Positions 1-64,000 of a stretch of 64,000 nucleotides of DNA are shown piece after piece. Each line of letters begins with the position of its first letter. Positions within the stretch are counted from its first letter, which is position 1. This DNA is from Euglena gracilis (lineage: Eukaryota). The position numbers were made by a program, and so were the translations under genes. Under the pieces are notes generated by a model. That model searched no databases. It saw only the letters and a list, made by a program, of their open reading frames with translations, and was not told the DNA's origin. The stretch is from contig CP154954.1 in assembly GCA_039621445.1 (NCBI GenBank), positions 34,569,737-34,633,736 on the forward strand. The letters run 5' to 3'.

Positions 1-117
1 CCTTGCCAGTTAAAAGCACATTTTTGGAGAATGAAATTGCAAAATCCATTACCGTCTCGGCCGCCTTTGGCGGCCGAAATAAAAATCCTTGAAAAAACCC
101 TACGGCACTTCTTGATG

Positions 118-1034
118 TTTAAACCGGCGTTTGAGACGCCGGGTCCAGGACAGAACCGGCGTCCCCCCCGCACGGGTTTTCCGGACGCCCGTTCTGTCCT
201 AAAACCCGGCGTCAGGAACGCCGGTTCTGTCCAAAACCCGGCGTCCGGTTTGGATTTTGGCCACAAACCGCCTTTTTTTCCCCTCCTTTGGTGCTAATTG
301 TTTCTTGGGACCCCACAAACCACTTTCACCTTGGCTGTTTGAATACAAACTGATATCCTCATATGTCCCCCTGCCTCCATTTTCTTGACCAGCCGAGTTT
401 GGGGGAAACTCTTCGGGTCAACGAAAAAAAAATGATTTTGCGCAAAGTGAAAAAAAATGGCTTCACACCCCCCCCCCCAGTTTGCGAAGTCGACACAGTT
501 GGTTTGAGTTGGGGGGTTTCCAAAGGGGTTCTACCCAGGGAGGCTAGGCACAATGGGGGGGGGGGGTGGGGGGGGGGGGGCGAGCGGCCGCGCGGGGGGG
601 GAGGGGGAGGGGGGTCCGAGGGCGGCCGCCGCGGCGCGCGGCCCATTTTCGGGTCCAAAAGTGGCCATTTTTGGCCATTTTTGGGCCATTTTTGCAAAAA
701 AAAATGCCTTTTTCTTGGGCACAGTGGGGGGCGGGGGGGGTTGAGGGTGGGGGGAGAGTTGCGTCACAGGGGCCGCGGGGGGGGGGGGAGGGGGGGGGTC
801 CCGGACCCCCCTGAGCGGCGCGCCTAGCCTCCCCTCTTTCGCTTTCTAGCGTTTTTGGAGCATTGGACTTCAAAAAAGGCGTTAGCGTCTCGGCCCCTTT
901 GGGTAAAAAAAAAATGGATTCTCTGTGTGCCATGAAAAAATTTTGTGTCGTTGGCCGGGAAAAAAAGATGCTCCCCCCCCGGGTTCGCCCCCCCCCCCCC
1001 CCCGAAAAAATTTCCTCCGCTTCGCGCCAAAAAA

Positions 1035-1076
<42 letters not shown>

Positions 1077-1164
1077 AGAAAACCATCCCCCCTCCTTTCC
1101 CCCCCCTCCCCTGGAAAATTTATAGAAATTTTGCTAAGTGTCATAGGATGGGGGGTGGACGTTG

Positions 1165-1200
<36 letters not shown>

Positions 1201-4200
1201 CTTGGGATAACCCTCACCCCCCCTCAGAGTAACGTTTTTTTTTTGCTTACCCCCCCCGCAAAGTGTGGAAGGAAAAATTTCCCCCAAAAGCCAAAATTTC
1301 ATATGGTTCCCGCTTTTAGGATCTTGCACTATGTCACACAATGTACGTTACTTGTCATTGGAAGGCGGGGGGGGGGTACGGGGGGAGGGGGGCGCAGCGG
1401 GGGGGGGGGGGGGGGGCGTGGCATAACCCTCCCCCCCCCCTCAGAGTGGCTAACGTTTTTTGTCAAATTTGCTTTACCCCCCCCTCAAAGTGGCCACTTT
1501 CGTTTGGCGCCAAAGCCCAAAAATTTACCCCCCAAAGTGTCCGCTTCCCCAGAGTGGCCGTTTTGGGGCCCCATGGTGCCTGGAGGGGGGGTGAGGGTAC
1601 ATGCGCACCTGGCCCTGGGTCGGTTACCCCCCCCCCCAGCGGGGATTTTGTTATTGGAGGGCGGGGGGGGGGGGGCGGCAGCCCCCCCCCCCCCGCTAGA
1701 CGACCAAGGGCGCCGAAGGCGCCTTGGGACGGTTTTGTTTACGGTGCGCGTGGCATTACATTGGGGGCCCTGGTATCATGCATCGTTTTTTGCCGTACCG
1801 CTAGACGACCAAGGGCGCCGAAGGCGCCTTGGGACGGTTTTGTTTACGGTGCCCGTGGCATTACATGCGCGCCTGGCCCTGCCGTACAACGGGGGGGGGG
1901 TTTTGTATAACATCCCAATGGGGGGAGGGCTTAAAAAATCTTTGGAGGGGGGGGGTGGTCGAAATTTTGGTGGTCGCTGGCGACCGGTCACTCCGACCAC
2001 CAATGGTCGGTCGACCGTGACCAACGGTCGCTAGCGACCACCAAAAGTTCCACGGCCAATTTCCCGCAATGAGGTCGCTAGCGACCACCAAAAGTTCCAC
2101 GGCCAATTTCCCGCAATGAGCCCTGTATACGGGTTATGTCCACAATTTTTATAGAAAGTCCCTCATTAAACCCCCCCACTTCTCGTTAAACCGGCGTTTG
2201 AGACGCCGGGTTCAGGACAGAACCGGCGTCCCCCCCCACGGGTTTTACGGACGCCGGTTCTGTCCTAAAACCCGGCGTTAGGAACGCCGGTTCTGTCCAA
2301 AACCCGGCTTCCGGTTTGGGACTGTATTTTGTGTAAAAAAGTGTGCCAATGTGACCCCAGAAACAAAAATCTCCTTGGATGAAAGGGGATAAAAGGCACA
2401 ATTGCTGAGTGCAAAATATCATGACAGACGGCAAGCGTTTTGCAGTTTCTGAGGTGGGGGGGGGAGGATTGCTAGGCATACAGGTTGCTACAGCTGCACT
2501 GATTACAGGGCAAAACATATTGCCGGCAAGGAGACACATTACAGAAATTTTGGCTGGACCCCATTGGATTTTTTCAGAAGTACGGTTGGGAATTTTGGGT
2601 GGACCCCCCCTGGGTTTTTTCAGACATACGGCAGGGTAATTTTGGCTGGACCCGCCCTGGGTTATTTCAAAAATTCCGATTGGGGGGTTCTGGAGCCATT
2701 TGGGTGGGTTTTGACTGGTGTTGGGGTGATTTGGACAGAAGTTTTTTTCAGGGGCTTAAAAATCGGCGATACTGACCCGTTAGTACATTAGAGTGGGTAG
2801 TCTCCCCCATCAAAGTGGCCGCCCTCCGGGCGCCGTGGGACCCCAAAGCGGCGGGAGGGATTCTTTGGGGGGGGGGTCAATTTGGCGACCTTTGCCGCCA
2901 AAAGAAAGCAGCCACTTTGAGGGTATACCAAAATTTGCCTAAAAAAATGGCAAATTTTGGCAAATTTCCAAAAATGACAATTGGACACTGATCGACGGTG
3001 AGACTCTCCTGGGCCTTCTTTCTCGAGGGGTGGTTTGGGACGCGGGGGGAGACTGTGGCCCAACTGCCCCCACACGTTTTCTTTGACGCCACTCAAAATT
3101 GTGTATTTTTCCTTTGGTTGACAAAAAAATGTGCCCGGCAAAAAGCTGGGGCGGGGGGGGGGGGAGGCGGGGGGACAGGGGGCAAACACCCCCTCTACTA
3201 CAAAAAAGGGGTGGCGGACGCCGGTTCTGTCCTGAACCCGGCGTCCGGGGACGCCGGGTTCAGGACAGAACCGGCGTCCGCCACCCCTTGTTTAAAGCGG
3301 CGTTTTAGAGACGCCGGGTTCAGGACAGAACCGGCGTTCACCCCCTTCGGGCCAGGGAGCACTTAGAAGTACGTTCACTAGCGTTCCCCTTTAGTCCCAT
3401 GGGGGAACAGCCAAAACGTCCCAAAGCAAATTCTGAAAGAAAAACCAGAGGATTCAAACATAAAATCTCTGAAACTCTAAAAAAGCCATGGGGGTTCCAG
3501 CCGTATTCCCCAACCGTATTTCTGACAGAAAAAAACCCAGCAGGTCCAGCCAAAATTTCCCAACCGTGATAATAAACCCAGCGCGGTCCAACCACAGTTT
3601 CCCCTCCGTATGTCTGAAACCCAGGGGCTCCAGCCAACATTTACCAGCCGCAATTCTGAAACCGTGTATTGGGGCTGTGGCTTCACGCCCGAACCGGCGT
3701 TCTGGACGCCGGTTCGGCGCATAAATTTTTGCGCCGAACCGGCGTCCAGAACGCCGGTTCGGGCGGGAAGACGGCGTCCCAGGGACCCAAAATAAAAAGC
3801 GCCAAAAAGTGTCCAAAATGGTTTTTCGACATGTGGCAATCATATCAATCATATCTGAGCAGTTTTCGGGGGGTATTTGGCCAGAAATTGGGGTATTTTG
3901 TGCAACAATTTCCATTTGGTCAAATTTGGGGAATTTCTGAAATAGAATATCATGCAGCACGGCTGAAATCTAAGGCCATCTGCTGAAATCCCTCGAGAAG
4001 GGCTATCGATGGGCAACATGGGGGGATTGGTACGACGTGGCGAGGGGGTCCGAATAGGGGGGGGGGGGGAGGGGGGGGAAATGGGGGGAAAATGGCGTGG
4101 CGAGGGGGTCTCGGATGGGGGGGGAGGGAGGGGTGTGCCATGGTTGCAGAATGAAAAATGTGTTGGGTGGCGTGGCGAGGGGGTCCGGCTAGGAAGAGGG

Positions 4201-7200
4201 AGGGGCGGTAAATAGCGTGGCGAGCCCCTCGGAGGGGGAGGGGGTGGGTGTACCAACCCCCCATAGCAGGTGCACAGTGGATTTTGGAATTTGCGAAAAG
4301 GGTCGGAACATGCAATCGGCAATTTTCAGAGTGCTATGCAGTGTGGCTGAGTTCTAAGGGCACCAAATGAAAGCTCATGGGGAGAGCTTTCGATTGATAT
4401 GCCGTATGGCACCTGAGGTGTGAGATTTGACAGATCAGGATGTCAAATTTTGGAATACATGATTGCTGAAAAGAAGCGCTGTGTGATATTGCTGAATCCT
4501 GTGGCCATCTGTCAAAAGCCCTTGAGAAGAGCTTTCGATTGATGGGTAACATGGCATCACGTTTGTGAAAACTTCAATCGGCCGATCGACATCGCCATTC
4601 GCCCAAAGGAGGTCAAAAATGCTCAAAAAGGTTCAAAAAATGGGTATTTAGGGCGAAATTGGCCTGGATTCCTTGAACGCCGGTTCGGGCGTGAAGCCAG
4701 AGCCCCTAATCCACAGTTTCAACAACTGTGTCCAGAACGCCGGTTCGGGCGTGAAGCCGTGTTCCAGAACGCCGGTTTGGGCTGCCGCCCGAACCGGCGT
4801 TCTGGAACACGGCTTCACGCCCGAACCGGCGTTCTGGACACAGTTTTCGTATCAGAAAAACGCACGGGGGGTTCCAGCCAGCATTTAACAACCGTATTTC
4901 TAAAAAACCCAGGGGGGTCGGCTCATTGCGGGAAATTGGTGATGGACTTTTTTGTGGTCGCTAGCGACTAGTCGCTAGCGACCAAGTCTACAAGTCTACT
5001 GACCATTGGTGGTCGGGCCGACCACCAATTTTAAGTCCACCCCCCCCCCTCCAAAAATTTTTTCAAGCCCCCCCCGAAAAAATTTTCATTCAAATATGAA
5101 AGAAAATGACTCAAAACGCGAACTTAGTCGGCCTACGGCCTCCGGGGGGAGCTGCCCCCCCCCCCCCGGCCCCCCCCCCCCCCCCCCCGCCCGCCCAAAA
5201 TAACAAAATCCCCTTGTGTGTGCAAGGCAAAGATGGCCGAATCGCGCTTCGTAATGAATGTAGTCTTGCGTGTGCAAGACAAGGATGGCCGAGTCGCGCT
5301 CCCAGGCTATTGTAAATGCTATGGTTTCATAGAACAGGCCCAAAGAGAAGATATTACACGAAATTTTTTGTAAATTGACCCCCGAATGGGGGTTTTGGAA
5401 GGCATTTGGGTGGGTTTTGAGTCATTTTCTTTTATATTTGAATGAAAAATTTTTGGAGGGGGGGGCTTAAAATTTTTTCTAGAGGGGGGGGTGGACTTAA
5501 AATTGGTAGTCGGAGCGACTAGTCGCTCCGCCCCCCAATGGTCCTAGGCGACTAGTCGGTAGCGACCCTAGCGACTAGTCGCTAGCGACCACCAAAAAGT
5601 CCATCACCAATTTCTCGCTCGGGGCCAAGCTGGGTCCAGCCAACATTTCCCAACCGTAATTCTAAGAAAAAACCCAGGGGTGGGCAGTCAACATTAAACC
5701 GGGTGAATATGCAAAAACTTGGGGGGAAAATGCCCATTTTGGGCCGAGTTGGCAAAAGAACACCTCTCCCCAATGGATTTTCAATATAATGGCACAAAAA
5801 GGACTTAGCCCTCCAAGTATATTGCCAACATAGAAGGGATTTTGTTATTTGAGGGGGGGGGTGCGGGGGGCAGAGCCCCCCCGCCCATGTCAAAATTTCG
5901 CACGAAAAGGACTTAGCCCTCCAAGTATGTTGCTATTTGAGGCTCGGGTGGGGGTTGAGGGGGGACTTTTCTGCCCTTCGTAATGCAGAATGCTTGCATT
6001 TCTAAAGGATTTTCATGTAATCCCTGTTTCACCATTAAACCGGCGTTTGAGACGCCGGGTTCAGGACAGAACCGGCGTCCCCCCCCACGGGTTTTCCGGA
6101 CGCCGGTTCTGTCCTAAAACCCGGCGTTAGGAACGCCGGTTCTGTCCAAAACCCGGCGTCCGGTTTGGGACTGTATTTTGTGTAAAAAAGTGTGCCAATG
6201 TGACCCCAGAAACAAAAATCTCCTTGGATGAAAGGGGATAAAAGGCACAATTGCTGAGTGCAAAATATCATGGATGACAGACGGCAAGCGTTTTGCAGTT
6301 TCTGAGGTGGGGGGGGGGAGGATTGCTAGGCATACAGGTTGCTACAGCTGCACTGATTACAGGGCAAAACATATTGCCAGCAAGGAGACACATTACAGAA
6401 ATTTTGGCTGGACCCCACTGGATTTTTTCAGAAGTACGGTTGGGAATTTTGGGTGGACCCCCCCTGGGTTTTTTCAGACATACGGCAGGGTAATTTTGGC
6501 TGGACCCGCCCTGGGTTATTTCAAAAATTCGGTTTAATGTTGACTGCCCACCCCTGGGTTTTTTCTTAGAATTACGGTTGGGAAATGTTGGCTGGACCCC
6601 CTGGGTTTTTTAGAAATACGGTTGTTAAATGCTGGCTGGAACCCCCCGTGCGTTTATCACGGTTGGGAAATTTTGGCTGGACCTGCTGGGTTTTTTTCTG
6701 TCAGAAATACGGTTGGGGAATACGGCTGGAACCCCCATGGCTTTTTTAGAGTTTCAGAGATTTTATGTTTGAATCCTCTGGTTTTTTTTTCAGAATTTGC
6801 TTTGGGACGTTTTGGCTGTTCCCCCATGGGACTAAAGGGGAACGCTAGTGAACGTACTTCTAAGTGCTCCCTGGCCCGAAGGGGGTGAACGCCGGTTCTG
6901 TCCTGAACCCGGCGTCTCTAAAACGCCGCTTTAAGCCGGCGTTTGAGACGCCGGGCTCAGGACAGAACCGGCGTCCCCCCCCCACGGGCTTTCCGGACGC
7001 CGGTTCTGTCCTAAAGCCCGGCGTTAGGAACGCCGGTTTTGTCCAAAGCCCGGCGTCCGATTTTCATTCCTAAAAATGTCACCAAAAGTGCCCAAAAGTG
7101 GCCCTAAGGTGCTGGTATGAGTGTTTCAACCATCAAGGACAATGAATTTTGCCATCTGGGGACCAGTGGGTGGATATCCAAATCTCGTGAAAAATCGGCC

Positions 7201-7950
7201 CAGATTTGGAAATAGAGTACCGTGCAGCGTGGAAAGATCTGATGAGCACCGCTGGTCGTCTGTTGAAAAGAGCTTTCGATCGAGGGGTAACTTGGTACCC
7301 TAACGTTGCACGCAGCCCGAGATACGCTCGCGATGGTCGGATCGGCCAGAATCTGAGTCGAAACTTGCAGAAATCTTCAGTGACTTTTGGTTTAAGATGC
7401 TGAATAAACCCTACAGAAACGTTTTTCCTCTTCGAATCAACGACCTGACGGGTCCTAGGGGGCACCAGAGTTGTGAAATTAGGATTCCCCACTGACAGAA
7501 AATAAGAGCTCCAGGCGACGTGGCTGAATTTGGTGGTGATCGCCAGTCGTCTGATGAAAAGAGCTTTCGATCGAGGGGTGATTTTATACCTGGACGATTG
7601 ACACAGCCAGAAATACCCTCGCGATCGCCGGAATTTGGTGAAGTGCAAAGTGGTGTGACATTGCAGATCAGTGGTCGGAGATTGGTCCTGGGAGTGTCCT
7701 TTGGCCGAAGGGGGGACGCCGGTTCTGTCCTGAGCCCCGCGTCTCTAAAACGCCGGCTTAAACAAGAGGTGGCGGACGCCGGTTCTGTCCAAAGCCCGGC
7801 GTTCCGGACGCCGGGCTTTGGACAGAACCGGCGTCCGCCACCTCTTTTTTGTAGTAAAACAAGGGGTGGCGGACGCCGGTTCTGTCCTGAACCCGGCGTC
7901 CCCGGACGCCGGGTTCAGGACAGAACCGGCGTCCGCCACCCCTTTTTTGT
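118..7950. repeat. Mosaic of nested non-autonomous transposon modules with hairpin subrepeats (gacgccggttctgtcc/ggacagaaccggcgtc; ccgaaccggcgt)
   Basis: 2186-2680 is directly repeated at 6035-6530; 3290-3575 is inverted at 6655-6932; 3950-4700 is homologous to 24180-24720. Confidence 0.8.
4921..5626. mobile_element. MITE with gtcgctagcgac subterminal repeats; related partial copy at ~1925-2125
   Basis: gaaattggtgatggactttt..tggtcgctagcgactagtcgctag inverted at ~5568-5615; interrupts a repeat that is intact at 6530-6655. Confidence 0.75.
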
Positions 7951-8619
7951 ACTAGATTTTTTCCCCTCCGGACCCCCATCAAGGGCCCACCGACCCCCAC
8001 CGACCAAAGACTTCCATCTGAGGGTGTTTATGTTGGTGTAAGGCATTTATTTGGACCCATCCGGACCATTTCCGGGTGATTTGGGCCCGCCACAGACCAT
8101 TTTTATGACCACCGACTAGCCACCATCGATTTTCTTCATGGGGGGGGCTTACAAGTCGGCGATAGTGTCCCGTTAGTAACGTACTAGTACTAACGTACTA
8201 GTACGTCAGTACTAGTTGGCCGACTACCCCCCCCCCCGATACTGTCCCGTTAGTAACGTACTAGTATTAACGTACTAGTACGTTAGGGCTCCCGGATCTG
8301 GCCTGGGGGGGGGGGTTGTGGGCCGACCCTAGGGTCGGCCCACGGTCGCCAAAGGTCGCCAAAGGTCGCTATGGTCGACCCCCCCCCCGAGGCTGTGGAG
8401 TGGGTGGCGACCCTAGAAACCCTTTGTGGGCCGACCCTAGGGTCGACTTAGGGTCGGCCCACCCCACGACCTCCCCCCCCCCTACAACCCTAGGGTCGAC
8501 TTAGGGTCGGCCCACCCCACGACCTCCCCCCCCCCTGCCACCTCAGGGTCGACTTAGGGTCGGCCCACCCCACGACCTCCCCCCCCCCTCCAAAGAAAAA
8601 AAATGAAATTTTCGGACCG

Positions 8620-11600
8620 TTTTTAGGGGACAAATCCTTTCTGTAACCCAGCTGATTTGGGGGGCAAATCCCTTTTGTTGCCCAACTGTTGGAGGGCCCC
8701 AAAATAACAAAATTCCTTGTGTTGCCCACCCGTTTTGGGGGACAAATCCCTTTTGTTGGCCAACTGTTCGAGGGCCCCAGAATAACAAAAATCCCTTGTG
8801 TTACCACCCGTTTTGGGAGGCAAATCCCTTGTGTTACCCACCCGTTTGGGGGGGCAAATCCTTTTTGTTGCCCAACTGTTCGAGGGCCGCAAAATAACAA
8901 AATCCCTTGTGTTACCCACCCGTTTTGGGGGGCAAATCCCTTTTGTTTCCCAACTGATCTGGGGGGCAAATCCCTTTTGTTGCCCAACTGTTCGAGGGCC
9001 CCAAAATAAAAAAAATCCCTTGTGTTACCCAGCCGTTTTGGGGAGGCAAATCCCTTTTGTTGCCCAACTGTCCCAGGGCCCCAAAATAAAAAAATCCCTT
9101 GTGTTACCCAGCCGTTTTGGGGGGCAAATCCCTTTTGTTGCCCAACTGTTCGAGGGCCCCAAAATAACAAAATCCCTTGTGTTACCCACCCGTTTTGGGG
9201 GGCAAATCCCTTTTGTTTCCCAACTGATCTGGGGGGCAAATCCCTTTTGTTGCCTAACTGTTCGAGGGCCCCAAAATAACAAAATCCCTTGTGTTACCCA
9301 CCCGTTTTGGGAGGCAAATCCCTTGTGTAACCCAGCCGTTTTGGGGGGCAAATTCCTTTTGTTGCCCAACTGTTCGAGGGCCCCAAAATAAAAAAAATCC
9401 CTTGTGTTGCCCACCCGTTTTGGGAGGCAAATCCCTTTTGTTTCCCAACTGATCTGGGGGGCAAATCCCTTTTGTTGCCCAACTGTTCGAGGGCCCCAAA
9501 ATAACAAAATCCCTTGTGTTACCCACCCGTTTTGGGAGGCAAATCCCTTGTGTAACCCAGCCGTTTTGGGGGGCAAATCCCTTTTCTTGCCCAACTGTTC
9601 GAGGGCCCCAAAATAAAAAAAATCCCTTGTGTTACCCAGCCGTTTTGGGGGGCAAATCCTTTGTGTAACCCAGCCGTTTTGGGGGGCAAATCCCTTTTGT
9701 TGCCCAACTGTTCGAGGGCCCCAAAATAACAAAATCCCTTGTGTTGCCCACCCGTTTTGGGGGACAAATCCCTTTTGTTTCCCAACTGATCTGGGGGGCA
9801 AATCCTTTTTGTTGCCCAACTGTTCGAGGGCCCCAAAATAACAAAATCCCTTGTGTTACCCACCCGTTTTGGGAGGCAAATCCCTTGTGTAACCCAGCCG
9901 TTTTGGGAAGCAAATCCCTTTTCTTGCCCAACTGTTCGAGGGCCCCAAAATAAAAAAAATCCCTTGTGTTGCCCACCCGTTTTGGGGGGCAAATCCCTTT
10001 TGTTTCCCAACTGATCTGGGGGGCAAATCCCTTTTGTTGCCCAACTGTTCGAGGGCCCCAAAATAACAAAATCCCTTGTGTTACCCAGCCGTTTTGGGGG
10101 GCAAATCCCTTTTGTTGCCCAACTGTTCGAGGGCCCCAAAATAACAAAATCCCTTGTGTTACCCACCCGTTTTGGGAGGCAAATCCCTTGTGTAACCCAG
10201 CCGTTTTGGGGGGCAAATTCGTTTTGTTGCCCAACTGTTCGAGGGCCCCAAAATAAAAAAAATCCCTTGTGTTGCCCACCCGTTTTGGGAGGCAAATCCC
10301 TTTTGTTTCCCAACTGATCTGGGGGGCAAATCCCTTTTGTTGCCCAACTGTTCGAGGGCCCCAAAATAACAAAATCCCTTGTGTTACCCACCCGTTTTGG
10401 GAGGCAAATCCCTTGTGTAACCCAGCCGTTTTGGGGGGCAAATCCCTTTTGTTGCCCAACTGTTCGAGGGCCCCAAAATAACAAAATCCCTTGTGTTGCC
10501 CACCCGTTTTGGGGGGCAAATCCCTTTTCTGGCCCAACTGTTCGAGGGCCCCAAAATAAAAAAATCCCTTGTGTAACCCAGCCGTTTTGGGGGGCAAATC
10601 TTTTTTGTTGCCCAACTGTTCGAGGGCCCCAAAATAAAAAAATCCCTTGTGTAACCCAGCCGTTTTGGGGGGCAAATCCCTTTTGTTGCCCAACTGTTCG
10701 AGGGCCCCAAAATAAAAAAATCCCTTGTGTTGCCCACCCGTTTTGGGAGGCAAATCCCTTTTGTTTCCCAACTGATCTGGGGGGCAAATCCCTTTTGTTG
10801 CCCAACTGTTCGAGGGCCCCAAAATAACAAAATCCCTTGTGTTACCCACCCGTTTTGGGAGGCAAATCCCTTGTGTAACCCAGCCGTTTTGGGGGGCAAA
10901 TCCCTTTTGTTGCCCAACTGTTCGAGGGCCCCAAAATAAAAAAATCCCTTGTGTTACCCACCCGTTTTGGGGGGCAAATCCTTTGTGTAACCCAGCCGTT
11001 TTGGGGGGCAAATCCCTTTTCTTGCCCAACTGTTCGAGGGCCCCAAAATAAAAAAAATCCCTTGTGTTACCCAGCCGTTTTGGGAGGCAAATCCCTTGTG
11101 TAACCCAGCCGTTTTGGGGGGCAAATCCCTTTTGTTGCCCAACTGTTCGAGGGCCCCAAAATAAAAAAAATCCCTTGTGTTGCCCACCCGTTTTGGGAGG
11201 CAAATCCCTTTTGTTTCCCAACTGATCTGGGGGGCAAATCCCTTTTGTTGCCCAACTGTTCGAGGGCCCCAAAATAACAAAATCCCTTGTGTTACCCACC
11301 CGTTTTGGGAGGCAAATCCCTTGTGTAACCCAGCCGTTTTGGGGGGCAAATCCCTTTTCTTGCCCAACTGTTCGAGGGCCCCAAAATAAAAAAATCCCTT
11401 GTGTTACCCAGCCGTTTTGGGGGGCAAATCCTTTGTGTAACCCAGCCGTTTTGGGGGGCAAATCCCTTTTGTTGCCCAACTGTTCGAGGGCCCCAAAATA
11501 ACAAAATCCCTTGTGTTGCCCACCCGTTTTGGGAGGCAAATCCCTTTTGTTTCCCAACTGATCTGGGGGGCAAATCCCTTTTGTTGCCCAACTGTTCGAG

Positions 11601-13440
11601 GGCCCCAAAATAACAAAATCCCTTGTGTTACCCAGCCGTTTTGGGGGGCAAATCCCTTTTGTTGCCCAACTGTTCGAGGGCCCCAAAATAACAAAATCCC
11701 TTGTGTTACCCACCCGTTTTGGGAGGCAAATCCCTTGTGTAACCCAGCCGTTTTGGGGGGCAAATTCGTTTTGTTGCCCAACTGTTCGAGGGCCCCAAAA
11801 TAAAAAAAATCCCTTGTGTTTCCCACCCGTTTTGGGAGGCAAATCCCTTTTGTTTCCCAACTGATCTGGGGGGCAAATCCCTTTTGTTGCCCAACTGTTC
11901 GAGGGCCCCAAAATAACAAAATCCCTTGTGTTACCCACCCGTTTTGGGAGGCAAATCCCTTGTGTAACCCAGCCGTTTTGGGGGGCAAATCCCTTTTGTT
12001 GCCCAACTGTTCGAGGGCCCCAAAATAACAAAATCCCTTTTTTATTTGTTGTTTTTTTTTTTGTGTTTTTTTTTTTTTTTTTTTTTTGTGTTTTTTTTTC
12101 GAGGGCCCCAAAATAAAAAAATCCCTTGTGTAACCCAGCCGTTTTGGGGGGCAAATCTTTTTTGTTGCCCAACTGTTCGAGGGCCCCAAAATAAAAAAAT
12201 CCCTTGTGTAACCCAGCCGTTTTGGGGGGCAAATCCCTTTTGTTGCCCAACTGTTCGAGGGCCCCAAAATAAAAAAATCCCTTGTGTTGCCCACCCGTTT
12301 TGGGAGGCAAATCCCTTTTGTTTCCCAACTGATCTGGGGGGCAAATCCCTTTTGTTGCCCAACTGTTCGAGGGCCCCAAAATAACAAAATCCCTTGTGTT
12401 ACCCACCCGTTTTGGGAGGCAAATCCCTTGTGTAACCCAGCCGTTTTGGGGGGCAAATCCCTTTTGTTGCCCAACTGTTCGAGGGCCCCAAAATAACAAA
12501 ATCCCTTGTGTTGCCCACCCGTTTTGGGGGGCAAATCCCTTTTCTGGCCCAACTGTTCGAGGGCCCCAAAATAAAAAAATCCCTTGTGTAACCCAGCCGT
12601 TTTGGGGGGCAAATCTTTTTTGTTGCCCAACTGTTCGAGGGCCCCAAAATAAAAAAATCCCTTGTGTAACCCAGCCGTTTTGGGGGGCAAATCCCTTTTG
12701 TTGCCCAACTGTTCGAGGGCCCCAAAATAAAAAAAATCCCTTGTGTTGCCCACCCGTTTTGGGAGGCAAATCCCTTTTTTTTCCCAACTGATCTGGGGGG
12801 CAAATCCCTTTTGTTGCCCAACTGTTCGAGGGCCCCAAAATAACAAAATCCCTTGTGTTACCCACCCGTTTTGGGAGGCAAATCCCTTTTTGTACCCAAG
12901 CGTTTTGGGGGGCAAATCCCTTTTGTTGCCCAACTGTTCGAGGGCCCCAAAATAAAAAAAATCCCTTGTGTTACCCACCCGTTTTGGGGGGCAAATCCTT
13001 TGTGTAACCCAGCCGTTTTGGGGGGCAAATCCCTTTTCTTGCCCAACTGTTCGAGGGCCCCAAAATAAAAAAATCCCTTGTGTTACCCAGCCGTTTTGGG
13101 AGGCAAATCCTTTGTGTAACCCAGCCGTTTTGGGGGGCAAATCCCTTTTGTTGCCCAACTGTTCGAGGGCCCCAAAATAACAAAATCCCTTGTGTTGCCC
13201 ACCCGTTTTGGGGGGCAAATCCCTTTTTTCTGGCCCAACTGTTCGACGGCCCCAAAATAAGAAAATCCCTTGTGTAACCCAGCCGTTTTGGGGGGCAAAT
13301 CTTTTTTGTTGCCCAACTGTTCGAGGGCCCCAAAATAACAAAATCCCTTGTGTTTCCCAGCCGTTTTGGGAGGCAAATCCCTTTTGTTGCTCAACTGTCC
13401 CAGGGCCCCAAAATAACAAAATCCCTTGTGTTACCCACAG
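8620..13440 (+). repeat. Satellite array, left arm: ~44-bp and ~34-bp modules forming 78- and 112-bp units
   Basis: aaatcccttttgttgcccaactgttcgagggccccaaaataaca and aaatcccttgtgttacccacccgttttgggaggc recur throughout; 112-nt periodicity visible in the ORF track. Confidence 0.97.
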
Positions 13441-13451
13441 TGTGTCACCCC

Positions 13452-13692
13452 AAGTCGACCTAACCCTATCCCTTTCATTAACAAATAAACCCCCTTTATC
13501 CGCCAACCCCTTCTCGGGTGCAAGTCGACCTAACCCTATCCCTTTCATTAACAAAATAAACCCCCTTTATCCGCCAACCCCTTTTCGGGTGCAAGTCGAC
13601 CTAACCCTATCCCTTTCATTAACAAAATAAACCCCTTTTATCTGCCAACCCCTTTTATCTGCCAACCCCTTCTCGGGTGCAAGTCGACCTAA
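13452..13692 (+). repeat. Central spacer with ~3 copies of a ~70-bp unit
   Basis: caagtcgacctaaccctatccctttcattaacaaaataaacccc repeated at ~13451, ~13520, ~13592. Confidence 0.9.
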
Positions 13693-14119
13693 ATCCCTTG
13701 TGTTGCCCACCCGTTTTGGGGGGCAAATCCCTTTTGTTGCCCAACTGTTCGAGGGCCCCAAAATAACAAAATCCCTTGTGTTACCCACCCGTTTTGGGGG
13801 GCAAATCCCTTCTGTTGCCCAACTGATCTGGGGGGCAAATCCCTTTTGTTGCCCAACTGTTCCAGGGCCCCAAAATAACAAAATCCCTTGTGTTACCCAC
13901 CCGTTTTGGGGGGCAAATCCCTTGTGTAACCCACCTGATTTAACCCACCTGATGTATGTAACGCAACTGATTTGGGGGGCAAATCCCTTTTGCCCAGCTT
14001 AGGGTTGGGTTGCAGGGGGGGGGGAGGTCGTGGGGTGGGCCGACCCTAAGTCGACCCTGGGGTTGTAGGGGGGGGGGGGAGGTCGTGGGGTGGGCCGACC
14101 CTAAGTCGACCCTAGGGTT

Positions 14120-17100
14120 GTAGGGTAACACTGTGGGTAACACAAGGGATTTTGTTATTTTGGGGCCCTGGGACAGTTGAGCAACAAAAGGGATTTGCCT
14201 CCCAAAACGGCTGGGAAACACAAGGGATTTTGTTATTTTGGGGCCCTCGAACAGTTGGGCAACAAAAAAGATTTGCCCCCCAAAACGGCTGGGTTACACA
14301 AGGGATTTTTTTATTTTGGGGCCCTCGAACAGTTGGGCCAGAAAAGGGATTTGCCCCCCAAAACGGGTGGGCAACACAAGGGATTTTGTTATTTTGGGGC
14401 CCTCGAACAGTTGGGCAACAAAAGGGATTTGCCCCCCAAAACGGCTGGGTTACACAAAGGATTTGCCTCCCAAAACGGCTGGGTAACACAAGGGATTTTT
14501 TTTTATTTTGGGGCCCTCGAACAGTTGGGCAAGAAAAGGGATTTGCCCCCCAAAACGGCTGGGTTACACAAAGGATTTGCCCCCCAAAACGGCTGGGTAA
14601 CACAAGGGATTTTTTTTATTTTGGGGCCCTCGAACAGTTGGGCAAGAAAAGGGATTTGCCCCCCAAAACGGCTGGGTTACACAAGGGATTTGCCCCCCAA
14701 AACGGGTGGGTAACACAAGGGATTTTGTTATTTTGGGGCCCTCGAACAGTTGGGCAACAAAAGGGATTTGCCCCCCAGATCAGTTGGGAAACAAAAGGGA
14801 TTTGCCTCCCAAAACGGGTGGGCAACACAAGGGATTTTTTTTATTTTGGGGCCCTCGAACAGTTGGGCAACAAAAGGGATTTGCCCCCCAAAACGGCTGG
14901 GAAACACAAGGGATTTTGTTATTTTGGGGCCCTCGAACAGTTGGGCAACAAAAAAGATTTGCCCCCCAAAACGGCTGGGTTACACAAGGGATTTTTTTAT
15001 TTTGGGGCCCTCGAACAGTTGGGCCAGAAAAGGGATTTGCCCCCCAAAACGGGTGGGCAACACAAGGGATTTTGTTATTTTGGGGCCCTCGAACAGTTGG
15101 GCAACAAAAGGGATTTGCCCCCCAAAACGGCTGGGTTACACAAAGGATTTGCCTCCCAAAACGGCTGGGTAACACAAGGGATTTTTTTTATTTTGGGGCC
15201 CTCGAACAGTTGGGCAAGAAAAGGGATTTGCCCCCCAAAACGGCTGGGTTACACAAAGGATTTGCCCCCCAAAACGGCTGGGTAACACAAGGGATTTTTT
15301 TATTTTGGGGCCCTCGAACAGTTGGGCAAGAAAAGGGATTTGCCCCCCAAAACGGCTGGGTTACACAAGGGATTTGCCTCCCAAAACGGGTGGGTAACAC
15401 AAGGGATTTTGTTATTTTGGGGCCCTCGAACAGTTGGGCAACAAAAGGGATTTGCCCCCCAGATCAGTTGGGAAACAAAAGGGATTTGCCTCCCAAAACG
15501 GGTGGGCAACACAAGGGATTTTTTTTATTTTGGGGCCCTCGAACAGTTGGGCAACAAAAGGGATTTGCCCCCCAAAACGGCTGGGAAACACAAGGGATTT
15601 TGTTATTTTGGGGCCCTCGAACAGTTGGGCAACAAAAAAGATTTGCCCCCCAAAACGGCTGGGTTACACAAGGGATTTTTTTATTTTGGGGCCCTCGAAC
15701 AGTTGGGCCAGAAAAGGGATTTGCCCCCCAAAACGGGTGGGCAACACAAGGGATTTTGTTATTTTGGGGCCCTCGAACAGTTGGGCAACAAAAGGGATTT
15801 GCCCCCCAAAACGGCTGGGTTACACAAGGGATTTGCCTCCCAAAACGGGTGGGTAACACAAGGGATTTTGTTATTTTGGGGCCCTCGAACAGTTGGGCAA
15901 CAAAAGGGATTTGCCCCCCAGATCAGTTGGGAAACAAAAGGGATTTGCCTCCCAAAACGGGTGGGCAACACAAGGGATTTTTTTATTTTGGGGCCCTCGA
16001 ACAGTTGGGCAACAAAAGGGATTTGCCCCCCAGATCAGTTGGGAAACAAAAGGGATTTGCCCCCCAAAACGGGTGGGCAACACAAGGGATTTTGTTATTT
16101 TGGGGCCCTCGAACAGTTGGGCAACAAAAGGGATTTGCCCCCCAAAACGGCTGGGTTACACAAAGGATTTGCCCCCCAAAACGGCTGGGTAACACAAGGG
16201 ATTTTTTTTATTTTGGGGCCCTCGAACAGTTGGGCAAGAAAAGGGATTTGCCCCCCAAAACGGCTGGGTTACACAAGGGATTTGCCTCCCAAAACGGGTG
16301 GGTAACACAAGGGATTTTGTTATTTTGGGGCCCTCGAACAGTTGGGCAACAAAAGGGATTTGCCCCCCAGATCAGTTGGGAAACAAAAGGGATTTGCCTC
16401 CCAAAACGGGTGGGCAACACAAGGGATTTTTTTATTTTGGGGCCCTCGAACAGTTGGGCAACAAAAGGGATTTGCCCCCCAAAACGGCTGGGTTACACAA
16501 GGGATTTGCCTCCCAAAACGGGTGGGTAACACAAGGGATTTTGTTATTTTGGGGCCCTCGAACAGTTGGGCAACAAAAGGGATTTGCCCCCCAGATCAGT
16601 TGGGAAACAAAAGGGATTTGCCCCCCAAAACGGGTGGGTAACACAAGGGATTTTTTTTATTTTGGGGCCCTCGAACAGTTGGCCAAAAAGGGATTTGCCC
16701 AAAACGGGGTGTGCACACAAGGGGGATTTTTTTTTGGGGGCCCTCGAACAGTTAGGCAACAAAAGGGATTTGCCCCCCAAATCAGTTGGGACAAAAGGGT
16801 TGTGCCCCCAAAACGGGTGGGTAACACAAAGGATTTTTTTATTTTGGGGCCCTCGAACAGTTGGGCAACAAAAGGGATTTGCCGCCCAAAACGGCTGGAT
16901 AACGCAAGGGATTTTTTTTATTTTGCCCTGGGATCAGTTGGGCAACAAATGAGATTTGCCTCCCCAAAACGGCTGGGTAACAAAAGGGATTTTTTTTTAT
17001 TTTGGGGCCCTCGAACAGTTGGGCAACAAAAGGGATTTGCCCCCCAGATCAGTTGGGAAACAAAAGGGATTTGCCCCCCAAAACGGGTGGGTAACACAAG

Positions 17101-17400
17101 GGATTTTGTTATTTTGGGGCCCTCGAACAGTTGGGCAACAAAAGGGATTTGCCCCCCAAATCAGCTGGGCAACAGAAGGGATTTGTCCCCCAAACGGGTG
17201 GTAACACAAGGGATTTTGTTTTTTGGGGCCCTCGAACAGTTGGCTAACAAAATGGTTTTGTCCCCCAAAACGGGTGGGCACCACAAGGAATTTTGTTATT
17301 TTGGGGCCCTCGAACAGTTGGGCAACAAAAGGGATTTGCCCCCCAAATCAGCTGGGTTACAAAGGGATTTGCCCCTAAAAACGGTCCGAAAATTTCATTT
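14120..17400 (-). repeat. Satellite array, right arm (reverse complement of the left arm, fewer units)
   Basis: gggattttgttattttggggccctcgaacagttgggcaacaaaagggattt recurs throughout. Confidence 0.97.
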
Positions 17401-18160
17401 TTTTTCTTTGGAGGGGGGGGGGGGGTCGGTGGGGGGGGCGAACCTAAGTCAACCCTGAGGTGGCCGGGGGGGGGAGGGGGTGGGGGGGGGCGGCCCTCAG
17501 TCGACCCTAGGGTTGTAGGGGGGGGAGAGGTCGTGGGGTGGGCCGACACTAAGTAGACCCTAGGGTCGGCCCACAAGGGGTTTCTAGGGTCGCACCCCAC
17601 TCCACAGCCTCGGGGGGGGTCGACCATAGCGACCTTTGGCGACCTTTGGCAACCGTGGGCCGACCCTAGGGTCGGCCCACAACCCCCCCCCCCCAGGCCA
17701 GATCCGGGAGCTGGGGGGGAGGGCCTGGGGGGGGCCGCACCTAAGTCGACCCAAGGGTTGTGGGGGGGGGGAGGTCGTGGGTGGGCCGACCCTGGGGTCG
17801 GCCCACGACCCTAAGTCGACCCTGGGGTCGGCGACCCTAGGGTCGCCCACTAGGGGGGTCCCGGACGGCTCCTTGGGCGACCTTTGGCGACCTTTGGCGA
17901 CCGTGGGCAACCCTAGGGTCGGCCCACAACCCCCCCCCCCCAGGCCAGATCTACCCCCAGTACGTTAGTAGTAAGTACTAACGTACTAGTACGTTAGTAC
18001 TAGTCGGCCGACTACCCCCCCACCCAGTCTACCGCCGGATTGGGACCCGGGGGGGGGGGGGTTCGGCTCAGACCCGCAGCTGTAAAACTCCAAATTTTGT
18101 ACGAAAAATTTTGCAAAAATCTGATGATTTTTGATGTTTGATTTTCCATCCGTTTTGCAG

Positions 18161-18251
18161 GTGTCTGGGCTGGAGTATTGGAGGCAGTACCTTGCTGAGC
18201 CACGGGCTGTGGCCAAGCTGCCCACAGACCTTCCAAGGCCAGACAAATTGC
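18161..18251 (+). CDS. LYS2: LYS2 exon (first visible): [30 protein letters not shown]
   Basis: Pyrimidine tract and ttttgcag acceptor at 18160; condensation-domain-like YW..LPTD.PRP motif. Confidence 0.85.
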
Positions 18252-21200
18252 GTTCAAGCTTTTGTGTTCCCATCGTGATTTTCAAAAATGAGGCATGCGT
18301 GCGGTTTAGGGAAGTTCCAAATGTGGGTCCACTGAAACAGTGTTTCAATGGGTTTGCTGGAAGCCAAAGGCTTGCCCCAGCAGTCATCAAGGTTTGTGGA
18401 GGCCAAGCTGCCCTCCGGCTGCCTCCGATGAAGCCCACCTGGCCTCCCTCTTCGCCCTCCACGTCCACCGGCTGTCGGCGGAGGACGACGTCATCGTTGG
18501 GGCTGCCCTGCCCAGCGTGGGCCCGGCGGGCTGCCCCTCCGCCTGGACTTCAGCAGCAGTTCCCCGGCGGCGGAAGGACGTTCGGACGGGGGGGCGGCGG
18601 CCCAAGGCGCACCTGGAGGTGGCGAAGGACGCGGTGCTGCCCTGGGCAGGGCTGGGTGGGACCGGCGGTGCTCGTCATTCTCACATTCCTCCACCCAGCA
18701 CTGCCGCCGAATGACATCGAGCTGCGGCAGGAGTGAGCCAGGGACACGCAAGTGCCAGCCAACTCCAAACAACCAAATGATGGTTGGTTGGGCCCAACCC
18801 TTGCCTGGGGGGGCAAGCAGCACCAGAACAAAGTTGACCATTTTCCCTGTTAGAAAAACAGGGAGAGGGCGTTCAGGAGCATTTTTGTAAGGCGTAATTT
18901 TTCAATTTTTTTCTTGCATTTTTAAATTTTCAGGCGTATTTTTCTGAGGGAATTCAAGCCACGCCTGTGATTAGTCGGGTGCCTACCTCACGGGGGGGTG
19001 CTAGGGGCAGGCACCCTATACCACCCATCCGACCCCCCCGGGGGGGGGGGTTGGGTTTGGGGGGGGTGCCTGCCCATAGCAGCACCCCTCTGACCGGGGG
19101 CCCAAAAGGCCCTTTCAATGAAAATTTGGGTCCCCCCCGTTCCCCTACCCGGGGGGGGGTGTGCCGATAGGGCAGGCCCTATAAACCCACCACCAGATTA
19201 TTTTGACGAAATTTTCAATTTTTAACGTAAGGTTTTTTGAGGATTAAAAAAAAAGGTTTTTGCACAAAATGGGGTGGGTCGGCCAGACGTGGGCCAGAAA
19301 GTACGGCTCAGGAGCCCCCACGAAAATTTGCGGGCGACAAATGGCCCCTGCTTTTGTGTTGTTTGGAGGCTTCACCTGTGGCCAGCGGGCCGCCTCGTCC
19401 TCCGTTGGCTGTCTCGGGATTTCAATTGGGGGCTGACAGTTTGCACAGCGGCTTGCATTCAAAGCCAACAAAGCCGGCTTCTGATGAGGTGGCCCCCCAC
19501 CACGTGGGGCGGAGGGGACGAGACGGGGGGTGCCCTGGGGGGTGGGCCGGGGTGGGGTCGCTCACATTCTCCGGGGGGCGGGCCGAGCGCATGGTGGCGG
19601 GGGGGGAGGCGTTGGCGGACCGGCAGCGGGGTGGGACTGGGGGGGGGGGGGGGTTTCCACCCGCACCCCCATGACACTGGCTGGGGGGGGGTGGGGGACG
19701 CAGTAGGGGGGTTGGTTTTTTCCAACCCGGGGGGCAGGTAGACATGGGGAGGGGTTTCTGGGGGACTTTTCTTTTTCAGGGTCTTTCATGCTGGGGGTTC
19801 AGCCCCTGCTGGGTCTACCTACCACGGGGGGGTGTGTGGGGCAGGCACCCCCACCCACCCCGGGGGGGGGGGTTGGGTTTTGGGGGGGGGCGGGCCCGGG
19901 GCCGGGGAACAAATTTTCTGGGGGCCCCCGTTCCCCCTGGGGGGGGCTCTAGGCTTGCCGGGGGGGGCCCAGGCATTAGGCGAAATTTCTGGGGTTTTTG
20001 CGTAAGGTGTTTAGGTTTTTTGGGGGCTGTTGTGGTTTTTAAGCGCGAATCGGCCGCCTAAGTAAAAATTAAGTGCCAATCCTCCCCGAATCCGGTGGCA
20101 GTTGCCTGGAAAAACCTCGCGGGCGTGGCGGGACCGAAAACTCTAAAAGTGGGACCTGGGTCACTCCATACGACCCCCCCCCCCCCGGCACTCTTGATGA
20201 CCCGCTTCTGCAGCCCCATCAGCCGCTGATGTTTCAGCACCCACCAGGCTGGCATCCACCTCCCCGGTGCAACAGCACCCACCGAAGCGGCCATGTTATT
20301 CCATGCAATTGGGGCGTGAGACTGGGGGGGCGACCTGGTGCCAGCTCATGGCAACCAACAGCCGAAGAGAGAATAGCCCTCAAACACCCGTTACTTTGGG
20401 TGCAAGGAAGTGGTGAACCATTACCACTCGATTGGTTGCATCAAAGCTGTGGAACTCACTCCCACCAATTCAAATCCTTACGCTTATCTGCCAAACGGAT
20501 GAGGCCAAAACAACAGGCCTTGTGTGCCGGGGAACAGCAGTACAAATGTACACACGTAAGGCAGGAAAATTTTGGCCAGTCACGCCACGTTCAACTGCAC
20601 ATTACACACTACCTCTCTAATGCCAGAAACCTTGGCAAACAATCTGGTTTTCATATTGTTTGTTCACAACCGCTTCTGCATTGACTGGCTTTATGCGGGT
20701 TTCAGACATGCCATTATTTGTTTGCTGCAAAAAATTTTTCTCAGGGAGAATTTTAAGTCATCAAAGGGAAGAAAAACTTCCCAGGGTGATTTTTTAAGGT
20801 TTTTTAAGGTTTTTTAAGGCTTTTTAAGGCATTTGGCATATTTTGGCTTTTAAGGTTTTTAAGGTTTTAAGGCGCCTTTAATGTGGTTAGATTTTAATTA
20901 AGGTTCCCCCTCCCTATCTTTGAATCCTGATTCAAGCCCAATTAAAAAAAATTTTGGTTTTTTTGGTTTGGGTTTTGGGTTCTTGCTGCCAGTCCCCGTG
21001 GTTCCTTAGAAAAATTCGGTCAATTTTGAATTTTTGAATAAAATAGATTTTAAAAAATTTAAGGATTTTAGCCATTGACAAAATTTAATTTGTGTAAATG
21101 GTTTTAAAGAACCCTGATCCTACTGGGGGAACAGGTCGAGTGGACACCCGGAGGTTACCCCCTTATATTTGGCACAAAACAACCGCAAAGTCCTGAAGAA

Positions 21201-23036
21201 TTTTTGGGATCTCAAAATGGTTCCCTGTTCAACTTGCAATGCAAGGCTTGCAATTCCACCGATGAAATCTAGCTCTTTCCTTTGGAACAATCAAGCAATT
21301 GTGTGCCGAGGAAGCGCCACTCTTTACTGCAGTGTTTTCCTCAACGGGCAGTGGTTTAGACGCGGTGTGTGTTTTTTTTTTGCCATACGTTCATGGAGAA
21401 GCCCTGATGACCTGCCCCTCCGTGTGCATTCCTGCGGTTTATGAGAAGCTTTTCATCCATCCCAGGCCATAGGATCCGCCAAGCAATCCACGGTAAGTTA
21501 TGGAGGTGAACAGTGACTCTCTGGTGTCTTATTTGGTCTCTTACTCCCCCAAGCTCAAAAATTCTGTTTTCCGTACATAGCATGCACATTAAGACCACAA
21601 AGACTGTGGGGGTTGAGTTGACCGCTCCATCCCTCACTTTGTTTGCCCAGTATGCGTTGGTCTCTAACCCCAAAGCCTCACATGGTTTAAAGTCGAGCCT
21701 TGCTCTGCGCTTCTCGAGTGATTTGATACAATCAGCGTGCTTCCTCTGTCCATTCTCTCGTTCATTGCAGGAGGGGCAGTCGCCATATGAGTTGCTGCTG
21801 CAAGTAGTGGGAGAGACCCTGTGCCTGCACTACCAGACCGCTTTGTTCACGGCCGAGTTTGTTGCAGACCTGCTGCAGCAATACCTCCTCCTCCTGGAGC
21901 AGTTCAGGCTTTTGCATTGGTTTTTTTAATGCAGATTTTCTTGCCGTTTTGCCGTTCCCATTTTGAATTTTTTTTTTTTTTTCCACCACCATGTTGTTAT
22001 TTCAGCGGTTTTTTGAGTTCTGCTCACACTTCCGAATTTTGAAAAAAAAATGCATCTCTTTGTCTGGCCATTATTGGATTTTTGGCCCAAAAAACATATT
22101 TTATGCTTAAAATAAAACCAAACTCCCAAAATCATGGAAAAAGGTGTTTGCATTTCTCCTCTCCTCGTATCGCCCCTGCAGATCTCATTCCCAATGCCAA
22201 ATCTGAATTCTGGCCTCTAATGAGGAAAATTTGCAATCCACGCACCCTCTTTCTGTCTAACCCGACCCCCCCCACCCTTGTTCATGCCGCATTTGGAATT
22301 GATGAGCAGATGAGCTTGGTTATGACAGAAAGCCTTAAAAAATTGAGGACAATGAAAAAAAAATTTGTGTTTTTGTATTTTGTGTGTGTGTGTGTGTGTG
22401 TGCCAGAAACGGTGGGAATGACAGCAGCAGACAGGACGTGAACCAAATGTGCATCATGCTGGTGAGACAGGGTGCACGATTCTCAGCTCTGGCCTGGCAT
22501 TGACCAGTGCAAACCCCGAGCAGGGGATTTACAGTTACTCCGTCATCACCGCGCAGGCGAAGCAAGTGCTGCCTGATGCCACCGCCCCTCAGGACACAGA
22601 GTTCCCCGGGCCAATCCCACACTGCTTTCATGCGAATGCAGAGAAGCATCCACAGGTCCGTCAGCACTGGTGGTGTGTAGGGCCTCAGAAAATTGATGCA
22701 ATTTCTTGTTGATATGTCGGTAATTGATAACATTCAGAACTAGACACAATTTCAGTTCTGTTCCCGACGTTGTGGGGTGCATGATGTTTGGCAAGGAGGT
22801 GGTGGCCTCGAGGCAGCTACAGTGGGTTCCCTCGACCACTTCCAGCCCGCCAGTCTGGAAAAAAAAGTGCACCACTCCGGAAACACAACCAGCGGCCCCT
22901 GACCTGTCTTCGTGGCTGCGTCACCTCGGGCAAATGCTCTCATGCCCGAAACCGGCGTGGGACACCAGTTCTCTATATAGAAAATTGCTTGACCTGTCAA
23001 AAAACACCCCACCTTCCATTTGGACAACCAAACCCT

Positions 23037-23094
<58 letters not shown>

Positions 23095-23116
23095 TTTTTT
23101 TTTTTTTTTTTTTTTT

Positions 23117-23179
<63 letters not shown>

Positions 23180-26100
23180 CTAAAAAATTTTGCACACTCG
23201 TTTCAAAATTTTTGCCCCCCGTCCAAAAAACGCTGCCCCCTGTCCATTCTCTTTTGCCCAAAAAACCTCGAATTTTTGCCTCTGTCCTCCAAATTTTTGC
23301 CACCTCCAAAAATGTTCTCCCGCCATTTTCAGTTGAAATGTCTGCACAGAATGTTCCACAATGATGCACAGAATGTTCCACCCCTACACACTCACATTGC
23401 TCATTGTGACATTTTAAACACCATTTTTCCATGTTGAAAAAGAAAAAAATTTCAATTTTGATGCAAATGGTGTGGTGTTGTTCAATTGTGCCCAAATCTA
23501 TTTTCACCCAATGAGCTCACAGACGCAGCCAGCGTTTGTGTTGGATGCTTGACTTGGTCAGACGGTCCATGAACCATTGAAACCATTGAAACCGTGTCTG
23601 GGGGCTCCGGTTTCATGCCCGAACCGGCGTCTGGGACGCTGGTTCAGGCAGAAAATTTCTGCCCGAACCGGCGTCCCAGACGCCGGTTCGTGAAGCTAGC
23701 TAGCGTCTAGGGGACCCAAAATAAAAAGTGCCAAAAATTGTTCAAAAAGGGTTTGTAGACATGTGGCATTCAATTTTAGCAGTTTTTGGGTGGTCTTGGG
23801 CCAAAAATTTTTTTTGCAACAATTTTTTCAATTTTGCCGGAAAAAAAAAACGCTCCCCCCCCTGTCTCCCCAAAAACCTCGAATTTTTGTCCTTTTGTCC
23901 ACCCAAAAGTTTTTTTCCCAATACCCAATTTCACAAATTCCAGCGTTAGCCCCAGTGAAAATTATTTTTCGAATGTCTGTCAATTCCACGATTTCATGAA
24001 TTTTTCTGATGTGTTGTTTTGACTTTCCAAGTGAACCATAAAAACGAATTTTTCTGTGTTTCTTGTCGAAGCCAATGACTTGAAATTAATTTTGTTCACC
24101 CATCAAATTTCTCAAGTGCCAAAATTTTTCACCATAATTTATTCAGTTTTTTTCTGTTTGTTTTTTTTGCAATTTCGACGACCACGCAGCATGACAGAAA
24201 TCTAAGGCCATCTGCAGAAAGCCCTTGAGAAGAGCTTTCGATCGATGGGCAACATGGCAGCTGAAAAGTGGAATTTCAGATATGCAAATGGGGTCCGAAA
24301 AATGCGGAAAAATGCGATCGCTGATTTTGAGGGCGCTTTGCAATCTGGCTGAGTTCTGTGGGTACCAAGCGAAAGGTGTTGGCGAGACCTTTCGTTTGAT
24401 ATGCAATATGCAACCTGAGCAGTGGGATTTGACAAATTAGGATGTCAAATTTTGGAATACACGATCGCTGAAAATAAGCGCTGCGTGCATTATGGCCGAA
24501 TCCTGTGGCCATCTGTCGAAAGCCCTTTAAAAGAGCTTTCGATTAATGGGTAACACGCCTTCATAAGTATGAAATCTGCCATTTTTGACCGGCCGGCCAT
24601 TTGGGTCAAAGCCGCCCAAAAACTGCCCCAAACATGGGTATTTTGGGCGAAATTGGCCGTGATTCCCTAGCCGCCGGTTCGGGCATGAAACCGGAGCCCC
24701 CTAGCCACGGTTTCAAAACTGTGTCCCAGACGCCGGTTCGGGCGGGAAACCTGTGCCTGGGACGCCGGTTCGGGCTACCGCCCGAACCAGCGTCCCAGGC
24801 ACAGGTTTCATGCCCGAACCGGCGTCTGGGACACAGTTCTCGATATAGAAAATTTGCCTTGACATGTCAAAAACACCCCACCTTCCATTTGGACAACCAA
24901 ACCCCTTTTTGGCACCTTCATACCCAAAAATGGCCAAAAAACCTGTCCCCTAAAAATAGTACCGAAAATTGGTGCATTTCCACATCCAAAACAGAATTTT
25001 TTGGGCCATTTTTTCAAAAATGGCCCAAAATGTATCCCAAAAAATGTGATGGTCAAGAAAATCCTAACAAAATTCCTTTCAAAAATGAAAAAATGACCAA
25101 TTTCGGACATAAAAAAACACCCAAAAATGCCCACTTTCGGACCAAAAAGCTTTTTTTGTTCAAAAATGGCCCCAAAATGGCCAAAAATAGCCACTTTTTT
25201 GACCTGAAAATCACCGAATTTAGGATGCGTGCCGCCCTTCTCGTGATGGGATGCAACATCATGGATGCAGCCTCCCGATCCAAAGTGGCATAAACCCCCC
25301 CCAAATAATACCCCCCCCCCCAAATAATCCCCCCCCCCCCCTTGGGGTCCGACTTCGGCCGCCGAAATAATACCCCCCCCCCCGGTTTCGGGCCGAAGGC
25401 CCGGATTTTTGACCTGAAAATGTAGGTAAAAATCACAATTTCTGACAACAAATTATGGAAAAAATTGATTTTTCTGGCTCATCTGACCTCCAAAAATGGT
25501 AAATTTCACAAGAAAGTGCAAAAAATGACCCCAAAGGGCGGTTTTGGGTGCTATTTTGGGTTTTACGGGACTTCGGAAAATTTCGAAAATTTTGAAAAAA
25601 TAATACCCCCCCCCCCAAATAATACCCCCCCCCTCGGGCCGCGACTTCGGGCGAAAAAATAATACCCCGGGGGGGGGTATTATTTGGGGGGGGTTTACTT
25701 CCCCGTGACCCCCCCGTGACCCCCCCGTGACCCGCACCACCCCCAAAATTTCACAGAATGCCGAATGATAGTCAATGTTTTCATTTTAAGCACTCAATTT
25801 TTTTCATCTGCCTTGGGGGGGGGTTGGAAGTGGGGGGAGGGGGGGTCCCAGGAGGGGGGGTTGGAACTGTACAGGAGGTTGGGGGAGGGGCGGGGGTCCC
25901 AAGGTTTGACCAACCGTACTGCCTTGTCTCCAACGATATCTATCTGTGAATACAAATAGGTCAAAAAGGCAGTTTTACCACATGGCCTGGGGGGGGGTTT
26001 GTGGGGCCTACCCTATGGTCTGCCCAAAACGTCGCCAAAGGTACGAAGGCAGTGGGATTGGTTCTTTTGTTACCCGTCCCTCTCCTTACAAAGACTCGGA

Positions 26101-29100
26101 ATATTTTTACTGTGCCTCTTTGAACACATTTTTGTGTAGAATGACCCTCGCACATGGACGAAAAGTGCCTTCACCCCTCATTGCCAAACACGCTGTGCGT
26201 TGTGTTCACCGTTTCCCTCAACCTGCACCCCAAACTCTCTCGTGTGAATCACAACCATTAACCCCCCCCCCCAAAATAAGACCCCGGGTCCATTTCATGG
26301 GTCGGTTGCTGGAAAGCCCGAGGGGGGGGGGCTCCCGGATCTGGCCTGGGGGGGGGGGTTGTGGGCAGACCCTAGGGTCTGCCCACGGTCGCCAAAGGTC
26401 GCCAAAGGTCGCTATGGGTATTTCCTACTCAGTCCTTTTTGCATTGTAGCGGCGTAGGCAACTGTTCCAGGGCCCTAAAAAAAAAAATCCCTTGTGTGTG
26501 CAACACCTTTTGTGTGTATGTTGCGCTAATTTGCCGTGGAGCGCATTTTTTGACATCGACCTGCCCACGACCTTTGGCGACCATGGCGACCTTTGGCGAC
26601 CCTAGGGTCTGCCCACAACCCCCCCCCCCAGGCCAAATCTACCCCCCCGAGGGGGGGTCTTATTCATGGGGGGGGTCCATTTTATGGATTTTTGCTGGAA
26701 AAATTTTCGACCCCCCAAAATGTCCAAAAATGCCCCCCAAAATACCATTTTTCGGCGCTTCGCGCCAGACAAATAGGGGAAAATATGCTGAATTGTATGG
26801 AAACTGTCCCAAAATGACAGATTTACCCCACAAAAATGGCCCTTTCTTCAAAAATCCGGCGCTTCGCGCCGGCAGGGGGGTCTTATTTATGGGGGGGGTC
26901 CATTTCATGGATTTTTGCTCGGACCGGCCAGGGGGGGTCTTATTTTTGGGGGGGGTCCATTTTATGGGGGGGGTCTTATTTTTGGGGGGGGGGTTTACGT
27001 TGCTGTTGATTTTTTACTGTTTAGGCATTCATCCGCACCTCTCATTCTTTCCCCAAACACAGTTGAAGGTTTTTTTGTAGGGTATCAAACAAATTTCCTT
27101 TTGGAGAGCTGTCTGCAACATCCTGTGAAATTTCAATTGTCATTATTTGGATTGATGATCACGTTTATTTGGCGTATTTCTGTTAATTTATGCTGATTCT
27201 GTTGAATGTTTCCTTTTCACATTAACGGAAAATTTTTTTACAGTTGGCAAAAGTTTCGGGTCTCAAGGGCAAAAGTGATGGGATTTGTGGCAAAAAAATT
27301 TACCCGGGTGGCAAACATTTTTTGGAACCCTGGCAAAAGTGAGGGGTCCAGGAGGCACCGTATTTTGGGACGGGGGGCAGAATTTGGAGGGGTTAGCTAT
27401 AACACCGACAAGTTGGTGTATCATTTTCACATTTTTGAGATCCTGGGGGGGGTCAGAATAAGTGGGTTAAGGTGCTTGACATGGGGGGCCAGGGACGAAG
27501 CGATGTGCCTTCATGCTCTCCAATGTTTCACATCACCCCCAATAAACAACAGTCAATCTGTTCATATTTTGGCAAAAAGTGGATGCTGGGGTAAGCCTGA
27601 ATGCTCTTTTTTGTTTATTGCGACTTTTGTGCTTTGTTGTGGTTTCCCTTAGTGGTCCCGGATGCAAGCGAGGGGGTAGGTATAGATATAAATGGGGGGG
27701 GGTCGGTACAAATGGATTTCTTCTGATTTTTCCGGGGGGGGGTCGGTATAAATGGGGGGGGTTAACAATGGCAGCCTCATGCCCTTACGGTGCTCTCCAC
27801 AGCGCATCGCCATCTCCCACCAAGGCTTGTCGGTGACATATGAGGAGTTGGACCATACAACTGCTTAAATCTGGGCCAGCTGTGTTGAATTTTTAAGAAA
27901 AGGTCTTAAATGGTGGAAAATTGGGGTTGAGGGATTTTTTAATGGGTACTTTTAGTGCTCCCCCTATCCGGGGAGATATCCGGGGAGATTCCGGTATGGA
28001 ATAAACTGGAATTAACCGGAATGAATTAGAGTACATTGGAATAGGAACATGCGGGATTCGCCAGAATAAAGTTTTCAGCGCAACGTATGGAAATTTTAAA
28101 AAAGAAATGGAAGCCAAGGTGAATCTGCGGCTTTTTTGGACCACTGGAATTTCTTTCCATATTTTCTCTTGATTTATGCATAATTTTGGCAATTTCGGCC
28201 AGTTTTTGCCTTTTTTGAATTTTCTTTTTCTTCAGTTCTGTTGGGGGAAAAATTCGAACTTATAAACTCTGCATTAGGACCTCGTTTCTTCCTGACACCA
28301 AAGTTTTCGTCAAAATTTGACATTTTTTTTCCTTCAATTTTTGGTCAACAAATTCCATGTTTTTGGAATTGGTATGTTCCCAAAATCACAAAATGCGATT
28401 CAAAATTTAAACATCCACCAATGTTGCAAAATCAAAAAGAATCCCCAAGGAGTTGAAAATTCTCTAAGTCCTGTCAAGCAGAAATCTACCAGAATAACTG
28501 GAAAGATCCCAAATTTTGTGGAATAAAGCCCCTATCCGAATTAAAATTTTTTTTGGAAACTGGAATCTCCCTCCCCCTGCCTGTGGGTGGTGGGCGGGTG
28601 GGATCGACCACCCCCAACCACATCCCCACCTCCAAACCCCCATCTAAACACCCGCCCGTGGCAATGGAGTTTTGGCTGAAGGGTTTGGGAACAGTGGGGT
28701 GTCTTCACTCTGACACCCCCCCCCCCCCCAATACCAGGTCCATTTCCGGGGACACCGATTTTCCAGTAAATTTGACCGACCCCCCTCCCCACCTCCCAGG
28801 TGGGGGGGGTCAACCCCCACCAGTCCTTCAAGTACAGCATTGGCAGTTCCTGGTGGGGGGCTGGCTTGAAAAGAAGCCTGCCCAGCCAGGTTCGACATAA
28901 GCAGGGTGCCTGTGTTTCAAGGGATGGGGTGTCCCCACCCGCCCCGACCCTGCTTTTTTTTACAATTTCGGGTCACCCCCCCCCCGGTCGTATGGACCAG
29001 CACCAGGGTTTTTCACAAAAAAAGTGCTGGTGACCCAATACAGGGGGGGGGGATGCGTTTCGCATTTTTTTCGCATTTTTTGCGCATTTTTTCAAATTTT

Positions 29101-32100
29101 CCAAAAATGCGCATTTTTGCGCATTTTTGCGCATTTTTTGCGCATTTTTTCGTTTTTTTCAGCGCATTTTTTTGCTTTTTGGCACATTTTTTCGTGATTT
29201 TCCAAAATTTTCGCATTTTTTGACCATTTTTGCAATTTTTTGCAAAAATTTGAAATTTTCGACTTTTTTTGATACTTACATTTTTTCCTCATTATTCTAC
29301 ATAATTTCTTCAAATTTGGTGCCATTTTTGCATGTTTTTGGGTAATTTTTGCATTTTCGTGATTTTTGCGCATTTTTCCTCGATTTTGCACATTTTTTGC
29401 GCATTTTTTTTCCAAAAATGCGCATTTTTTGCGCATTTTTTTTGCGCATTTTTGCACATTTTTTTCCGAGGCCGGGCGAGCGCATTTTCCCCCCCCCTGC
29501 CCAATACTCAATGCGTGATTTTGCATGCTTTCTTTTCAGAGACAAAATTCCGGTTTGACAGAAACCAGAAAATTTGTACCTATTTTGCTGCAATTATATG
29601 TCATTTCTCAGAACATATGAATGATCTCGGATGTGTGAATCAGAAAAATAACAGCAGATCGCCAGCATGGTGATAATTCTCAAGAATGTCATTTTCAGAG
29701 TGCAATGCATCTTCTCTAGACTGAGAGCCCTCCCAAAAAATAAGCCCCCTGGTTTATTTGGAATTTGGGGTTTTTATTTGGTGATTTGACATCGTACATT
29801 GGAGGCAGTCTATTATTTTAAGTTGGGAGGTTATGATTGGAGAAAAAACCTCGAGCATGAAAGTTAGTGAAAAGGCATTTTTTCGTTTCATTGGTTGTTT
29901 TTTTTTGTTGTGATTTTCGTGTTTGTCATACATGCATACTTTCCATTGCATGTGAGTAAATTTTGTCAATTTCTGTGATTTTCGGATGTATCTGCAGATT
30001 TTTATTATTGGATTGTGGGAAGGCAGGAATATTTTTTTGGATAATCCAAAATCTTGAAAATTTGTGTTTTTTTGTCATAATTTGTATTTCTTGCAATAAT
30101 TTGTGAAAATTTATAATTTTTGCATTTTTTGCACATTTTGCCTTTCCGATTTGGGGGGGAGGTAAGTAAAAGCGTGTGATTGAGGCACATTGAGCACGTG
30201 CTCATCATCATCATTTATTGTGGTTCAAATAAGACAAACAAATACAAATAGTTTGACCCCAAAAAATACCCCAAATGGCATTTTGGCGAATTTCTGAGGG
30301 CTTTTTTTCTAGCCCGGCGCTGTACACCGGACGAAAATTAACCACATTGGCCACGTCCTCCTCCTTGACTGGCCACCCCCCCATAAATAAAAGCAACCGC
30401 CCTCTACAAACATCCCCCAAATATAAGCAACCCTTTGGCCGATTTTCGCCAACACCCAAATATGAGCAACCACCAGAATACAAGCAACCCCTGACTGGAC
30501 GATATGAAAGGAATTTTCATCACACCTGACATCACAATTTTGGGATTTCCTGCCAAAATTGTTGACCACGTTCCCCATAATTTTGGCCTTTTGCCAAAAT
30601 CTTTGAGACTGGTGGGAATTTTTTTGAGATTCCGTTGCGGAGACTTTCGTACTTACTTTCAGAATTATTGGGACGTTTTGCAAAAGCTCTCTGAATCTAA
30701 CAAATCAAGAGATGTGCCATCTCTGAACAAACCGGTGCAACCCCCCCCCCCTCATTTAAACCGACCCGTCGGTTTAGGACTTTTGGGTTGGCGGAAATCC
30801 TGGAGGGGGTCGGTTTAGACGGGGGGTCGGTTTCAGGGGGAGCACACGGCTGGCCGACGGCGTGACGGAAGCAGGTTGATGTTAGCAAGGCAATTTCAAT
30901 GGGCAAAAGCCCAATTTGGTCGGCCAATTCCTAATTTTGAATGACAAATGCCTAATTTGGGATGCAAATTCTTAATTTTCGGGGGCAAATGCTGAATTTT
31001 GGGTGTAATATCCAATTTTTGGTGGCAAACTGCTGAATTTTGGGTGCAAATTTCAAATTTAGATAGCAAATGCCTATTTTTGTAATTTTTGGGTTCCAAC
31101 ACCAAATTTTCGGAGGAAAATGCCCAAGTTGAGGTGCAAACTCCAAAATTTGGAAGCAAATGCCTAATTTTGGGTGTAAAATCCTAATTTTGGGTCATCA
31201 ATACTAATTATTCAATGAGCATGGACGCTCTTTCCATTGGTGGCTTCCATTATGTTGTGCATGTTTGTCATCCAACTTGCCATGGGTCGGTTTATTTCTT
31301 TTTTTGGTTGAAATTCTGCAAGGGGTCGGTTTGGAAGGGTAGGTCGGTTTAGAAGGGGGGTCAGTTTAAATGGGGGGGGGTTCAACCCCACAGCTCTTCA
31401 GAGCACAGCTGTTGCAAATGAGATGATACCCGGTGGAAATGCACCATGAAAGTAACCCCCCCCATTTAAACCGACTCCCCTTCTAAACCGACCTACCCTT
31501 CCAAACCGACCCATTGCAGAATTTCAACCAAAAAAAGAAATAAACCGACCCATGGCAAGTTGGATGACAAACATGCACAACATAATGGAAGCCGCAAACG
31601 GAAAGAGCGTTCATGCTCATTGAATAGTTAGTATTGATGACCCAAAATTAGGATTTTACACCCAAAATTAGGCATTTGCTTCCAAATTTTGGAGTTTGCA
31701 CCTCAAATTGGGCATTTTCCTCCGAAAATTTGGTGTTGGAACCCAAAAATTACAAAAATAGGCATTTGCTATCTAAAATTTGAAGTTTGCACCCAAAATT
31801 AGGCAGTTTGCCACCAAAAATTGGATATTACACCCAAAATTCAGCATTTGCCCCCGAAAATTAAGAATTTGCATCCCAAATTAGGCATTTGTCACTCAAA
31901 GTTAGGAATTGGCCGACCAAATTGGGCATTTGCCCATTGAAATTGCCTTGCTAACATCAACCCGCTTCCGTCACGTCGTCGGCCAGCCGTGTGCTCCCCC
32001 TGAAACCGACCCCCCGTCTAAACCGACCCCCTCTAGGATTTCCGCCAACCCAAAAGTCCTAAACCGACGGGTCGGTTTAAATGGGGGGGGGTTTACCCTC

Positions 32101-34182
32101 CCCCAAAGTGGCAAAAGTCTTGGTTTACCCCCTCAAAGGAGCCATTTGCCTTCGACACCAAAGTCCATGGTGGGATTCATCATGACTTTTCTTCTTTGGC
32201 AAATCTTAAAAATTTTCAAATGGACGTTTTTTTTTGAGGTTTTCTGAACCCTTTTTGCAGCCTTGCTGAAATTGGCCATCTTGTGCCGGGTGTTTTTTGG
32301 CTGATTTTTTTTTTGCCAAGAAAGGGCATTTTAGGCAAGTGGGCACTGCATATTTTCCACTAGCTAGCCCTGCTAGCGCCCCCCCCCCCCCGGGACTCCG
32401 TCCTGTGTTTAAAACCCATCCTCCAGTTTGTCCTTGGTCAGACAGCGACAACACCCTCTTGGTCGATGGGTTGCGTGTGTAGCATTCGACCCGGTGTTTT
32501 TTGTTTTTTTTAAAAAAGAAGACGTTTTTTTATTTGAAAAACCTTCGAAATTCCCCAGCAAATAAGTGGGGACATACTTGCCCAACAGGGTAATAAAAAA
32601 ATGATCAAAATTGGTGATTCTGTGCATTTTTTTTGTTAATTTCACCAAAAATTGTGTGATTTTGAAGCATTTTGGTCCATTTTGATGTCACCCTTGCGAT
32701 CAAGGGAAATCTGGTCTCAATTATTGTTTTTTTGAACCTGATCCTCGCCCCGTCCAGGATTGGGTGCAGGTTACAGATTGGTTTCCCGAGCGCCCCCGCT
32801 CCAACGCGAAGCAGTTGCGGATGAGGGGGACCACCAGTCCTCCCAGCTGGCCAACCGGCTCCGCCAGGACGGCATCGCCCAGCACGACGTGATCGGCCTC
32901 TACGGCCACCGGTCCCCAGCGGTGGTGCTCTGCATCCTGGCGGTGCTGAAGGCCGTCCGGGGATCGCTGGAGGGCAGGGGGAAGGGGTCCGGCCGACCTC
33001 CGATTGCCTCCGCCCCCAACCCAAGTAATTGCCTTGAGAACGTTTGCCTTGCCCAAAAGTGGCCAAAAATGCAAGGCATTTTGAATGGTGGGGTGTGACA
33101 CAAGAGGCAGCCCTCCCCTTAGATTTCAACAACAAAAGAAGCCTTGGGAAGAGACGCTGCAAGTCTGGCTTTGTGGGGTGGCAACCACTGCCAGCCATTC
33201 CTGATGCCGGGGCGGCGTATTCAATGATGGACCCGGCATACCCCTCCGACCGCATCATGCTGTGCATGCAAATCGCTCAGCCCAAGGGATGGCTGCAGAT
33301 TGCAGCTGCAGGGGCACCACCGGAGGACCTGCGCAACTTCCTCCAAGGTATCCCCCTTTGCAGCCCAAAGCTCTTTGTGGGTGGCCATGGTTCGAAATCC
33401 GGTTTTTCATTTTTTTTTCAGAGAGTTGAACACGATACGCTCAATTTCCTTGAGAAATCATCATTTTCCTTGAGATGCTCATCTCCTTTCAGTTTGAGCA
33501 CCTGAGTGCTCTGACACTTGACTGAATCTTCACTTCCCAGTCATTGATAAGCTGAGTTCCCCACTGATCAACTCTCTGGTCCCCCAGGCTACATTTCGGC
33601 TACACACAGTCTCAAAATGAACAATCACTGGCCTACCGGGGCTGACTGACTGGTTTTTGGCCCAATTTTTCTCCCCGATGAGGGGGGTCGGCAAAAAAAC
33701 CACAAAAGTGACCTGAACCGAAGGCCCCAGAGAAAATATTGATCACATTTGGTAAAAAAGAATTTGGATTCGTACATTTTTCCCCGCCCCCGAGGCAAGG
33801 CAGGCCTTCCAAAAACCAGCCAGTCACTTTTTTGCTTCAGAAAATCAGTCATTACCACCCCCAAGGCCGGGATCCCACGAAACAGCCACAAAGGTGAAGG
33901 AAAATAAGGGAGCAGACGCTGCAATACATTGGGTGTTTTTTCCGCCAGAGTTTGCTTTGGAGGGGAACTCCTGCTTTCCCCCCAGGGCTGCAGCTGAAGG
34001 CGTGGCACAGCATCGACGAGCCGAACGCCGCCGGGCTGGCGCAGTTGCTGCAGGGGGTCCCCACCACCTGCCTCAGTGAGTGACCATCGCCCGCTGGACA
34101 CCGCCAATGGTGGCATTCACCTTGGGTCCACTGGCATCCCCAAGGCTTGGCTACGTCGGGGGGGGGAGAGGGGGGGAGTGAT

Positions 34183-34224
<42 letters not shown>

Positions 34225-37200
34225 AGGGGGGGGGGGGCTGGGGGGGGGGGGGGGTGGGGAAGGGGGCGAGGCGGTTTGCGGGGGGGGTGGGCGGGGGGTG
34301 GTGAGGGGGGGGGAAGGGGCTGGGGGGCAAGGTTGGGGGGGGAGGGGGCGGGGGGGGGTGGCTGGGGGGGGGGGGCTGGGGATACGGGAGTGAGCTTTGG
34401 AGGGGAACTCATGCTCGCCCAGGGCTGCAGCTGAAGGCTTGGCACAGGCACGGATCGACGAGCGAAAGCGAACGCCAGCCGGGTGGCGCCGTATGCTGAG
34501 TTTGCAGGGGGGTCCCCACACCACTTGGGAGCACTGGGAGCGGTGACCATCGCCCCGGTGGGGCTGGGAGCACGGCCATGGTTGGTCATTCACCTCTGGG
34601 TCCACTAGAGCATCCCCAAGTTTTGGGCGGATGTGAGGTGGTGTGTGTGTGTGTGTTTGTGTGCACCTGTTTGATTCCTCACGTGTGTGTGTGTGGGTGT
34701 GTGTGTGGTGTGTTGTGTGCCTGTGTGTGTAAGTGTGGTGTGTGGTGCCGGTGTGGTTGTGTGTGGGTGGGTGTGTTGTGTGTGTGTGGTAAGTGTGTGA
34801 TGCCAGCGTGTGTGTGTGTGTGTTGTGTACCTTTTGTGTGTGAGTTTCCGTGTGCCTAACGGTTCAGGCAGGGCCAACCCCAGCTCATTGCGGGAGCCAC
34901 CAACCCCTGCCCACCTGGGCATTTATCTATTCAAGGGCATCACCGCTGGTTGGTAAATAAAAGGGCCTGCCACCTCCGTGGTCTGCTGCTTCTCTGTGGA
35001 TGCCTTTTTTTCGCAATTGAAATTCAGCATTGATGTGCGCAGGCTTCTTTTTAACTCAGATGACCCCCCCCCCCCCCTGGCGGTGGGCTCAACGATGTAG
35101 GCCGGGGGGGGGGGGTTATGTTGGGTCGACCAACCTAGGTCGGTCGACCCAACACTGCAATGTTCCAGAGCACAAGTTTTTCTGAATGCAGATTTACTCT
35201 GCCTTCGGCCTCGTGTTTTTAAAAGAAATATCCCCTTTATGTATGTATGGATTGTGTTGCTCATTCACGCATATTTGGCGAGTAATACTGCAGTTGTTGG
35301 TTTTGGGTCGGTCGACCCTTACCTACCCTCTGTTGGGCTGACCGAGTCAGTCGGTCGACCCAACGGGACCCCCCCCCCCCCAGCCTACGTCCTGGCGGTG
35401 CCAGACCCTCCAGCCCCGGACCCCCCCCCCTATCCCCCGGGGGGGGGGGTCCAGCCAGCAGCTCATTTCCAGCCAGCAGCCTTTTTGCCAGCCGGAGGCT
35501 GGACCTCCCCGGGGTCCTTAAGAAAACCCCTGCTCCGACCCAGGACCCCCCTCTGGGTCGATGAAAAACAAAAATTTCTAAATTTTTTTTGCATGTTCGA
35601 CATTTTGATGGATAGAGCTGGATCAATGCTGGGGGGATGTGATGGAGGAAGCTGTGATGAGGGGAAAAAAGGCAGGTATAGGTGAGCTGGGCAGCCCAGT
35701 TGGCTGGCCGGCCTGCAGCCGGCTAGCTCGGCCTTCGGCCGGCTGGCCCGGCCTCCAGCTGGGCTGGACCCAACTTTATTTCAGTCGACCCCCGGGGGGG
35801 GGGGGGGCTCGCAGCCCGAATTTGGGCTGCTGGCTGGATTTGAGCTGCTGGCTGGGTGGATCCCCCCCCCCCGGGGGACGGGGTACCCTCCAGCTTAAGA
35901 AAACCCCTGGGTCGGAGGCTCATTATGGGTTTTCGCCAGTTTTTTTTTGGGAAGTCCGCTTAGAAGGGTTGATTTTGGGAGGGTCCCCGTGGGGGTCCCG
36001 CGCCGGGCCGAGTGGGTGTGGGGGACCCCCTCCCCCAGGGTTTTAAATGTCTTTAGATTGGTGTCCACAGGGACCTGGTCCAACATGGTTTTCGCCTGTC
36101 ACCGGCCCGGACCCTCTGCATACATCTCAGCAACTCCCCTGGGAGCTCCTGGGTTTGTGGCGATGTGATAATGGGGGAGCATAGTGGGGGAGCATAGTGG
36201 GGGATAATGGAGACAGCAGGGGAACAGTTGAACTATTATTATTTGCCAAAGGCTTGTAGTGATGAACCTCGTCTGGAGACACAATCATTCCCCTGCTCTG
36301 TAGGTGTCTTGCAAGCACAGCCCTCTCACCGCTTTCTATCCCTGGATGTCTCAGCGGTTTGGCATGCCCAAGCACCTCTGGTTGCCAGGAGTCAGGATGC
36401 AACCGTCATTGGGACAGGATTTTTTCACTGATAGGATTGTTTTCCTGTATTAGCAAATGTGACCCTTCTGCCCTTCACCCTTGCCTCTGCTGGTGTTGCA
36501 ACTGTCCACAGCTGCTTGCCAGCGGGAGAATCTGACCGCTTTGCTATGTGCAGTGGAATTGCCCATGACCCTCTGCAGCGAGATATCTTCACCCCACTTT
36601 TCCTTGGAGCTACCATCTGCATTCCAAGCAGAGCATGCCCTGTTGTAAAGTGTTGGGTTTAATCTTTGATTTTCTCGGCATAATTTCGTAACTCGTTTTC
36701 TACATCTTTTTCCCCCCCGCTTTTTTTCGATCTGTGATTTCAGAACAGTTCCCCATGGATTCTTTTTACGCAACATTTCACCACCCATATCCCGTGTGTT
36801 CTTTGTTGTTTGTTTGTCCTTCTTTCAATGGTGGGTGAAGGTCATCCACTGCTGGAAACACAGGATACCATTACCACCCCGGGGCAGTTGGCCAGATGGA
36901 TGTACGACAACCAAATCACACAATCCTGCTGCACTCCTGCAATGGGCCAGATCTTGATCACGGTTGAGGTGTGTGGGTAGGTGGGTGGGTGCCAGGGTTT
37001 GATATAAGGAGGGCGTACATGGTTTAGGTGGGGGGGTGTCCCCCCCCCCCCCCCCCCCCTCCTGGCCCGCAGGGGGGGTCCGGACCACCCCCCCCCCCAC
37101 CTGCCAGGGGACCCTCGGGGGGGGGGGGGGGGGGGTGGGGGCGTGTTCCCGGGACCCCCCCCAAAAAGGGTCAATTTTTTCCTCCGGCGCTTCGCGCCGA

Positions 37201-40200
37201 AAATTTTTTGCATTTTTGGCACTTTTTGCCCAAAAGTGCCCAAAATGGCACTTTTGGTCGTTTTGGGGGGTCAAAAATTTTCGGCCACCCTGACCGCGCA
37301 CCTGTTTAGGTGGGGGGGGTCCCCCCCACCCCCCCCCTCCTGGCCCGCAGGGGGGGGGGTTCGGACCACCCCCCCACCTGTCCTTATATCGAACCCTGGT
37401 GGGTGCGTGTGGGTGGATGTTTGTGTGGGTGGGTGTGCGTGAGTGTGTGAAAGTGTGTGCTTGCTGAAAGCAAAAAGGGAGCTGGGGGTGGATGGATTGG
37501 GGACCCCCCAGGTCACCTGCAAGCAAAGAGTTGCTGGAATTCCCACTCAGCCATGTTCATATCAGAGGCAATAAACTCTTTAGGCCGGTGGGGAAGAAAC
37601 CCGCTGCCTCCCCCACCCCCTTTGGGCCAAGCAGGACATAAAACATCAAAACAAAAATTGGACGATCCAAAAAAAATGGGCAGCTGCACATGGGCACGCA
37701 GAGGGGGGGAATGTGTTCTGAGCAGTTTCTTGCAGTTTTTTTTTTGGTGTGGATTTTTGGATTTGGAATGGATTTTTTGGATTGGAGTTTTTTTTAACAA
37801 ATATTTGAAAATGTCAGGCCAAGGTTTTTGCATCCTTTTTCTTTCATGAAAGTTTTTTTGAAAAAAATCGAATTTCTCTAGGCACAGCAGAAATTTGAAG
37901 TTCTTTTTCTATGCGTTTCTTTTTTGCAGTTTCTTTCTGCAGTTCTTTTGCAATTCTCTGCAGCGCAATGTCAGCGTATTGCACCTCCCTGCCATTTTTT
38001 TCCAGAGCATCGATTTTAGGGTGAATCCTTCATTTGTGGCTGTGCCACCTGGTTTGCAAAGTGGTCAGAAGGGGTGGGTCCCACCCCCCCCTTCATATTG
38101 CGGTCCATCCTTCCCTTATTTGAGCAATGCCATCCACCCATAGCACCTGCCACCTGGAGGGGATGCATGTGTGCGACGCGCCTACACATGCTAGAACATG
38201 CAGGTTCATATGCTTGTTCACCTCCTGGGGGGTCAGACCCCCCCAAGGGGAGAGTCCAGGCCACCCCCCTTTGGACTGAGGGTGGGACCTTCCCCAGGAA
38301 CCCACAAAAATATTTTCCGGGCTTCGTGCTGGGAAAGATGAAAAATTTTGGTGTATGTTTTGACTGATTTTTCCAAATAAAAGTGCGCGGAAAACGCGAT
38401 TTTGGGGGCTTTTTTCAAGCCCCCCCCCCCAAGGGGAGAGTCCAGCGCCACCCCTTTGGACGGAGGGTGGGACCTTCTGGCGTGCGTGCTGGGCGTGGGT
38501 TGGTGTTTTGGGTATGTTTGGTGATTCAAATAAAAGGTGGATTTGGGAGGTGGCTTTTTGGGTTTTCAAGCCCCCCCAGAATCCCAGCGCTTCACGCCGC
38601 AATTTTTTTTGGGTGGATGCACGTTGTTGGGGGGTGTGTGCAGGTTGGTTAGGGTTTCAGGTGAAAAAATAAGACACCTGGGGGCTTCGTGGTTTTCAGA
38701 TTCCCAGTTCAAAAATCGAGGTCGGGGTTTTTGGAAAACCCGTAATAAATTATAGGAAGTTCGTGCAGTTAGTTGTGTCCCCCCCGCCTCCTGGACTGGG
38801 GGGGGCATCCGGACCATCCCAGAAGACCGACCCCTGGGGGACCCCCCAAAAGATCAAAATTTTCTTTCCGTCGCTGCGAGCCATTTTTTTTTTTTTTTTT
38901 TTTTATTTTTTTTTTTTTAAAAAGTTCCAAAAATGCAGTTTTGGCCGCTTTGGCGTCGAAAATTTTTCGGCCTGGCACAAAGCGCCGGGCCGAAAAGTAG
39001 TCACCTGGACCACGCTACCGTTCAGGTGTGGGAGGGGGATGTCACTCCCCACCTAAACAGTAGCACGGTCCAATCCCCCCCTCCCACCATTGGGGGGTCC
39101 GACCCCACCTTCCCTTACAGCAGGGAAATTAAGTAGTGGGACGGTCCAGGGAAACTAAATAGTGGAACACCCCCCAAAAATGCTAATCCCCCGGAGACCA
39201 TCTGCGAGTTGCAAAGGCTTTTCAAATTGTTGCAATATCAGGAGGCTTCAATGTGCGGCATGTATAAGGTGTACCCAGTACCATCCAACGGATGGCCTAG
39301 GGCCGTGGGGGGTCTGTCAGTAACGGGTGGGACCACCATGAGCATCGAGCACAGCAGCAAGGCGGCTGGGCATCGACGCGTATAAAACTCGAGTTTGTTC
39401 GGGAGAAATGTCAGCAAAAGCACACTGCAGAGCTGCCCAAAGTTCGTTTCGGTTAGGGAAAACACATCCTTCGAGCTTTGCAAGCAGAAACACCCACAGG
39501 TGCTCGATCGGGTTGAGGTCCGGGCTCATTGTGTGCCGCAAACAGGCCTCGTTTCTTCACCTTGCATGGGGGGAGGGGGGCAGGGTGTTCAATCCACCTC
39601 TTACCTGGGAGAGATGCATCTGCCCCAGCCCATCATTTCCCCCCATTTGCTAAGCCTGTGCCTCACACTTCACAAGGGGAACGGTTTCGATGAGAGCTTG
39701 GAAAATGCATCATTCATAGTGGACCGCGGAGACCTCCCCACGCCTACACCTGGCAAACTGATGAGATCCGCAAACTCCAAGCAGATGCCTGCGCAGGACC
39801 CGTTATCCAGCATCTTCACGGCATTGTCCCGCAGCCAGGACGTCGTGCTTCTTGCTCGGTGGGCCGGTGCACCATCTTGTTGGATTCTCCAGCATGAGGT
39901 TCTGCGCAAACACATGCTAACCAAATCGATTCAAGGGGAGGTAGTATCTTTGCATGCCTGAATCAAAGCAAATGTCTGGCAATGAAATCACCATGTCTTC
40001 CCATGTTTCGTTGAGGTGACTATAGAAACTACCTCCGCTTGAATCGATTTGGTTAGCATTTCGCATGTGTTTGCGCAGAACCTCATGCTGGAGATTCCAA
40101 CAAGATGGTGCACCGGCCCACCGAGCAAGAAGCACGACGTCCTGGCTGCGGGACAATGCCGTGAAGATGCTGGATAACGGGTCCTGCGCAGGCATCTGCT

Positions 40201-43200
40201 TGGAGTTTGCGGATCTCATCAGTTTGCCAGGCGTAGGCGTGGGGAGTCTCCGCGGTCCACTATGAATGATGCATTTTCCAAGCTCTCATCGAAACCGTTC
40301 CCCTTGTGAAGTGTGAGGCACAGGCTTAGCAAATGGGGGGAAATGATGGGCTGGGGCAGATGCATCTCTCCCAGATAAGAGGTGGATTGAACACCCTGCC
40401 CCCCTCCCCCCATGCAAGGTGAAGAAATGAGGCCTGTTTGCGGCACACAATGAGCCCGGACCTCAACCCGATCGAGCACCTGTGGGTGTTTCTGCTTGCA
40501 AAGCTCGAAGGATGTGTTTTCCCTAACCGAAACGAACTTTGGGCAGCTCTGCAGTGTGCTTTTGCTGACATTTCTCCTGAACAAACTCGAGTTTTATACG
40601 CGTCGATGCCCAGCCGCCTTGCTGCTGTGCTCGCCGCTCATGGTGGTCCCACCCGTTACTGACAGACCCCCCACGGCCCTAGGCCATCCGTTGGATGGTA
40701 CTGGGTACACCTTATACATGCCGCACATTGAAGCCTCCTGATATTGCAACAATTTGAAAAGCCTTTGCAACTCGCAGATGGTCTCCGGGGGATTAGCATT
40801 TTTGGGGGGTGTTCCACTATTTAGTTTCCCTGGACCGTCCCACCATTCAATTTCCCTGCTGTACATTGAATCCTGACTGCGAGGTAAGCATTTATTTGGA
40901 AGGTGATTTTTGAATGTCGATGGTGCGACGGTTGCTCCCTGAAAGTCAGTTGTGAATGCCACGTCCTGGCGACGTTCTCAACGAACGTGTCTTTCCTTCC
41001 AGGATCCCACCTTCACGATCCCGTCCCTCAAAGTGTGCCTCTTCGTGGGCGACGTCCTCATCAAGCGGGACGTGCTGCTGTTGCACAAGCTGGCGCCCAA
41101 CGTCAAGGTGTGCGGGGCGCCCCAGCTGTCCTGCCCGGTTGTTATCTGGATTGCCGTCAACAGACATGTGCGGGCCACCGGCCTCTCAGGTGGTGAACAT
41201 GTTCGGCACCACGGAGACCCAGCGGTCGGTGGGGTACTATGAGGTGCCCCGGGATGCTGCCCAGCTGGCCAAGCTGAAGGAGATCATTCCCTGCGGCCGG
41301 GGCATGCACATGGGGCGGCAAATGACGGCTGGCCTCAGGCCAAGGTGGGTGGGCAGGGCCCATTTGTGGGTGATGCAATGGATTTGAAGCAGAGGCTCGC
41401 CCAGAGAAATTGCAGTTGGAAACATTCCGGAGATAATTTTGTCAATTCATCTGTGCGTTAGTGCTCTCTTTTGGGTCTTTCTAGCAACTGTAGAATCATC
41501 AATTTCTTGCACTGAAAGCCCAAATGCTGCGCTATGTGCTTGTTTTTTTTTAAATACAAATATTTCCCCCCCCTTTTTTGAAATAAAATATCTTCTGAAT
41601 GAAATTTTTGTTTGTTTGTTTTGATTTCGTTTTTAATTATTTTGGAATAGGGTTTCTCAATTTGGCATGTTTCCATTGAGTTCCTCAGAACACCCAACTG
41701 GACCATTTCCTCCAAAAAAAGTCTTGTCCTATTTCGAGCTGGTTGAATTCTCCTGCTGTTCTGAAGCTTGATCTTCACGGCAGTAGTCGCTTTATTTTCA
41801 GAATCCCCCGGAACAACATCCAAACGTTTCATGCGGATTTCGATCGGCGACATTTCTCATCTGGGGGCCGTGCCATGCGCCAGAAGGACGTGGGGTTGAT
41901 TCTGCTGAACAAAGCTGGCCTCCAGGCGGGCTTGGGGGAGGCGGCAGAGATCTATGTGCGCAGCCCGCATCTCTCCAAGGGCTACCTTGGTTTGCCAGAG
42001 GACACGGCAGCCAAGTTCATTCCCAATCCCTTCCACCCAAGGAGGCCTGGAACGCAACTGTCCGCCTGCACACACTCGTGACCACAGACCACAATCGTGA
42101 CCGCAATGTGACGGATGCAAACTCACACACACTCACACACACACACACCACACCACACCACACCACACCACACCACACCACACCACACCACACCACACCA
42201 CACCACACCACACCACACCCACACACAAAATGCATGCGCGCAGACGCATCTACACAATACACACACGTGCACGCACGCACACACGCAAACACACACACAC
42301 ACATGCGCATTCACGTGCGCTTTCTCACTCACTCGCACGCCCACACGCATGCAGACACACCATAAAGACTTTTTACTTGTTAATCACCTAGGCTACCCTT
42401 GCCCATTAACCCTCTGTGGCCTGGGACCGCTGGTACCGCACGGGAGACCTGGGCCACTACCTCCCCAGCGGCGATGTGGAGTGTGTCGGCCGGGCCGACG
42501 ACCAGATCAAGATCCGGGGCTTCCGCATCGAACTGGGGGAGATCAACGCCAAGCTGAGCTCCCACCCGGCCGTGAAGGAGAGCGTCACCCGTGTGGCCAG
42601 CCAGTTCTCTGTGTGCTGACCCTCAGATTAAGTTTGGCATTCACTGGGCTCTTCTAACAACCGGGGTGTCTTGGTTTAACTCTGATTGGGTTGCTTTCTA
42701 AGTTGGGGAAATCGGCCACAATGCTTGCAGAGGCACCGGCAGTGCTTCACATGAGAGTTGGCTGCCGGAGGCGTTGGACCGCGCCGGCGAGAAACAAATT
42801 GTGTGCTACGTCGTGCCCACCGCAGCAGCGGCCGCCCAAGTGGCCACGCTGCCGGGTGAGCTGCGGGAGCAGGGTTCGATGCCGGGGGGTGTCCCAGCTT
42901 GAGGTGGGGAGGATGTCCCCCTCCTGTGGTCGAGGGTGGGACCCGGACTGATACCCCTCTCCCGCTCTCACATCGAACCCTGTGTGGGAGTTCCTGAAGA
43001 CCAAGGTGCCCTCTTACATGGTGCCCAAGGCGGTGATTCTGCTGCAGAAGATGCCGCTGACCCCGAATGGAAAGATTAACCACAAGGTCGTGCTCGGCTT
43101 TCCTTGTTCACAGCTGGAGGGCGCAAACAAAACACGCATTTCCCAATCCTAATCCAAACTCAGATTTGGGCGGTTCACAACGGATTTTGGTTTTTTTCCC

Positions 43201-46200
43201 ATAAAGGGCCAGCCCTCAAGGACAGCCCTCAGGCCAAAGGGCCGTCCAAGGGGCGGATTGGGGCACGAACAGGGTCGAAAATAAATGGTTGAAAAAACGC
43301 TTTTTTTGACGTTTTGGGTGAAATTGCATCCTTATACAGCAAAAGAAGTTAATTGCCTGAACCGTTTATTCTTTATAGTTGCTGACCCGGGAATGAAGGA
43401 GACAATTTCAACGCTGTGATACCTCATGCATGCTGTTCATGCTGTTCCCCTCTCTCAGGCATTGCCTCCGCTGGACAGTGTGGATGCGGACCTTCCAGAG
43501 AACACGGCCAGCCTGGACCACCTCACTCCCACCCAGCTGAAGGTGCTGGAAGTGATCCGGGCTGCCCTGCACACCAATGCAGTTGGTGTGAGTGCATGGG
43601 CATGGGCCGGCCAATGTGTCCAAACGACCTCAAGCAATGTATGCAAAGCCTGGCACAACACAAGTCACTTTGACATATCCTGTGAAATGAGTGCATCATC
43701 ACCCGCAGTTCATCGCTCCCCCCCTTCTCTCCTCCTTCCTCCATTCATTCATGATTCATCCCAGTTCATCCATCATCGCTCCCCCCCTCCATGTGGATGC
43801 GTTGCCAGGGAGGTGGATGGCCCTCCGTGTCGGCTCTGATGCTCATTGGCTGCACACTGGCATGGCATGGCAACCTGGCGGCCCAAAACGGCCCTCATCG
43901 CCTCCACAGGCCCGGAGGACAACTTCTTCAATGTCGGCGGCCACTCCCTGGCGGCCATCCGGACCACGATGGAGCTGAACAAAACGTTCGGTATCCAGCT
44001 GCCCACCTCCGTGATCTTCAACGAGCAGACCGCTGGCCAGGCCTCTTGTGGCTGTGACAACTGCCGCCGGCTTCAAACAACACTCCTTTTTTTGCTCTGG
44101 ACCACATTCTCACCCAACCTTTTTCTATCTTTTCCCTTTCCTCTGCTACACAAAACGTTTTTTTTTCCCATTCATCCATGTCTCCCCTCTCTGGTTCATG
44201 TTCTTCAACACATCGCCTTCCATTTTCCAACCTCCATCTGGAGAACTCTAAATTCAATCAAATTCACATGAGAAGCTGGGGGGCAGGGGGGGTGAATGAA
44301 TTGCAAGTTGCAGTTGCGCTTCGCAGGTTTCGAGCCCCAGGGAGGTGCGCACAAGCGGCCTGCGTTGTTCGCATCGGGTCGGCGGTCGACGCCGTGCGGT
44401 CCGGCAGTGCGGGCAAGGCGGCGGCCCCCAAGGTGGACATGCTGGCCGAGGCGGTGCCGGCGGCCGACATCCAGGCGCGGGACGGGGCCATCCCGCCGTC
44501 CGGCAAGCCAGTTGGGGTGTGCCGGCCTTCCCTGGAGCAGAAATGCAAGGGACTACGTCTGTTCCAACTCCACAGTGCGGGTTTGATGTAATATTGGTTC
44601 GGACGAAAGTGCAGTCAAAAAATGGCCCAAATGTTCCCAGACGAAGGAAACAGCACAAAATTTTGCAGTGGCCCATTTATGAAATGGTCCGTTTTAATGA
44701 GATGAATAACCCCTCCCTCCCCCAAATACCCCCCAAGTGATAAAACCCCCAGACTACCAGGTTTTGTGTTGCGCCGGTGGCACGGCACAGGCGCGCAGCT
44801 GGCCCTGGAGATGTGGGGTGATGGATGGTCCCCAGGGCTTTAACCCCCCTCCCCAGTTAGAAGCCCCCCAGGGCTACTATTCGGTCAGTCTGCAATTCTT
44901 TTTTTACAAAAAAAATGCAAAAATGACAAAAGAGACAAAAAATTGCCAGGAGACAAAAGAAAAAAACGATAAAAAAAACACAAAACACAACAAAAATGCA
45001 GAAACATAAATTTTCCTAAAATCAAAAAAAAAACCCAAAAACGCTTTGCGTTCCCCCCTGTCATGTATTTGCAAAATGTTCAAAATCAAAAATTGACCAA
45101 AAGAATCAACAGGGCACCTGTGCCCCTTTTTGCAACTTAGGGTCTTTTTTTTCCCCCACAAACAGGCACCCTTTTGCGACTACTATTCCGACTACTATTC
45201 TGACTAATTCATCCTTTTTTGTCATTTTTGAAATGCTTTTGATGATTTTTATTCCTTTTTCTGTGCCTTTTTCCACAGTGTGGAAGGGATAGTTTATTAT
45301 TGGGCAGCCGAAATTAGTACTTGGGGGGGCAGGGATGTTTGGGAAGTCCTGAGGTCAAGACCATACCATTGCTTACCAACCCCCCCCCGGGGGGAGAGGG
45401 TAGCTTGCCGTTTTCAAAAACCAGTCACCCACTTCCACCCGGGGGGGGGGGGGCGTCGGCCACTTTGGCCACATAGCCAAAATGGCCTAAAATCAAGGGA
45501 TTTTGGCCAAAAATCCCAAAAATTTTCTGGCGACGGGTGGCCATTTTCAGGAATTCCCAGCTGCCCACACTGCCAGAAGGGGGGGTCTGAAAAAAAAACA
45601 ATCAGCAACACCCAGCGGGGGGGGGGAGGTCACATTTTAAGGAGCGGTCCGGACTCCCCCTCCCAACACATCAAACCGGACTGTGATGCACACCCACCCG
45701 ACAATGATGCACAACCACCGAACGGTGACACACCTCCACCGGACAGTGACGCACATCTATGGACTGTGACGCATATGCACCAGACAATGACTCACAGAGG
45801 GATGGGAGCCCCCCGACCTCGAAACGGTAAGGGGCCAGGAAAATTTTTGGTCTGTGGATGGTCAAAGGGTACCGGATACCAGACCAAAATTGTTGGGAAA
45901 TCCTGATCCTTCTTTGAAAAAAATTCTGAAAATGCTCATTTTGATTTTTTGGCATTTTTTTTAATGTGGAAAACAGTACAATATGCAGAAATGTGCAATA
46001 TGACTGAGTGTGCAACATGATTAAAATGAGGAAGAGGACTTCCCAGCACAACAGCGCCGGAAACTAAAATTTAGCCATTTTTAGAACCTGCCAAGGATGG
46101 TCCGGACACCCCCACCCAACATCTAGTAGGGGTCAAGACCCCTACTCCAACCTCAAACCGACAGGCTTCCCATACATCCCTGGGGGGTATTTATCGCTGA

Positions 46201-49200
46201 CCTCTTATCTCTTCAGTGTTGCTTAACAGTGAAGCTTAACACCGGGAAAAGGGGGACCCCCCCACAGGTTGGTCATGAGAACGGCGGATTATCACCATGA
46301 CCCCGAACCCATTCCCAGAAAAAAATTTTCAATCGCAAGCGACTGGATCCCAGCTTTCCAAATTGTTTGACACCGAACTCCCATCCAGGCCCGAGTTATT
46401 CAGCCGACAAAGGGGACTTCAGGTCCTGGGTAGGATTAGCCCCCCCACCCAGTTTCGACTCTGCTGTTTCGCCGGGGTAAGATTTTGGGTTGAGAAATCG
46501 ATTTTTCAAAAGAATGTCGTACATTATTGCCGAAAGTGTCTGCCAGACCAAATGTGCCCCTGGAGACCCTCTAACCCCCCCCATTCGTCATTTTTAGCCG
46601 CCGACACACCTGGCACATGTTCGGGCTTGGTTTTGTGGCCCAAAACAGCCATTTTCTGAGTTCATTTGATTTTGGGGTGTTTTGGGGCATCTTTTGGGGC
46701 AGTTTTTTTTTGGACTTTTGGGGTCAAAAAATCGAAAATTTCAAAACATCAAATGGTAGGGAATGAAAAGATTGGGCTCCTAAAACAAACCCCCCCCAAG
46801 CCAGGGTTGCTGTTTTTTTTTTGTCGAGGAAATTTTTGTCTGACAAAACATTGAGAAACATTCGAAAAAAAAGGGTCTTTTTGTGTTTAAAGAAGTTACG
46901 ATTTGCCCATGGGTGAAATGGCTCACTTTCCTAATCCTTTTTCAGCTTCATTGGCCCTCTAGTGGACAGGAGGAAGCGGTGTGGGCCTGCTATGGCCTGA
47001 ACTACCAAAAATCCAAATAGCAGCCCCCCAGGCAGCCGCATGTATTCAAGGCGCTGGCAAACTGCAGACACATAAATGCAACATAGATCAAGTTTTTGCC
47101 ACACTTAGCAGTCTTTTGGTTTCTTGAACCATTTGGTGAGAGAGGGTTGGGCAGGTTTAGATATAAGGAGGGCGTACATGGTTTAGGTGGGGGCGTGGCC
47201 CCCCCCCCCCCCCCCCCCTCCTGGCCCGCAGGGGGGGTCCGCCCCCCCCCCCCCACCTGCAAGGGGAGTCCGGACCGACCCTGGGGGGGGGTACCCGGGG
47301 GTACCCAATTTTTTCCTCCGGCGCTTTGTGCCGAAATTTTTTTGCATTTTTGGCCAATTTTTGCCCAAAAAGTGCCCAAAATGGCACTTTGGTCGATTTG
47401 GGGGGTCAAAAAATTTCGGTCACCCTGACCGCGCCACTGTTTAGGTGGGGGAGGGTGTCCCCCCCCCCCCCCCCCCCCTCCTGGCCCGCAGGGGGGGTCC
47501 GGACCACCACCCCCCCCTCCTCTCCTTATATCGAACCCTGGGGTTGGGACAGAGGGACGCTTAGCAAATGAAAAGAGCAATTTCCACATCGAAGTCCAAA
47601 AAGCCAGACTTTTTACACCTGGTACAAAGTGCAGAAGATTTTTTAGGCTGCAAAAGGGTACCCAATTAGAAGCCCCCCCCCCCACTTCTAAACCAGCAGA
47701 AAGCGGAAAGTGTGCATGCCAGCCAGGGCATAGCTTAAGAAAATTTGACCCCACCCCGGGGGGTCCAGCCAGCCAGCCAGCAGCCTTTTCCAACCCGGGA
47801 ACCCCCCTTCAACGAAAATTTTCCAGCTGCCCAAAGGGCGGCTGGACGGTAACGAATTTTTGTTTTCAGGGGTGCAAAAATGGCAAAAATGGGTCAAAAA
47901 TAGGCGAAAATGGGCGAAAATGGGTCAAATTTGGGCTGGCCAACAAAAATTTGGGGTCAAATAATACATTTTTTTTGCATAATTGCCAGTTTTTGGGGCA
48001 TTTTTGTGATTTCGATTTTTTTTTTGGTACCCGGTTCGACCCCGAGTCAGGCCCAGCTCCAGCCCCGGACCCTGGGGGGGGAAACGTCCTGATGCCAACT
48101 GAAATATTTTGCATGCAATTTGCTTTTTTTTTGGCTTTTTTTGTGAGTTTTTTGTGGGGTTTTTGTGTTTTCTTTGCTTCTTTTTGCATCGCTTTTTTTC
48201 GAGGGTCCAGGTTGTGTCACCCCCAGCAAAAATGACACCCACCAAATGGAAAAACTCCCGGCCCTCGATTTCGAGTGTCCAAATAATTACCGGGGTTTTG
48301 GTAATAATTTTGGGGTTAGTTGCCACTGTTTGTTGCTTCTGACGTGCCCAAAATTTTACTTTTCCCCCAAGGAATCTGCTGAAATCAGGGTTTTTTTTAG
48401 TCGTGGACCCCCGGGGGGGGTAGGGTGGGTGGGTCCGGCTGAGCCCCGCCCCCCCCCCCCCCCCGGCCGAAGGCGCAGAAAAAGTGCTATTTTAGCACTT
48501 TCGCGATTTTTCGGCCATTTTTTTGTGGGTCCCCCGGGACCCCCCCCCCCCGGTCTTAAAAAAACCCCTGCCTGAAATACACAGTGCGATGGGGAATTGG
48601 GCAAAGATAAATTTGTTCCGATAAAATTGGTGGCAGAAAAATCAGACAAAATCCTTGAATGGCCCAGGTTACTGAACAGAGCCATTGCGCACTTTACGTC
48701 CTCCTCCGTAGCCTTTTTTTGTTCGTTGCTGTCTGCGGTGCTGCCTCACAGGCCTTCGTCACGGGGGCGGACGGGTTCGTGGGCAGCTTCGTGGTGCACA
48801 CTTTGGTGGAGCTCACCGACTGCCCCATCTACTGCCTGGTGCTGAGTGAGAGCGTCGACGAGGCCAAGGCTCGGATGACTCTGCCACTCCCTCCCTTGCT
48901 CTTTTTGCTGCTTTTCTGCAGTACAATGCAGACAAAAATTACAGGAGACAGAAATTATGGGGGAAAATATTATGGGAATATTTTGTTTTTGAAAAAATGA
49001 TTGGGAAAATTCAAAAGTTGAGGGAAAATAGCGGGAAATTTTTGTCAGTGGTAATGAATATTTTTTTTTGGCAAAAAAGGCAACTCAAAGTTCCAAAAAT
49101 GGTCAAAATGGACGTCATTGTGGCTTTCCGCTTTAAAGTCACCCCAAAAAATTGACAATATTGCATAACTCCATCTTTTTGTGTTTTTGAAGTTTTGACC

Positions 49201-52200
49201 AACCTTGAAACCCCCCCCCCCCACAAAGGGCGCAAGAAAGGAACACTGGACAAACATTACGGGAAGAAAAATGATGGAAAAATCGTGGTAGTTTCTCAAA
49301 GTTTGCCCGTATTTTTTTTGTCCAGACTGTAAGCCTCGAATGCTTACTTCCATGTTGTAGGATCCCCCCCCCCCCCCGGGAGTCCAGGGCAGACTCCCCC
49401 CAGGGGGGGGTCCTGGTCCAGAGGCCCAGGTTTAGCCTCATGGGTATGGGCCCCGGGGTGTCCATGCCTGCAAGGGAGGGTGTGCAGCTGCGCGCTGGAG
49501 GCCATCGGTCGGTGGACCGACGCGTGCGAGGGCCGCCTGCGCATCTTGCCGGGCAACCTCGCCAAGCCCAAGCTGGGGCTGACGCCTGAAGCCTACGAGG
49601 ACGTGGCCAACAACACCGACGTCCTGTTCCACGTCGGGGCGTGGGTGAACTGGCTGCACGACTACTACACCCTGAAGCCCATCAACGTCGGCGGCACGGC
49701 AGAGAGCAGGGCACTCCTGGACATTGTGTGGGCAGAAGCCCATGTCCTCTATTCGGCTTTTTTTATGTACCAAATATGGAACAAATGGTCGAAAGCCAAG
49801 CCCAATGCCCTTGGAAATCGAAACTCAACCTTCGGGGCGGTTTTTGACAAGTTGGGTTCAGTGAAAAGGGCCAAAGAACTCACCGTGTTTGTCACCCTGA
49901 ATGCCAAGTTTGGCAATGGAATTGCCTGCCTGTTGAATTTCTAGCCGCACCCGCAGTTTTTCCAGAACTCATAAAAGGGTGATTTCCGAAAAGAAGCATG
50001 TTCCCGCGGCTTCTCCAGATGGGCCGCCATTCAAGGCAATTGGTTCGGGGCGAAGCGCCCTGCCGTCGGTGCTGCGGCTCGCCGTCGCGGGGTCGCGCCT
50101 GAAGAGCTGCCACCACATCTCCACCACCAACGTGTACGAGACCCCCTCCCTGCTGGCCAAGCCATCCGTGCCACCCAGGGAGTGGGGCCGTTGCTGCCAC
50201 CCCCCCTCCTCACCTTTTGGGCATTTGTGGTTCCCCGCGGCGATGACCTGCTCCTCTCCCCCCTCCCTGGCTCTGGAGCTGCTGGACCTCACGGTGACGG
50301 AGGGCATTGACGGGGGCTACAGCCAGAGCAAGTGGGTGGCCGACGCCATGATGGGCAACGCCCGGCGGCGGGGCATCCCCGTCTCCGTCTACCGCCCCGG
50401 CTTCATCACCGGTGCGCGCCTCACTGTGTGCATGTGCGTGTCAGGGGAACACGAGGGCTTCCGCTTCTCCCATGAGAAAGGGGTTACACATCGTTGCAAC
50501 GTCTTGCAGAACCTTCCAGAGGGTGCAGCCATACCCAATTTTGCCCCAGCCCAGCAGCCCCGCCCCTAAAGATGAATGATGGGATTTCTTCTGCCCTTTC
50601 TGCTTTTGCATCAAAGCAAGACGAGCATCTGGCGACGTTGGCGCTGTAAAAACAACCACGACAAACAACAACAACAACCACGACAAACAACAACAACAAC
50701 AACAACAACAACAAACACAACAACAACAACAGCTGTTGTTGTTGTTGTTGCTGCTGTTGCTGCTCTCTTTAACCTCCTGCAGCGGGTGTCTCCTCTTGCG
50801 AATCTCAGCCACGAGCATCAGGGTCCACCAGAGAAATGTCGCCAATACAGGCACGTGGTTTCTCTTCAAAGGATTTGCAGACCCCCAGCCCTGATTTTGG
50901 CCAAGCGGTGCTGCAAGCCAAGCCCCCCATCCTGCCGCCTCCCCTCTTGTCCTTCAGGTGATTCACAGACCGGCAAGTGGACCACGGACGATTTCCTCTG
51001 CCGCTTCCTCAAGGGCTGCACCCAATTGGGCCTGCACCCGGATCTGCCGGGGCACTTGGGGATCGACATGTCGCCCGTGGATTACGTCGCGGGGGCGGTG
51101 GTCCGGCTGGCCATCAACCCCGACACGCATGGCAAGACGTACCACGTCGTGTCCCCACAGCTCTTCCCCTACCCACGCTATTTTGAGTCACTGCGGTGTG
51201 TTGCTGTTATCCTCATCTCCCTGCGTGTGGTTTTTCTGTGCGTGTGCATTCTTCACGTAAGAATGCCCGTCAGCAAATTTTGTTGCCACTTGAACGTTGG
51301 GGGGCCTGAGGGGTCCGGCTTAAGAATTCCCCGAACAAATGTTATTTCACTTTCACTTTGCATAATAAACCAGGCAGCATACAGCATGCATGCTTAAAAA
51401 AATATGATACTGGACCAGAGCACCAACCAACATTTTTTTTTAAGAAAAGGACTAAACATGCCAAAAATGGCATTTTTTGAGCTCCTGAGGAGTGGCCCTA
51501 GTTGGTTAAGTTTAAAACTCACAAATTTTTTATGGCCTTTGGTTTTTATTTCTTTTTGGGCTTTGCTGTTTTTGGGGGGGGATTATAATTCTAAATTATC
51601 AGTATCTGAATTTGAATCCGGGTTAATCCGGGTTATGGGCAACCATTACGCACACATGTTGCCAAGAAACTCCCTGATGTACAGCCGCCATAAGGAAAAC
51701 AGGAACAGTTTTGCTGCCCTGCCGTTCATTGCAAGAATTGCTGTGCCACTGCTTCTCACTTCCTCGGACAGGCGCAATGGTTACGCCGTCACCCCTGTAC
51801 CATATGCTGAGTGGCAGCCAGAAGGATGTTCCCATCTTCTTTGGGCTTGCTCCTCCAGTCCCTCCAGTAGATCCACCCCACCCCCTCCCCCCCTCCCTCC
51901 CGCTCATTTCAAACCCTCTGGGGGGATCCCACGCTGGGCAGGTGGTGTGGAAAAGAAGGCTGTTTTTGCGCATCCAACCGTGGCCCATCACCTGGTCCCC
52001 CCCCCCGCCCCAACGGGAAACACGCCTCTGGGGGTGGCAGCGGCTGATCGCCGCCATCGCCGGCCAGGGAGACAGCGCCGAGCCCAACGCCCTCACGGCC
52101 ATCCTGCCAACCTTCACGGAGAACTGGCTGGACACGCGCATCCGCCCCGCCCAGGCTGCCCAAGGCGCCCTCCACCTGAAACTGTTTTTTTGGAAGCATT

Positions 52201-52596
52201 TTTTTTTTGAGCCTAGAAATCTTTTTCTCTTTGGGGTTCCGCCAAGATTTTTTTTTGCATGATGGCATGCTGAAAGGGTGAGCGTAGTATTTTATTGCCA
52301 AGTGATTTATACTGGGCTTATACTTAGCACTTGTGTTTATTTGCTGTCATTCCCCCTTTTTTCGCCTACACCGAAGCCCTCTGTGGCCTGCGGCCAAGTG
52401 GGAGCGGACAAATCTGGATGCGGGCCTGGCGAGCGTCCCCGGCGGCTTCGCGTTCCCCGACATCGACGCCACCATGGACGTCTACCTCCAGTACCTGGTG
52501 GATCTGGGCTTCATGCCGCCCAACGACCGGCTGAAGCCGTCCGGGAAGACCCACCTGCTGATCACCCGCATCGCCCCCCGCCCTGACCAGCGCTGA
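18161..52596 (+). CDS. LYS2: Alpha-aminoadipate reductase (LYS2-type, NRPS-like ADA/C*-A-PCP-R), ~30 exons, start codon not located
   Basis: Hand-spliced exons give motifs in the correct order: [201 protein letters not shown] at 52594-52596. Confidence 0.93.
18380..18644 (+). CDS. LYS2: LYS2 exon: [47 protein letters not shown] (contains apparent indels)
   Basis: In-frame join across paired-end intron 18252-18379; LPLRLDFS lies in a shifted frame, implying small indels. Confidence 0.75.
18709..18741 (+). CDS. LYS2: LYS2 mini-exon (W)NDIEAAAGVSQ, needs one extra G
   Basis: Bounded by two paired-end introns (cagggctgggtgg/ccacccagcactg; cacgcaagtgc/gcaattgtgtg). Confidence 0.55.
21311..21364 (+). 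CDS. LYS2: LYS2 exon [18 protein letters not shown]
   Basis: PLF..VF motif of C domains; GT donor at 21365; in phase with the next exon. Confidence 0.75.
21771..21901 (+). CDS. LYS2: LYS2 exon [38 protein letters not shown]
   Basis: cattgcag acceptor; end-of-C-domain motif Y..LF. Confidence 0.85.
22502..22655 (+). CDS. LYS2: LYS2 exon [33 protein letters not shown]
   Basis: Resembles the LYS2 linker before the A domain; GT donor at 22656. Confidence 0.9.
22920..24910. repeat. Intronic copy or copies of the ccgaaccggcgtc element family, with a poly-T tract at 23039-23179
   Basis: Shared blocks with 3660-4700; 22940-23034 is repeated at 24808-24905. Confidence 0.7.
25291..25697. mobile_element. 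MITE (taaacccccccc-aaataatacccc TIR)
   Basis: Inverted ggggtattatttggggggggttta at the right end; internal subrepeats aataatacccc. Confidence 0.75.
26259..26997. mobile_element. MITE (aacccccc-aaaataagacccc TIR) hosting the short Foldback-family element
   Basis: Inverted ggggtcttatttttggggggggtt at the right end. Confidence 0.75.
26329..26645. mobile_element. Short (~320 bp) member of the same Foldback-like family, nested in another MITE
   Basis: Same ends (gggctcccggatctggcctggg...ccaggccaaatctacccc); one satellite monomer at ~26458-26497; flanked by the duplication cccgagggg. Confidence 0.85.
27803..27850 (+). CDS. LYS2: LYS2 exon [16 protein letters not shown] (A1 motif)
   Basis: ctctccacag acceptor; TYEEL is the A1 motif; not in the ORF track. 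Confidence 0.85.
29041..29499. mobile_element. MITE with CAGGGG...CCCCTG ends and internal (gcgcattttt)n repeats
   Basis: Inverted ends; flanking duplication cccaata. Confidence 0.75.
30739..32095. mobile_element. Two ~640-bp MITE copies in inverted orientation (~30739-31382 and ~31454-32094)
   Basis: Each copy has aacccccccc..atttaaaccgac / gtcggtttaaatggggggggtt ends; the second is the near-identical reverse complement of the first; ~70-bp gap. Confidence 0.88.
32829..32954 (+). CDS. LYS2: LYS2 exon [27 protein letters not shown]
   Basis: A1-A2 region; in frame with both neighbours. Confidence 0.9.
33209..33347 (+). CDS. LYS2: LYS2 exon [33 protein letters not shown]
   Basis: A2 motif LKAG..DPAYP; GT donor at 33348. 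Confidence 0.92.
33986..34146 (+). CDS. LYS2: LYS2 exon carrying the A3 P-loop (..AMVAFTSGSTGIPK), frameshifted as assembled; copy 1
   Basis: cccccag acceptor; [29 protein letters not shown] followed by indel-broken ttcacc..gggtccactggcatccccaag. Confidence 0.7.
34392..34620 (+). pseudogene. Second, more degraded copy of the A3 exon and its acceptor
   Basis: Parallels 33948-34144 (gctttggaggggaactc...ttcacctctgggtccact..catccccaag) with many indels; separated from copy 1 by a G-rich tract. Confidence 0.65.
36304..36365 (+). CDS. LYS2: LYS2 exon ..[18 protein letters not shown]
   Basis: Matches the LYS2 H.SL..YF.WM...F segment; 5' phase unresolved. Confidence 0.8.
36524..36625 (+). CDS. LYS2: LYS2 exon [34 protein letters not shown]
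   Basis: LYS2-characteristic A4 variant [18 protein letters not shown]. Confidence 0.95.
36857..36968 (+). CDS. LYS2: LYS2 exon [37 protein letters not shown]
   Basis: TPG.LA.WM and TPAMGQ motifs; GT donor at 36969. Confidence 0.93.
36993..37398. mobile_element. hAT-type MITE, family 1
   Basis: TIRs cagggtttgatataagga / tccttatatcgaaccctg; perfect 8-bp TSD gtgggtgc (36985-36992, 37399-37406). Confidence 0.92.
39118..40861. mobile_element. Palindromic Tc1/mariner (IS630-Tc1-mariner) derivative made of two inverted 3' ends
   Basis: TA|cagcagggaaatt...aatttccctgctg|TA; ~830-bp arms with ~80-bp spacer; each arm encodes QQDGAPAH and SPDLNPIE transposase motifs. Confidence 0.92.
40089..40662 (+). 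pseudogene. C-terminal fragment of a Tc1-like transposase (D-37-E spacing after removing intron 40186-40441); mirror copy at ~39317-39890 on the minus strand
   Basis: [47 protein letters not shown]...[20 protein letters not shown]-terminal half missing. Confidence 0.88.
41003..41107 (+). CDS. LYS2: LYS2 exon [35 protein letters not shown]
   Basis: AG and GT boundaries; FVGD.L.KRD motif. Confidence 0.93.
41190..41305 (+). CDS. LYS2: LYS2 exon [29 protein letters not shown] (A5)
   Basis: NM.GTTETQR motif; ctctcag acceptor. Confidence 0.95.
41883..42034 (+). CDS. LYS2: LYS2 exon [38 protein letters not shown] (A6)
   Basis: GE..EIYVR...L..GY motif; 3' end approximate. Confidence 0.92.
42124..42360 (+). 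repeat. (CA)n and (CACAC)n microsatellite in a LYS2 intron; similar tracts at 34640-34855, 57100-57240, 58905-59160
   Basis: Seen directly. Confidence 0.9.
42408..42594 (+). CDS. LYS2: LYS2 exon ..[47 protein letters not shown] (A7-A8)
   Basis: Canonical A7 and A8 motifs; 5' end approximate. Confidence 0.95.
42770..42866 (+). CDS. LYS2: LYS2 exon [22 protein letters not shown]
   Basis: In frame between two paired-end introns. Confidence 0.9.
42988..43086 (+). CDS. LYS2: LYS2 exon [33 protein letters not shown] (A9-A10)
   Basis: PSYMVP and PLTPNGKI motifs; GT donor at 43087. Confidence 0.95.
43459..43585 (+). CDS. LYS2: LYS2 exon [27 protein letters not shown] (A-PCP linker and PCP helix 1)
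   Basis: AG and GT boundaries; in frame. Confidence 0.9.
43910..44034 (+). CDS. LYS2: LYS2 exon [25 protein letters not shown] (PCP, phosphopantetheine Ser)
   Basis: FF..GGHSL motif; ccacag acceptor. Confidence 0.95.
44367..44516 (+). CDS. LYS2: LYS2 exon [27 protein letters not shown] (PCP-R linker)
   Basis: GC-rich coding-like segment in frame with neighbours; GT at 44517. Confidence 0.8.
47152..47540. mobile_element. hAT-type MITE, family 1 (second copy)
   Basis: Homologous to 36993-37398; perfect 8-bp TSD gggttggg (47144-47151, 47541-47548). Confidence 0.92.
48386..48570. mobile_element. hAT-type MITE, family 2
   Basis: cagggtttttttt...aaaaaaacccctg; TSD gctgaaat/cctgaaat (7 of 8 match). 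Confidence 0.85.
48752..48877 (+). CDS. LYS2: LYS2 exon [31 protein letters not shown] (R-domain Rossmann motif)
   Basis: TGxxGFxG NAD(P)H-binding motif; ctcacag acceptor. Confidence 0.93.
49492..49703 (+). CDS. LYS2: LYS2 exon [44 protein letters not shown]
   Basis: Thioester-reductase motifs; 5' end approximate. Confidence 0.93.
50068..50172 (+). CDS. LYS2: LYS2 exon [35 protein letters not shown]
   Basis: HIST motif of SDR-type R domains. Confidence 0.9.
50275..50411 (+). CDS. LYS2: LYS2 exon [28 protein letters not shown] (YxxxK catalytic motif)
   Basis: GY.QSKWVA motif; GT donor at 50412. Confidence 0.95.
50958..51195 (+). CDS. LYS2: LYS2 exon [36 protein letters not shown]
   Basis: TDDFL.R.LKG..QLG and PVDYVA motifs; AG and GT boundaries. 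Confidence 0.95.
51772..51815 (+). CDS. LYS2: LYS2 exon [14 protein letters not shown]
   Basis: ggacag acceptor; GY.V..V.Y..W motif. Confidence 0.88.
52039..52148 (+). CDS. LYS2: LYS2 exon [30 protein letters not shown]
   Basis: NAL..L motif; junction position ambiguous within the direct repeat gtggcagc. Confidence 0.85.
52396..52596 (+). CDS. LYS2: LYS2 last exon [27 protein letters not shown]
   Basis: Y..YL...GF.P C-terminal R-domain motif; TGA stop. Confidence 0.92.
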   Translation, partial: KWERTNLDAGLASVPGGFAFPDIDATMDVYLQYLVDLGFMPPNDRLKPSGKTHLLITRIAPRPDQR

Positions 52597-52599
52597 GAA

Positions 52600-52883
52600 C
52601 AGGGGTTTTTTGAGTCTCGGACCCCCTGGGGGAGGGGGGTAGGGTGGGTGGGTCCCTTGGACCCCCTCCTCTCCCGAGGGGGTGGGGGTAGGGTCTGGGT
52701 ATATCTTTTTTGGCGCCGAAAATTTTGAATAAGGTGCTATTTTTGGCATTTTTGGCCATTTTCCGGCAAAACTGGGTGGGTCCCCCGGGACCCCCCCCCC
52801 CCCGGGGGGGGCGGCCCAACCCCAGGGGGTTGGTGGGTGGGTGCCGACCCCCTCCCCCCCCCCCGGTCTCAAAAAAACCCCTG
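52600..52883. mobile_element. hAT-type MITE, family 2, inserted at the LYS2 stop codon
   Basis: caggggttttttgag...ctcaaaaaaacccctg; perfect TSD gctgagaa (52592-52599, 52884-52891). Confidence 0.92.
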
Positions 52884-54340
52884 GCTGAGAAACGGCCTTC
52901 CTCCGTATGACTGTAATGAATGGTCAGCTGCGTGCGCAGGGTGCCGCATGCACAAGTTGTCACGGGGTCAGAAAGCGCGCTGTAATCCATCCCACTGTGA
53001 TCTTGGACGGAACTGCTTTCTGAACACTTTAGTCGAAGAGAACGAACCGCTTTGAAGCCTTTTAAACTCTGAAAACCCTTTGGAGATGGTTTGGGGCAGG
53101 GCCAAGATTCAACACCTGTGTGACCCCCCAGTGGGTGCGGGGTGGTTTGGCTGTTGGACCCCCCTTGGGGGGGGGCGATGGGCCGAAAAACATTTTCCAG
53201 CTTTTTCAGCCCATTTTGGGTGGGTTTGGCTGGTTGGGTGGGCCACCACCAGATGCGTGCCACTTTGGAGGGGATGCCAGCCAGCTGTGTGGTATGTGGT
53301 TTTTTTGGCGCGTTGAGAAACACCGACCAGGGACAAAGTCCTTGCGAGGCCGTGCCTTGCTCGCCAGCGGTGCTTTTCTGGATGGGTTTGGGGTCCCTGT
53401 TTGCGGACGATATGGCGCCTACCTGGCTTCTTGTCCCTTCCCTCCTCTTCCTTCCCCCTGGCCCCCATTTCCCGCCGGCGGCGGGCTTGAAGTTCCTGGT
53501 TCATTTTCTTTGGCATTTTGCAGTGAGTGACGCTTTTGACTCACATGCCTTGCTCGCCGGAGGCCCTCTGGATTGTTGCCTGTCGATTTGGATGAAGGAA
53601 CCTGCCTTCAACAACGCGCACGCTCAAAGAGGCCTTCAAAATTTTGGCCCAGCTGCCGGACTTCTTCCTGCGTTCGCTACCCCACTCCCCCGAAGTTTTC
53701 TATTTTTCTCCGAATGGTGCGTCGGGAGACAAACGCTAAATTTCAGAGAGAGAAAAAATAGCGGCAACCAACTTGCATCCGGACGATGCGCTTCAAACGC
53801 AACTTTTTGGCCTTTCAGCACCTGGAATTCGCTCCAATTCGGGGCTGGCCTTTCAGCACCCGGAATTCGCTCCAATTGGGGTTCTGGCCTTCAAAATCTC
53901 TGTGACACATGGAAATAAAATTCCATATGCAGCCCAGGTCTGTGCGAGGAACGATGACGGTGCAGATAGGTGCAAATATTACAACCAACAGCAATTTAAT
54001 GGGGGAAAGAAAGGATAACCGTCGCGAGGCTGACGGCCATGCTGGGCTGCCATCACTTGCCCCTGTGCCACCGGACTCAGAATTGCCGGAATCCTCACGT
54101 GCAGCATCATCAAGAAGCAAACCACCTGAAAAAAAGTTGAGGAAAAATCTCAAGACTGAGAAAATAAAAATTCACACATTGAACATGTTTTCCCAAGCAG
54201 GGGCAAGGGTTGTGCATCGCAGACCATTCCATGCACCAAACAACGTAAAATGAGGCAGCATTCAGAGGAGGCCTGCGTAACGCTGTAATATCGCTGTAGC
54301 TGCCAACACAAGCACGTGACGCGTCCCGCCGGGGTCAGCG

Positions 54341-55850
54341 TCAGATGAACACCTCCATCCGGGACCCAATACCTCGGCGGCACATGGGGCGGCTCCGGGC
54401 TGTGGGCGGTCCAGCAACCCCCATGCCGCGGAGTCGGCGGAAAGAGACTTTGACGACTTTGACAAAGTCTCCCCCTCCCCTGCAAGTCCTGCCAGCCACT
54501 TTTCTTGCAATAACAACCCCCACACACGTCTCCAAACAAAGCCACAGCGGTAACACGATGGTTCACTTGCTGTGCCTTCTGGCCGAATCGCCTCCCCTGC
54601 CAGCCCAATTTCACCATTTCCCCCGTTTCAAGCCAGTCCCCAAATTTGTTGGGGGGGGGGCACGCTTGGTTTTGTCACCACGGCCTGGTCAGTCCGACAG
54701 GGACGCCCCGCACGGCGCGCAGCAGCACAGGTGCCGGCATGGCAGGAACGGCGTCGGGCGGCTGACGCGTGGAGTGTTGCGTTAACCACCCTAATGAATT
54801 TTGGAGCCTTTTGTTTGTCTTTTTAATAACTCACTCCTAAATAACTCTAGCCAGTGGGCGGGGGATACCTGTCACAGCATATGCAAGCTGTGACCCACAC
54901 CTGCGCTTTTCGTGCGCCTGCTGGTATTTGCATTCTTTCGAGGGGACATCTGTAACGTTGGGAACCATTGCTTGGACCCTCAACAACGTGGGTCACGCAC
55001 TTCGGGAGGGGGCAAGTTGACGAAGGGGCCAACGAGCTGGGGAAGGGGATGGGAATGAACCGGTGGGTGTGCGTGGTGCTCCAAGCAAAACGGCTCAGCA
55101 GGCAAACTCGAACCTGTGGTTAAATTTTGCCAAGAGACTGGCCATGTTTGAACGAAAGCAGGGAAACCAGCTGGCTGCCGCGTGCATGGAACCATCAGGG
55201 GGGGGGGGAAATTGATATCGGAGGCCTTCGGAAAAATTGCGGAAAAATTGCGGAAAAATTGCGGAAATTGCGGAAAAAATGATATCGGGTATACACATTT
55301 CTGCTTGGGGGGGCTTAGAAAATTTTCAATTGTGAGGTTCAGAACACCGCAACACCCACGTCGATGCAGGCGAGCACAAATCAACACGCTTGATGTTCTT
55401 TGCACAGGTGGGACGCACCCAATCCTGTGACCAGTGGTGCACCTGTGAGAAAAATTGGTAAACTGGGGGGGGGAACAACAAAACACAATAGCACACCTGT
55501 TGATCCATTTGAAGAATGGCTTGAACTCATTGCATCTTCCATCTTCGGTGGTGGGGAAAAAATTCTTCAAAAAAATGGTGAAAAATTGCGGAAAAATTGC
55601 GGAAATTGCGGAAAAATTGCGGAAATTGCGGAAAAATTGCGGATATCAATTTCCCCCCCCCTGAACCATGGCGCCGGACGGCTGAACAAACCCCACTTTT
55701 GGTGTGCACTGCCCATGTGCCAAGCCCAAACACCCCCGCCACCTCGCCCGGCAGCCCCGCGGCCACCGTGCGGCGGCCCCGCGCCATGCACACCACGCAC
55801 TCCTGGCCCTCGGCCTCCGGCGGCCGGGGCCACGCCGCGGTTCCTCCCGC
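54341..55850 (-). CDS. 3' exons of a RING-HC (C3HC4) finger protein, probable E3 ubiquitin ligase; exons ~55850-55762, 54749-54691, 54390-54341
   Basis: Splicing two non-GT-AG introns gives ECVVCMARGRRTVAFLPCRHLCCCAPCGASLSDCPMCRRGIGSRMEVFI*, a complete C-terminal RING with all 8 ligands. Confidence 0.88.
55196..55663. mobile_element. MITE with TIR cagggggggg..aaattgatatc and internal (gcggaaaaatt)n, inside an intron of the RING gene
   Basis: Inverted gatatcaatttcccccccccctg; flanking duplication aaccat. Confidence 0.75.
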
Positions 55851-55905
55851 GAAGAGAGCACGCCCACCGGGGGCTTTCTCACGACCCCCCGCCCGCGGCA
55901 CGGGT

Positions 55906-55943
<38 letters not shown>

Positions 55944-56299
55944 GGTTAGGCAGGGGTGGGGGGGGGGGGGCTCCGCCCCTAAAGGAATTTCATGGAGAAA
56001 CTTCACTGGTGAAGTTCACCGGTGGAGTTCTGCTGTTGCTGCTGCTGCTGCTGCTGCTGCTGGAGATCAGGCGGTGAACTTTGGGTTTTTCGGGCGGGAC
56101 CCCCCCCTCTTCATTGGAAATACATGGACGAACTTCACCGGTGACGCCAAAGAAAGGCTCAAGACAGAGAAGCTGTTGAAAGCCAGAGAGCCATTGAACA
56201 AACCCCAAGTTGGGACCAAAATGGCAGCCCAAGTCAGCAAGCTACCCGAATTTTGAACATGACGCTTTCAGCCTCACTGAGAAGAAGAACAAGTCATTC

Positions 56300-58926
56300 A
56301 GTCATTCAGGGGCGAAAAGCCGCGCCAACTCTGCGAGCCGTTCGGTGAGCGGCGTCGCCCCACACTTGCCATTTTCGCCATTTTCGACTGGGGGGCCATG
56401 GGCTGTGGTCGGCCAGGCGAGGACGGGGGGAGGGGTTGTGGGGGGGGGGGGCTTTGGCGGGAAACTGCCCGAGGGAGCAAACCGAGAGGGCCCGCCTGAA
56501 CCGCGGCGGTGGCTGCTGGGGGGCGGCGGTCAACGTCGCCCAGCGGGTCCCTGGCAGGATGGGCCGCTGCCGCGCGCTGCGGTGCACGGCCGGTGGTGGG
56601 CTGCAGCCGAGGCGCTGGGGGTGCGAGGGGGGCTCCCGCGCAGCGACGCCCCTCCCCTCCACACCGCCGCTGTGGTTCATTTTGATCGCGTCGGTGGTGC
56701 TTTGGCCAGCCTCCCTCGGTGCGGCAAAATCCGCAAGCAAACCACCTCAACGGGCGTGCCCTCTTCAAACACTGAGAAGATGGGTCAGCCGCTGTGGCAG
56801 ACGGTAATATTGAACGCAAGGCGTTGGGGGTGGACTGACTTTGGCTGGAACGCTGCACTGGGTGGGTACCACGGCCAGAGGGCACCGCTGGCCTGGGTGC
56901 GGCCGGCTGCTGTGGGTCCCGCCCCCCGCCACGCCGAACGTCCCCTTGCCAGGGGTGGCGGAGCGGGCAGGATGAGCCCCGGGGAGGCGACCTGCGGGCC
57001 GCATGGGGAAGTCGCGGTGCACCGAGGGGTTTGGGGCTTTTGCACACAAACACCCACGCCAACACATTTTCCACAATTCCCACATGTGCTTGTGTGCAGG
57101 CACACGCACACACACGCACACATGCACACACATGTACTCATACCCACACACACTGGTACACACACACAGACACACAGACACACACAGACACACACAGACA
57201 AAACAAGCATACACACACACACACACACTCACACTCACAAACATTGTCTGAACATTGTCTGAATTCCCCCCAAAACTGCGGAAATTTTGGCATGTCAAGG
57301 AGGGACATGGTCAAACCCTTTGTCCACGTCTCTCCCTTGATTTGACGGAAACAACAATGAAGTGGAAGGGGAAGAATGGTAAATAGCACTGGGACCCTCT
57401 TTGTTGCAGTGCACAACTTCCTCCAGGCCATCATTAAAACGCTCCCGGCATCCCTTTCAACACGAGGGAACAGCAGAACAGAATCGACAGGACCCCCAAG
57501 TGCGGCGGAGAGGTTGGCCTTGGGAGAGGCCCCGGGGCGTTCGCTGGGCGGGGATGGCACCGAAACATTCAAATCAGAGGATTCCGCCACGACCCCACCG
57601 ATGTACGTTGGTGCCGAGGTGTTCCTTGGGATTGGCTCCGGCCCCTCAGAGAAAGAATTGATTGCCGTCCTTCGTGACGCATTGTCCCCGGAGAATGCAG
57701 AAGAGGGCACACCCGCGGGGTTGACGTCGGCCTGGGGAATCCCCTGGCCCCAGTCATCGTCTATGAAATACTTGGCCGTGCGTTCTAACGGCGGCAGGGC
57801 CAGAGGTTTTTCAGGACTTGGGGAGCTCCCACCCACCCACCCTCTGGGGGGAATTGGGAACCCACTTCAAGGGGGTCGAATTTGAGGTGCAAACCACTAT
57901 TTTCTTGCGTCAAAAACAGAGGAACCCCCCGGGGCCTCTGGGGGGACCCGCTCGGCATGTCCCTCTCCTGCTCCAGGCATTTTTTAAAAGCGCCTTAAAG
58001 AGTCAAAAACCTAAGGGAACCTTAAATTTTTTGTCCAAAAAATGCCGAAAATTCCTCAAAAAATTCAAAAATTCAAAAAATCCTCATTCTGGCAGAATTT
58101 TATCTAATTCAGCAAAAAATGAAATTGCAAAATCTCCGCAAAAACAGGCCAACCCTGGGGGAAAAAAATAATTCTGGCATCGATGGTACATTGTCTATCC
58201 ACCCAAATTAGGTTTTCAGATTTCTTGATTTTCGACCCGCACCGACGTTTGTGTTCATTTTTTCGACATTGGGTTCGCTGTGTACCCCGTAGAGGCCAAT
58301 ATAACAACGTTGAGGGGTTCAGCTGTTTGCATATGAGAATTTCGAAACCCGAACCATATTTTTTCAAAAACCTCATCAACTTTGGAGTTGTTCAACAATT
58401 GGTTGGGCTGCGGCCAGCCACAGCCGAAGGCGATCCAACCACAGAAAGATGCCTCCCTGTTGGTTGGACCGGCCGCGGTGCCACCAGTCAGCCGAGATGA
58501 AGTGGCTTGGTTGGCTGCGGCCGGCCACGGTCGGCCAACCAAAATGTGAGCTAACCTCCCACGGCCATCAATTCCCCCCCTCCCCAGGGTCCCCGACCTT
58601 TAAAAAATTCTTTGCATGAGTCCCTTGTGAGTTGGTTGACACGAAACTCCGATGACAGGACTGTGTCCTACCACTGCCACTGGCGGCCGGCATCGACCCC
58701 CCACCGGGGCCTTCCAGGCAGATCCCCCCGCCACGAAGCTGTGTGGGATGGGGTGGCGACCCGCTGGACCTGGCCGGGGGAGGGGGAGGGGACGGGGGAG
58801 GGAGGGGAGGAGGGATTGGGGACTGCCACGTCGAAATGGGGGCGATCCACGTTGCAGGGCTCTGCATTGCACTTTGAGTGGCGGCGGGTGGAAGGGGCTC
58901 AGCAGATGTGTGTATGTGTGCGTTGA

Positions 58927-58958
<32 letters not shown>

Positions 58959-61010
58959 TGTGGGTGGGTGGGTGGGTGGGTGGGTGGGTGTGCTGAGTGA
59001 GGGAGTGACTGTGTGTGTGCGTCTGCGCACATGTGTGCGTGGGCATGCGCGCCTGCGTGCGTGCAGGTGGGCGCGTCGGGTGTGAGTGTGCGGTGGGCGC
59101 GTCGGGTGTGAGTGCGCGCTCACATGTGTGTCTGTTTGCGTGTGTGGGTGTACGTGTGTTGCGTCTGCACATAAATCCACACCAAATATTCAAAAAAGCA
59201 AACTTGAATTTACAGCGCTGCTGGGCTGGCAATTTTTCCCGCTGTGGTGGCAAATTTTGTTTCCACCGCAGACACAGCACAGAATTCCTTCAGCTTCTTT
59301 GCAGCTTTCGACAACTTTTCTGGTGCCGTGGTGCTCGCGGCACACACTTTAAATACTGCTGCGGCGCACGGGGCACACAACAAAACAATCTGCTATGGAA
59401 CAGCCAGTAGCAAAAACAATTTTCCGTGGTGGCGGCGGCACAAGAAAACATTTCTCCGGCTTCACTAATGACAAGTGTGCGCCTGTGCAGGTCATCGCAA
59501 CTTGAGCCCTGCTCCACATCAGGCATCAAATACGTGGAGGCCGCAAGGACGGGGCTGCCCACGATGGTGGCGCTGCTGGCGGCACGCATCCCACCTCCAT
59601 CGACGCCCCCCCCCCCCACCAAGCCAGCCATGGCAATTCTGCAGGCTTACACCAGGGACGGAACGCCTGCGTCATACGTGGCGTGGTAGTCCTGCAGCGG
59701 AACGGTGTAGGTGGCGGACGCCGGGAGGCACGCCGGAGGGGGGGAGGTGGGGGTCGGAGGCGGGAGGACCCCGTTGGGGGGGGGGGTCCGACCGTTACGC
59801 AGCAGGCGTTTCAAGGTCTCAGTTGTCGGAGTCAGCCATCCATTGGGTCGCCCGTTGGTGACAAAACAACCCCAGCGTTTACATTTTTTTTCACACCCGT
59901 AGGCATTAATCCGGCTGGCACACCAGAATACCCATCCCTGGGAACATAATGGGAACCCCCAAACGGTTTCCAATTTAAGGGCCATATGACCGGTTCCCAT
60001 AGGACTGCATCCTCCTCTGCCCCGGACACCCAGCCAGCCACTTCCGAATAAGACGTCACCCCCAGGAGGAGCTGCGACAACAAAAGCGGCTGGGGTTGGT
60101 CATCCCCCCCCCATGCCTCCCAGCAACGGGGCGCTCGGAGGGTATCGCCAGGGGCTGGGGCCGGGAGAGCCGTAGGGGGCCCCACACTGGAGGGCCGGGA
60201 TTGGCGTTGGGGATGCCGTGGCCAGGCACCTTTGTCGGGGGGGGGGGACCTCCAGCGGAGTGCAATGGATGGGTTCAGGTCCGCCAATGAAATATGATGT
60301 TTGCCGATGGACACGTGCGATCATTGATGGGAAAGAACTCAACTCTTCCCATCACGGGATGCACACTGCAAAACTGCAACTCTAAATGACAGCAGCGATT
60401 CAGCGTTCCAGCAGCGATTCATGCCACAATTTGCGTGGTGTGGCAGACTGGCTTCAAAACGAATCAGTCAGAAACGGGCCTTTTTTTTGGAATCAGGGTT
60501 CATTTCGAACGCTTTGAGATGCTAACGATGGACAGGAAATCTATCCTTGATGCAAATAAGAAAAACACACAAACACAAAGGAAAAAAGTCTGTGTGGACT
60601 GTAACAAGAGTGGCCATGGAAAATTCTTTGCCGAATTCATTTTTGCACTTCTCTGCAGCCCACCTGAGATGCTCAGATACGCCGAACTAAGCCAACTGTC
60701 TCCAAATCAAACTTTACTATGGCTGCTGTGTTCCACGGGCCCATCAGAGCCTGGGTGGGGCGGCATGCTGCCGGGGCCGGCCGAGCACCGGCGTGACACA
60801 GCGGCGGGCAGCGACCGGAGGGGTGGGGGACCGGCGGCTGCGGCCGGCGCCGGTCCGGTACGGGACGGGGGAGCGGGGGTGCTGGGGCAGCCCGGCGCCC
60901 CGCATCCCGCCGGCCGCAGGGCCGGGCCCCCTTTCGCGCCCTTCGGCAACCCGCATCCGTTGGCATAATTTCGGAATTGCGCACGCCCTTGGCACGGTGT
61001 ATCACGTTGG
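56300..61010 (-). CDS. Probable upstream exons of the RING gene (Pro/Ala/Gly/Ser-rich, likely disordered); candidate blocks ~56480-57000, ~57400-57830, ~59430-59780, ~60010-60280, ~60750-61000
   Basis: GC-rich non-repeat blocks with open minus-strand frames alternating with AT-rich or microsatellite DNA; no recognisable domain; boundaries unresolved. Confidence 0.35.
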
Positions 61011-64000
61011 TGCGGCCTCGAGTTGGCTGTATTATTTCCCCCCAAAATACGCCACTCGGAGAGAAATCGATGACTCTCTGCTTGGTTTCTCTCAGGGTGC
61101 AGCGGGGGAGGGGGGTACTTGGAAGGGGGGAAACTCTGCACCACTAATATAAACGTGCCAAAAATATGCCCCGGAAATATGCCCCCGGCACGTTGTTATT
61201 GGGGGTTTGCACCACACAGTCAGGCAGTGCTTTTGAGATTGCCCTGTACGTAGAAGGGCGGGGTGGTGAAGTTTGACATTCAGGCCAGGTGGGGTTCCAA
61301 ACCCTGCTTTCCGTCCAGGGGGAGATTTGACAAAATGCATCTCCACCGGTGGCAAGATTGGGCGTTTTTTAAAGCATTATGGTGACTGCAACCTGGGTGT
61401 GTACAAAAAAAACCATGTCCTCCAGGGAAGAAACATAAAACAGCAAAATCAAACCCCAATGCAATTTGAGAGGGGTTACACCAGTTACGAAATGGGCATT
61501 TCTTTTTGCCTCTTTTTGCCTTTTTGCCTACACCAGTTTGCGCATTTGCGGAGTTTTTCTGAGATTTTTTTAATGAAAATTGTCCAAACGTTTACACATA
61601 AGTGCACGTTTGGACGGTTTTGGAAGATTGGCACGGTTTGTACGTGTTAATGCAATCTCAAGGATTGAGCCCTTTCAGCCGTCATGCCCCTTTTTTTCCA
61701 TTACGTTAGGTGGAATTATTTCTTTTTCTGACACTTCTTGGTGAACATATGTGATACACAAAATTTCACTTTGTGACAAATGAATACTCTTTTTTGGGGT
61801 GATACAAATGAAACAAACCTGCCCTTGCACCAACGTGGGGGGACACACTGTGTACAGGTGGAAAAAGATTCCCCCCCCCCCCACAAACAAGGTGCAGCTG
61901 AACTGCAACACCGTTCTGGGATTCGGGAAGAATTTTTATAGAACTGGCATATTTCTCAGAAGTTTCCAAGCACAACATGAACACAATTCTCTCCTGACGT
62001 GCCAATGGACATCCTAGCTCTCTGGCAGGAAGGGGGCACGGGTTGGGTTCCCAATGGCAATGACACAGAAAACCTGCCAAAAGACGGCCGCGGGAGGGAT
62101 ACACGCCCAATGCGGTCACGGCTATCGATGCAAGGCGGGGTCAAATAAACGGGAAAGATCCTTGAACCAGAGATTCACTCACCCCCTGGGGGGGGGGGAC
62201 TTTTCCCCGGCCCTGAACCAACTCACCCACTTTTGTTTAAAACCTCCCCCCACCCACCCACGACCAGGCTGTTTTTTGCCAACCCCCGGGGGGGGGAGGG
62301 GGAGGTCCGGAGTGCCTGTGAGTGCCTGCCCAGGCAGGCACTGCCCCCCCCCCGGGGGGGGGTTGGATTTCGGCCTGTGCCTAGGCATATTCCTTTGAAA
62401 ATAGGCCATTTTTGGCTCCCCGGCGTTGTGCTAGGGCACTTTTGGCCGTGTGCCCCCCTCCCCCGGGGTCGGATTTGGAGTGCCTTGGAGTGCCTGCCCA
62501 GGCAGGCACCCCCCGCCCCGGGGTGGGGTCGGCACCTGACTTAAATACAGCCTGCCCATGACCCCCCCCCCCCCAGGGGTCAACCACCCACTCACCCACC
62601 CAAAATCAAGCCATAATTGGCCGAAAATGCTGATAAAATGTTTCCAGCCTGGCTTTTGGGCGGATAAAAACTGACCCCTGGCGCACCCCGGGGGGTGGGA
62701 GTCCTGGCCACCCACTCTTGAAACCCCCGGCAGGCTTGTATGGGAATCTCAGAGGGGGGGGGGAGGGACCCCCCTTCCTACCTCCAGTTTTTCGGTCGCC
62801 GAACTTCTCGCTGTTGAGTGCAAAACTTCGGCCCTTTTTTGAGTCAAAAATGAATTTTTCTGAAATTTCTCAAAAATGGCGGGGAGTTAAAAGAAATATC
62901 CAGAGACTTAAATTGAAGCCCTTAAAATGCCCCATCTAACAGTATTTGATTTCTCCGCAACTCCCCGTCTAGCCCGAGTTATGAGCATTTTTCGACCAAT
63001 TTTGGCTGTTTTGCCAAAATTTCATACTGAGCGTCAAGCAGGCTGGTGCTCACCGACCGGGGGGGGGAGGGGGGGGGTGCTATGGGGTGCCTGCCCCTAG
63101 CAGGCGCACCGCCCTGAGGTGGGGGACCCAGAAAACTTTCATTGAAAATGGCCTTTTCTGGGCCCCGGTGCCTTTGGCGCTGGGCTCAGAGGGGGGGGGG
63201 TGCTTGCTATGGACAGGCTGGTGGGCACCCGACATGAAGCGTCAGAAGTTTTTTTTTTGCCCCTGCAGCTTCGAGCCAGTCTGAAAGAATTCAACGCCTC
63301 AATATCGACCGAAAATGCTATTCAGGGCACCTTTTGAGGCAAAAACCAAAATTCAGCCGGGCTATTTTTCTGCCAAAAAAAATGAAGCGAAAAAACCAAA
63401 AATAGATAAAAAAAGTATTTTTGTCGATTTTTGACCACTTTTGTCCCATCACCCAGCTTGGGTGTGCTGGCCCAACTTCATTTCAGCGGACCACAGGGGG
63501 TCTGGACCCCTACATGGGGGGGGTCAGACCCTCCTCCTTTCGAAACGGCAAGGTGCCAGGAAAATTTTCGGTTCTTTGGACGGCCAAAGAACCGGATATC
63601 AGGCCAACATTGTTGGAAAATCCCCAATTTTTCTTTGAAAATAAAATCCAAACATCCTCTTCTTCTTGAAAAATTTGAACTTTTTTCCCCATGCGGACGA
63701 ACACCAAAGCATCCAAAAAAGTGCAATGTGCTGAACAGCGAGCAATATTATGCATTTTCCGGCATGCAGCGCTGGAAAAAGTTTTTTGGCGTTTTTGAAA
63801 CCTGTCAACGAGGGGGGTCCAGACCCCGGCCAGGGCGTGGGGGCACCCTGGCACCCGCCTGGTCGGGGGGAGCCGAGTGGGGCAAGGGGCCGAAGGAGGT
63901 CTTGGAGGCCCAGGCTGGAGGCAGGCGGGCGGTCACTCATCCACCTCCAGGACCCCCCATGGCCTCAGGCAGCTGGCCATGCCGGACCCCTGGAGGGCAG

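Follow-up and report, generated by a model that had tools for sequence, protein, structure and literature searches.

Based on a transcript-guided exon map, analyses of the intron ends and comparisons to published intron classes, we conclude that the gene described here is very probably a LYS2-type alpha-aminoadipate reductase gene of Euglena gracilis and that 18 of its 29 introns almost certainly belong to the ordinary euglenid nonconventional class. Each junction of these 18 keeps a set spacing to a terminal helix, and compensatory changes occur between introns at positions +6 and -8. The introns match an already known type, whose end pairing and constant spacing have been described before and probed by mutagenesis, and the gene is therefore a routine case of a documented peculiarity.

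The exon map was anchored on P0002, a 1295-aa Euglena gracilis protein predicted from a transcript assembly (source name eukprot:EG_transcript_671). By exact 5-mer chaining, residues 22-1295 fall onto 30 exons separated by 29 introns at 18161-52593 on the forward strand of the window, i.e. the whole 64,000-nt stretch of DNA analysed, with three substitutions. As assembled, exons 2, 3 and 10 carry 1-2 nt indels relative to P0002, exon 10 also holding one of the substitutions; the remaining 27 exons contain the other two and no indels. The exon at 49495-49701 is 100% identical to the protein, and the host is accordingly taken to be a euglenid, its organism name depending on the EG label of P0002. 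The N-terminal 21 residues were not found in the window, where their best tblastn match is 45% over 22 residues, located in a repeat. The protein best matches L-aminoadipate-semialdehyde dehydrogenase, and its top NCBIfam family is TIGR03443 (877.6 bits, profile positions 2-1359 of 1390; next family 464 bits), a score below the NCBI curated cut-off of 1030.1. The order of its Pfam domains, AMP-binding, PP-binding and NAD_binding_4, fits LYS2/L-aminoadipate-semialdehyde dehydrogenase, and the AAA pathway has been reported in Euglena (PMC6630311). Rfam models at gathering thresholds gave no match in the whole window. A metagenome scan with P0002 for orthologues returned, from 491 pattern matches, 2 loci of 26-28% identity, which are not euglenid orthologues and were left out of the covariation analysis.

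Introns were placed by enumerating every donor/acceptor pair that reproduces P0002. The protein fixes the junctions at codon level, with an ambiguity of 1-8 nt that arises from short direct repeats; repeats of 1-7 nt flank most of the junctions, making these borders slidable by 1-7 nt. The introns split into 18 without a GT-AG register, 10 of GT-AG type and one (34148-36303) to which the noisy local assembly allows no type to be assigned. All features lie on the forward strand:

18161-52593, +, LYS2-like gene (L-aminoadipate-semialdehyde dehydrogenase type), 30 exons, 29 introns, aa 22-1295 of P0002
18252-18378, +, nonconventional intron CAA/TTG, 127 nt, 3' spacer 4 nt (CCCC)
18644-18708, +, nonconventional intron CAG/CTG, 65 nt, assumes one C missing at 18640-18642
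18742-21310, +, nonconventional intron CAC/GTG, 2569 nt, 4 registers
21365-21770, +, conventional GT-AG intron
21902-22501, +, nonconventional intron CAG/CTG, 600 nt
22656-27802, +, conventional GT-AG intron, 8 registers
27851-32828, +, nonconventional intron CAT/ATG, 4978 nt, 8 registers
32955-33208, +, nonconventional intron CGG/CTG, 254 nt, middle pair G-U
33348-33985, +, conventional GT-AG intron
34148-36303, +, intron with AG acceptor, donor TG as assembled; exon 10 noisy, with poly-G and a degenerate second copy
36366-36523, +, nonconventional intron CAA/TTG, 158 nt
36626-36856, +, nonconventional intron CAG/CTG, 231 nt
36969-41002, +, conventional GT-AG intron
41108-41189, +, conventional GT-AG intron
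41306-41882, +, nonconventional intron CAT/ATG, 577 nt
42035-42407, +, nonconventional intron CAA/TTG, 373 nt, 3' spacer 6 nt
42595-42769, +, nonconventional/hybrid intron CAG/CTG, 12-bp terminal helix; register 42596-42770 is GC-AG
42867-42987, +, nonconventional intron CAG/CTG, 121 nt, 12 consecutive Watson-Crick pairs
43087-43458, +, conventional GT-AG intron
43586-43909, +, conventional GT-AG intron
44035-44366, +, nonconventional intron CAG/CTG, 332 nt, 3' spacer 4 nt
44517-48751, +, conventional GT-AG intron
48882-49489, +, nonconventional intron CAC/GTG, 608 nt, unique register
49704-50067, +, nonconventional intron CAG/CTG, 364 nt
50173-50274, +, nonconventional intron CAG/CTG, 102 nt
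50412-50957, +, conventional GT-AG intron
51196-51771, +, conventional GT-AG intron
51816-52035, +, nonconventional intron CAG/CTG, 220 nt, unique register
52149-52395, +, nonconventional intron CAG/CTG, 247 nt

Enumeration left 1-8 protein-compatible registers for each of 17 nonconventional introns; it gave no solution for the eighteenth, 18644-18708, whose borders were set by reading of the sequence and require that one C be missing from the C-run of exon 2 as assembled. Not one of the 18 allows a GT-AG register. The sole GC-AG register is that of 42596-42770, and for the other 17 GT/GC-AG or AT-AC borders are absent from every mRNA-compatible register. As AT-AC ends occur in none of the 18, they do not fall into the U12-type (AT-AC) group; their terminal dinucleotides are of 15 kinds, without a common pattern. 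A sequence-only reading of this DNA had proposed that about 18 of the 29 introns are non-GT-AG with paired ends, and the mapping of P0002 yields just that number. Thirteen of its 18 coordinate pairs lie exactly inside the allowed registers, and five differ by 1-4 nt: 18252-18379 becomes 18252-18378, an approximate 18645-18708 becomes 18644-18708, and 48878-49491 and 51816-52038, both given as approximate, are replaced by 48882-49489 and 51816-52035, the only solutions. The borders at 42035 and 44035, likewise marked as approximate, needed no such caution.

In all 18 nonconventional introns the triplet at +4 to +6, C-A/G-N, pairs with N'-T-G near the 3' end. The triplets are CAG/CTG (ten introns), CAA/TTG (three), CAC/GTG and CAT/ATG (two each) and CGG/CTG (one), the same five kinds that had been read from the sequence; a reversed CTG/CAG stem suspected near 48881/49485 gives way to CAC/GTG in normal register, as dictated by the unique protein-defined borders. 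The 5' spacer measures 3 nt throughout, while the 3' spacer is 5 nt in 15 introns, 4 nt in two and 6 nt in one. Pairing of +4..+6 with -8..-6 in the exact 3-nt/5-nt register is thus found in 15/18, counting the G-U of CGG/CTG, and the number of introns off register is three (18252-18378, 44035-44366 and 42035-42407), not about five as had been supposed. In addition, the downstream exon opens with a purine in 18/18, and a purine occupies intron position +1 in 17/18.

The pairing exceeds chance. When the 3' partner was slid by -3 to +3, the triplets paired in 0-2 of the 18 introns, compared with 18/18 in register, and among 342 combinations of mismatched 5' and 3' partners from the non-GT-AG introns, 129 had a paired triplet. 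At the GT-AG register, pairing at three or more positions occurs in 0 of the 10 GT-AG introns. Covariation, scored among 18 different introns of one gene and not among orthologues, is carried by the +6/-8 pair, which is Watson-Crick in 18/18 (G-C in 11, A-T in three, C-G in two and T-A in two); shuffled partners reach a mean of 7.66, and 18 was attained in none of 200,000 shuffles. With the strict-register introns only, the pair is Watson-Crick in 15/15, a value reached by 19 of 2,000,000 shuffles. The remaining positions barely vary (C at +4 in 18/18, A at +5 in 17/18, T at -7 and G at -6 in 18/18 each), so that there is no covariation to score there, and their near-invariance indicates that sequence matters as well. 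The earlier proposal that structure and register, not sequence, define the splice sites therefore stands as regards the fixed register and the compensatory +6/-8 pair, but not in its exclusion of sequence, as the CA..TG core is near-invariant and published knock-in mutagenesis reports sequence constraints beyond pairing (PMC12501133).

The pairing extends inward as a helix, by which both junctions are brought together. Ends of 10 nt joined by a loop fold with a mean of -8.44 kcal/mol in the 18 introns vs -2.67 in the 10 GT-AG introns (p=0.0013), and with 20-nt ends the values are -19.19 and -7.96 (p=0.0001); the end-to-end energies of the 18 are also below those of mismatched partners. The MFE folds of whole introns of up to 127 nt (4/4) show a closing helix that begins between +2 and +4. 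Folding z-scores of whole introns are modest (-0.48 to -2.53), and the signal is therefore the closing helix, not total stability.

These properties agree with the euglenid nonconventional introns as described by Milanowski et al. (2014, PMC3935182; 2016, PMC4770533) and Gao et al. (2024, PMC11170887), which likewise lack GT-AG ends, pair +4..+6 with -8..-6, mostly as CAG/CTG and with complementarity kept despite letter changes, have a stem joining the junctions, a purine at +1, a following exon that opens with a purine, short direct repeats and slidable borders, and share genes with GT-AG introns. Compared to the descriptions in these sources, we find no difference of substance; the LYS2-like gene, not seen discussed in the nonconventional-intron papers cited here, adds further instances. 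Nonconventional introns make up 18/29 (62%) here vs 71.8% in E. agilis (PMC12501133), and an E. gracilis set comprises 16,151 nonconventional and 11,527 GT-AG introns (PMC11170887). Hemistasiid diplonemids, different organisms of the same phylum, also possess introns with non-GT-AG ends and extensive end pairing that brings the intron ends together (Thakur et al. 2025, PMC12621601), the likeness concerning ends and pairing.

Judging from the literature, the removal of the 18 introns may proceed as follows. A machinery recognising the helix with its CA...TG core would cut at fixed distances from it. This step would follow the spliceosomal removal of the 10 GT-AG introns, and the excised intron may leave as a circle. 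Alternatively, a normal U2-type spliceosome could remove the 18, the helix merely juxtaposing odd splice sites, and a separate machinery would therefore be unnecessary. The literature names no dedicated machinery, Gao 2024 calls for experimental verification, and nonconventional splicing is described as spliceosome-dependent in some other species (both PMC11170887); moreover, those diplonemids whose introns are mostly noncanonical and paired at their ends retain a near-complete U2-type spliceosome (PMC12621601), and 42595-42769 can be read as GC-AG. However, the 15 kinds of terminal dinucleotides and cuts that track the helix register instead of donor-like sequence speak against U2-type removal, as do reports that nonconventional introns lack complementarity to U1 snRNA and are removed later than spliceosomal ones (PMC6221363). 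We consider removal by the normal U2-type spliceosome unlikely.

Two further explanations would deny that the 18 segments are introns of this type at all. The inverted ends and short flanking direct repeats of nonconventional introns, for which a MITE-like origin has been proposed (PMC4770533, PMC12501133), together with the slidable junctions, could point to MITE-like insertions in the assembled haplotype that are absent from the transcribed allele, i.e. DNA polymorphisms; P0002 differs from the window at three residues, and another allele or strain is therefore possible as its source. This is far-fetched, as it requires that a single gene differ by presence or absence at 18 places independently, each time in frame with the transcript and with the splicing signature, and knock-in experiments show that such sequences are spliced from RNA (PMC12501133). 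An all-against-all blastn search at E<=1e-8 detected no similarity among the 18 introns, and a MITE family common to the 18 was discarded, since the only repeat found connects two GT-AG introns. The same direct repeats, along with the noise in exons 2, 3 and 10, would also be compatible with artefacts, through reverse-transcriptase template switching, transcript mis-assembly at repeats or genome assembly errors. Yet once the 18 segments are taken out, the reading frame is unbroken and encodes a 1295-aa protein that matches the TIGR03443 profile over its whole length, the CA..TG core sits at its fixed register in 18/18 vs 0-2/18 in slid controls, and the other 27 exons are clean apart from their two substitutions. 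Hence, polymorphic insertions are highly improbable, and we give artefactual junctions equally little credence.

The nonconventional introns can be measured against the genetically defined code of Nomura et al. 2025, 5'-N3CDG-/-CH'GN5-6|R (PMC12501133). In agreement with it, the 5' spacer has 3 nt in 18/18, the 3' spacer 5-6 nt in 16/18, the exon starts with a purine in 18/18, and the triplets are CAG/CTG or CGG/CTG in 11/18; ten introns conform in full, and one more, also of CAG/CTG type, departs from the code in a spacer of 4 nt. Seven, in contrast, are CAH/DTG (CAA/TTG, CAC/GTG or CAT/ATG), with a compensatory change at the third and first letter, respectively. Such triplets receive no mention in the main text of PMC12501133 and would rank in its Dataset S7 as 'Unclassified', a group comprising 28.9% of E. 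agilis introns. A second difference is the 4-nt 3' spacer of 18252-18378 and 44035-44366, which in the knock-in assay gave only ~20% of the wild-type transcript (PMC12501133). The intron at 42595-42769 combines the full nonconventional signature, including CAG/CTG and the 12-bp helix, with a GC-AG reading one base downstream, resembling the GC-AG nonconventional intron of PMC4770533 and the hybrid introns that account for 0.8% in PMC12501133; it is the only one of this kind among the 18.

The seven third-position compensatory pairs outside the 2025 mutagenesis signature provide a small lead for widening it. On balance, we favor that CA-N/N'-TG cores with any complementary +6/-8 pair are spliced as well as CAG/CTG. 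If so, the code CDG/CH'G is too narrow, a CA..TG core with a free compensatory pair would explain a good part of the 'Unclassified' E. agilis introns, and the natural 4-nt spacers (2/18) would indicate that this length is tolerated better than the knock-in results implied. The relevance is mainly to annotation, as gene finders and spliced aligners that demand GT-AG will produce wrong models for this and most other genes of Euglena. Here, the register rule, 3 nt, CA-N ... N'-TG, 5 nt and a purine, settles borders for which direct repeats allow several placements.

Based on exon borders set with P0002, a transcript-derived Euglena gracilis protein, 18 introns of the LYS2-like gene are, point for point, nonconventional introns of euglenids, a phenomenon already known. 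P0002 (1295 aa; source name eukprot:EG_transcript_671) was found in a protein collection search with the exon at 49495-49701 as query, at 100% identity across the 69-aa query. Among NCBIfam families it scores best with TIGR03443 (L-aminoadipate-semialdehyde dehydrogenase); the match spans profile positions 2-1359 of 1390, and its 877.6 bits lie above the second-best family (464 bits) and below the curated cut-off (1030.1). The Pfam domains of P0002 are AMP-binding, AMP-binding_C, PP-binding and NAD_binding_4, together with a sub-threshold condensation-like N-terminus. In view of these matches and of the alpha-aminoadipate pathway enzymes reported in Euglena (review, PMC6630311), LYS2-like is a fair name for the gene as predicted from similarity.

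P0002 was placed by exact 5-mer chaining on the three forward frames, and every split point reproducing it exactly was enumerated for each junction. Residues 22-1295 correspond to 30 exons at 18161-52593 on the forward strand, and ten introns have a GT-AG register among those reproducing the protein:

21365-21770, forward strand, GT-AG intron in a P0002-compatible register
22656-27802, forward strand, GT-AG intron in a P0002-compatible register
33348-33985, forward strand, GT-AG intron in a P0002-compatible register
36969-41002, forward strand, GT-AG intron in a P0002-compatible register
41108-41189, forward strand, GT-AG intron in a P0002-compatible register
43087-43458, forward strand, GT-AG intron in a P0002-compatible register
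43586-43909, forward strand, GT-AG intron in a P0002-compatible register
44517-48751, forward strand, GT-AG intron in a P0002-compatible register
50412-50957, forward strand, GT-AG intron in a P0002-compatible register
51196-51771, forward strand, GT-AG intron in a P0002-compatible register

For 18 further introns GT-AG occurs in no P0002-compatible register (one, 42596-42770, is readable as GC-AG), in agreement with the sequence-only reading, which had called 18 of 29 introns non-GT-AG and needs small corrections. Its coordinates were exact for 13 of the 18 and off by 1-4 nt for five, with 18252-18378, 18644-18708, 48882-49489 and 51816-52035 as corrected borders, and its approximate marks on 42035 and 44035 were unneeded. 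Enumeration gave no solution for 18644-18708, the borders of which come from sequence reading and the chaining diagonals; the assembled exon before it lacks one base, for which the simplest explanation is a dropped C in the run 18640-18642. The remaining intron, 34148-36303, has an AG acceptor and, as assembled, a TG donor, adjoins the noisy exon 10 and was left in neither class.

Exons 2 and 3 (18378-18741) have lost 1-2 nt relative to P0002 at about five places (diagonals 18225 > 18223 > 18222 > 18220 and 18284 > 18283), probably because this very GC-rich stretch was misassembled; alternatively, the losses may mark a defective allele. Exon 10 (33986-34147) carries 1-nt indels, and the other 27 exons have none. 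Three substitutions in the whole gene, Y272H, S385A (exon 10) and S836T, at 27818, 34027 and 43984, suggest an allele or strain other than the source of the transcript. Exon 10 is followed by a long G-rich/poly-G tract (~34157-34380) and, at ~34400-34620, by a second, far more degenerate copy of itself that also includes the final ~25 nt of the intron upstream. The region 33986-34620 appears either to be locally misassembled or to carry a genuine tandem duplication, which makes the donor of 34148-36303 provisional. At the 5' end (18150-18161), the first mapped exon starts after an AG acceptor (...ttttgcag, then gtg), and the first 21 residues of P0002, sought across the window, were not found; an upstream exon therefore lies outside the window, or the transcript has a different 5' end.

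With borders picked inside the P0002-allowed registers, positions +4 to +6 from the intron start read C-A/G-N, with a complement near the 3' end, in all 18 introns: CAG/CTG in ten, CAA/TTG in three, CAC/GTG and CAT/ATG in two each and CGG/CTG in one. The spacer between triplet and junction is 3 nt in 18/18 at the 5' end and 5 nt in 15/18 at the 3' end, with 4 nt in 18252-18378 and 44035-44366 and 6 nt in 42035-42407. The downstream exon starts with a purine in 18/18 and the intron in 17/18, while the upstream exon ends with a pyrimidine in 13/18 and the intron in 12/18. A reversed CTG/CAG stem, previously suggested at 48881/49485, is not needed and is not supported by the sole P0002-compatible borders, 48882-49489, which give CAC/GTG in normal register, followed by one mismatch and eleven more pairs.

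Positions +6 and -8 (the latter from the intron end) form a Watson-Crick pair in 18/18 introns, as compared to a mean of 7.66 with shuffled 3' letters (18 reached by 0/200,000), and in 15/15 strict-register introns, reached by 19/2,000,000 shuffles (9/200,000 in a smaller run). With the 3' partner shifted by -3 to +3, 0-2 of the 18 triplets still pair, versus 18/18 in register. When 5' and 3' partners were mismatched among the 19 non-GT-AG introns, 34148-36303 included, a Watson-Crick triplet appeared in 129/342 across all register combinations; under strict register and Watson-Crick pairing only, 14/19 of these introns pass versus 0/9 GT-AG introns, and all ten GT-AG introns at their GT-AG register have pairing runs of 0-2 only. 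When 10-nt ends were joined by a U7 loop and folded, as in Gao et al., the 18 averaged -8.44 kcal/mol, the ten GT-AG introns -2.67 (p=0.0013) and 306 mismatched partners -4.74; lengthening the ends to 20 nt gave -19.19, -7.96 (p=0.0001) and -10.69, in that order. Four short introns folded whole formed the expected closing helix in 4/4, with modest z-scores (-2.53, -1.70, -1.99 and -0.48; GT-AG control +0.72).

These features match those reported for euglenids, i.e. CA/TG at +4,+5/-7,-6 as the most conserved feature with purine/pyrimidine border preferences (Milanowski et al. 2014, PMC3935182), the pairing nucleotides +4 to +6/-8 to -6 as the most conserved element (Milanowski et al. 2016, PMC4770533) and the same consensus and end pairing in thousands of E. 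gracilis introns (Gao et al. 2024, PMC11170887). Nomura et al. 2025 (PMC12501133) report 71.8% of E. agilis introns as nonconventional and derive, from knock-in mutagenesis, the code 5'-N3CDG-/-CH'GN5-6 with R after the junction; the 5' spacer must be exactly 3 nt, the 3' spacer tolerates variation, and both a purine at the exon start and the inner helix are required. Removal is described as later than that of spliceosomal introns (Guminska et al. 2018, PMC6221363), and Nomura et al. (PMC12501133), in their discussion, cite circular excision. Judging from these papers, a machinery would read the CA..TG-cored helix and place its cuts 3 nt before the 5' strand of the helix and ~5 nt after the 3' strand, likely after conventional splicing. 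Observed in the 18 introns are register, pairing and purine, together with, via P0002, the junctions at codon level.

The proposal that structure and register, not sequence, define these splice sites is partly right. Pairing and register matter, and +6/-8 covaries when different introns of this one gene are compared; however, C+4 (18/18), A+5 (17/18), T-7 (18/18) and G-6 (18/18) are near-invariant, and compensatory middle-position variants are reported to have mostly failed in the knock-in assay (PMC12501133), so sequence counts too. A metagenome scan with P0002 gave two loci at 26-28% identity from 491 pattern matches, and no orthologous genomic sequence.

In contrast to the signature of Nomura et al. 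2025, 7/18 introns (CAA/TTG, CAC/GTG, CAT/ATG) fall outside the code, and two have a 3' spacer of 4 nt rather than N5-6. Such introns would count as 'Unclassified' in Dataset S7, a category given as 28.9% of all E. agilis introns (PMC12501133). The main text of that paper makes no mention of the three triplets; its SI Appendix may hold relevant tests. These triplets and the 4-nt spacers are the remainder not plainly in print, a refinement and not a discovery, because complementarity kept rather than sequence was already reported in 2016 (PMC4770533).

The 18 introns have no repeat in common at E<=1e-8. A ~420-bp repeat (82% identity; 36993-37399 and 47152-47541) is common to GT-AG introns 36969-41002 and 44517-48751. 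Open frames at 40026-40659 on the forward strand, inside the former, resemble a Tc1/mariner-type transposase in its C-terminal part; a Pfam search gave a weak, below-cut-off DDE_3 match at 40423-40659 (E=0.009, 16.3 bits) and no match at 40026-40262. A 141-T run (97% matches) lies at 23039-23179 within GT-AG intron 22656-27802. Just upstream of the gene, two large, oppositely oriented satellite arrays (8632-13939 and 14134-17370), whose 112-bp unit consists of sub-repeats of 34 and 78 bp, meet near 14000.

Follow-up and report, generated by a model that had tools for sequence, protein, structure and literature searches.

A MITE-like element and one copy of its 8-bp flanking duplication make up a probable nonconventional intron in a reductase gene of Euglena gracilis

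The window (the whole stretch of DNA analysed, 64 kb of Euglena gracilis nuclear DNA) contains a gene with 28 introns that encodes an NRPS-like alpha-aminoadipate reductase. [quoted passage not shown] This observation on element and intron is confirmed, and it is the first concrete example found for the old idea that nonconventional introns derive from such elements. The reading that we favour, with a probability of about 0.8, is that of an exonic MITE insertion removed, together with one duplication copy, by nonconventional splicing. An earlier interpretation of this locus, which went on to a hAT origin and to a genome-wide 'introner' system, is partly supported as a whole.

Gene structure and removal of the 121-nt intron

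The gene product matches the transcript-derived protein EukProt EG_transcript_671 (P0050), against which 28 of 28 introns resolve exactly and most exons are 100% identical (features in Table 1). The transcript does not come from an identical sequence: the window exons depart from it by several substitutions and by indels of frameshift type (near 18420, 18530, 18580-18600 and 34070-34125). What the window holds might be another allele, a dead copy or the product of a noisy assembly. An Rfam search of positions 36000-53500 found nothing.

The protein requires that 121 nt be removed, for which six registers (42865-42870) are equivalent; none of these has GT-AG or GC-AG borders. Only the register 42867-42987 fits N3-CAG/CTG-N5 followed by a purine (R) and has the 12-bp stem: the three-nucleotide spacer gag and then CAG occupy 42867-42872, and CTG at 42980-42982 is followed by the spacer tgtgg and by the purine G at 42988. 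The two ends form 12 of 12 Watson-Crick pairs, as stated in the earlier note, and are paired in both the MFE and the centroid RNA folds; the whole-fold energy of the intron is not unusual (z -1.6). At the protein level only, the transcript-derived sequence lacks the element and reads GELREFLK, i.e. ELR/EFLK across the site, and the LR/EF junction is gapless against all seven bacterial and fungal adenylation domains compared, in agreement with the claim that removal restores these codons. The splice junction is predicted from one transcriptome-derived protein together with the splicing code. According to the accessible text of Nomura et al. 2025 (PMC12501133), this code was obtained by knock-in genetics in E. 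gracilis and reads N3-CDG/CH'G-N5-6 followed by R, where 3 nt are mandatory in the 5' spacer, and the 3' spacer measures 5 nt and tolerates 6; the arithmetic of the earlier note, 3 + 5 = 8, matches it.

Presence and absence of the introns was compared with the gene of a related euglenid, represented by six contiguous genomic ORFs on one ENA contig. In this comparison the introns of the E. gracilis gene comprise 18 non-GT-AG and 10 GT-AG introns. Fifteen of the former, the focal one included, lie inside uninterrupted ORFs of the relative, and eight of the 10 GT-AG positions fall on its ORF homology edges. Judged from these ORFs, the relative lacks the focal intron and 14 other non-GT-AG introns, and the GT-AG positions are mostly common to both genes. 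The intron at residue 424 also lies on an ORF edge of the relative, and is therefore probably common to both. The element is thus absent from the transcript-derived protein and from the relative's gene.

Table 1. Positions in the window of the focal intron, its element, neighbouring features and other CAG...CTG elements
Feature	Position	Strand	Description
Nonconventional intron, 121 nt	42867..42987	+	gag-CAG...CTG-tgtgg, then exon G; register predicted by published code
MITE-like element, 113 bp	42870..42982	+	TIRs, end-anchored alignment, blastn to MITE ends
5' terminal inverted repeat, cagggttcgatg	42870..42881	+	12/12 complementary to 3' arm
3' terminal inverted repeat, catcgaaccctg	42971..42982	+	12/12 complementary to 5' arm
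Upstream 8-bp target-site duplication copy, tgcgggag	42862..42869	+	5 exonic nt + N3 spacer
Downstream duplication copy, tgtgggag	42983..42990	+	N5 spacer + 3 exonic nt
Upstream exon	42771..42866	+	100% identical to P0050 residues 704-736
Downstream exon	42988..43086	+	100% identical to P0050 residues 736-768
Neighbouring intron, 175 nt	42595..42769	+	GC-AG-compatible; also fits N3-CAG/CTG-N5 followed by G, 12-bp stem; flanks 5/8
Intron at residue 424	34147-36302		Donor adjoins 218-nt G run where window and transcript disagree
MITE family 1, copy A, 406 bp	36993..37398	+	Duplication gtgggtgc 8/8; inside GT-AG intron 36969-41002
MITE family 1, copy B, 389 bp	47152..47540	+	Duplication gggttggg 8/8; inside GT-AG intron 44517-48751
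MITE family 2, short copy	48386..48570	+	Ends CAGGGTTTTTTT / AAAAAACCCCTG; flanks gctgaaat / cctgaaat 7/8
MITE family 2, 284 bp	52600..52883	+	Duplication gctgagaa 8/8
Third CAG...CTG element	62265..62554	+	Ends CAGGCTGTTTTT / AAATACAGCCTG; flanks cccacgac / cccatgac 7/8

The element, its relatives and the 8-bp duplication

The 113-bp element has the anatomy of a MITE, with TIRs, a duplication of fixed length, small size and no ORF of note. Its flanks match at seven of eight positions, the sole mismatch being a C/T difference that falls on a CpG within the intronic portion. This short form was itself seen once in the window, and has the look of a short, one-unit relative of MITE family 1. The latter is dispersed, with two full copies in different flanks and a solo 5' end at 28887; copy B is 82% identical to copy A and has a degenerate 5' end (caggtttagata). 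The flank match of the element and the perfect duplications of both full copies agree with the earlier note.

The ends of the 113-bp element agree with those of family 1 at 11 of 12 positions, and blastn against the MITE ends gave 72-73% identity over 56-68 nt; in ungapped-style comparison the element is about 70% like the two long MITEs. The likeness of the interior, which the earlier note had seen by eye, depends on how it is measured against shuffled controls. By free local alignment with the 12-nt ends excluded it is marginal (z 2.8 and 2.3), an equally good score arising in 19 and 40 of 1000 dinucleotide shuffles. When the alignment is instead held collinear with the two ends, the likeness is strong for each MITE: z is about 5, and 0 of 2000 dinucleotide shuffles reach the score. 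In this second alignment the reverse complement, taken as a control, scores at chance (z 1.3). Metagenome matches to the family-1 end (17 loci, one match each) were discarded: none of these loci continues into MITE sequence (9-22 of 62 following bases agree), and the matches are therefore due to chance.

The duplication is exactly 8 bp long in all six CAG...CTG elements of the window, other lengths being at chance. All six begin with CAG directly after the duplication, and a shifted boundary destroys it. A scan of CAG-started inverted-repeat pairs with matching flanks passed five elements at flank length 8 and none at lengths 7, 9 or 10, and none passed in 20 Markov-1 random windows. The 284-bp copy of family 2 starts 7 nt past the last stop-codon base, with the TGA in its upstream flank copy, and therefore lies in the 3' UTR.

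Traces of the same arrangement elsewhere in the gene are fainter. The neighbouring 175-nt intron may be an earlier insertion like the focal one. In 11 other introns with the 8-nt geometry, flanks match at 36 of 88 positions versus a null of 31%, a trend only (permutation p = 0.057), and in six other strict code-fit introns they match at 16 of 48, which is at chance. Blastn of 27 introns against the window returned no outside copies, except for the MITEs that lie within two large GT-AG introns and for a single repeat of an unrelated kind. Many similar introns at unrelated positions, the mark of an introner system, were not found with the 26 other introns tested, and one exonic copy was seen in the window; the genome-wide 'introner system' is accordingly not established.

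Proposed mechanism and alternative explanations

A MITE (a non-autonomous DNA transposon) with CAGGG...CCCTG ends, making 8-bp target-site duplications, would have inserted in the coding exon of the alpha-aminoadipate-reductase-like gene at the target tgcgggag. In the pre-mRNA its two 12-nt inverted ends would pair and bring the duplicated copies side by side, and a nonconventional (non-spliceosomal) splicing activity would cut 3 nt upstream of CAG and 5 nt downstream of CTG. In this way 113 + 8 = 121 nt, the element and one duplication copy, would be lost, and CTG CGG / GAG TTC (L R / E F), the codons that stood there before the insertion, would be rebuilt. Any CAG...CTG element with an 8-bp duplication would bring the whole splicing signal with it and would be harmless in an exon from its landing. 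The anatomy of the element, its kinship with non-exonic copies, the 8-bp duplication length and the fit to the published code are observed; we infer that it is the window copy which is transcribed and spliced, that the insertion was the work of a transposase, and that this enzyme was hAT-like.

The hAT assignment itself, for which the evidence is the 8-bp duplication and the CAGGG end, is not established. hAT inverted ends begin YARNG, a motif that CAGGG fits with a resemblance to the Ac end; ends of the form CAGGG or CAGGC were found in five of the six elements (copy B of family 1 has a degenerate CAGGT), and the duplications have the hAT length in all six, at no other length. Their fit to the hAT target consensus nTnnnnAn is poor (T at position 2 in one of six, A at position 7 in four of six), and a Pfam scan of 10 long window ORFs returned no transposase of any superfamily that makes 8-bp duplications, the sole match being a weak, sub-threshold DDE_3. 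P, Novosib and Zisupton make 8-bp duplications as well, and one of these, or Merlin, might take the place of hAT in an otherwise unchanged picture, which we regard as rather unlikely. The available text on the E. gracilis draft genome (PMC8101967) describes two Merlin families, which are likewise DNA transposons of E. gracilis and make 8-bp duplications; the duplications of the window elements fall within the 8-9 bp of Merlin, and the tolerance of 5-6 nt in the 3' spacer of the published code would fit duplications of 8-9 bp. The same source gives Merlin ends as starting with GG, whereas the window elements start with CAG right after the duplication.

The genome is heterozygous and repeat-rich, and the 121 nt might be no intron at all but a null mutation in one allele, a paralogue or a pseudogene, the ELREFLK transcript coming from an empty-site copy elsewhere. 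The differences between window exons and transcript, frameshift-type indels included, would suit this explanation, as would the fact that DNA runs contain only 0.72-0.78 of the sampled words from the region. It is nonetheless improbable in view of the exact resolution of 28 introns, the identity to the transcript of most exons and of both exons flanking the element, and the fit of the element to a code that is sufficient for the splicing of synthetic introns when these are knocked into an exon of E. gracilis. Moreover, a protein-collection search able to match an empty-site ORF at about 100% identity returned none, and the filled-site ORF (P0122) was found on 4 Logan contigs.

The order of events could also be reversed, with an old nonconventional intron resembling MITEs through shared CAG/CTG pairing ends, or with MITEs arising from mobilised introns. 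A review (PMC11282704, accessible text) notes that nonconventional introns are excised as circles, which leaves room for intron mobility, and the gene's other introns open their stems with CAGG-like ends and have no detectable family. This order is very unlikely given the 11 of 12 agreement at the ends, the collinear and orientation-specific interior, the absence of the focal intron from the relative, and the perfect 8-bp duplications of different targets around the non-exonic copies, which are the mark of staggered-cut DNA integration and not of reverse splicing. Least credible is that the flanking repeat arose when a double-strand break was repaired with captured filler DNA, and is not a transposase-made duplication. 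Milanowski et al. 2016 so read the eight-nucleotide repeat of an E. agilis gapC intron (PMC4770533, accessible text), but here the captured DNA would have perfect inverted ends common to a dispersed family, each member with a repeat of exactly 8 bp, and break repair predicts neither a fixed repeat length nor defined element ends. An exonic MITE insertion, removed by nonconventional splicing, is the reading retained below.

Known systems and implications

The focal intron shares with the euglenid nonconventional introns described in the accessible parts of Milanowski et al. (2014, 2016) and PMC12501133 the non-GT-AG borders, the pairing of CAG at +4..+6 with CTG at -8..-6, the 3-nt and 5-nt spacers, the purine that opens the next exon, the extended terminal helix and the lineage-specific position. 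It differs from them in being tied to a dispersed repeat family of non-intronic copies, with the target duplication still visible. In the accessible text of this literature a MITE origin figures as a hypothesis and no element family is named. A close counterpart is intron 4 of gapC in E. agilis ACOI 323, a young nonconventional intron and the one strain-specific, recently gained case described in that species, whose junctions carry direct repeats of eight nucleotides; its authors took the repeat for a remnant of break repair, and the available text reports no related element (PMC4770533). Earlier publications already contain the idea of a MITE origin, repeats described as "TSD-like" and, for one new intron, a repeat of 8 nt; the link to a MITE family and the 3 + 5 = 8 reading were not found in the literature searched.

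Like the introner elements of Micromonas and Aureococcus (Huff, Zilberman and Roy 2016, as cited in the accessible text of PMC11282704), which are short DNA transposons with inverted ends, the focal element has a target duplication that is part of the splicing arithmetic and renders exon insertion harmless. Introners are removed by the spliceosome, draw one splice site from the duplication and form thousands of near-identical introns (PMC11282704). The focal intron, in contrast, follows a non-spliceosomal CAG/CTG code and has one exonic copy seen. Ds (hAT) insertions, in work attributed to Giroux et al. in 1994, are reportedly spliced out of maize transcripts; these too are hAT-type elements in an exon removed at the RNA level, through cryptic spliceosomal sites and usually imprecisely, whereas in the focal intron the ends of the element dictate where the cuts fall, and the sequence is restored exactly.

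Nonconventional introns make up about 70% of the introns of E. agilis, and their origin and removal mechanism in euglenids have been a question for some thirty years. It is not established whether the intron consensus is the footprint of transposon ends, as the earlier note proposed, or a pre-existing rule that the elements happen to satisfy. Tentatively, and at rather less than even odds, the 3-nt and 5-nt spacers of the code may mirror the 8-bp duplication at the RNA level, all nonconventional introns descending from, and still being fed by, one superfamily of CAG...CTG MITEs, with the splicing activity as a precise RNA-level excision system. If so, introns would fall into MITE families genome-wide, the youngest would show 8/8 flank identity, and non-exonic transcribed copies, such as that in the gene's 3' UTR, would be spliced too. 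CAG...CTG ends with an 8-bp duplication equal to N3 + N5 would explain why insertion into an exon costs nothing. For the MITE-origin hypothesis, repeated since 2014, no element had been named; this locus provides an intron together with its non-intronic relatives, and turns that hypothesis into direct tests.

Host gene and its introns

The translated exon 42410-42589 (60 residues) is a 100% match to EukProt EP00667_Euglena_gracilis_P000671, the protein of EG_transcript_671 (P0050), which comprises 1295 residues with condensation, adenylation, carrier and reductase domains; a close relative's protein bears the JGI name L-aminoadipate-semialdehyde dehydrogenase. The extent of the gene follows from exact-word mapping of P0050. 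For each pair of adjacent exon blocks all donor/acceptor pairs were enumerated, and those rebuilding the protein exactly were kept. Twenty-eight introns were resolved (27, and one added later): ten are GT-AG-compatible, one is GC-AG-compatible while also fitting the nonconventional pattern, and 17 have no GT/GC-AG register at all. Of the 29 exon pairs tried, only that from 18604 to 18721 could not be solved exactly. Several exons differ from the transcript by substitutions and frameshift-type indels, the latter being probably assembly errors in G/C-rich stretches.

Features of the window and their coordinates
Feature	Position	Remarks
Satellite, large	8500-17300	spacings 78, 34 and 112 nt; built of two inverted blocks whose arms reach up to 794 nt at 96% complementarity
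Host gene	~18160-52593	+ strand
Frameshift-type exon/transcript differences	18420, 18530, 18580-18600, 34070-34125, 34158-34375	one adjoins a 218-nt G run
GT-AG intron	22656-27802	5.1 kb; each junction carries the 7-nt direct repeat TCCACAG (22649-22656, 27796-27802)
Non-GT-AG intron	27850-32834	4978 nt; long junction repeat, 11/14 including GGACCA; terminal stem CAACTGCTT/AAGCAGTTG, flank sum 18, not 8
Solo family-1-like 5' end	28887	within intron 27850-32834
MITE family 1, copy A	36993-37398
Inverted duplication	39116-39738 / 40241-40863	623 nt, 98% complementary; in a large GT-AG intron; Tc1/mariner-like transposase remnants (DLNPIEHLW motif); Pfam DDE_3 match sub-threshold (E 0.009)
CA/CACAC microsatellite	42124-42303	~180 nt; within non-GT-AG intron 42035-42407
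Focal intron	42867-42987	121 nt
Focal element	42870-42982	113 bp; ends cagggttcgatg / catcgaaccctg
MITE family 1, copy B	47152-47540
MITE family 2	48386-48570	target gctgaaat
MITE family 2	52600-52883	perfect duplication gctgagaa; directly after the stop codon, TGA within the upstream flank copy
Third-family element	62265-62554

The focal intron as a probable transposable element with its duplication

Excision of the focal intron would leave the ELR/EF junction found in the transcript-derived P0050, and translation of the unspliced DNA across the site runs for 14 residues before a stop. Because GGGAG is repeated, six registers (42865-42870) yield the identical product; none of the six is GT-AG or GC-AG. 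Knock-ins into an E. gracilis exon have defined the nonconventional code 5'-N3CDG-/-CH'GN5-6|R, in which the 5' spacer must be exactly 3 and the 3' spacer is 5, with 6 tolerated (Nomura et al., 2025, PMC12501133). Register 42867-42987 fits it exactly (gag-CAG...CTG-tgtgg|G). Of the gene's seven strict code fits it has the longest stem, and the predicted RNA fold pairs both intron ends at an unexceptional total folding energy. The junction aligns without gaps to all seven bacterial and fungal adenylation domains compared (7/7); taking the intron out therefore gives back the ancestral sequence without a break. The earlier note had proposed that splicing takes out a MITE plus one 8-bp duplication, restoring the LR/EF codons; the transcript-derived protein and this alignment bear out the restoration, and the arithmetic of 3 + 5 = 8 holds, intron length minus element length being 8 in a register that fits the published code.

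All sequence statements of that note were correct on re-inspection of the window. The ends of the focal element are complementary at 12/12 positions, and its flanks, tgcgggag and tgtgggag, are identical at 7/8, a single-base detail made less certain by the probable assembly errors; the sole mismatch lies at a CpG, where the intron-internal copy has T instead of C. MITE copies A and B are 82% identical, each within a perfect 8-bp repeat. The window was scanned for CAG-started inverted-repeat pairs 40-6000 bp apart (outer 5 nt exact, at least 10/12), excluding low-complexity and palindromic flanks and allowing at most one flank mismatch. At flank length 8 the scan returned five elements, namely copy A, the focal element, both family-2 copies and the third-family element; copy B escaped the scan solely on account of its degenerate 5' end. 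No elements were found in the window at flank lengths 7, 9 and 10, nor in 20 Markov-1 random windows, and length 6 gave three unrelated pairs. Flank identity of the six elements is 7-8/8 at k = 8 and near chance at other k from 2 to 11, the lone other high value being 10/12 for copy A at k = 12. The window therefore holds at least three families of elements that end in CAG...CTG and duplicate exactly 8 bp, at a density of about one copy per 10 kb. The two family-2 targets are alike at 6/8 positions, which may reflect target preference.

Blastn aligned the focal element to the ends of both family-1 MITEs with 72-73% identity over 56-68 nt. The match depends on position: the 5' half of the element lines up immediately after the MITE 5' end, and its 3' half immediately before the 3' end. 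The kinship proposed earlier stands up to shuffling: when both ends were anchored, 0/2000 dinucleotide shuffles reached the observed score with either MITE (z about 5). With the MITEs reverse-complemented, the score fell to chance level (z 1.3); family 2 gave weaker signals (6 and 34 of 2000) and the third family none in this test. Without its 12-nt ends, the 89-nt interior of the element gave only a marginal free local alignment, 19 and 40 of 1000 dinucleotide shuffles being as good. In the long family-1 MITEs an A/T-rich centre is bordered on either side by the same G/C-rich unit, repeated directly, and the focal element looks like a one-unit version of them. It is a diverged relative of family 1 and not a recent derivative of copy A or B.

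Age of the insertion and alternative explanations

Six ORFs of a related euglenid, on one 830-kb ENA contig, are 97-100% identical to that relative's full-length protein (P0123), apart from one at 87%, a value caused only by the aligner continuing into intron read-through; against P0050 they are 61-88% identical. The ORFs are genomic, extending from a few to 76 residues beyond homology into non-homologous sequence. Fifteen of the 18 non-GT-AG introns, among them the focal intron, map inside these uninterrupted ORFs and are therefore absent from the relative's gene; of the others, one (residue 424) falls on an ORF edge and two lie outside ORF coverage. Eight of the ten GT-AG positions coincide with ORF homology edges (residues 171, 266, 371, 516, 552, 768, 1098 and 1177), and four of five read-through tails begin with valine (GTN), as expected of a GT donor, so that the relative seems to retain these eight. 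The published pattern, in which conventional intron positions are conserved and nonconventional ones lineage-specific (PMC3935182, PMC4770533), is thus repeated within one gene, and the simple reading for the focal intron is that it was gained on the way to E. gracilis.

The differences between the window exons and the transcript are likewise compatible with another allele or a dead copy. Speaking against a dead copy, both exons beside the focal element match the transcript perfectly and every other intron resolves exactly; moreover, a search with residues 700-775 against a 5.8-billion-protein collection (E below 1e-8) found no ORF reading across an empty site, returning just two short proteins, the relative's ORF and the window's own filled-site ORF, the latter present on 4 Logan contigs.

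As to the superfamily, hAT ends follow the motif YARNG and hAT targets the consensus nTnnnnAn. The window elements combine an 8-bp duplication with ends starting CAGGG, which fit that motif, resemble the Ac end and speak for hAT; their duplications match the target consensus poorly, and a Pfam scan of ten long window ORFs revealed no transposase for them. Merlin elements with 8-bp duplications have been reported from the E. gracilis draft genome and would offer another assignment, but their ends start with GG according to the same source (PMC8101967), and those of the window elements do not. Membership in hAT is accordingly given slightly better than even odds.

Other nonconventional introns and earlier proposals

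A terminal stem with a flank sum of 8 occurs in 12 of the 18 non-GT-AG introns, where in three the count starts from CAG/CTG and leaves aside one extra outer pair, and in one the second-best stem is used; the remaining six have sums of 7, 7, 9, 16, 17 and 18. Flank identity is 16/48 in the six other strict code-fit introns and 36/88 in the eleven others with 8-nt geometry, versus 31% in mismatched pairs (permutation p = 0.057). Such weak identity agrees with old insertions in which the spacer bases inside the intron have since drifted, and equally well with a different origin of these introns. No copies of them occur elsewhere in the 64 kb, which says little given the genome size. The family-2 MITE behind the stop codon should, by the published code, be spliced from the 3' UTR (gaa-CAG...CTG-gctga|G).

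A MITE-like origin of nonconventional introns was proposed by Milanowski et al. (2014) and recurs in a 2024 Mobile DNA review, according to which the paired CAG/CTG serve as inverted ends and TSD-like repeats are frequent, in Nomura et al. (2025, PMC12501133), and in a 2025 diplonemid paper as "plausible to assume". Milanowski et al. (2016, PMC4770533) ascribed to break repair the eight-nucleotide direct repeats that they reported at a new, strain-specific intron, and the 84% of introns "slidable" via short direct repeats were left out of analysis by Nomura et al. (PMC12501133). In the main texts of the openly available papers searched we found no named element family, non-intronic copies, 8 bp read as a transposon duplication, or N3 + N5 link; within that coverage the family link and the N3 + N5 reading are new.

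The window makes a strong case for one MITE-made nonconventional intron and shows that its dominant MITE type carries a complete splicing signal; that the splicing consensus itself is the footprint of CAG...CTG elements, or that they form a genome-wide introner system, would be hypotheses beyond what this single case shows. The finding is genuine and far exceeds chance expectation. No clearer example of a nonconventional intron created by MITE insertion is available, and the focal intron offers a simple mechanistic explanation for the tolerance of such insertions.

Follow-up and report, generated by a model that had tools for sequence, protein, structure and literature searches.

A MITE on the stop codon of a LYS2-type gene is removed from the mRNA, very probably by euglenid nonconventional splicing

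A LYS2-type gene in the window analyzed here (the whole 64-kb stretch of DNA, to which all positions refer; features lie on the plus strand unless noted otherwise) carries a MITE at its stop codon, and this element is removed from nearly all mRNA, giving back the pre-insertion sequence. In our judgment, the MITE very probably inserted on the stop codon itself and is taken out by the nonconventional splicing of euglenids, with the pre-insertion mRNA restored. The DNA most likely comes from Euglena gracilis.

The mapped part of the gene, with adenylation, carrier and thioester-reductase domains (Pfam AMP-binding, AMP-binding_C, PP-binding and NAD_binding_4), extends from the first mapped exon to the approximate 3' end of the mRNA (18161..53047). 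A transcript-derived protein, P0001 (1295 aa; eukprot EG_transcript_671), maps to it collinearly, its residue 22 lying at 18161 and its residue 1295 at 52593. Single exon pieces, rather than the whole protein, were scored against the profile of L-aminoadipate-semialdehyde dehydrogenase (TIGR03443); the matches were collinear, spanning profile positions 454 to 1241 of 1390 with E values from 8e-15 to 3e-3, every piece scoring far below the full-length cut-off. This profile ranked first for three of the six matching pieces, and the thioester reductase profile TIGR01746 ranked first for the three reductase pieces. In the last coding exon (52396..52596; joint 52146>52394, with a slide of 2), the frame stays open up to the TGA, and the translation ends in PDQR followed by the stop, identical to the C-terminus of P0001, which ends at the same TGA (52594-52596). 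The 3' UTR exon behind the intron (52889..53047; approximately 150 to 159 nt) was delimited by a drop in RNA depth, from 53, 54 and 19 over 52884-53025 to 3, 4 and 0.8 in the next bin (runs X21, X22 and X24, respectively), and by molecule ends at 53047 (X21) and 53038 (X22). Besides its nonconventional introns, the gene contains 11 GT-AG introns, in a census covering all of the mapped gene except two stretches of P0001 without clean exons (residues 129 to 153, near 18604-18741, and residues 386 to 424, near 34030-34147).

The element (52600..52883) is a non-coding sequence of 284 nt, with arms rich in runs of G or C and an AT-richer center. In line with the CAGGGG and CCCCTG ends noted originally, it is bordered by terminal inverted repeats, CAGGGGTTTTTT on the left (52600..52611) and AAAAAACCCCTG on the right (52872..52883), which are complementary at 12 of 12 positions, the inverted arms reaching approximately 13 to 15 nt if a one-T offset is allowed. 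The target-site duplication, also noted originally, is likewise perfect (8/8), with GCTGAGAA directly repeated at 52592..52599 and 52884..52891, and the in-frame TGA of the gene does lie inside the left copy. With its short length, lack of coding capacity and matching inverted ends, the element qualifies as a MITE; the longer overlapping open reading frames that were scanned (52369-52923 and 52565-53500, minus strand) gave no Pfam match. The combination of terminal repeats and flanking duplication exceeds chance expectation: the window has 508 CAG...CTG pairs whose termini are complementary at 10/12 positions or better, and six of them had flanking 8-mers matching at 7/8 or better at the correct offset, against one in each of five shifted-offset controls, and with a looser threshold of 9/12 there were again six, against 2, 2, 2, 2 and 1 in the controls. 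This combined scan of ends and flanks, together with a blastn comparison, took the place of a search with the terminal 15-mer (three mismatches allowed), which returned 11 matches against 9.0 expected and is uninformative on its own. Over the element, word depth in DNA run X1 summed to 128,044 and 420,328, against approximately 100 on its flanks, and 13,399 contigs were placed there; these values, which runs of G and C inflate, suggest that the element type is highly repeated but do not provide a copy number. Two copies of the type lie within the window.

That transcripts lack the element was evident from all three raw RNA-seq runs, in each of which we found the joint 52591>52884, skipping 292 nt and sliding by 8 (29 reads with 23 different starts in X21, 31 with 25 in X22 and 15 with 12 in X24). 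The element-free reads anticipated by the original prediction thus exist, and the slide range includes 52596|52889, the borders of the intron it had proposed (52597..52888), which begins right after the stop codon and comprises the MITE together with 3 nt of the duplication on its left and 5 nt of that on its right. A further 8 and 5 reads have short overhangs at 52884, with loose letters that are those of 52575-52591. For six control junctions in this gene, the counts were 25 to 52, 36 to 56 and 11 to 26 reads in X21, X22 and X24, respectively. Across the site, depth was 69.6, 62.9 and 20 before the element and 53.2, 54.4 and 18.9 after it, compared to 0.13, 0.50 and 1.42 in the first and 4.13, 1.64 and 3.92 in the second of the two bins within it, that is, at most approximately 6% of the flanks in X21 and X22 and 1.4 to 3.9 against 20 in X24. 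In the latter, stranded run, the first mate of exonic reads falls almost solely on the minus strand (0 to 0.8 against 12 to 20), whereas the few reads in the element run in both directions, which fits cross-mapping from other copies rather than retention. Still, the residual depth (up to 4.1 against approximately 70) remains compatible with retention of the element in a few percent of transcripts. Polyadenylation inside the element, which the original prediction had named together with retention as an outcome that would speak against splicing, was rejected: no cluster of molecule ends was seen within it in the RNA runs, and transcripts terminate near 53038-53047.

As for the machinery responsible, the ordinary spliceosome could in principle take out the element via cryptic sites, given that it removes 11 GT-AG introns from this very gene and that, in other lineages, it excises introns derived from transposons (review PMC11282704). 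However, none of the nine equivalent cut positions offers GT-AG, GC-AG or AT-AC borders (at slide 0, the ends are GC and TG), and a second joint at the site is absent among the RNA joints listed, making involvement of the spliceosome highly improbable. By contrast, slide 5, alone among the nine, fits N3-CAG...CTG-N5|R, reading GAA-CAG...CTG-GCTGA|G for an intron at 52597-52888, with the CAG of the left arm as the 5' motif and the CTG of the right arm as the 3' motif of nonconventional splicing. This code was defined for euglenids by knock-ins as 5'-N3CDG-/-CH'GN5-6|R, with a donor spacer of 3 nt that can be neither lengthened nor shortened by 1 nt, and an acceptor spacer preferably of 5 nt (PMC12501133); the skip of 292 nt implies that, here, the N5 rather than the N6 acceptor spacer is used. 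The neighboring non-GT-AG introns of the same gene in the stretch covered by RNA conform as well, all four fitting the code at one slide each.

Alternatively, an empty allele or a paralogue of nearly the same sequence might be the source of the element-free reads, if the allele that carries the element is silent or gives unstable transcripts. In favor of this, the RNA contains several variants (at 50965, 52118, 52450, 52503 and 53031), three of which (52118, 52450 and 53031, at approximately 22 to 42% in X21 and X22) occur in neither the window nor the X1 contigs and may mark a further haplotype; moreover, the RNA runs may come from a strain other than that of the assembly. On the other hand, the joint is read about as often as neighboring junctions, which means that the element is absent from essentially all transcripts, and the site conforms to a splicing code proven by knock-in (PMC12501133). 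The DNA provides a further argument. At 52503, the window has a T, whereas a contig of X1 (record 4; 508 nt, 52141-52648) that crosses the left junction and continues 49 nt into the element has a C, placing the element beside both letters. Both variants are expressed (C in 39 of 76, 45 of 63 and 10 of 20 reads in the three runs), and together they account for all reads there; since both are linked to the element while the mRNA is without it, this counts against an empty allele. Finally, not one contig of X1 (a set from which rare variants have been dropped) contained the element-free join 52591>52884. The check for an empty allele envisaged in the original prediction therefore came out in favor of splicing as far as run X1 is concerned, the comparison being with that run rather than with the DNA of the RNA-sequenced cultures themselves, in which an empty allele is unlikely; on the whole, we regard an empty allele or paralogue as improbable. 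Somatic excision of the element in most cells, with the RNA mirroring the emptied sites, deserves hardly any credence, even though the element has an intact look and belongs to a type that seems very abundant: the contigs of X1 retain it at normal depth (the bridging contig has 75.9, its surroundings approximately 104 to 109), with no empty junction among them, the right junction being represented by one 60-nt contig (depth 2.9) that, with 30 and 29 letters per side, falls under the 31-letter rule for bridging. In addition, cut-and-paste elements usually leave footprints when they excise; the reads across the joint, by contrast, are all exact. Splicing by the nonconventional code thus remains the explanation that we adopt.

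The same DNA evidence bears on the age of the insertion. The element may well have inserted recently, in keeping with the original description of it as fresh and its intron as newborn. However, these terms hold in a relative sense only, since the linkage of the element to both T and C at 52503 implies that the insertion predates the split between those haplotypes.

Assignment of the element to the hAT superfamily, also part of the original prediction, is supported by its 8-bp target-site duplication and by the CAGGG at both of its ends, which fits the YARNG type of terminal motif of that superfamily. Superfamilies other than hAT also produce 8-bp duplications, and the window yielded no transposase that could corroborate the assignment: Pfam searches returned none among 133 plus-strand open reading frames of the 33- to 49.9-kb region plus three exon pieces, and none among 141 open reading frames, 125 aa or longer, from the two strands of the window (the 22 plus-strand frames of this size at 33038-49941 being covered by the former scan). 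One DDE_3 match (40423-40659; E = 0.009), which at 16.3 bits fell short of the cut-off (28.6), was dismissed as noise. On account of its duplication and termini, we regard the element as a putative hAT member.

Two further elements in the same gene resemble that at the stop codon. A second copy of the same MITE type (48386..48570; 185 nt), located inside the conventional intron 44517-48751, is flanked by gCTGAAAT and cCTGAAAT (7/8); its last 30 nt are 96.7% identical to the first copy, and elsewhere the alignment shows 63% identity across 204 columns (blastn). A duplication of fixed length is hence found at independent copies, albeit two copies only (8/8 at 52600-52883 and 7/8 at 48386-48570). 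A nonconventional intron in the coding region (42867..42987) contains a MITE-like element of 113 nt (42870-42982) with ends CAGGGTTCGATG matching at 12 of 12 positions and with flanks TGCGGGAG and TGTGGGAG matching at 7 of 8; its removal by the same 3-plus-5 rule is predicted from the sequence to yield the residues of P0001 across the junction. The flanks of eight other code-fitting introns of the gene match at 2 to 5 of 8 positions.

Comparison with known systems places the intron among the nonconventional introns of euglenids, with which it shares (PMC12501133; earlier Milanowski et al., PMC3935182) borders other than GT-AG, a CAG at +4 to +6 and a CTG at -8 to -6, ends that pair (here by prediction), a purine opening the next exon, efficient removal and neighbors that follow the same code. 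It differs from them in its position in the 3' UTR, right behind a stop codon (the main texts of PMC12501133 and PMC11170887 make no use of the term "UTR"), and from the other code-fitting introns of the LYS2 gene, with flank matches of 2 to 5 of 8 and one of 7 of 8, in being a complete transposon, of an apparently highly repeated type, with perfect ends and a perfect 8-bp duplication. The introners of Micromonas, Aureococcus, dinoflagellates and others are transposon-derived spliceosomal introns, in which, similarly, a DNA transposon and its target-site duplication provide the splice signals, so that an intron arises as soon as a transcribed region is hit (review PMC11282704). Unlike introners, the LYS2 element follows the euglenid nonconventional code instead of GT-AG, and both cuts fall inside the duplication (3 + 5 = 8), restoring the mRNA exactly. 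It also resembles the MITEs of the hAT superfamily in its 8-bp duplication, CAGGG ends and small non-coding body, while neither an autonomous partner nor a hAT transposase was found in the window. Such hAT MITEs (Ac/Ds-like) have an 8-bp duplication, short inverted ends starting with CAGGG and a small non-coding body. Removal of maize Ds from transcripts uses spliceosomal sites and is usually imprecise, whereas that of the LYS2 element is exact and follows a different code. Nevertheless, Ds elements, reportedly spliced from transcripts in the work of Giroux et al. in 1994, are likewise non-autonomous cut-and-paste elements that act, within a gene, as a new intron.

On the basis of these observations, we propose that a short non-autonomous DNA transposon with CAG...CTG termini would have landed in the 8-bp target GCTGAGAA, which held the stop codon, and would have duplicated it upon insertion. 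Once the element is transcribed within the pre-mRNA, its inverted ends would pair, and next to the foot of the resulting stem, 3 nt of the left copy of the duplication and 5 nt of the right copy would stay unpaired. Nonconventional splicing would then remove 3 + 284 + 5 = 292 nt (52597-52888), placing the exon junction directly behind the TGA and restoring the pre-insertion mRNA; that the spacers of 3 and 5 nt add up to the 8-bp duplication, with both cuts inside it, explains the exact removal. In both the minimum-energy and the centroid fold, 52600-52614 is predicted to pair with 52869-52883, including both terminal inverted repeats, with the first 3 and last 5 nt of the intron unpaired. We used these folds for their geometry alone: they are not significantly better than those of shuffled sequences (z = -1.79; 9 of 200 shuffles fold equally well), a result that we attribute to a composition itself rich in runs of G and C. 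Pairing of the ends may, judging from this model, be what drives recognition. The intron may leave as a circle. Nonconventional introns reportedly exit as full-length circles, independently of lariat formation (Guminska et al. 2021, as cited in the review PMC11282704); among the joints listed for the RNA runs there is no back-joint.

The origin of euglenid nonconventional introns is a standing question, and a MITE-like source has, in the available portions of the respective texts, merely been proposed ("possible," "plausible," "may be their source") in PMC3935182 (2013), PMC11282704 (2024), PMC12501133 (2025) and PMC12621601 (2025). A literature search, the scope of which ended short of supplements and most subscription journals, found no paper that names a repeated element, its ends and duplication intact, and demonstrates its splicing. 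The LYS2 locus is such a case, an unusually clean one, and constitutes natural evidence for a MITE origin of these introns. It makes explicit that the two spacers, of 3 and 5 nt, equal the 8-bp duplication, and, as the 3' UTR has no frame to rescue, selection on a coding frame cannot explain the exactness of removal. We lean slightly toward a wider view, in which the nonconventional code is the footprint of a transposon, with CAG and CTG as the tips of hAT-like MITE ends and the spacers of 3 + 5 nt as the 8-bp target-site duplication, insertions being erased from RNA on landing and families still making introns. If this is true, the LYS2 gene would represent an age series, from the 3' UTR element (8/8) via the intron at 42867-42987 (7/8) to eight older introns (2 to 5 of 8); any insertion of this kind in a transcribed region, whether coding or not, would be removed exactly from the RNA as soon as it arrives; and such families would be producing introns in Euglena even now.

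Around the stop codon of the LYS2-type gene, the sequence can be read directly as ...cag cgc TGA gaa | CAGGGGTTTTTTGAG ... CTCAAAAAAACCCCTG | gctgagaa acgg..., the element itself occupying 284 nt (positions 52600 to 52883, plus strand). The inverted ends and the perfect 8-bp duplication holding the TGA, as described in the original prediction, were confirmed with a repeat finder, which returned inverted arms at 52600 to 52611 and 52872 to 52883 (12/12) and a direct repeat, GCTGAGAA, at 52592 to 52599 and 52884 to 52891 (8/8). The element body consists of an AT-richer center flanked by arms rich in G-runs and C-runs, and no family match to it was found. A further copy that shares these tips (48386 to 48570; flanks gCTGAAAT/cCTGAAAT) sits within a conventional intron of the gene (44517 to 48751); the two copies have their ends in common, the remainder being only 63% identical over the alignment. 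Among the 508 CAG...CTG pairs in the window with at least 10/12 complementary ends, six had flanks matching at 7/8 or better at the right offset, against one in each of five shifted controls. With a similar excess over shifted-offset controls in a second scan of ends and flanks, the arrangement exceeds chance expectation.

Raw reads from three RNA sequencing (RNA-seq) runs from two studies (X21, X22, and X24) and contigs assembled from a DNA run (X1), all from one and the same organism, were placed on positions 49192 to 53451, a stretch chosen so that two depth bins match the element. All three RNA runs contain the joint 52591>52884, which skips 292 nt and has a slide of 8 nt (i.e., nine equivalent cut positions), the slide being the 8-bp duplication itself. 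This joint was supported by 29 reads (23 starts) in X21, 31 (25) in X22, and 15 (12) in X24, and a further 8 and 5 short-overhang reads at 52884 carried loose letters matching 52575 to 52591; the remaining six junctions in this stretch were covered by 25 to 52, 36 to 56, and 11 to 26 reads, respectively. Depth (X21/X22/X24) was 69.6/62.9/20 ahead of the element, 0.13/0.50/1.42 and 4.13/1.64/3.92 in its first and second bins, 53.2/54.4/18.9 past it, and 3.2/4.4/0.8 in the bin after that. Molecule ends in the RNA runs were found at 53038 to 53047 and nowhere within the element. Exon reads of X24, the stranded run, had a single direction; the sparse element reads had both, a sign that they stem from repeat copies elsewhere. 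Together, joint, depth, and molecule ends indicate an mRNA without the element, polyadenylated some 150 to 159 nt past it. The intron foreseen at 52597 to 52888, whose borders lie within the slide range, is thereby borne out in all three runs: the anticipated element-free reads exist, and the feared retention of the element, or polyadenylation inside it, was not seen in them. Splicing of the element is shown by these observations.

GT/GC-AG borders are not available at any of the nine equivalent cut positions, and only intron 52597 to 52888 fits GAA-CAG...CTG-GCTGA|G. The four other non-GT-AG introns of the mapped stretch all fit N3-CAG...CTG-N5|purine, at one position each. This N3/N5 code was defined via knock-ins by Nomura et al.; according to the available portions of that study (PMC12501133), the 3-nt donor spacer does not tolerate a 1-nt change either way, the acceptor spacer has an optimum of 5 nt and tolerates a 1-nt insertion, and the next exon begins with a purine. 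Intron 52597 to 52888 shares the CAG/CTG motifs, both spacers, and the subsequent purine with the euglenid code as published there. In the predicted RNA fold, the inverted ends close a stem, leaving 3 nt on the 5' side and 5 nt on the 3' side unpaired, with a fold energy that is not distinctive relative to shuffles (z, −1.79).

Element-free RNA reads might instead derive from an empty allele, and variants at 52118 (G>A), 52450 (G>T), and 53031 (A>T), seen in about one-quarter to one-third of X21 and X22 reads and absent from both the window and X1, may indeed mark a further haplotype. However, no contig in X1 contains the empty junction, and position 52503 also speaks against this origin: beside the element, the window has a T, while a 508-nt X1 contig (52141 to 52648; depth, 75.9) that reaches 49 nt into the element has a C, a base found in 39/76, 45/63, and 10/20 RNA reads (X21, X22, and X24). 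Since both variants are linked to the element in DNA and both occur in RNA, both are expressed, yet the mRNA lacks the element. We consider an empty allele an improbable source of these reads and favor splicing. The exclusion of such an allele, as envisaged originally, was achieved in part, with zero empty-junction contigs in X1 but a right junction represented there by one 60-nt contig (depth, 2.9; 30 + 29 letters, under the bridging rule). Overall, intermediate-frequency RNA variants were observed at 50965, 52118, 52450, 52503, and 53031, with a non-window base in X1 at 50965 and 52503; the reads appear to come from several LYS2 haplotypes or strains, and the variants at these five positions could be strain or allele differences, not RNA editing.

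A Pfam search of plus-strand stop-to-stop open reading frames (ORFs) placed a weak AMP-binding match (36435 to 36659), AMP-binding_C (42952 to 43149), PP-binding (43840 to 44268), and NAD_binding_4 (48659 to 51193) in the gene, all on the plus strand. Exon pieces matched the LYS2 equivalog TIGR03443 collinearly, each far under the full-length cutoff; among the six pieces with matches, it ranked best for three, the other three (reductase pieces) having TIGR01746 in first place. The transcript-derived protein P0001 (1,295 amino acids [aa]; eukprot label EG_transcript_671, which we take to denote Euglena gracilis) is 100% identical to one window exon, and its C terminus, ...RIAPRPDQR, coincides exactly with the TGA at 52594 to 52596. 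Mapping of P0001 gave a gene span of 18161 to 52596 and resolved 28 coding introns, a count that leaves out two stretches without clean exon placement. There (18427 to 18741 and 34030 to 34147), the match falls into short pieces with changes of frame between them, for which small introns, allelic indels, and assembly errors are all conceivable causes. Eleven of the 28 introns are GT-AG and nine fit the nonconventional code (one is also readable as GC-AG); the other eight (18251 to 49489), outside GT-AG and the strict published code, have related ends with the same spacing (N3-CAA..TTG-N5, N3-CAT..ATG-N5, N3-CAC..GTG-N5, and similar), a pattern suggesting that CDG/CH'G may be too strict a description of the third motif position.

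Within the 4,034-nt conventional intron 36969 to 41002 lies a near-perfect palindrome (39116 to 40863; arms of 623, 187, and 36 nt, 94 to 98% complementary) that looks like a foldback-type element, and conventional intron 50412 to 50957 holds a trinucleotide-rich repeat (50648 to 50767), masked in read mapping. Two long satellite arrays of opposite orientation (8632 to 13939 and 14134 to 17370; 112-nt unit, subperiods 34 and 78) meet at around 14.0 to 14.1 kb, a short distance 5' of the first LYS2 exon that was mapped, and give rise to a GC-skew flip there and to very long multiframe ORFs (up to 1,112 aa; Pfam matches, low complexity only).

With its perfect ends and duplication, the insertion appears young relative to the other code-fitting LYS2 introns, whose flanks match at 2 to 5 of 8 positions, with one exception. 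That exception, coding nonconventional intron 42867 to 42987, contains a 113-nt MITE-like element (ends CAGGGTTCGATG, 12/12; flanks TGCGGGAG/TGTGGGAG, 7/8), and its removal by the same 3 + 5 rule (3 nt of the left and 5 nt of the right copy of the duplication) yields the P0001 sequence across the junction; it is a second young transposon-intron of this gene. Recency of the 52600 insertion is nevertheless only partly supported: two haplotypes with approximately nine differences in 4.2 kb share the element, so that the insertion is not brand new. Likewise, a putative hAT membership is partly supported: the element has an 8-bp duplication and a CAGGG tip that fits the hAT terminal consensus, but no transposase ORF was found within the 64-kb window. 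Two elements in LYS2 introns, at 36993 to 37398 and 47152 to 47540, have CAGGGTT(T/C)GATA-type ends, 8/8 flanks, and centers similar to that of the 52600 element; their duplications are less certain, given flanks of low-complexity (GT-rich or G-rich) sequence. Outside LYS2, a 290-nt candidate was found at 62265 to 62554 (ends CAGGCTGT(T/A)TTT, 11/12; flanks CCCACGAC/CCCATGAC, 7/8).

In the mechanism we propose, the element would have inserted into GCTGAGAA, duplicating the target and retaining the stop codon in the left copy, such that the protein would be the same with or without splicing. The element ends would pair in the pre-mRNA, with cuts 3 nt ahead of CAG and 5 nt past CTG; as these 3 + 5 nt add up to the length of the 8-bp duplication, the pre-insertion mRNA sequence would be restored, with the exon junction directly 3' of the TGA. 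Nonconventional introns are released as circles by an unknown machinery, as stated in the accessible part of a review (PMC11282704).

Nonconventional introns, their code, target-site-duplication-like border repeats, and the MITE hypothesis are already in print, and the available portions of these papers rate the origin of such introns as unclear or plausible (PMC3935182, PMC11282704, PMC12501133, and PMC12621601). A literature search, with supplements and much subscription literature outside its scope, revealed neither a named repeated element shown to be spliced with its ends and duplication intact nor a treatment of nonconventional introns in untranslated regions. The case reported here is that of a natural, intact transposon, removed exactly where no reading frame requires rescue, and the locus makes one link explicit: the spacers of the splicing code, 3 and 5 nt, add up to the 8-bp duplication.
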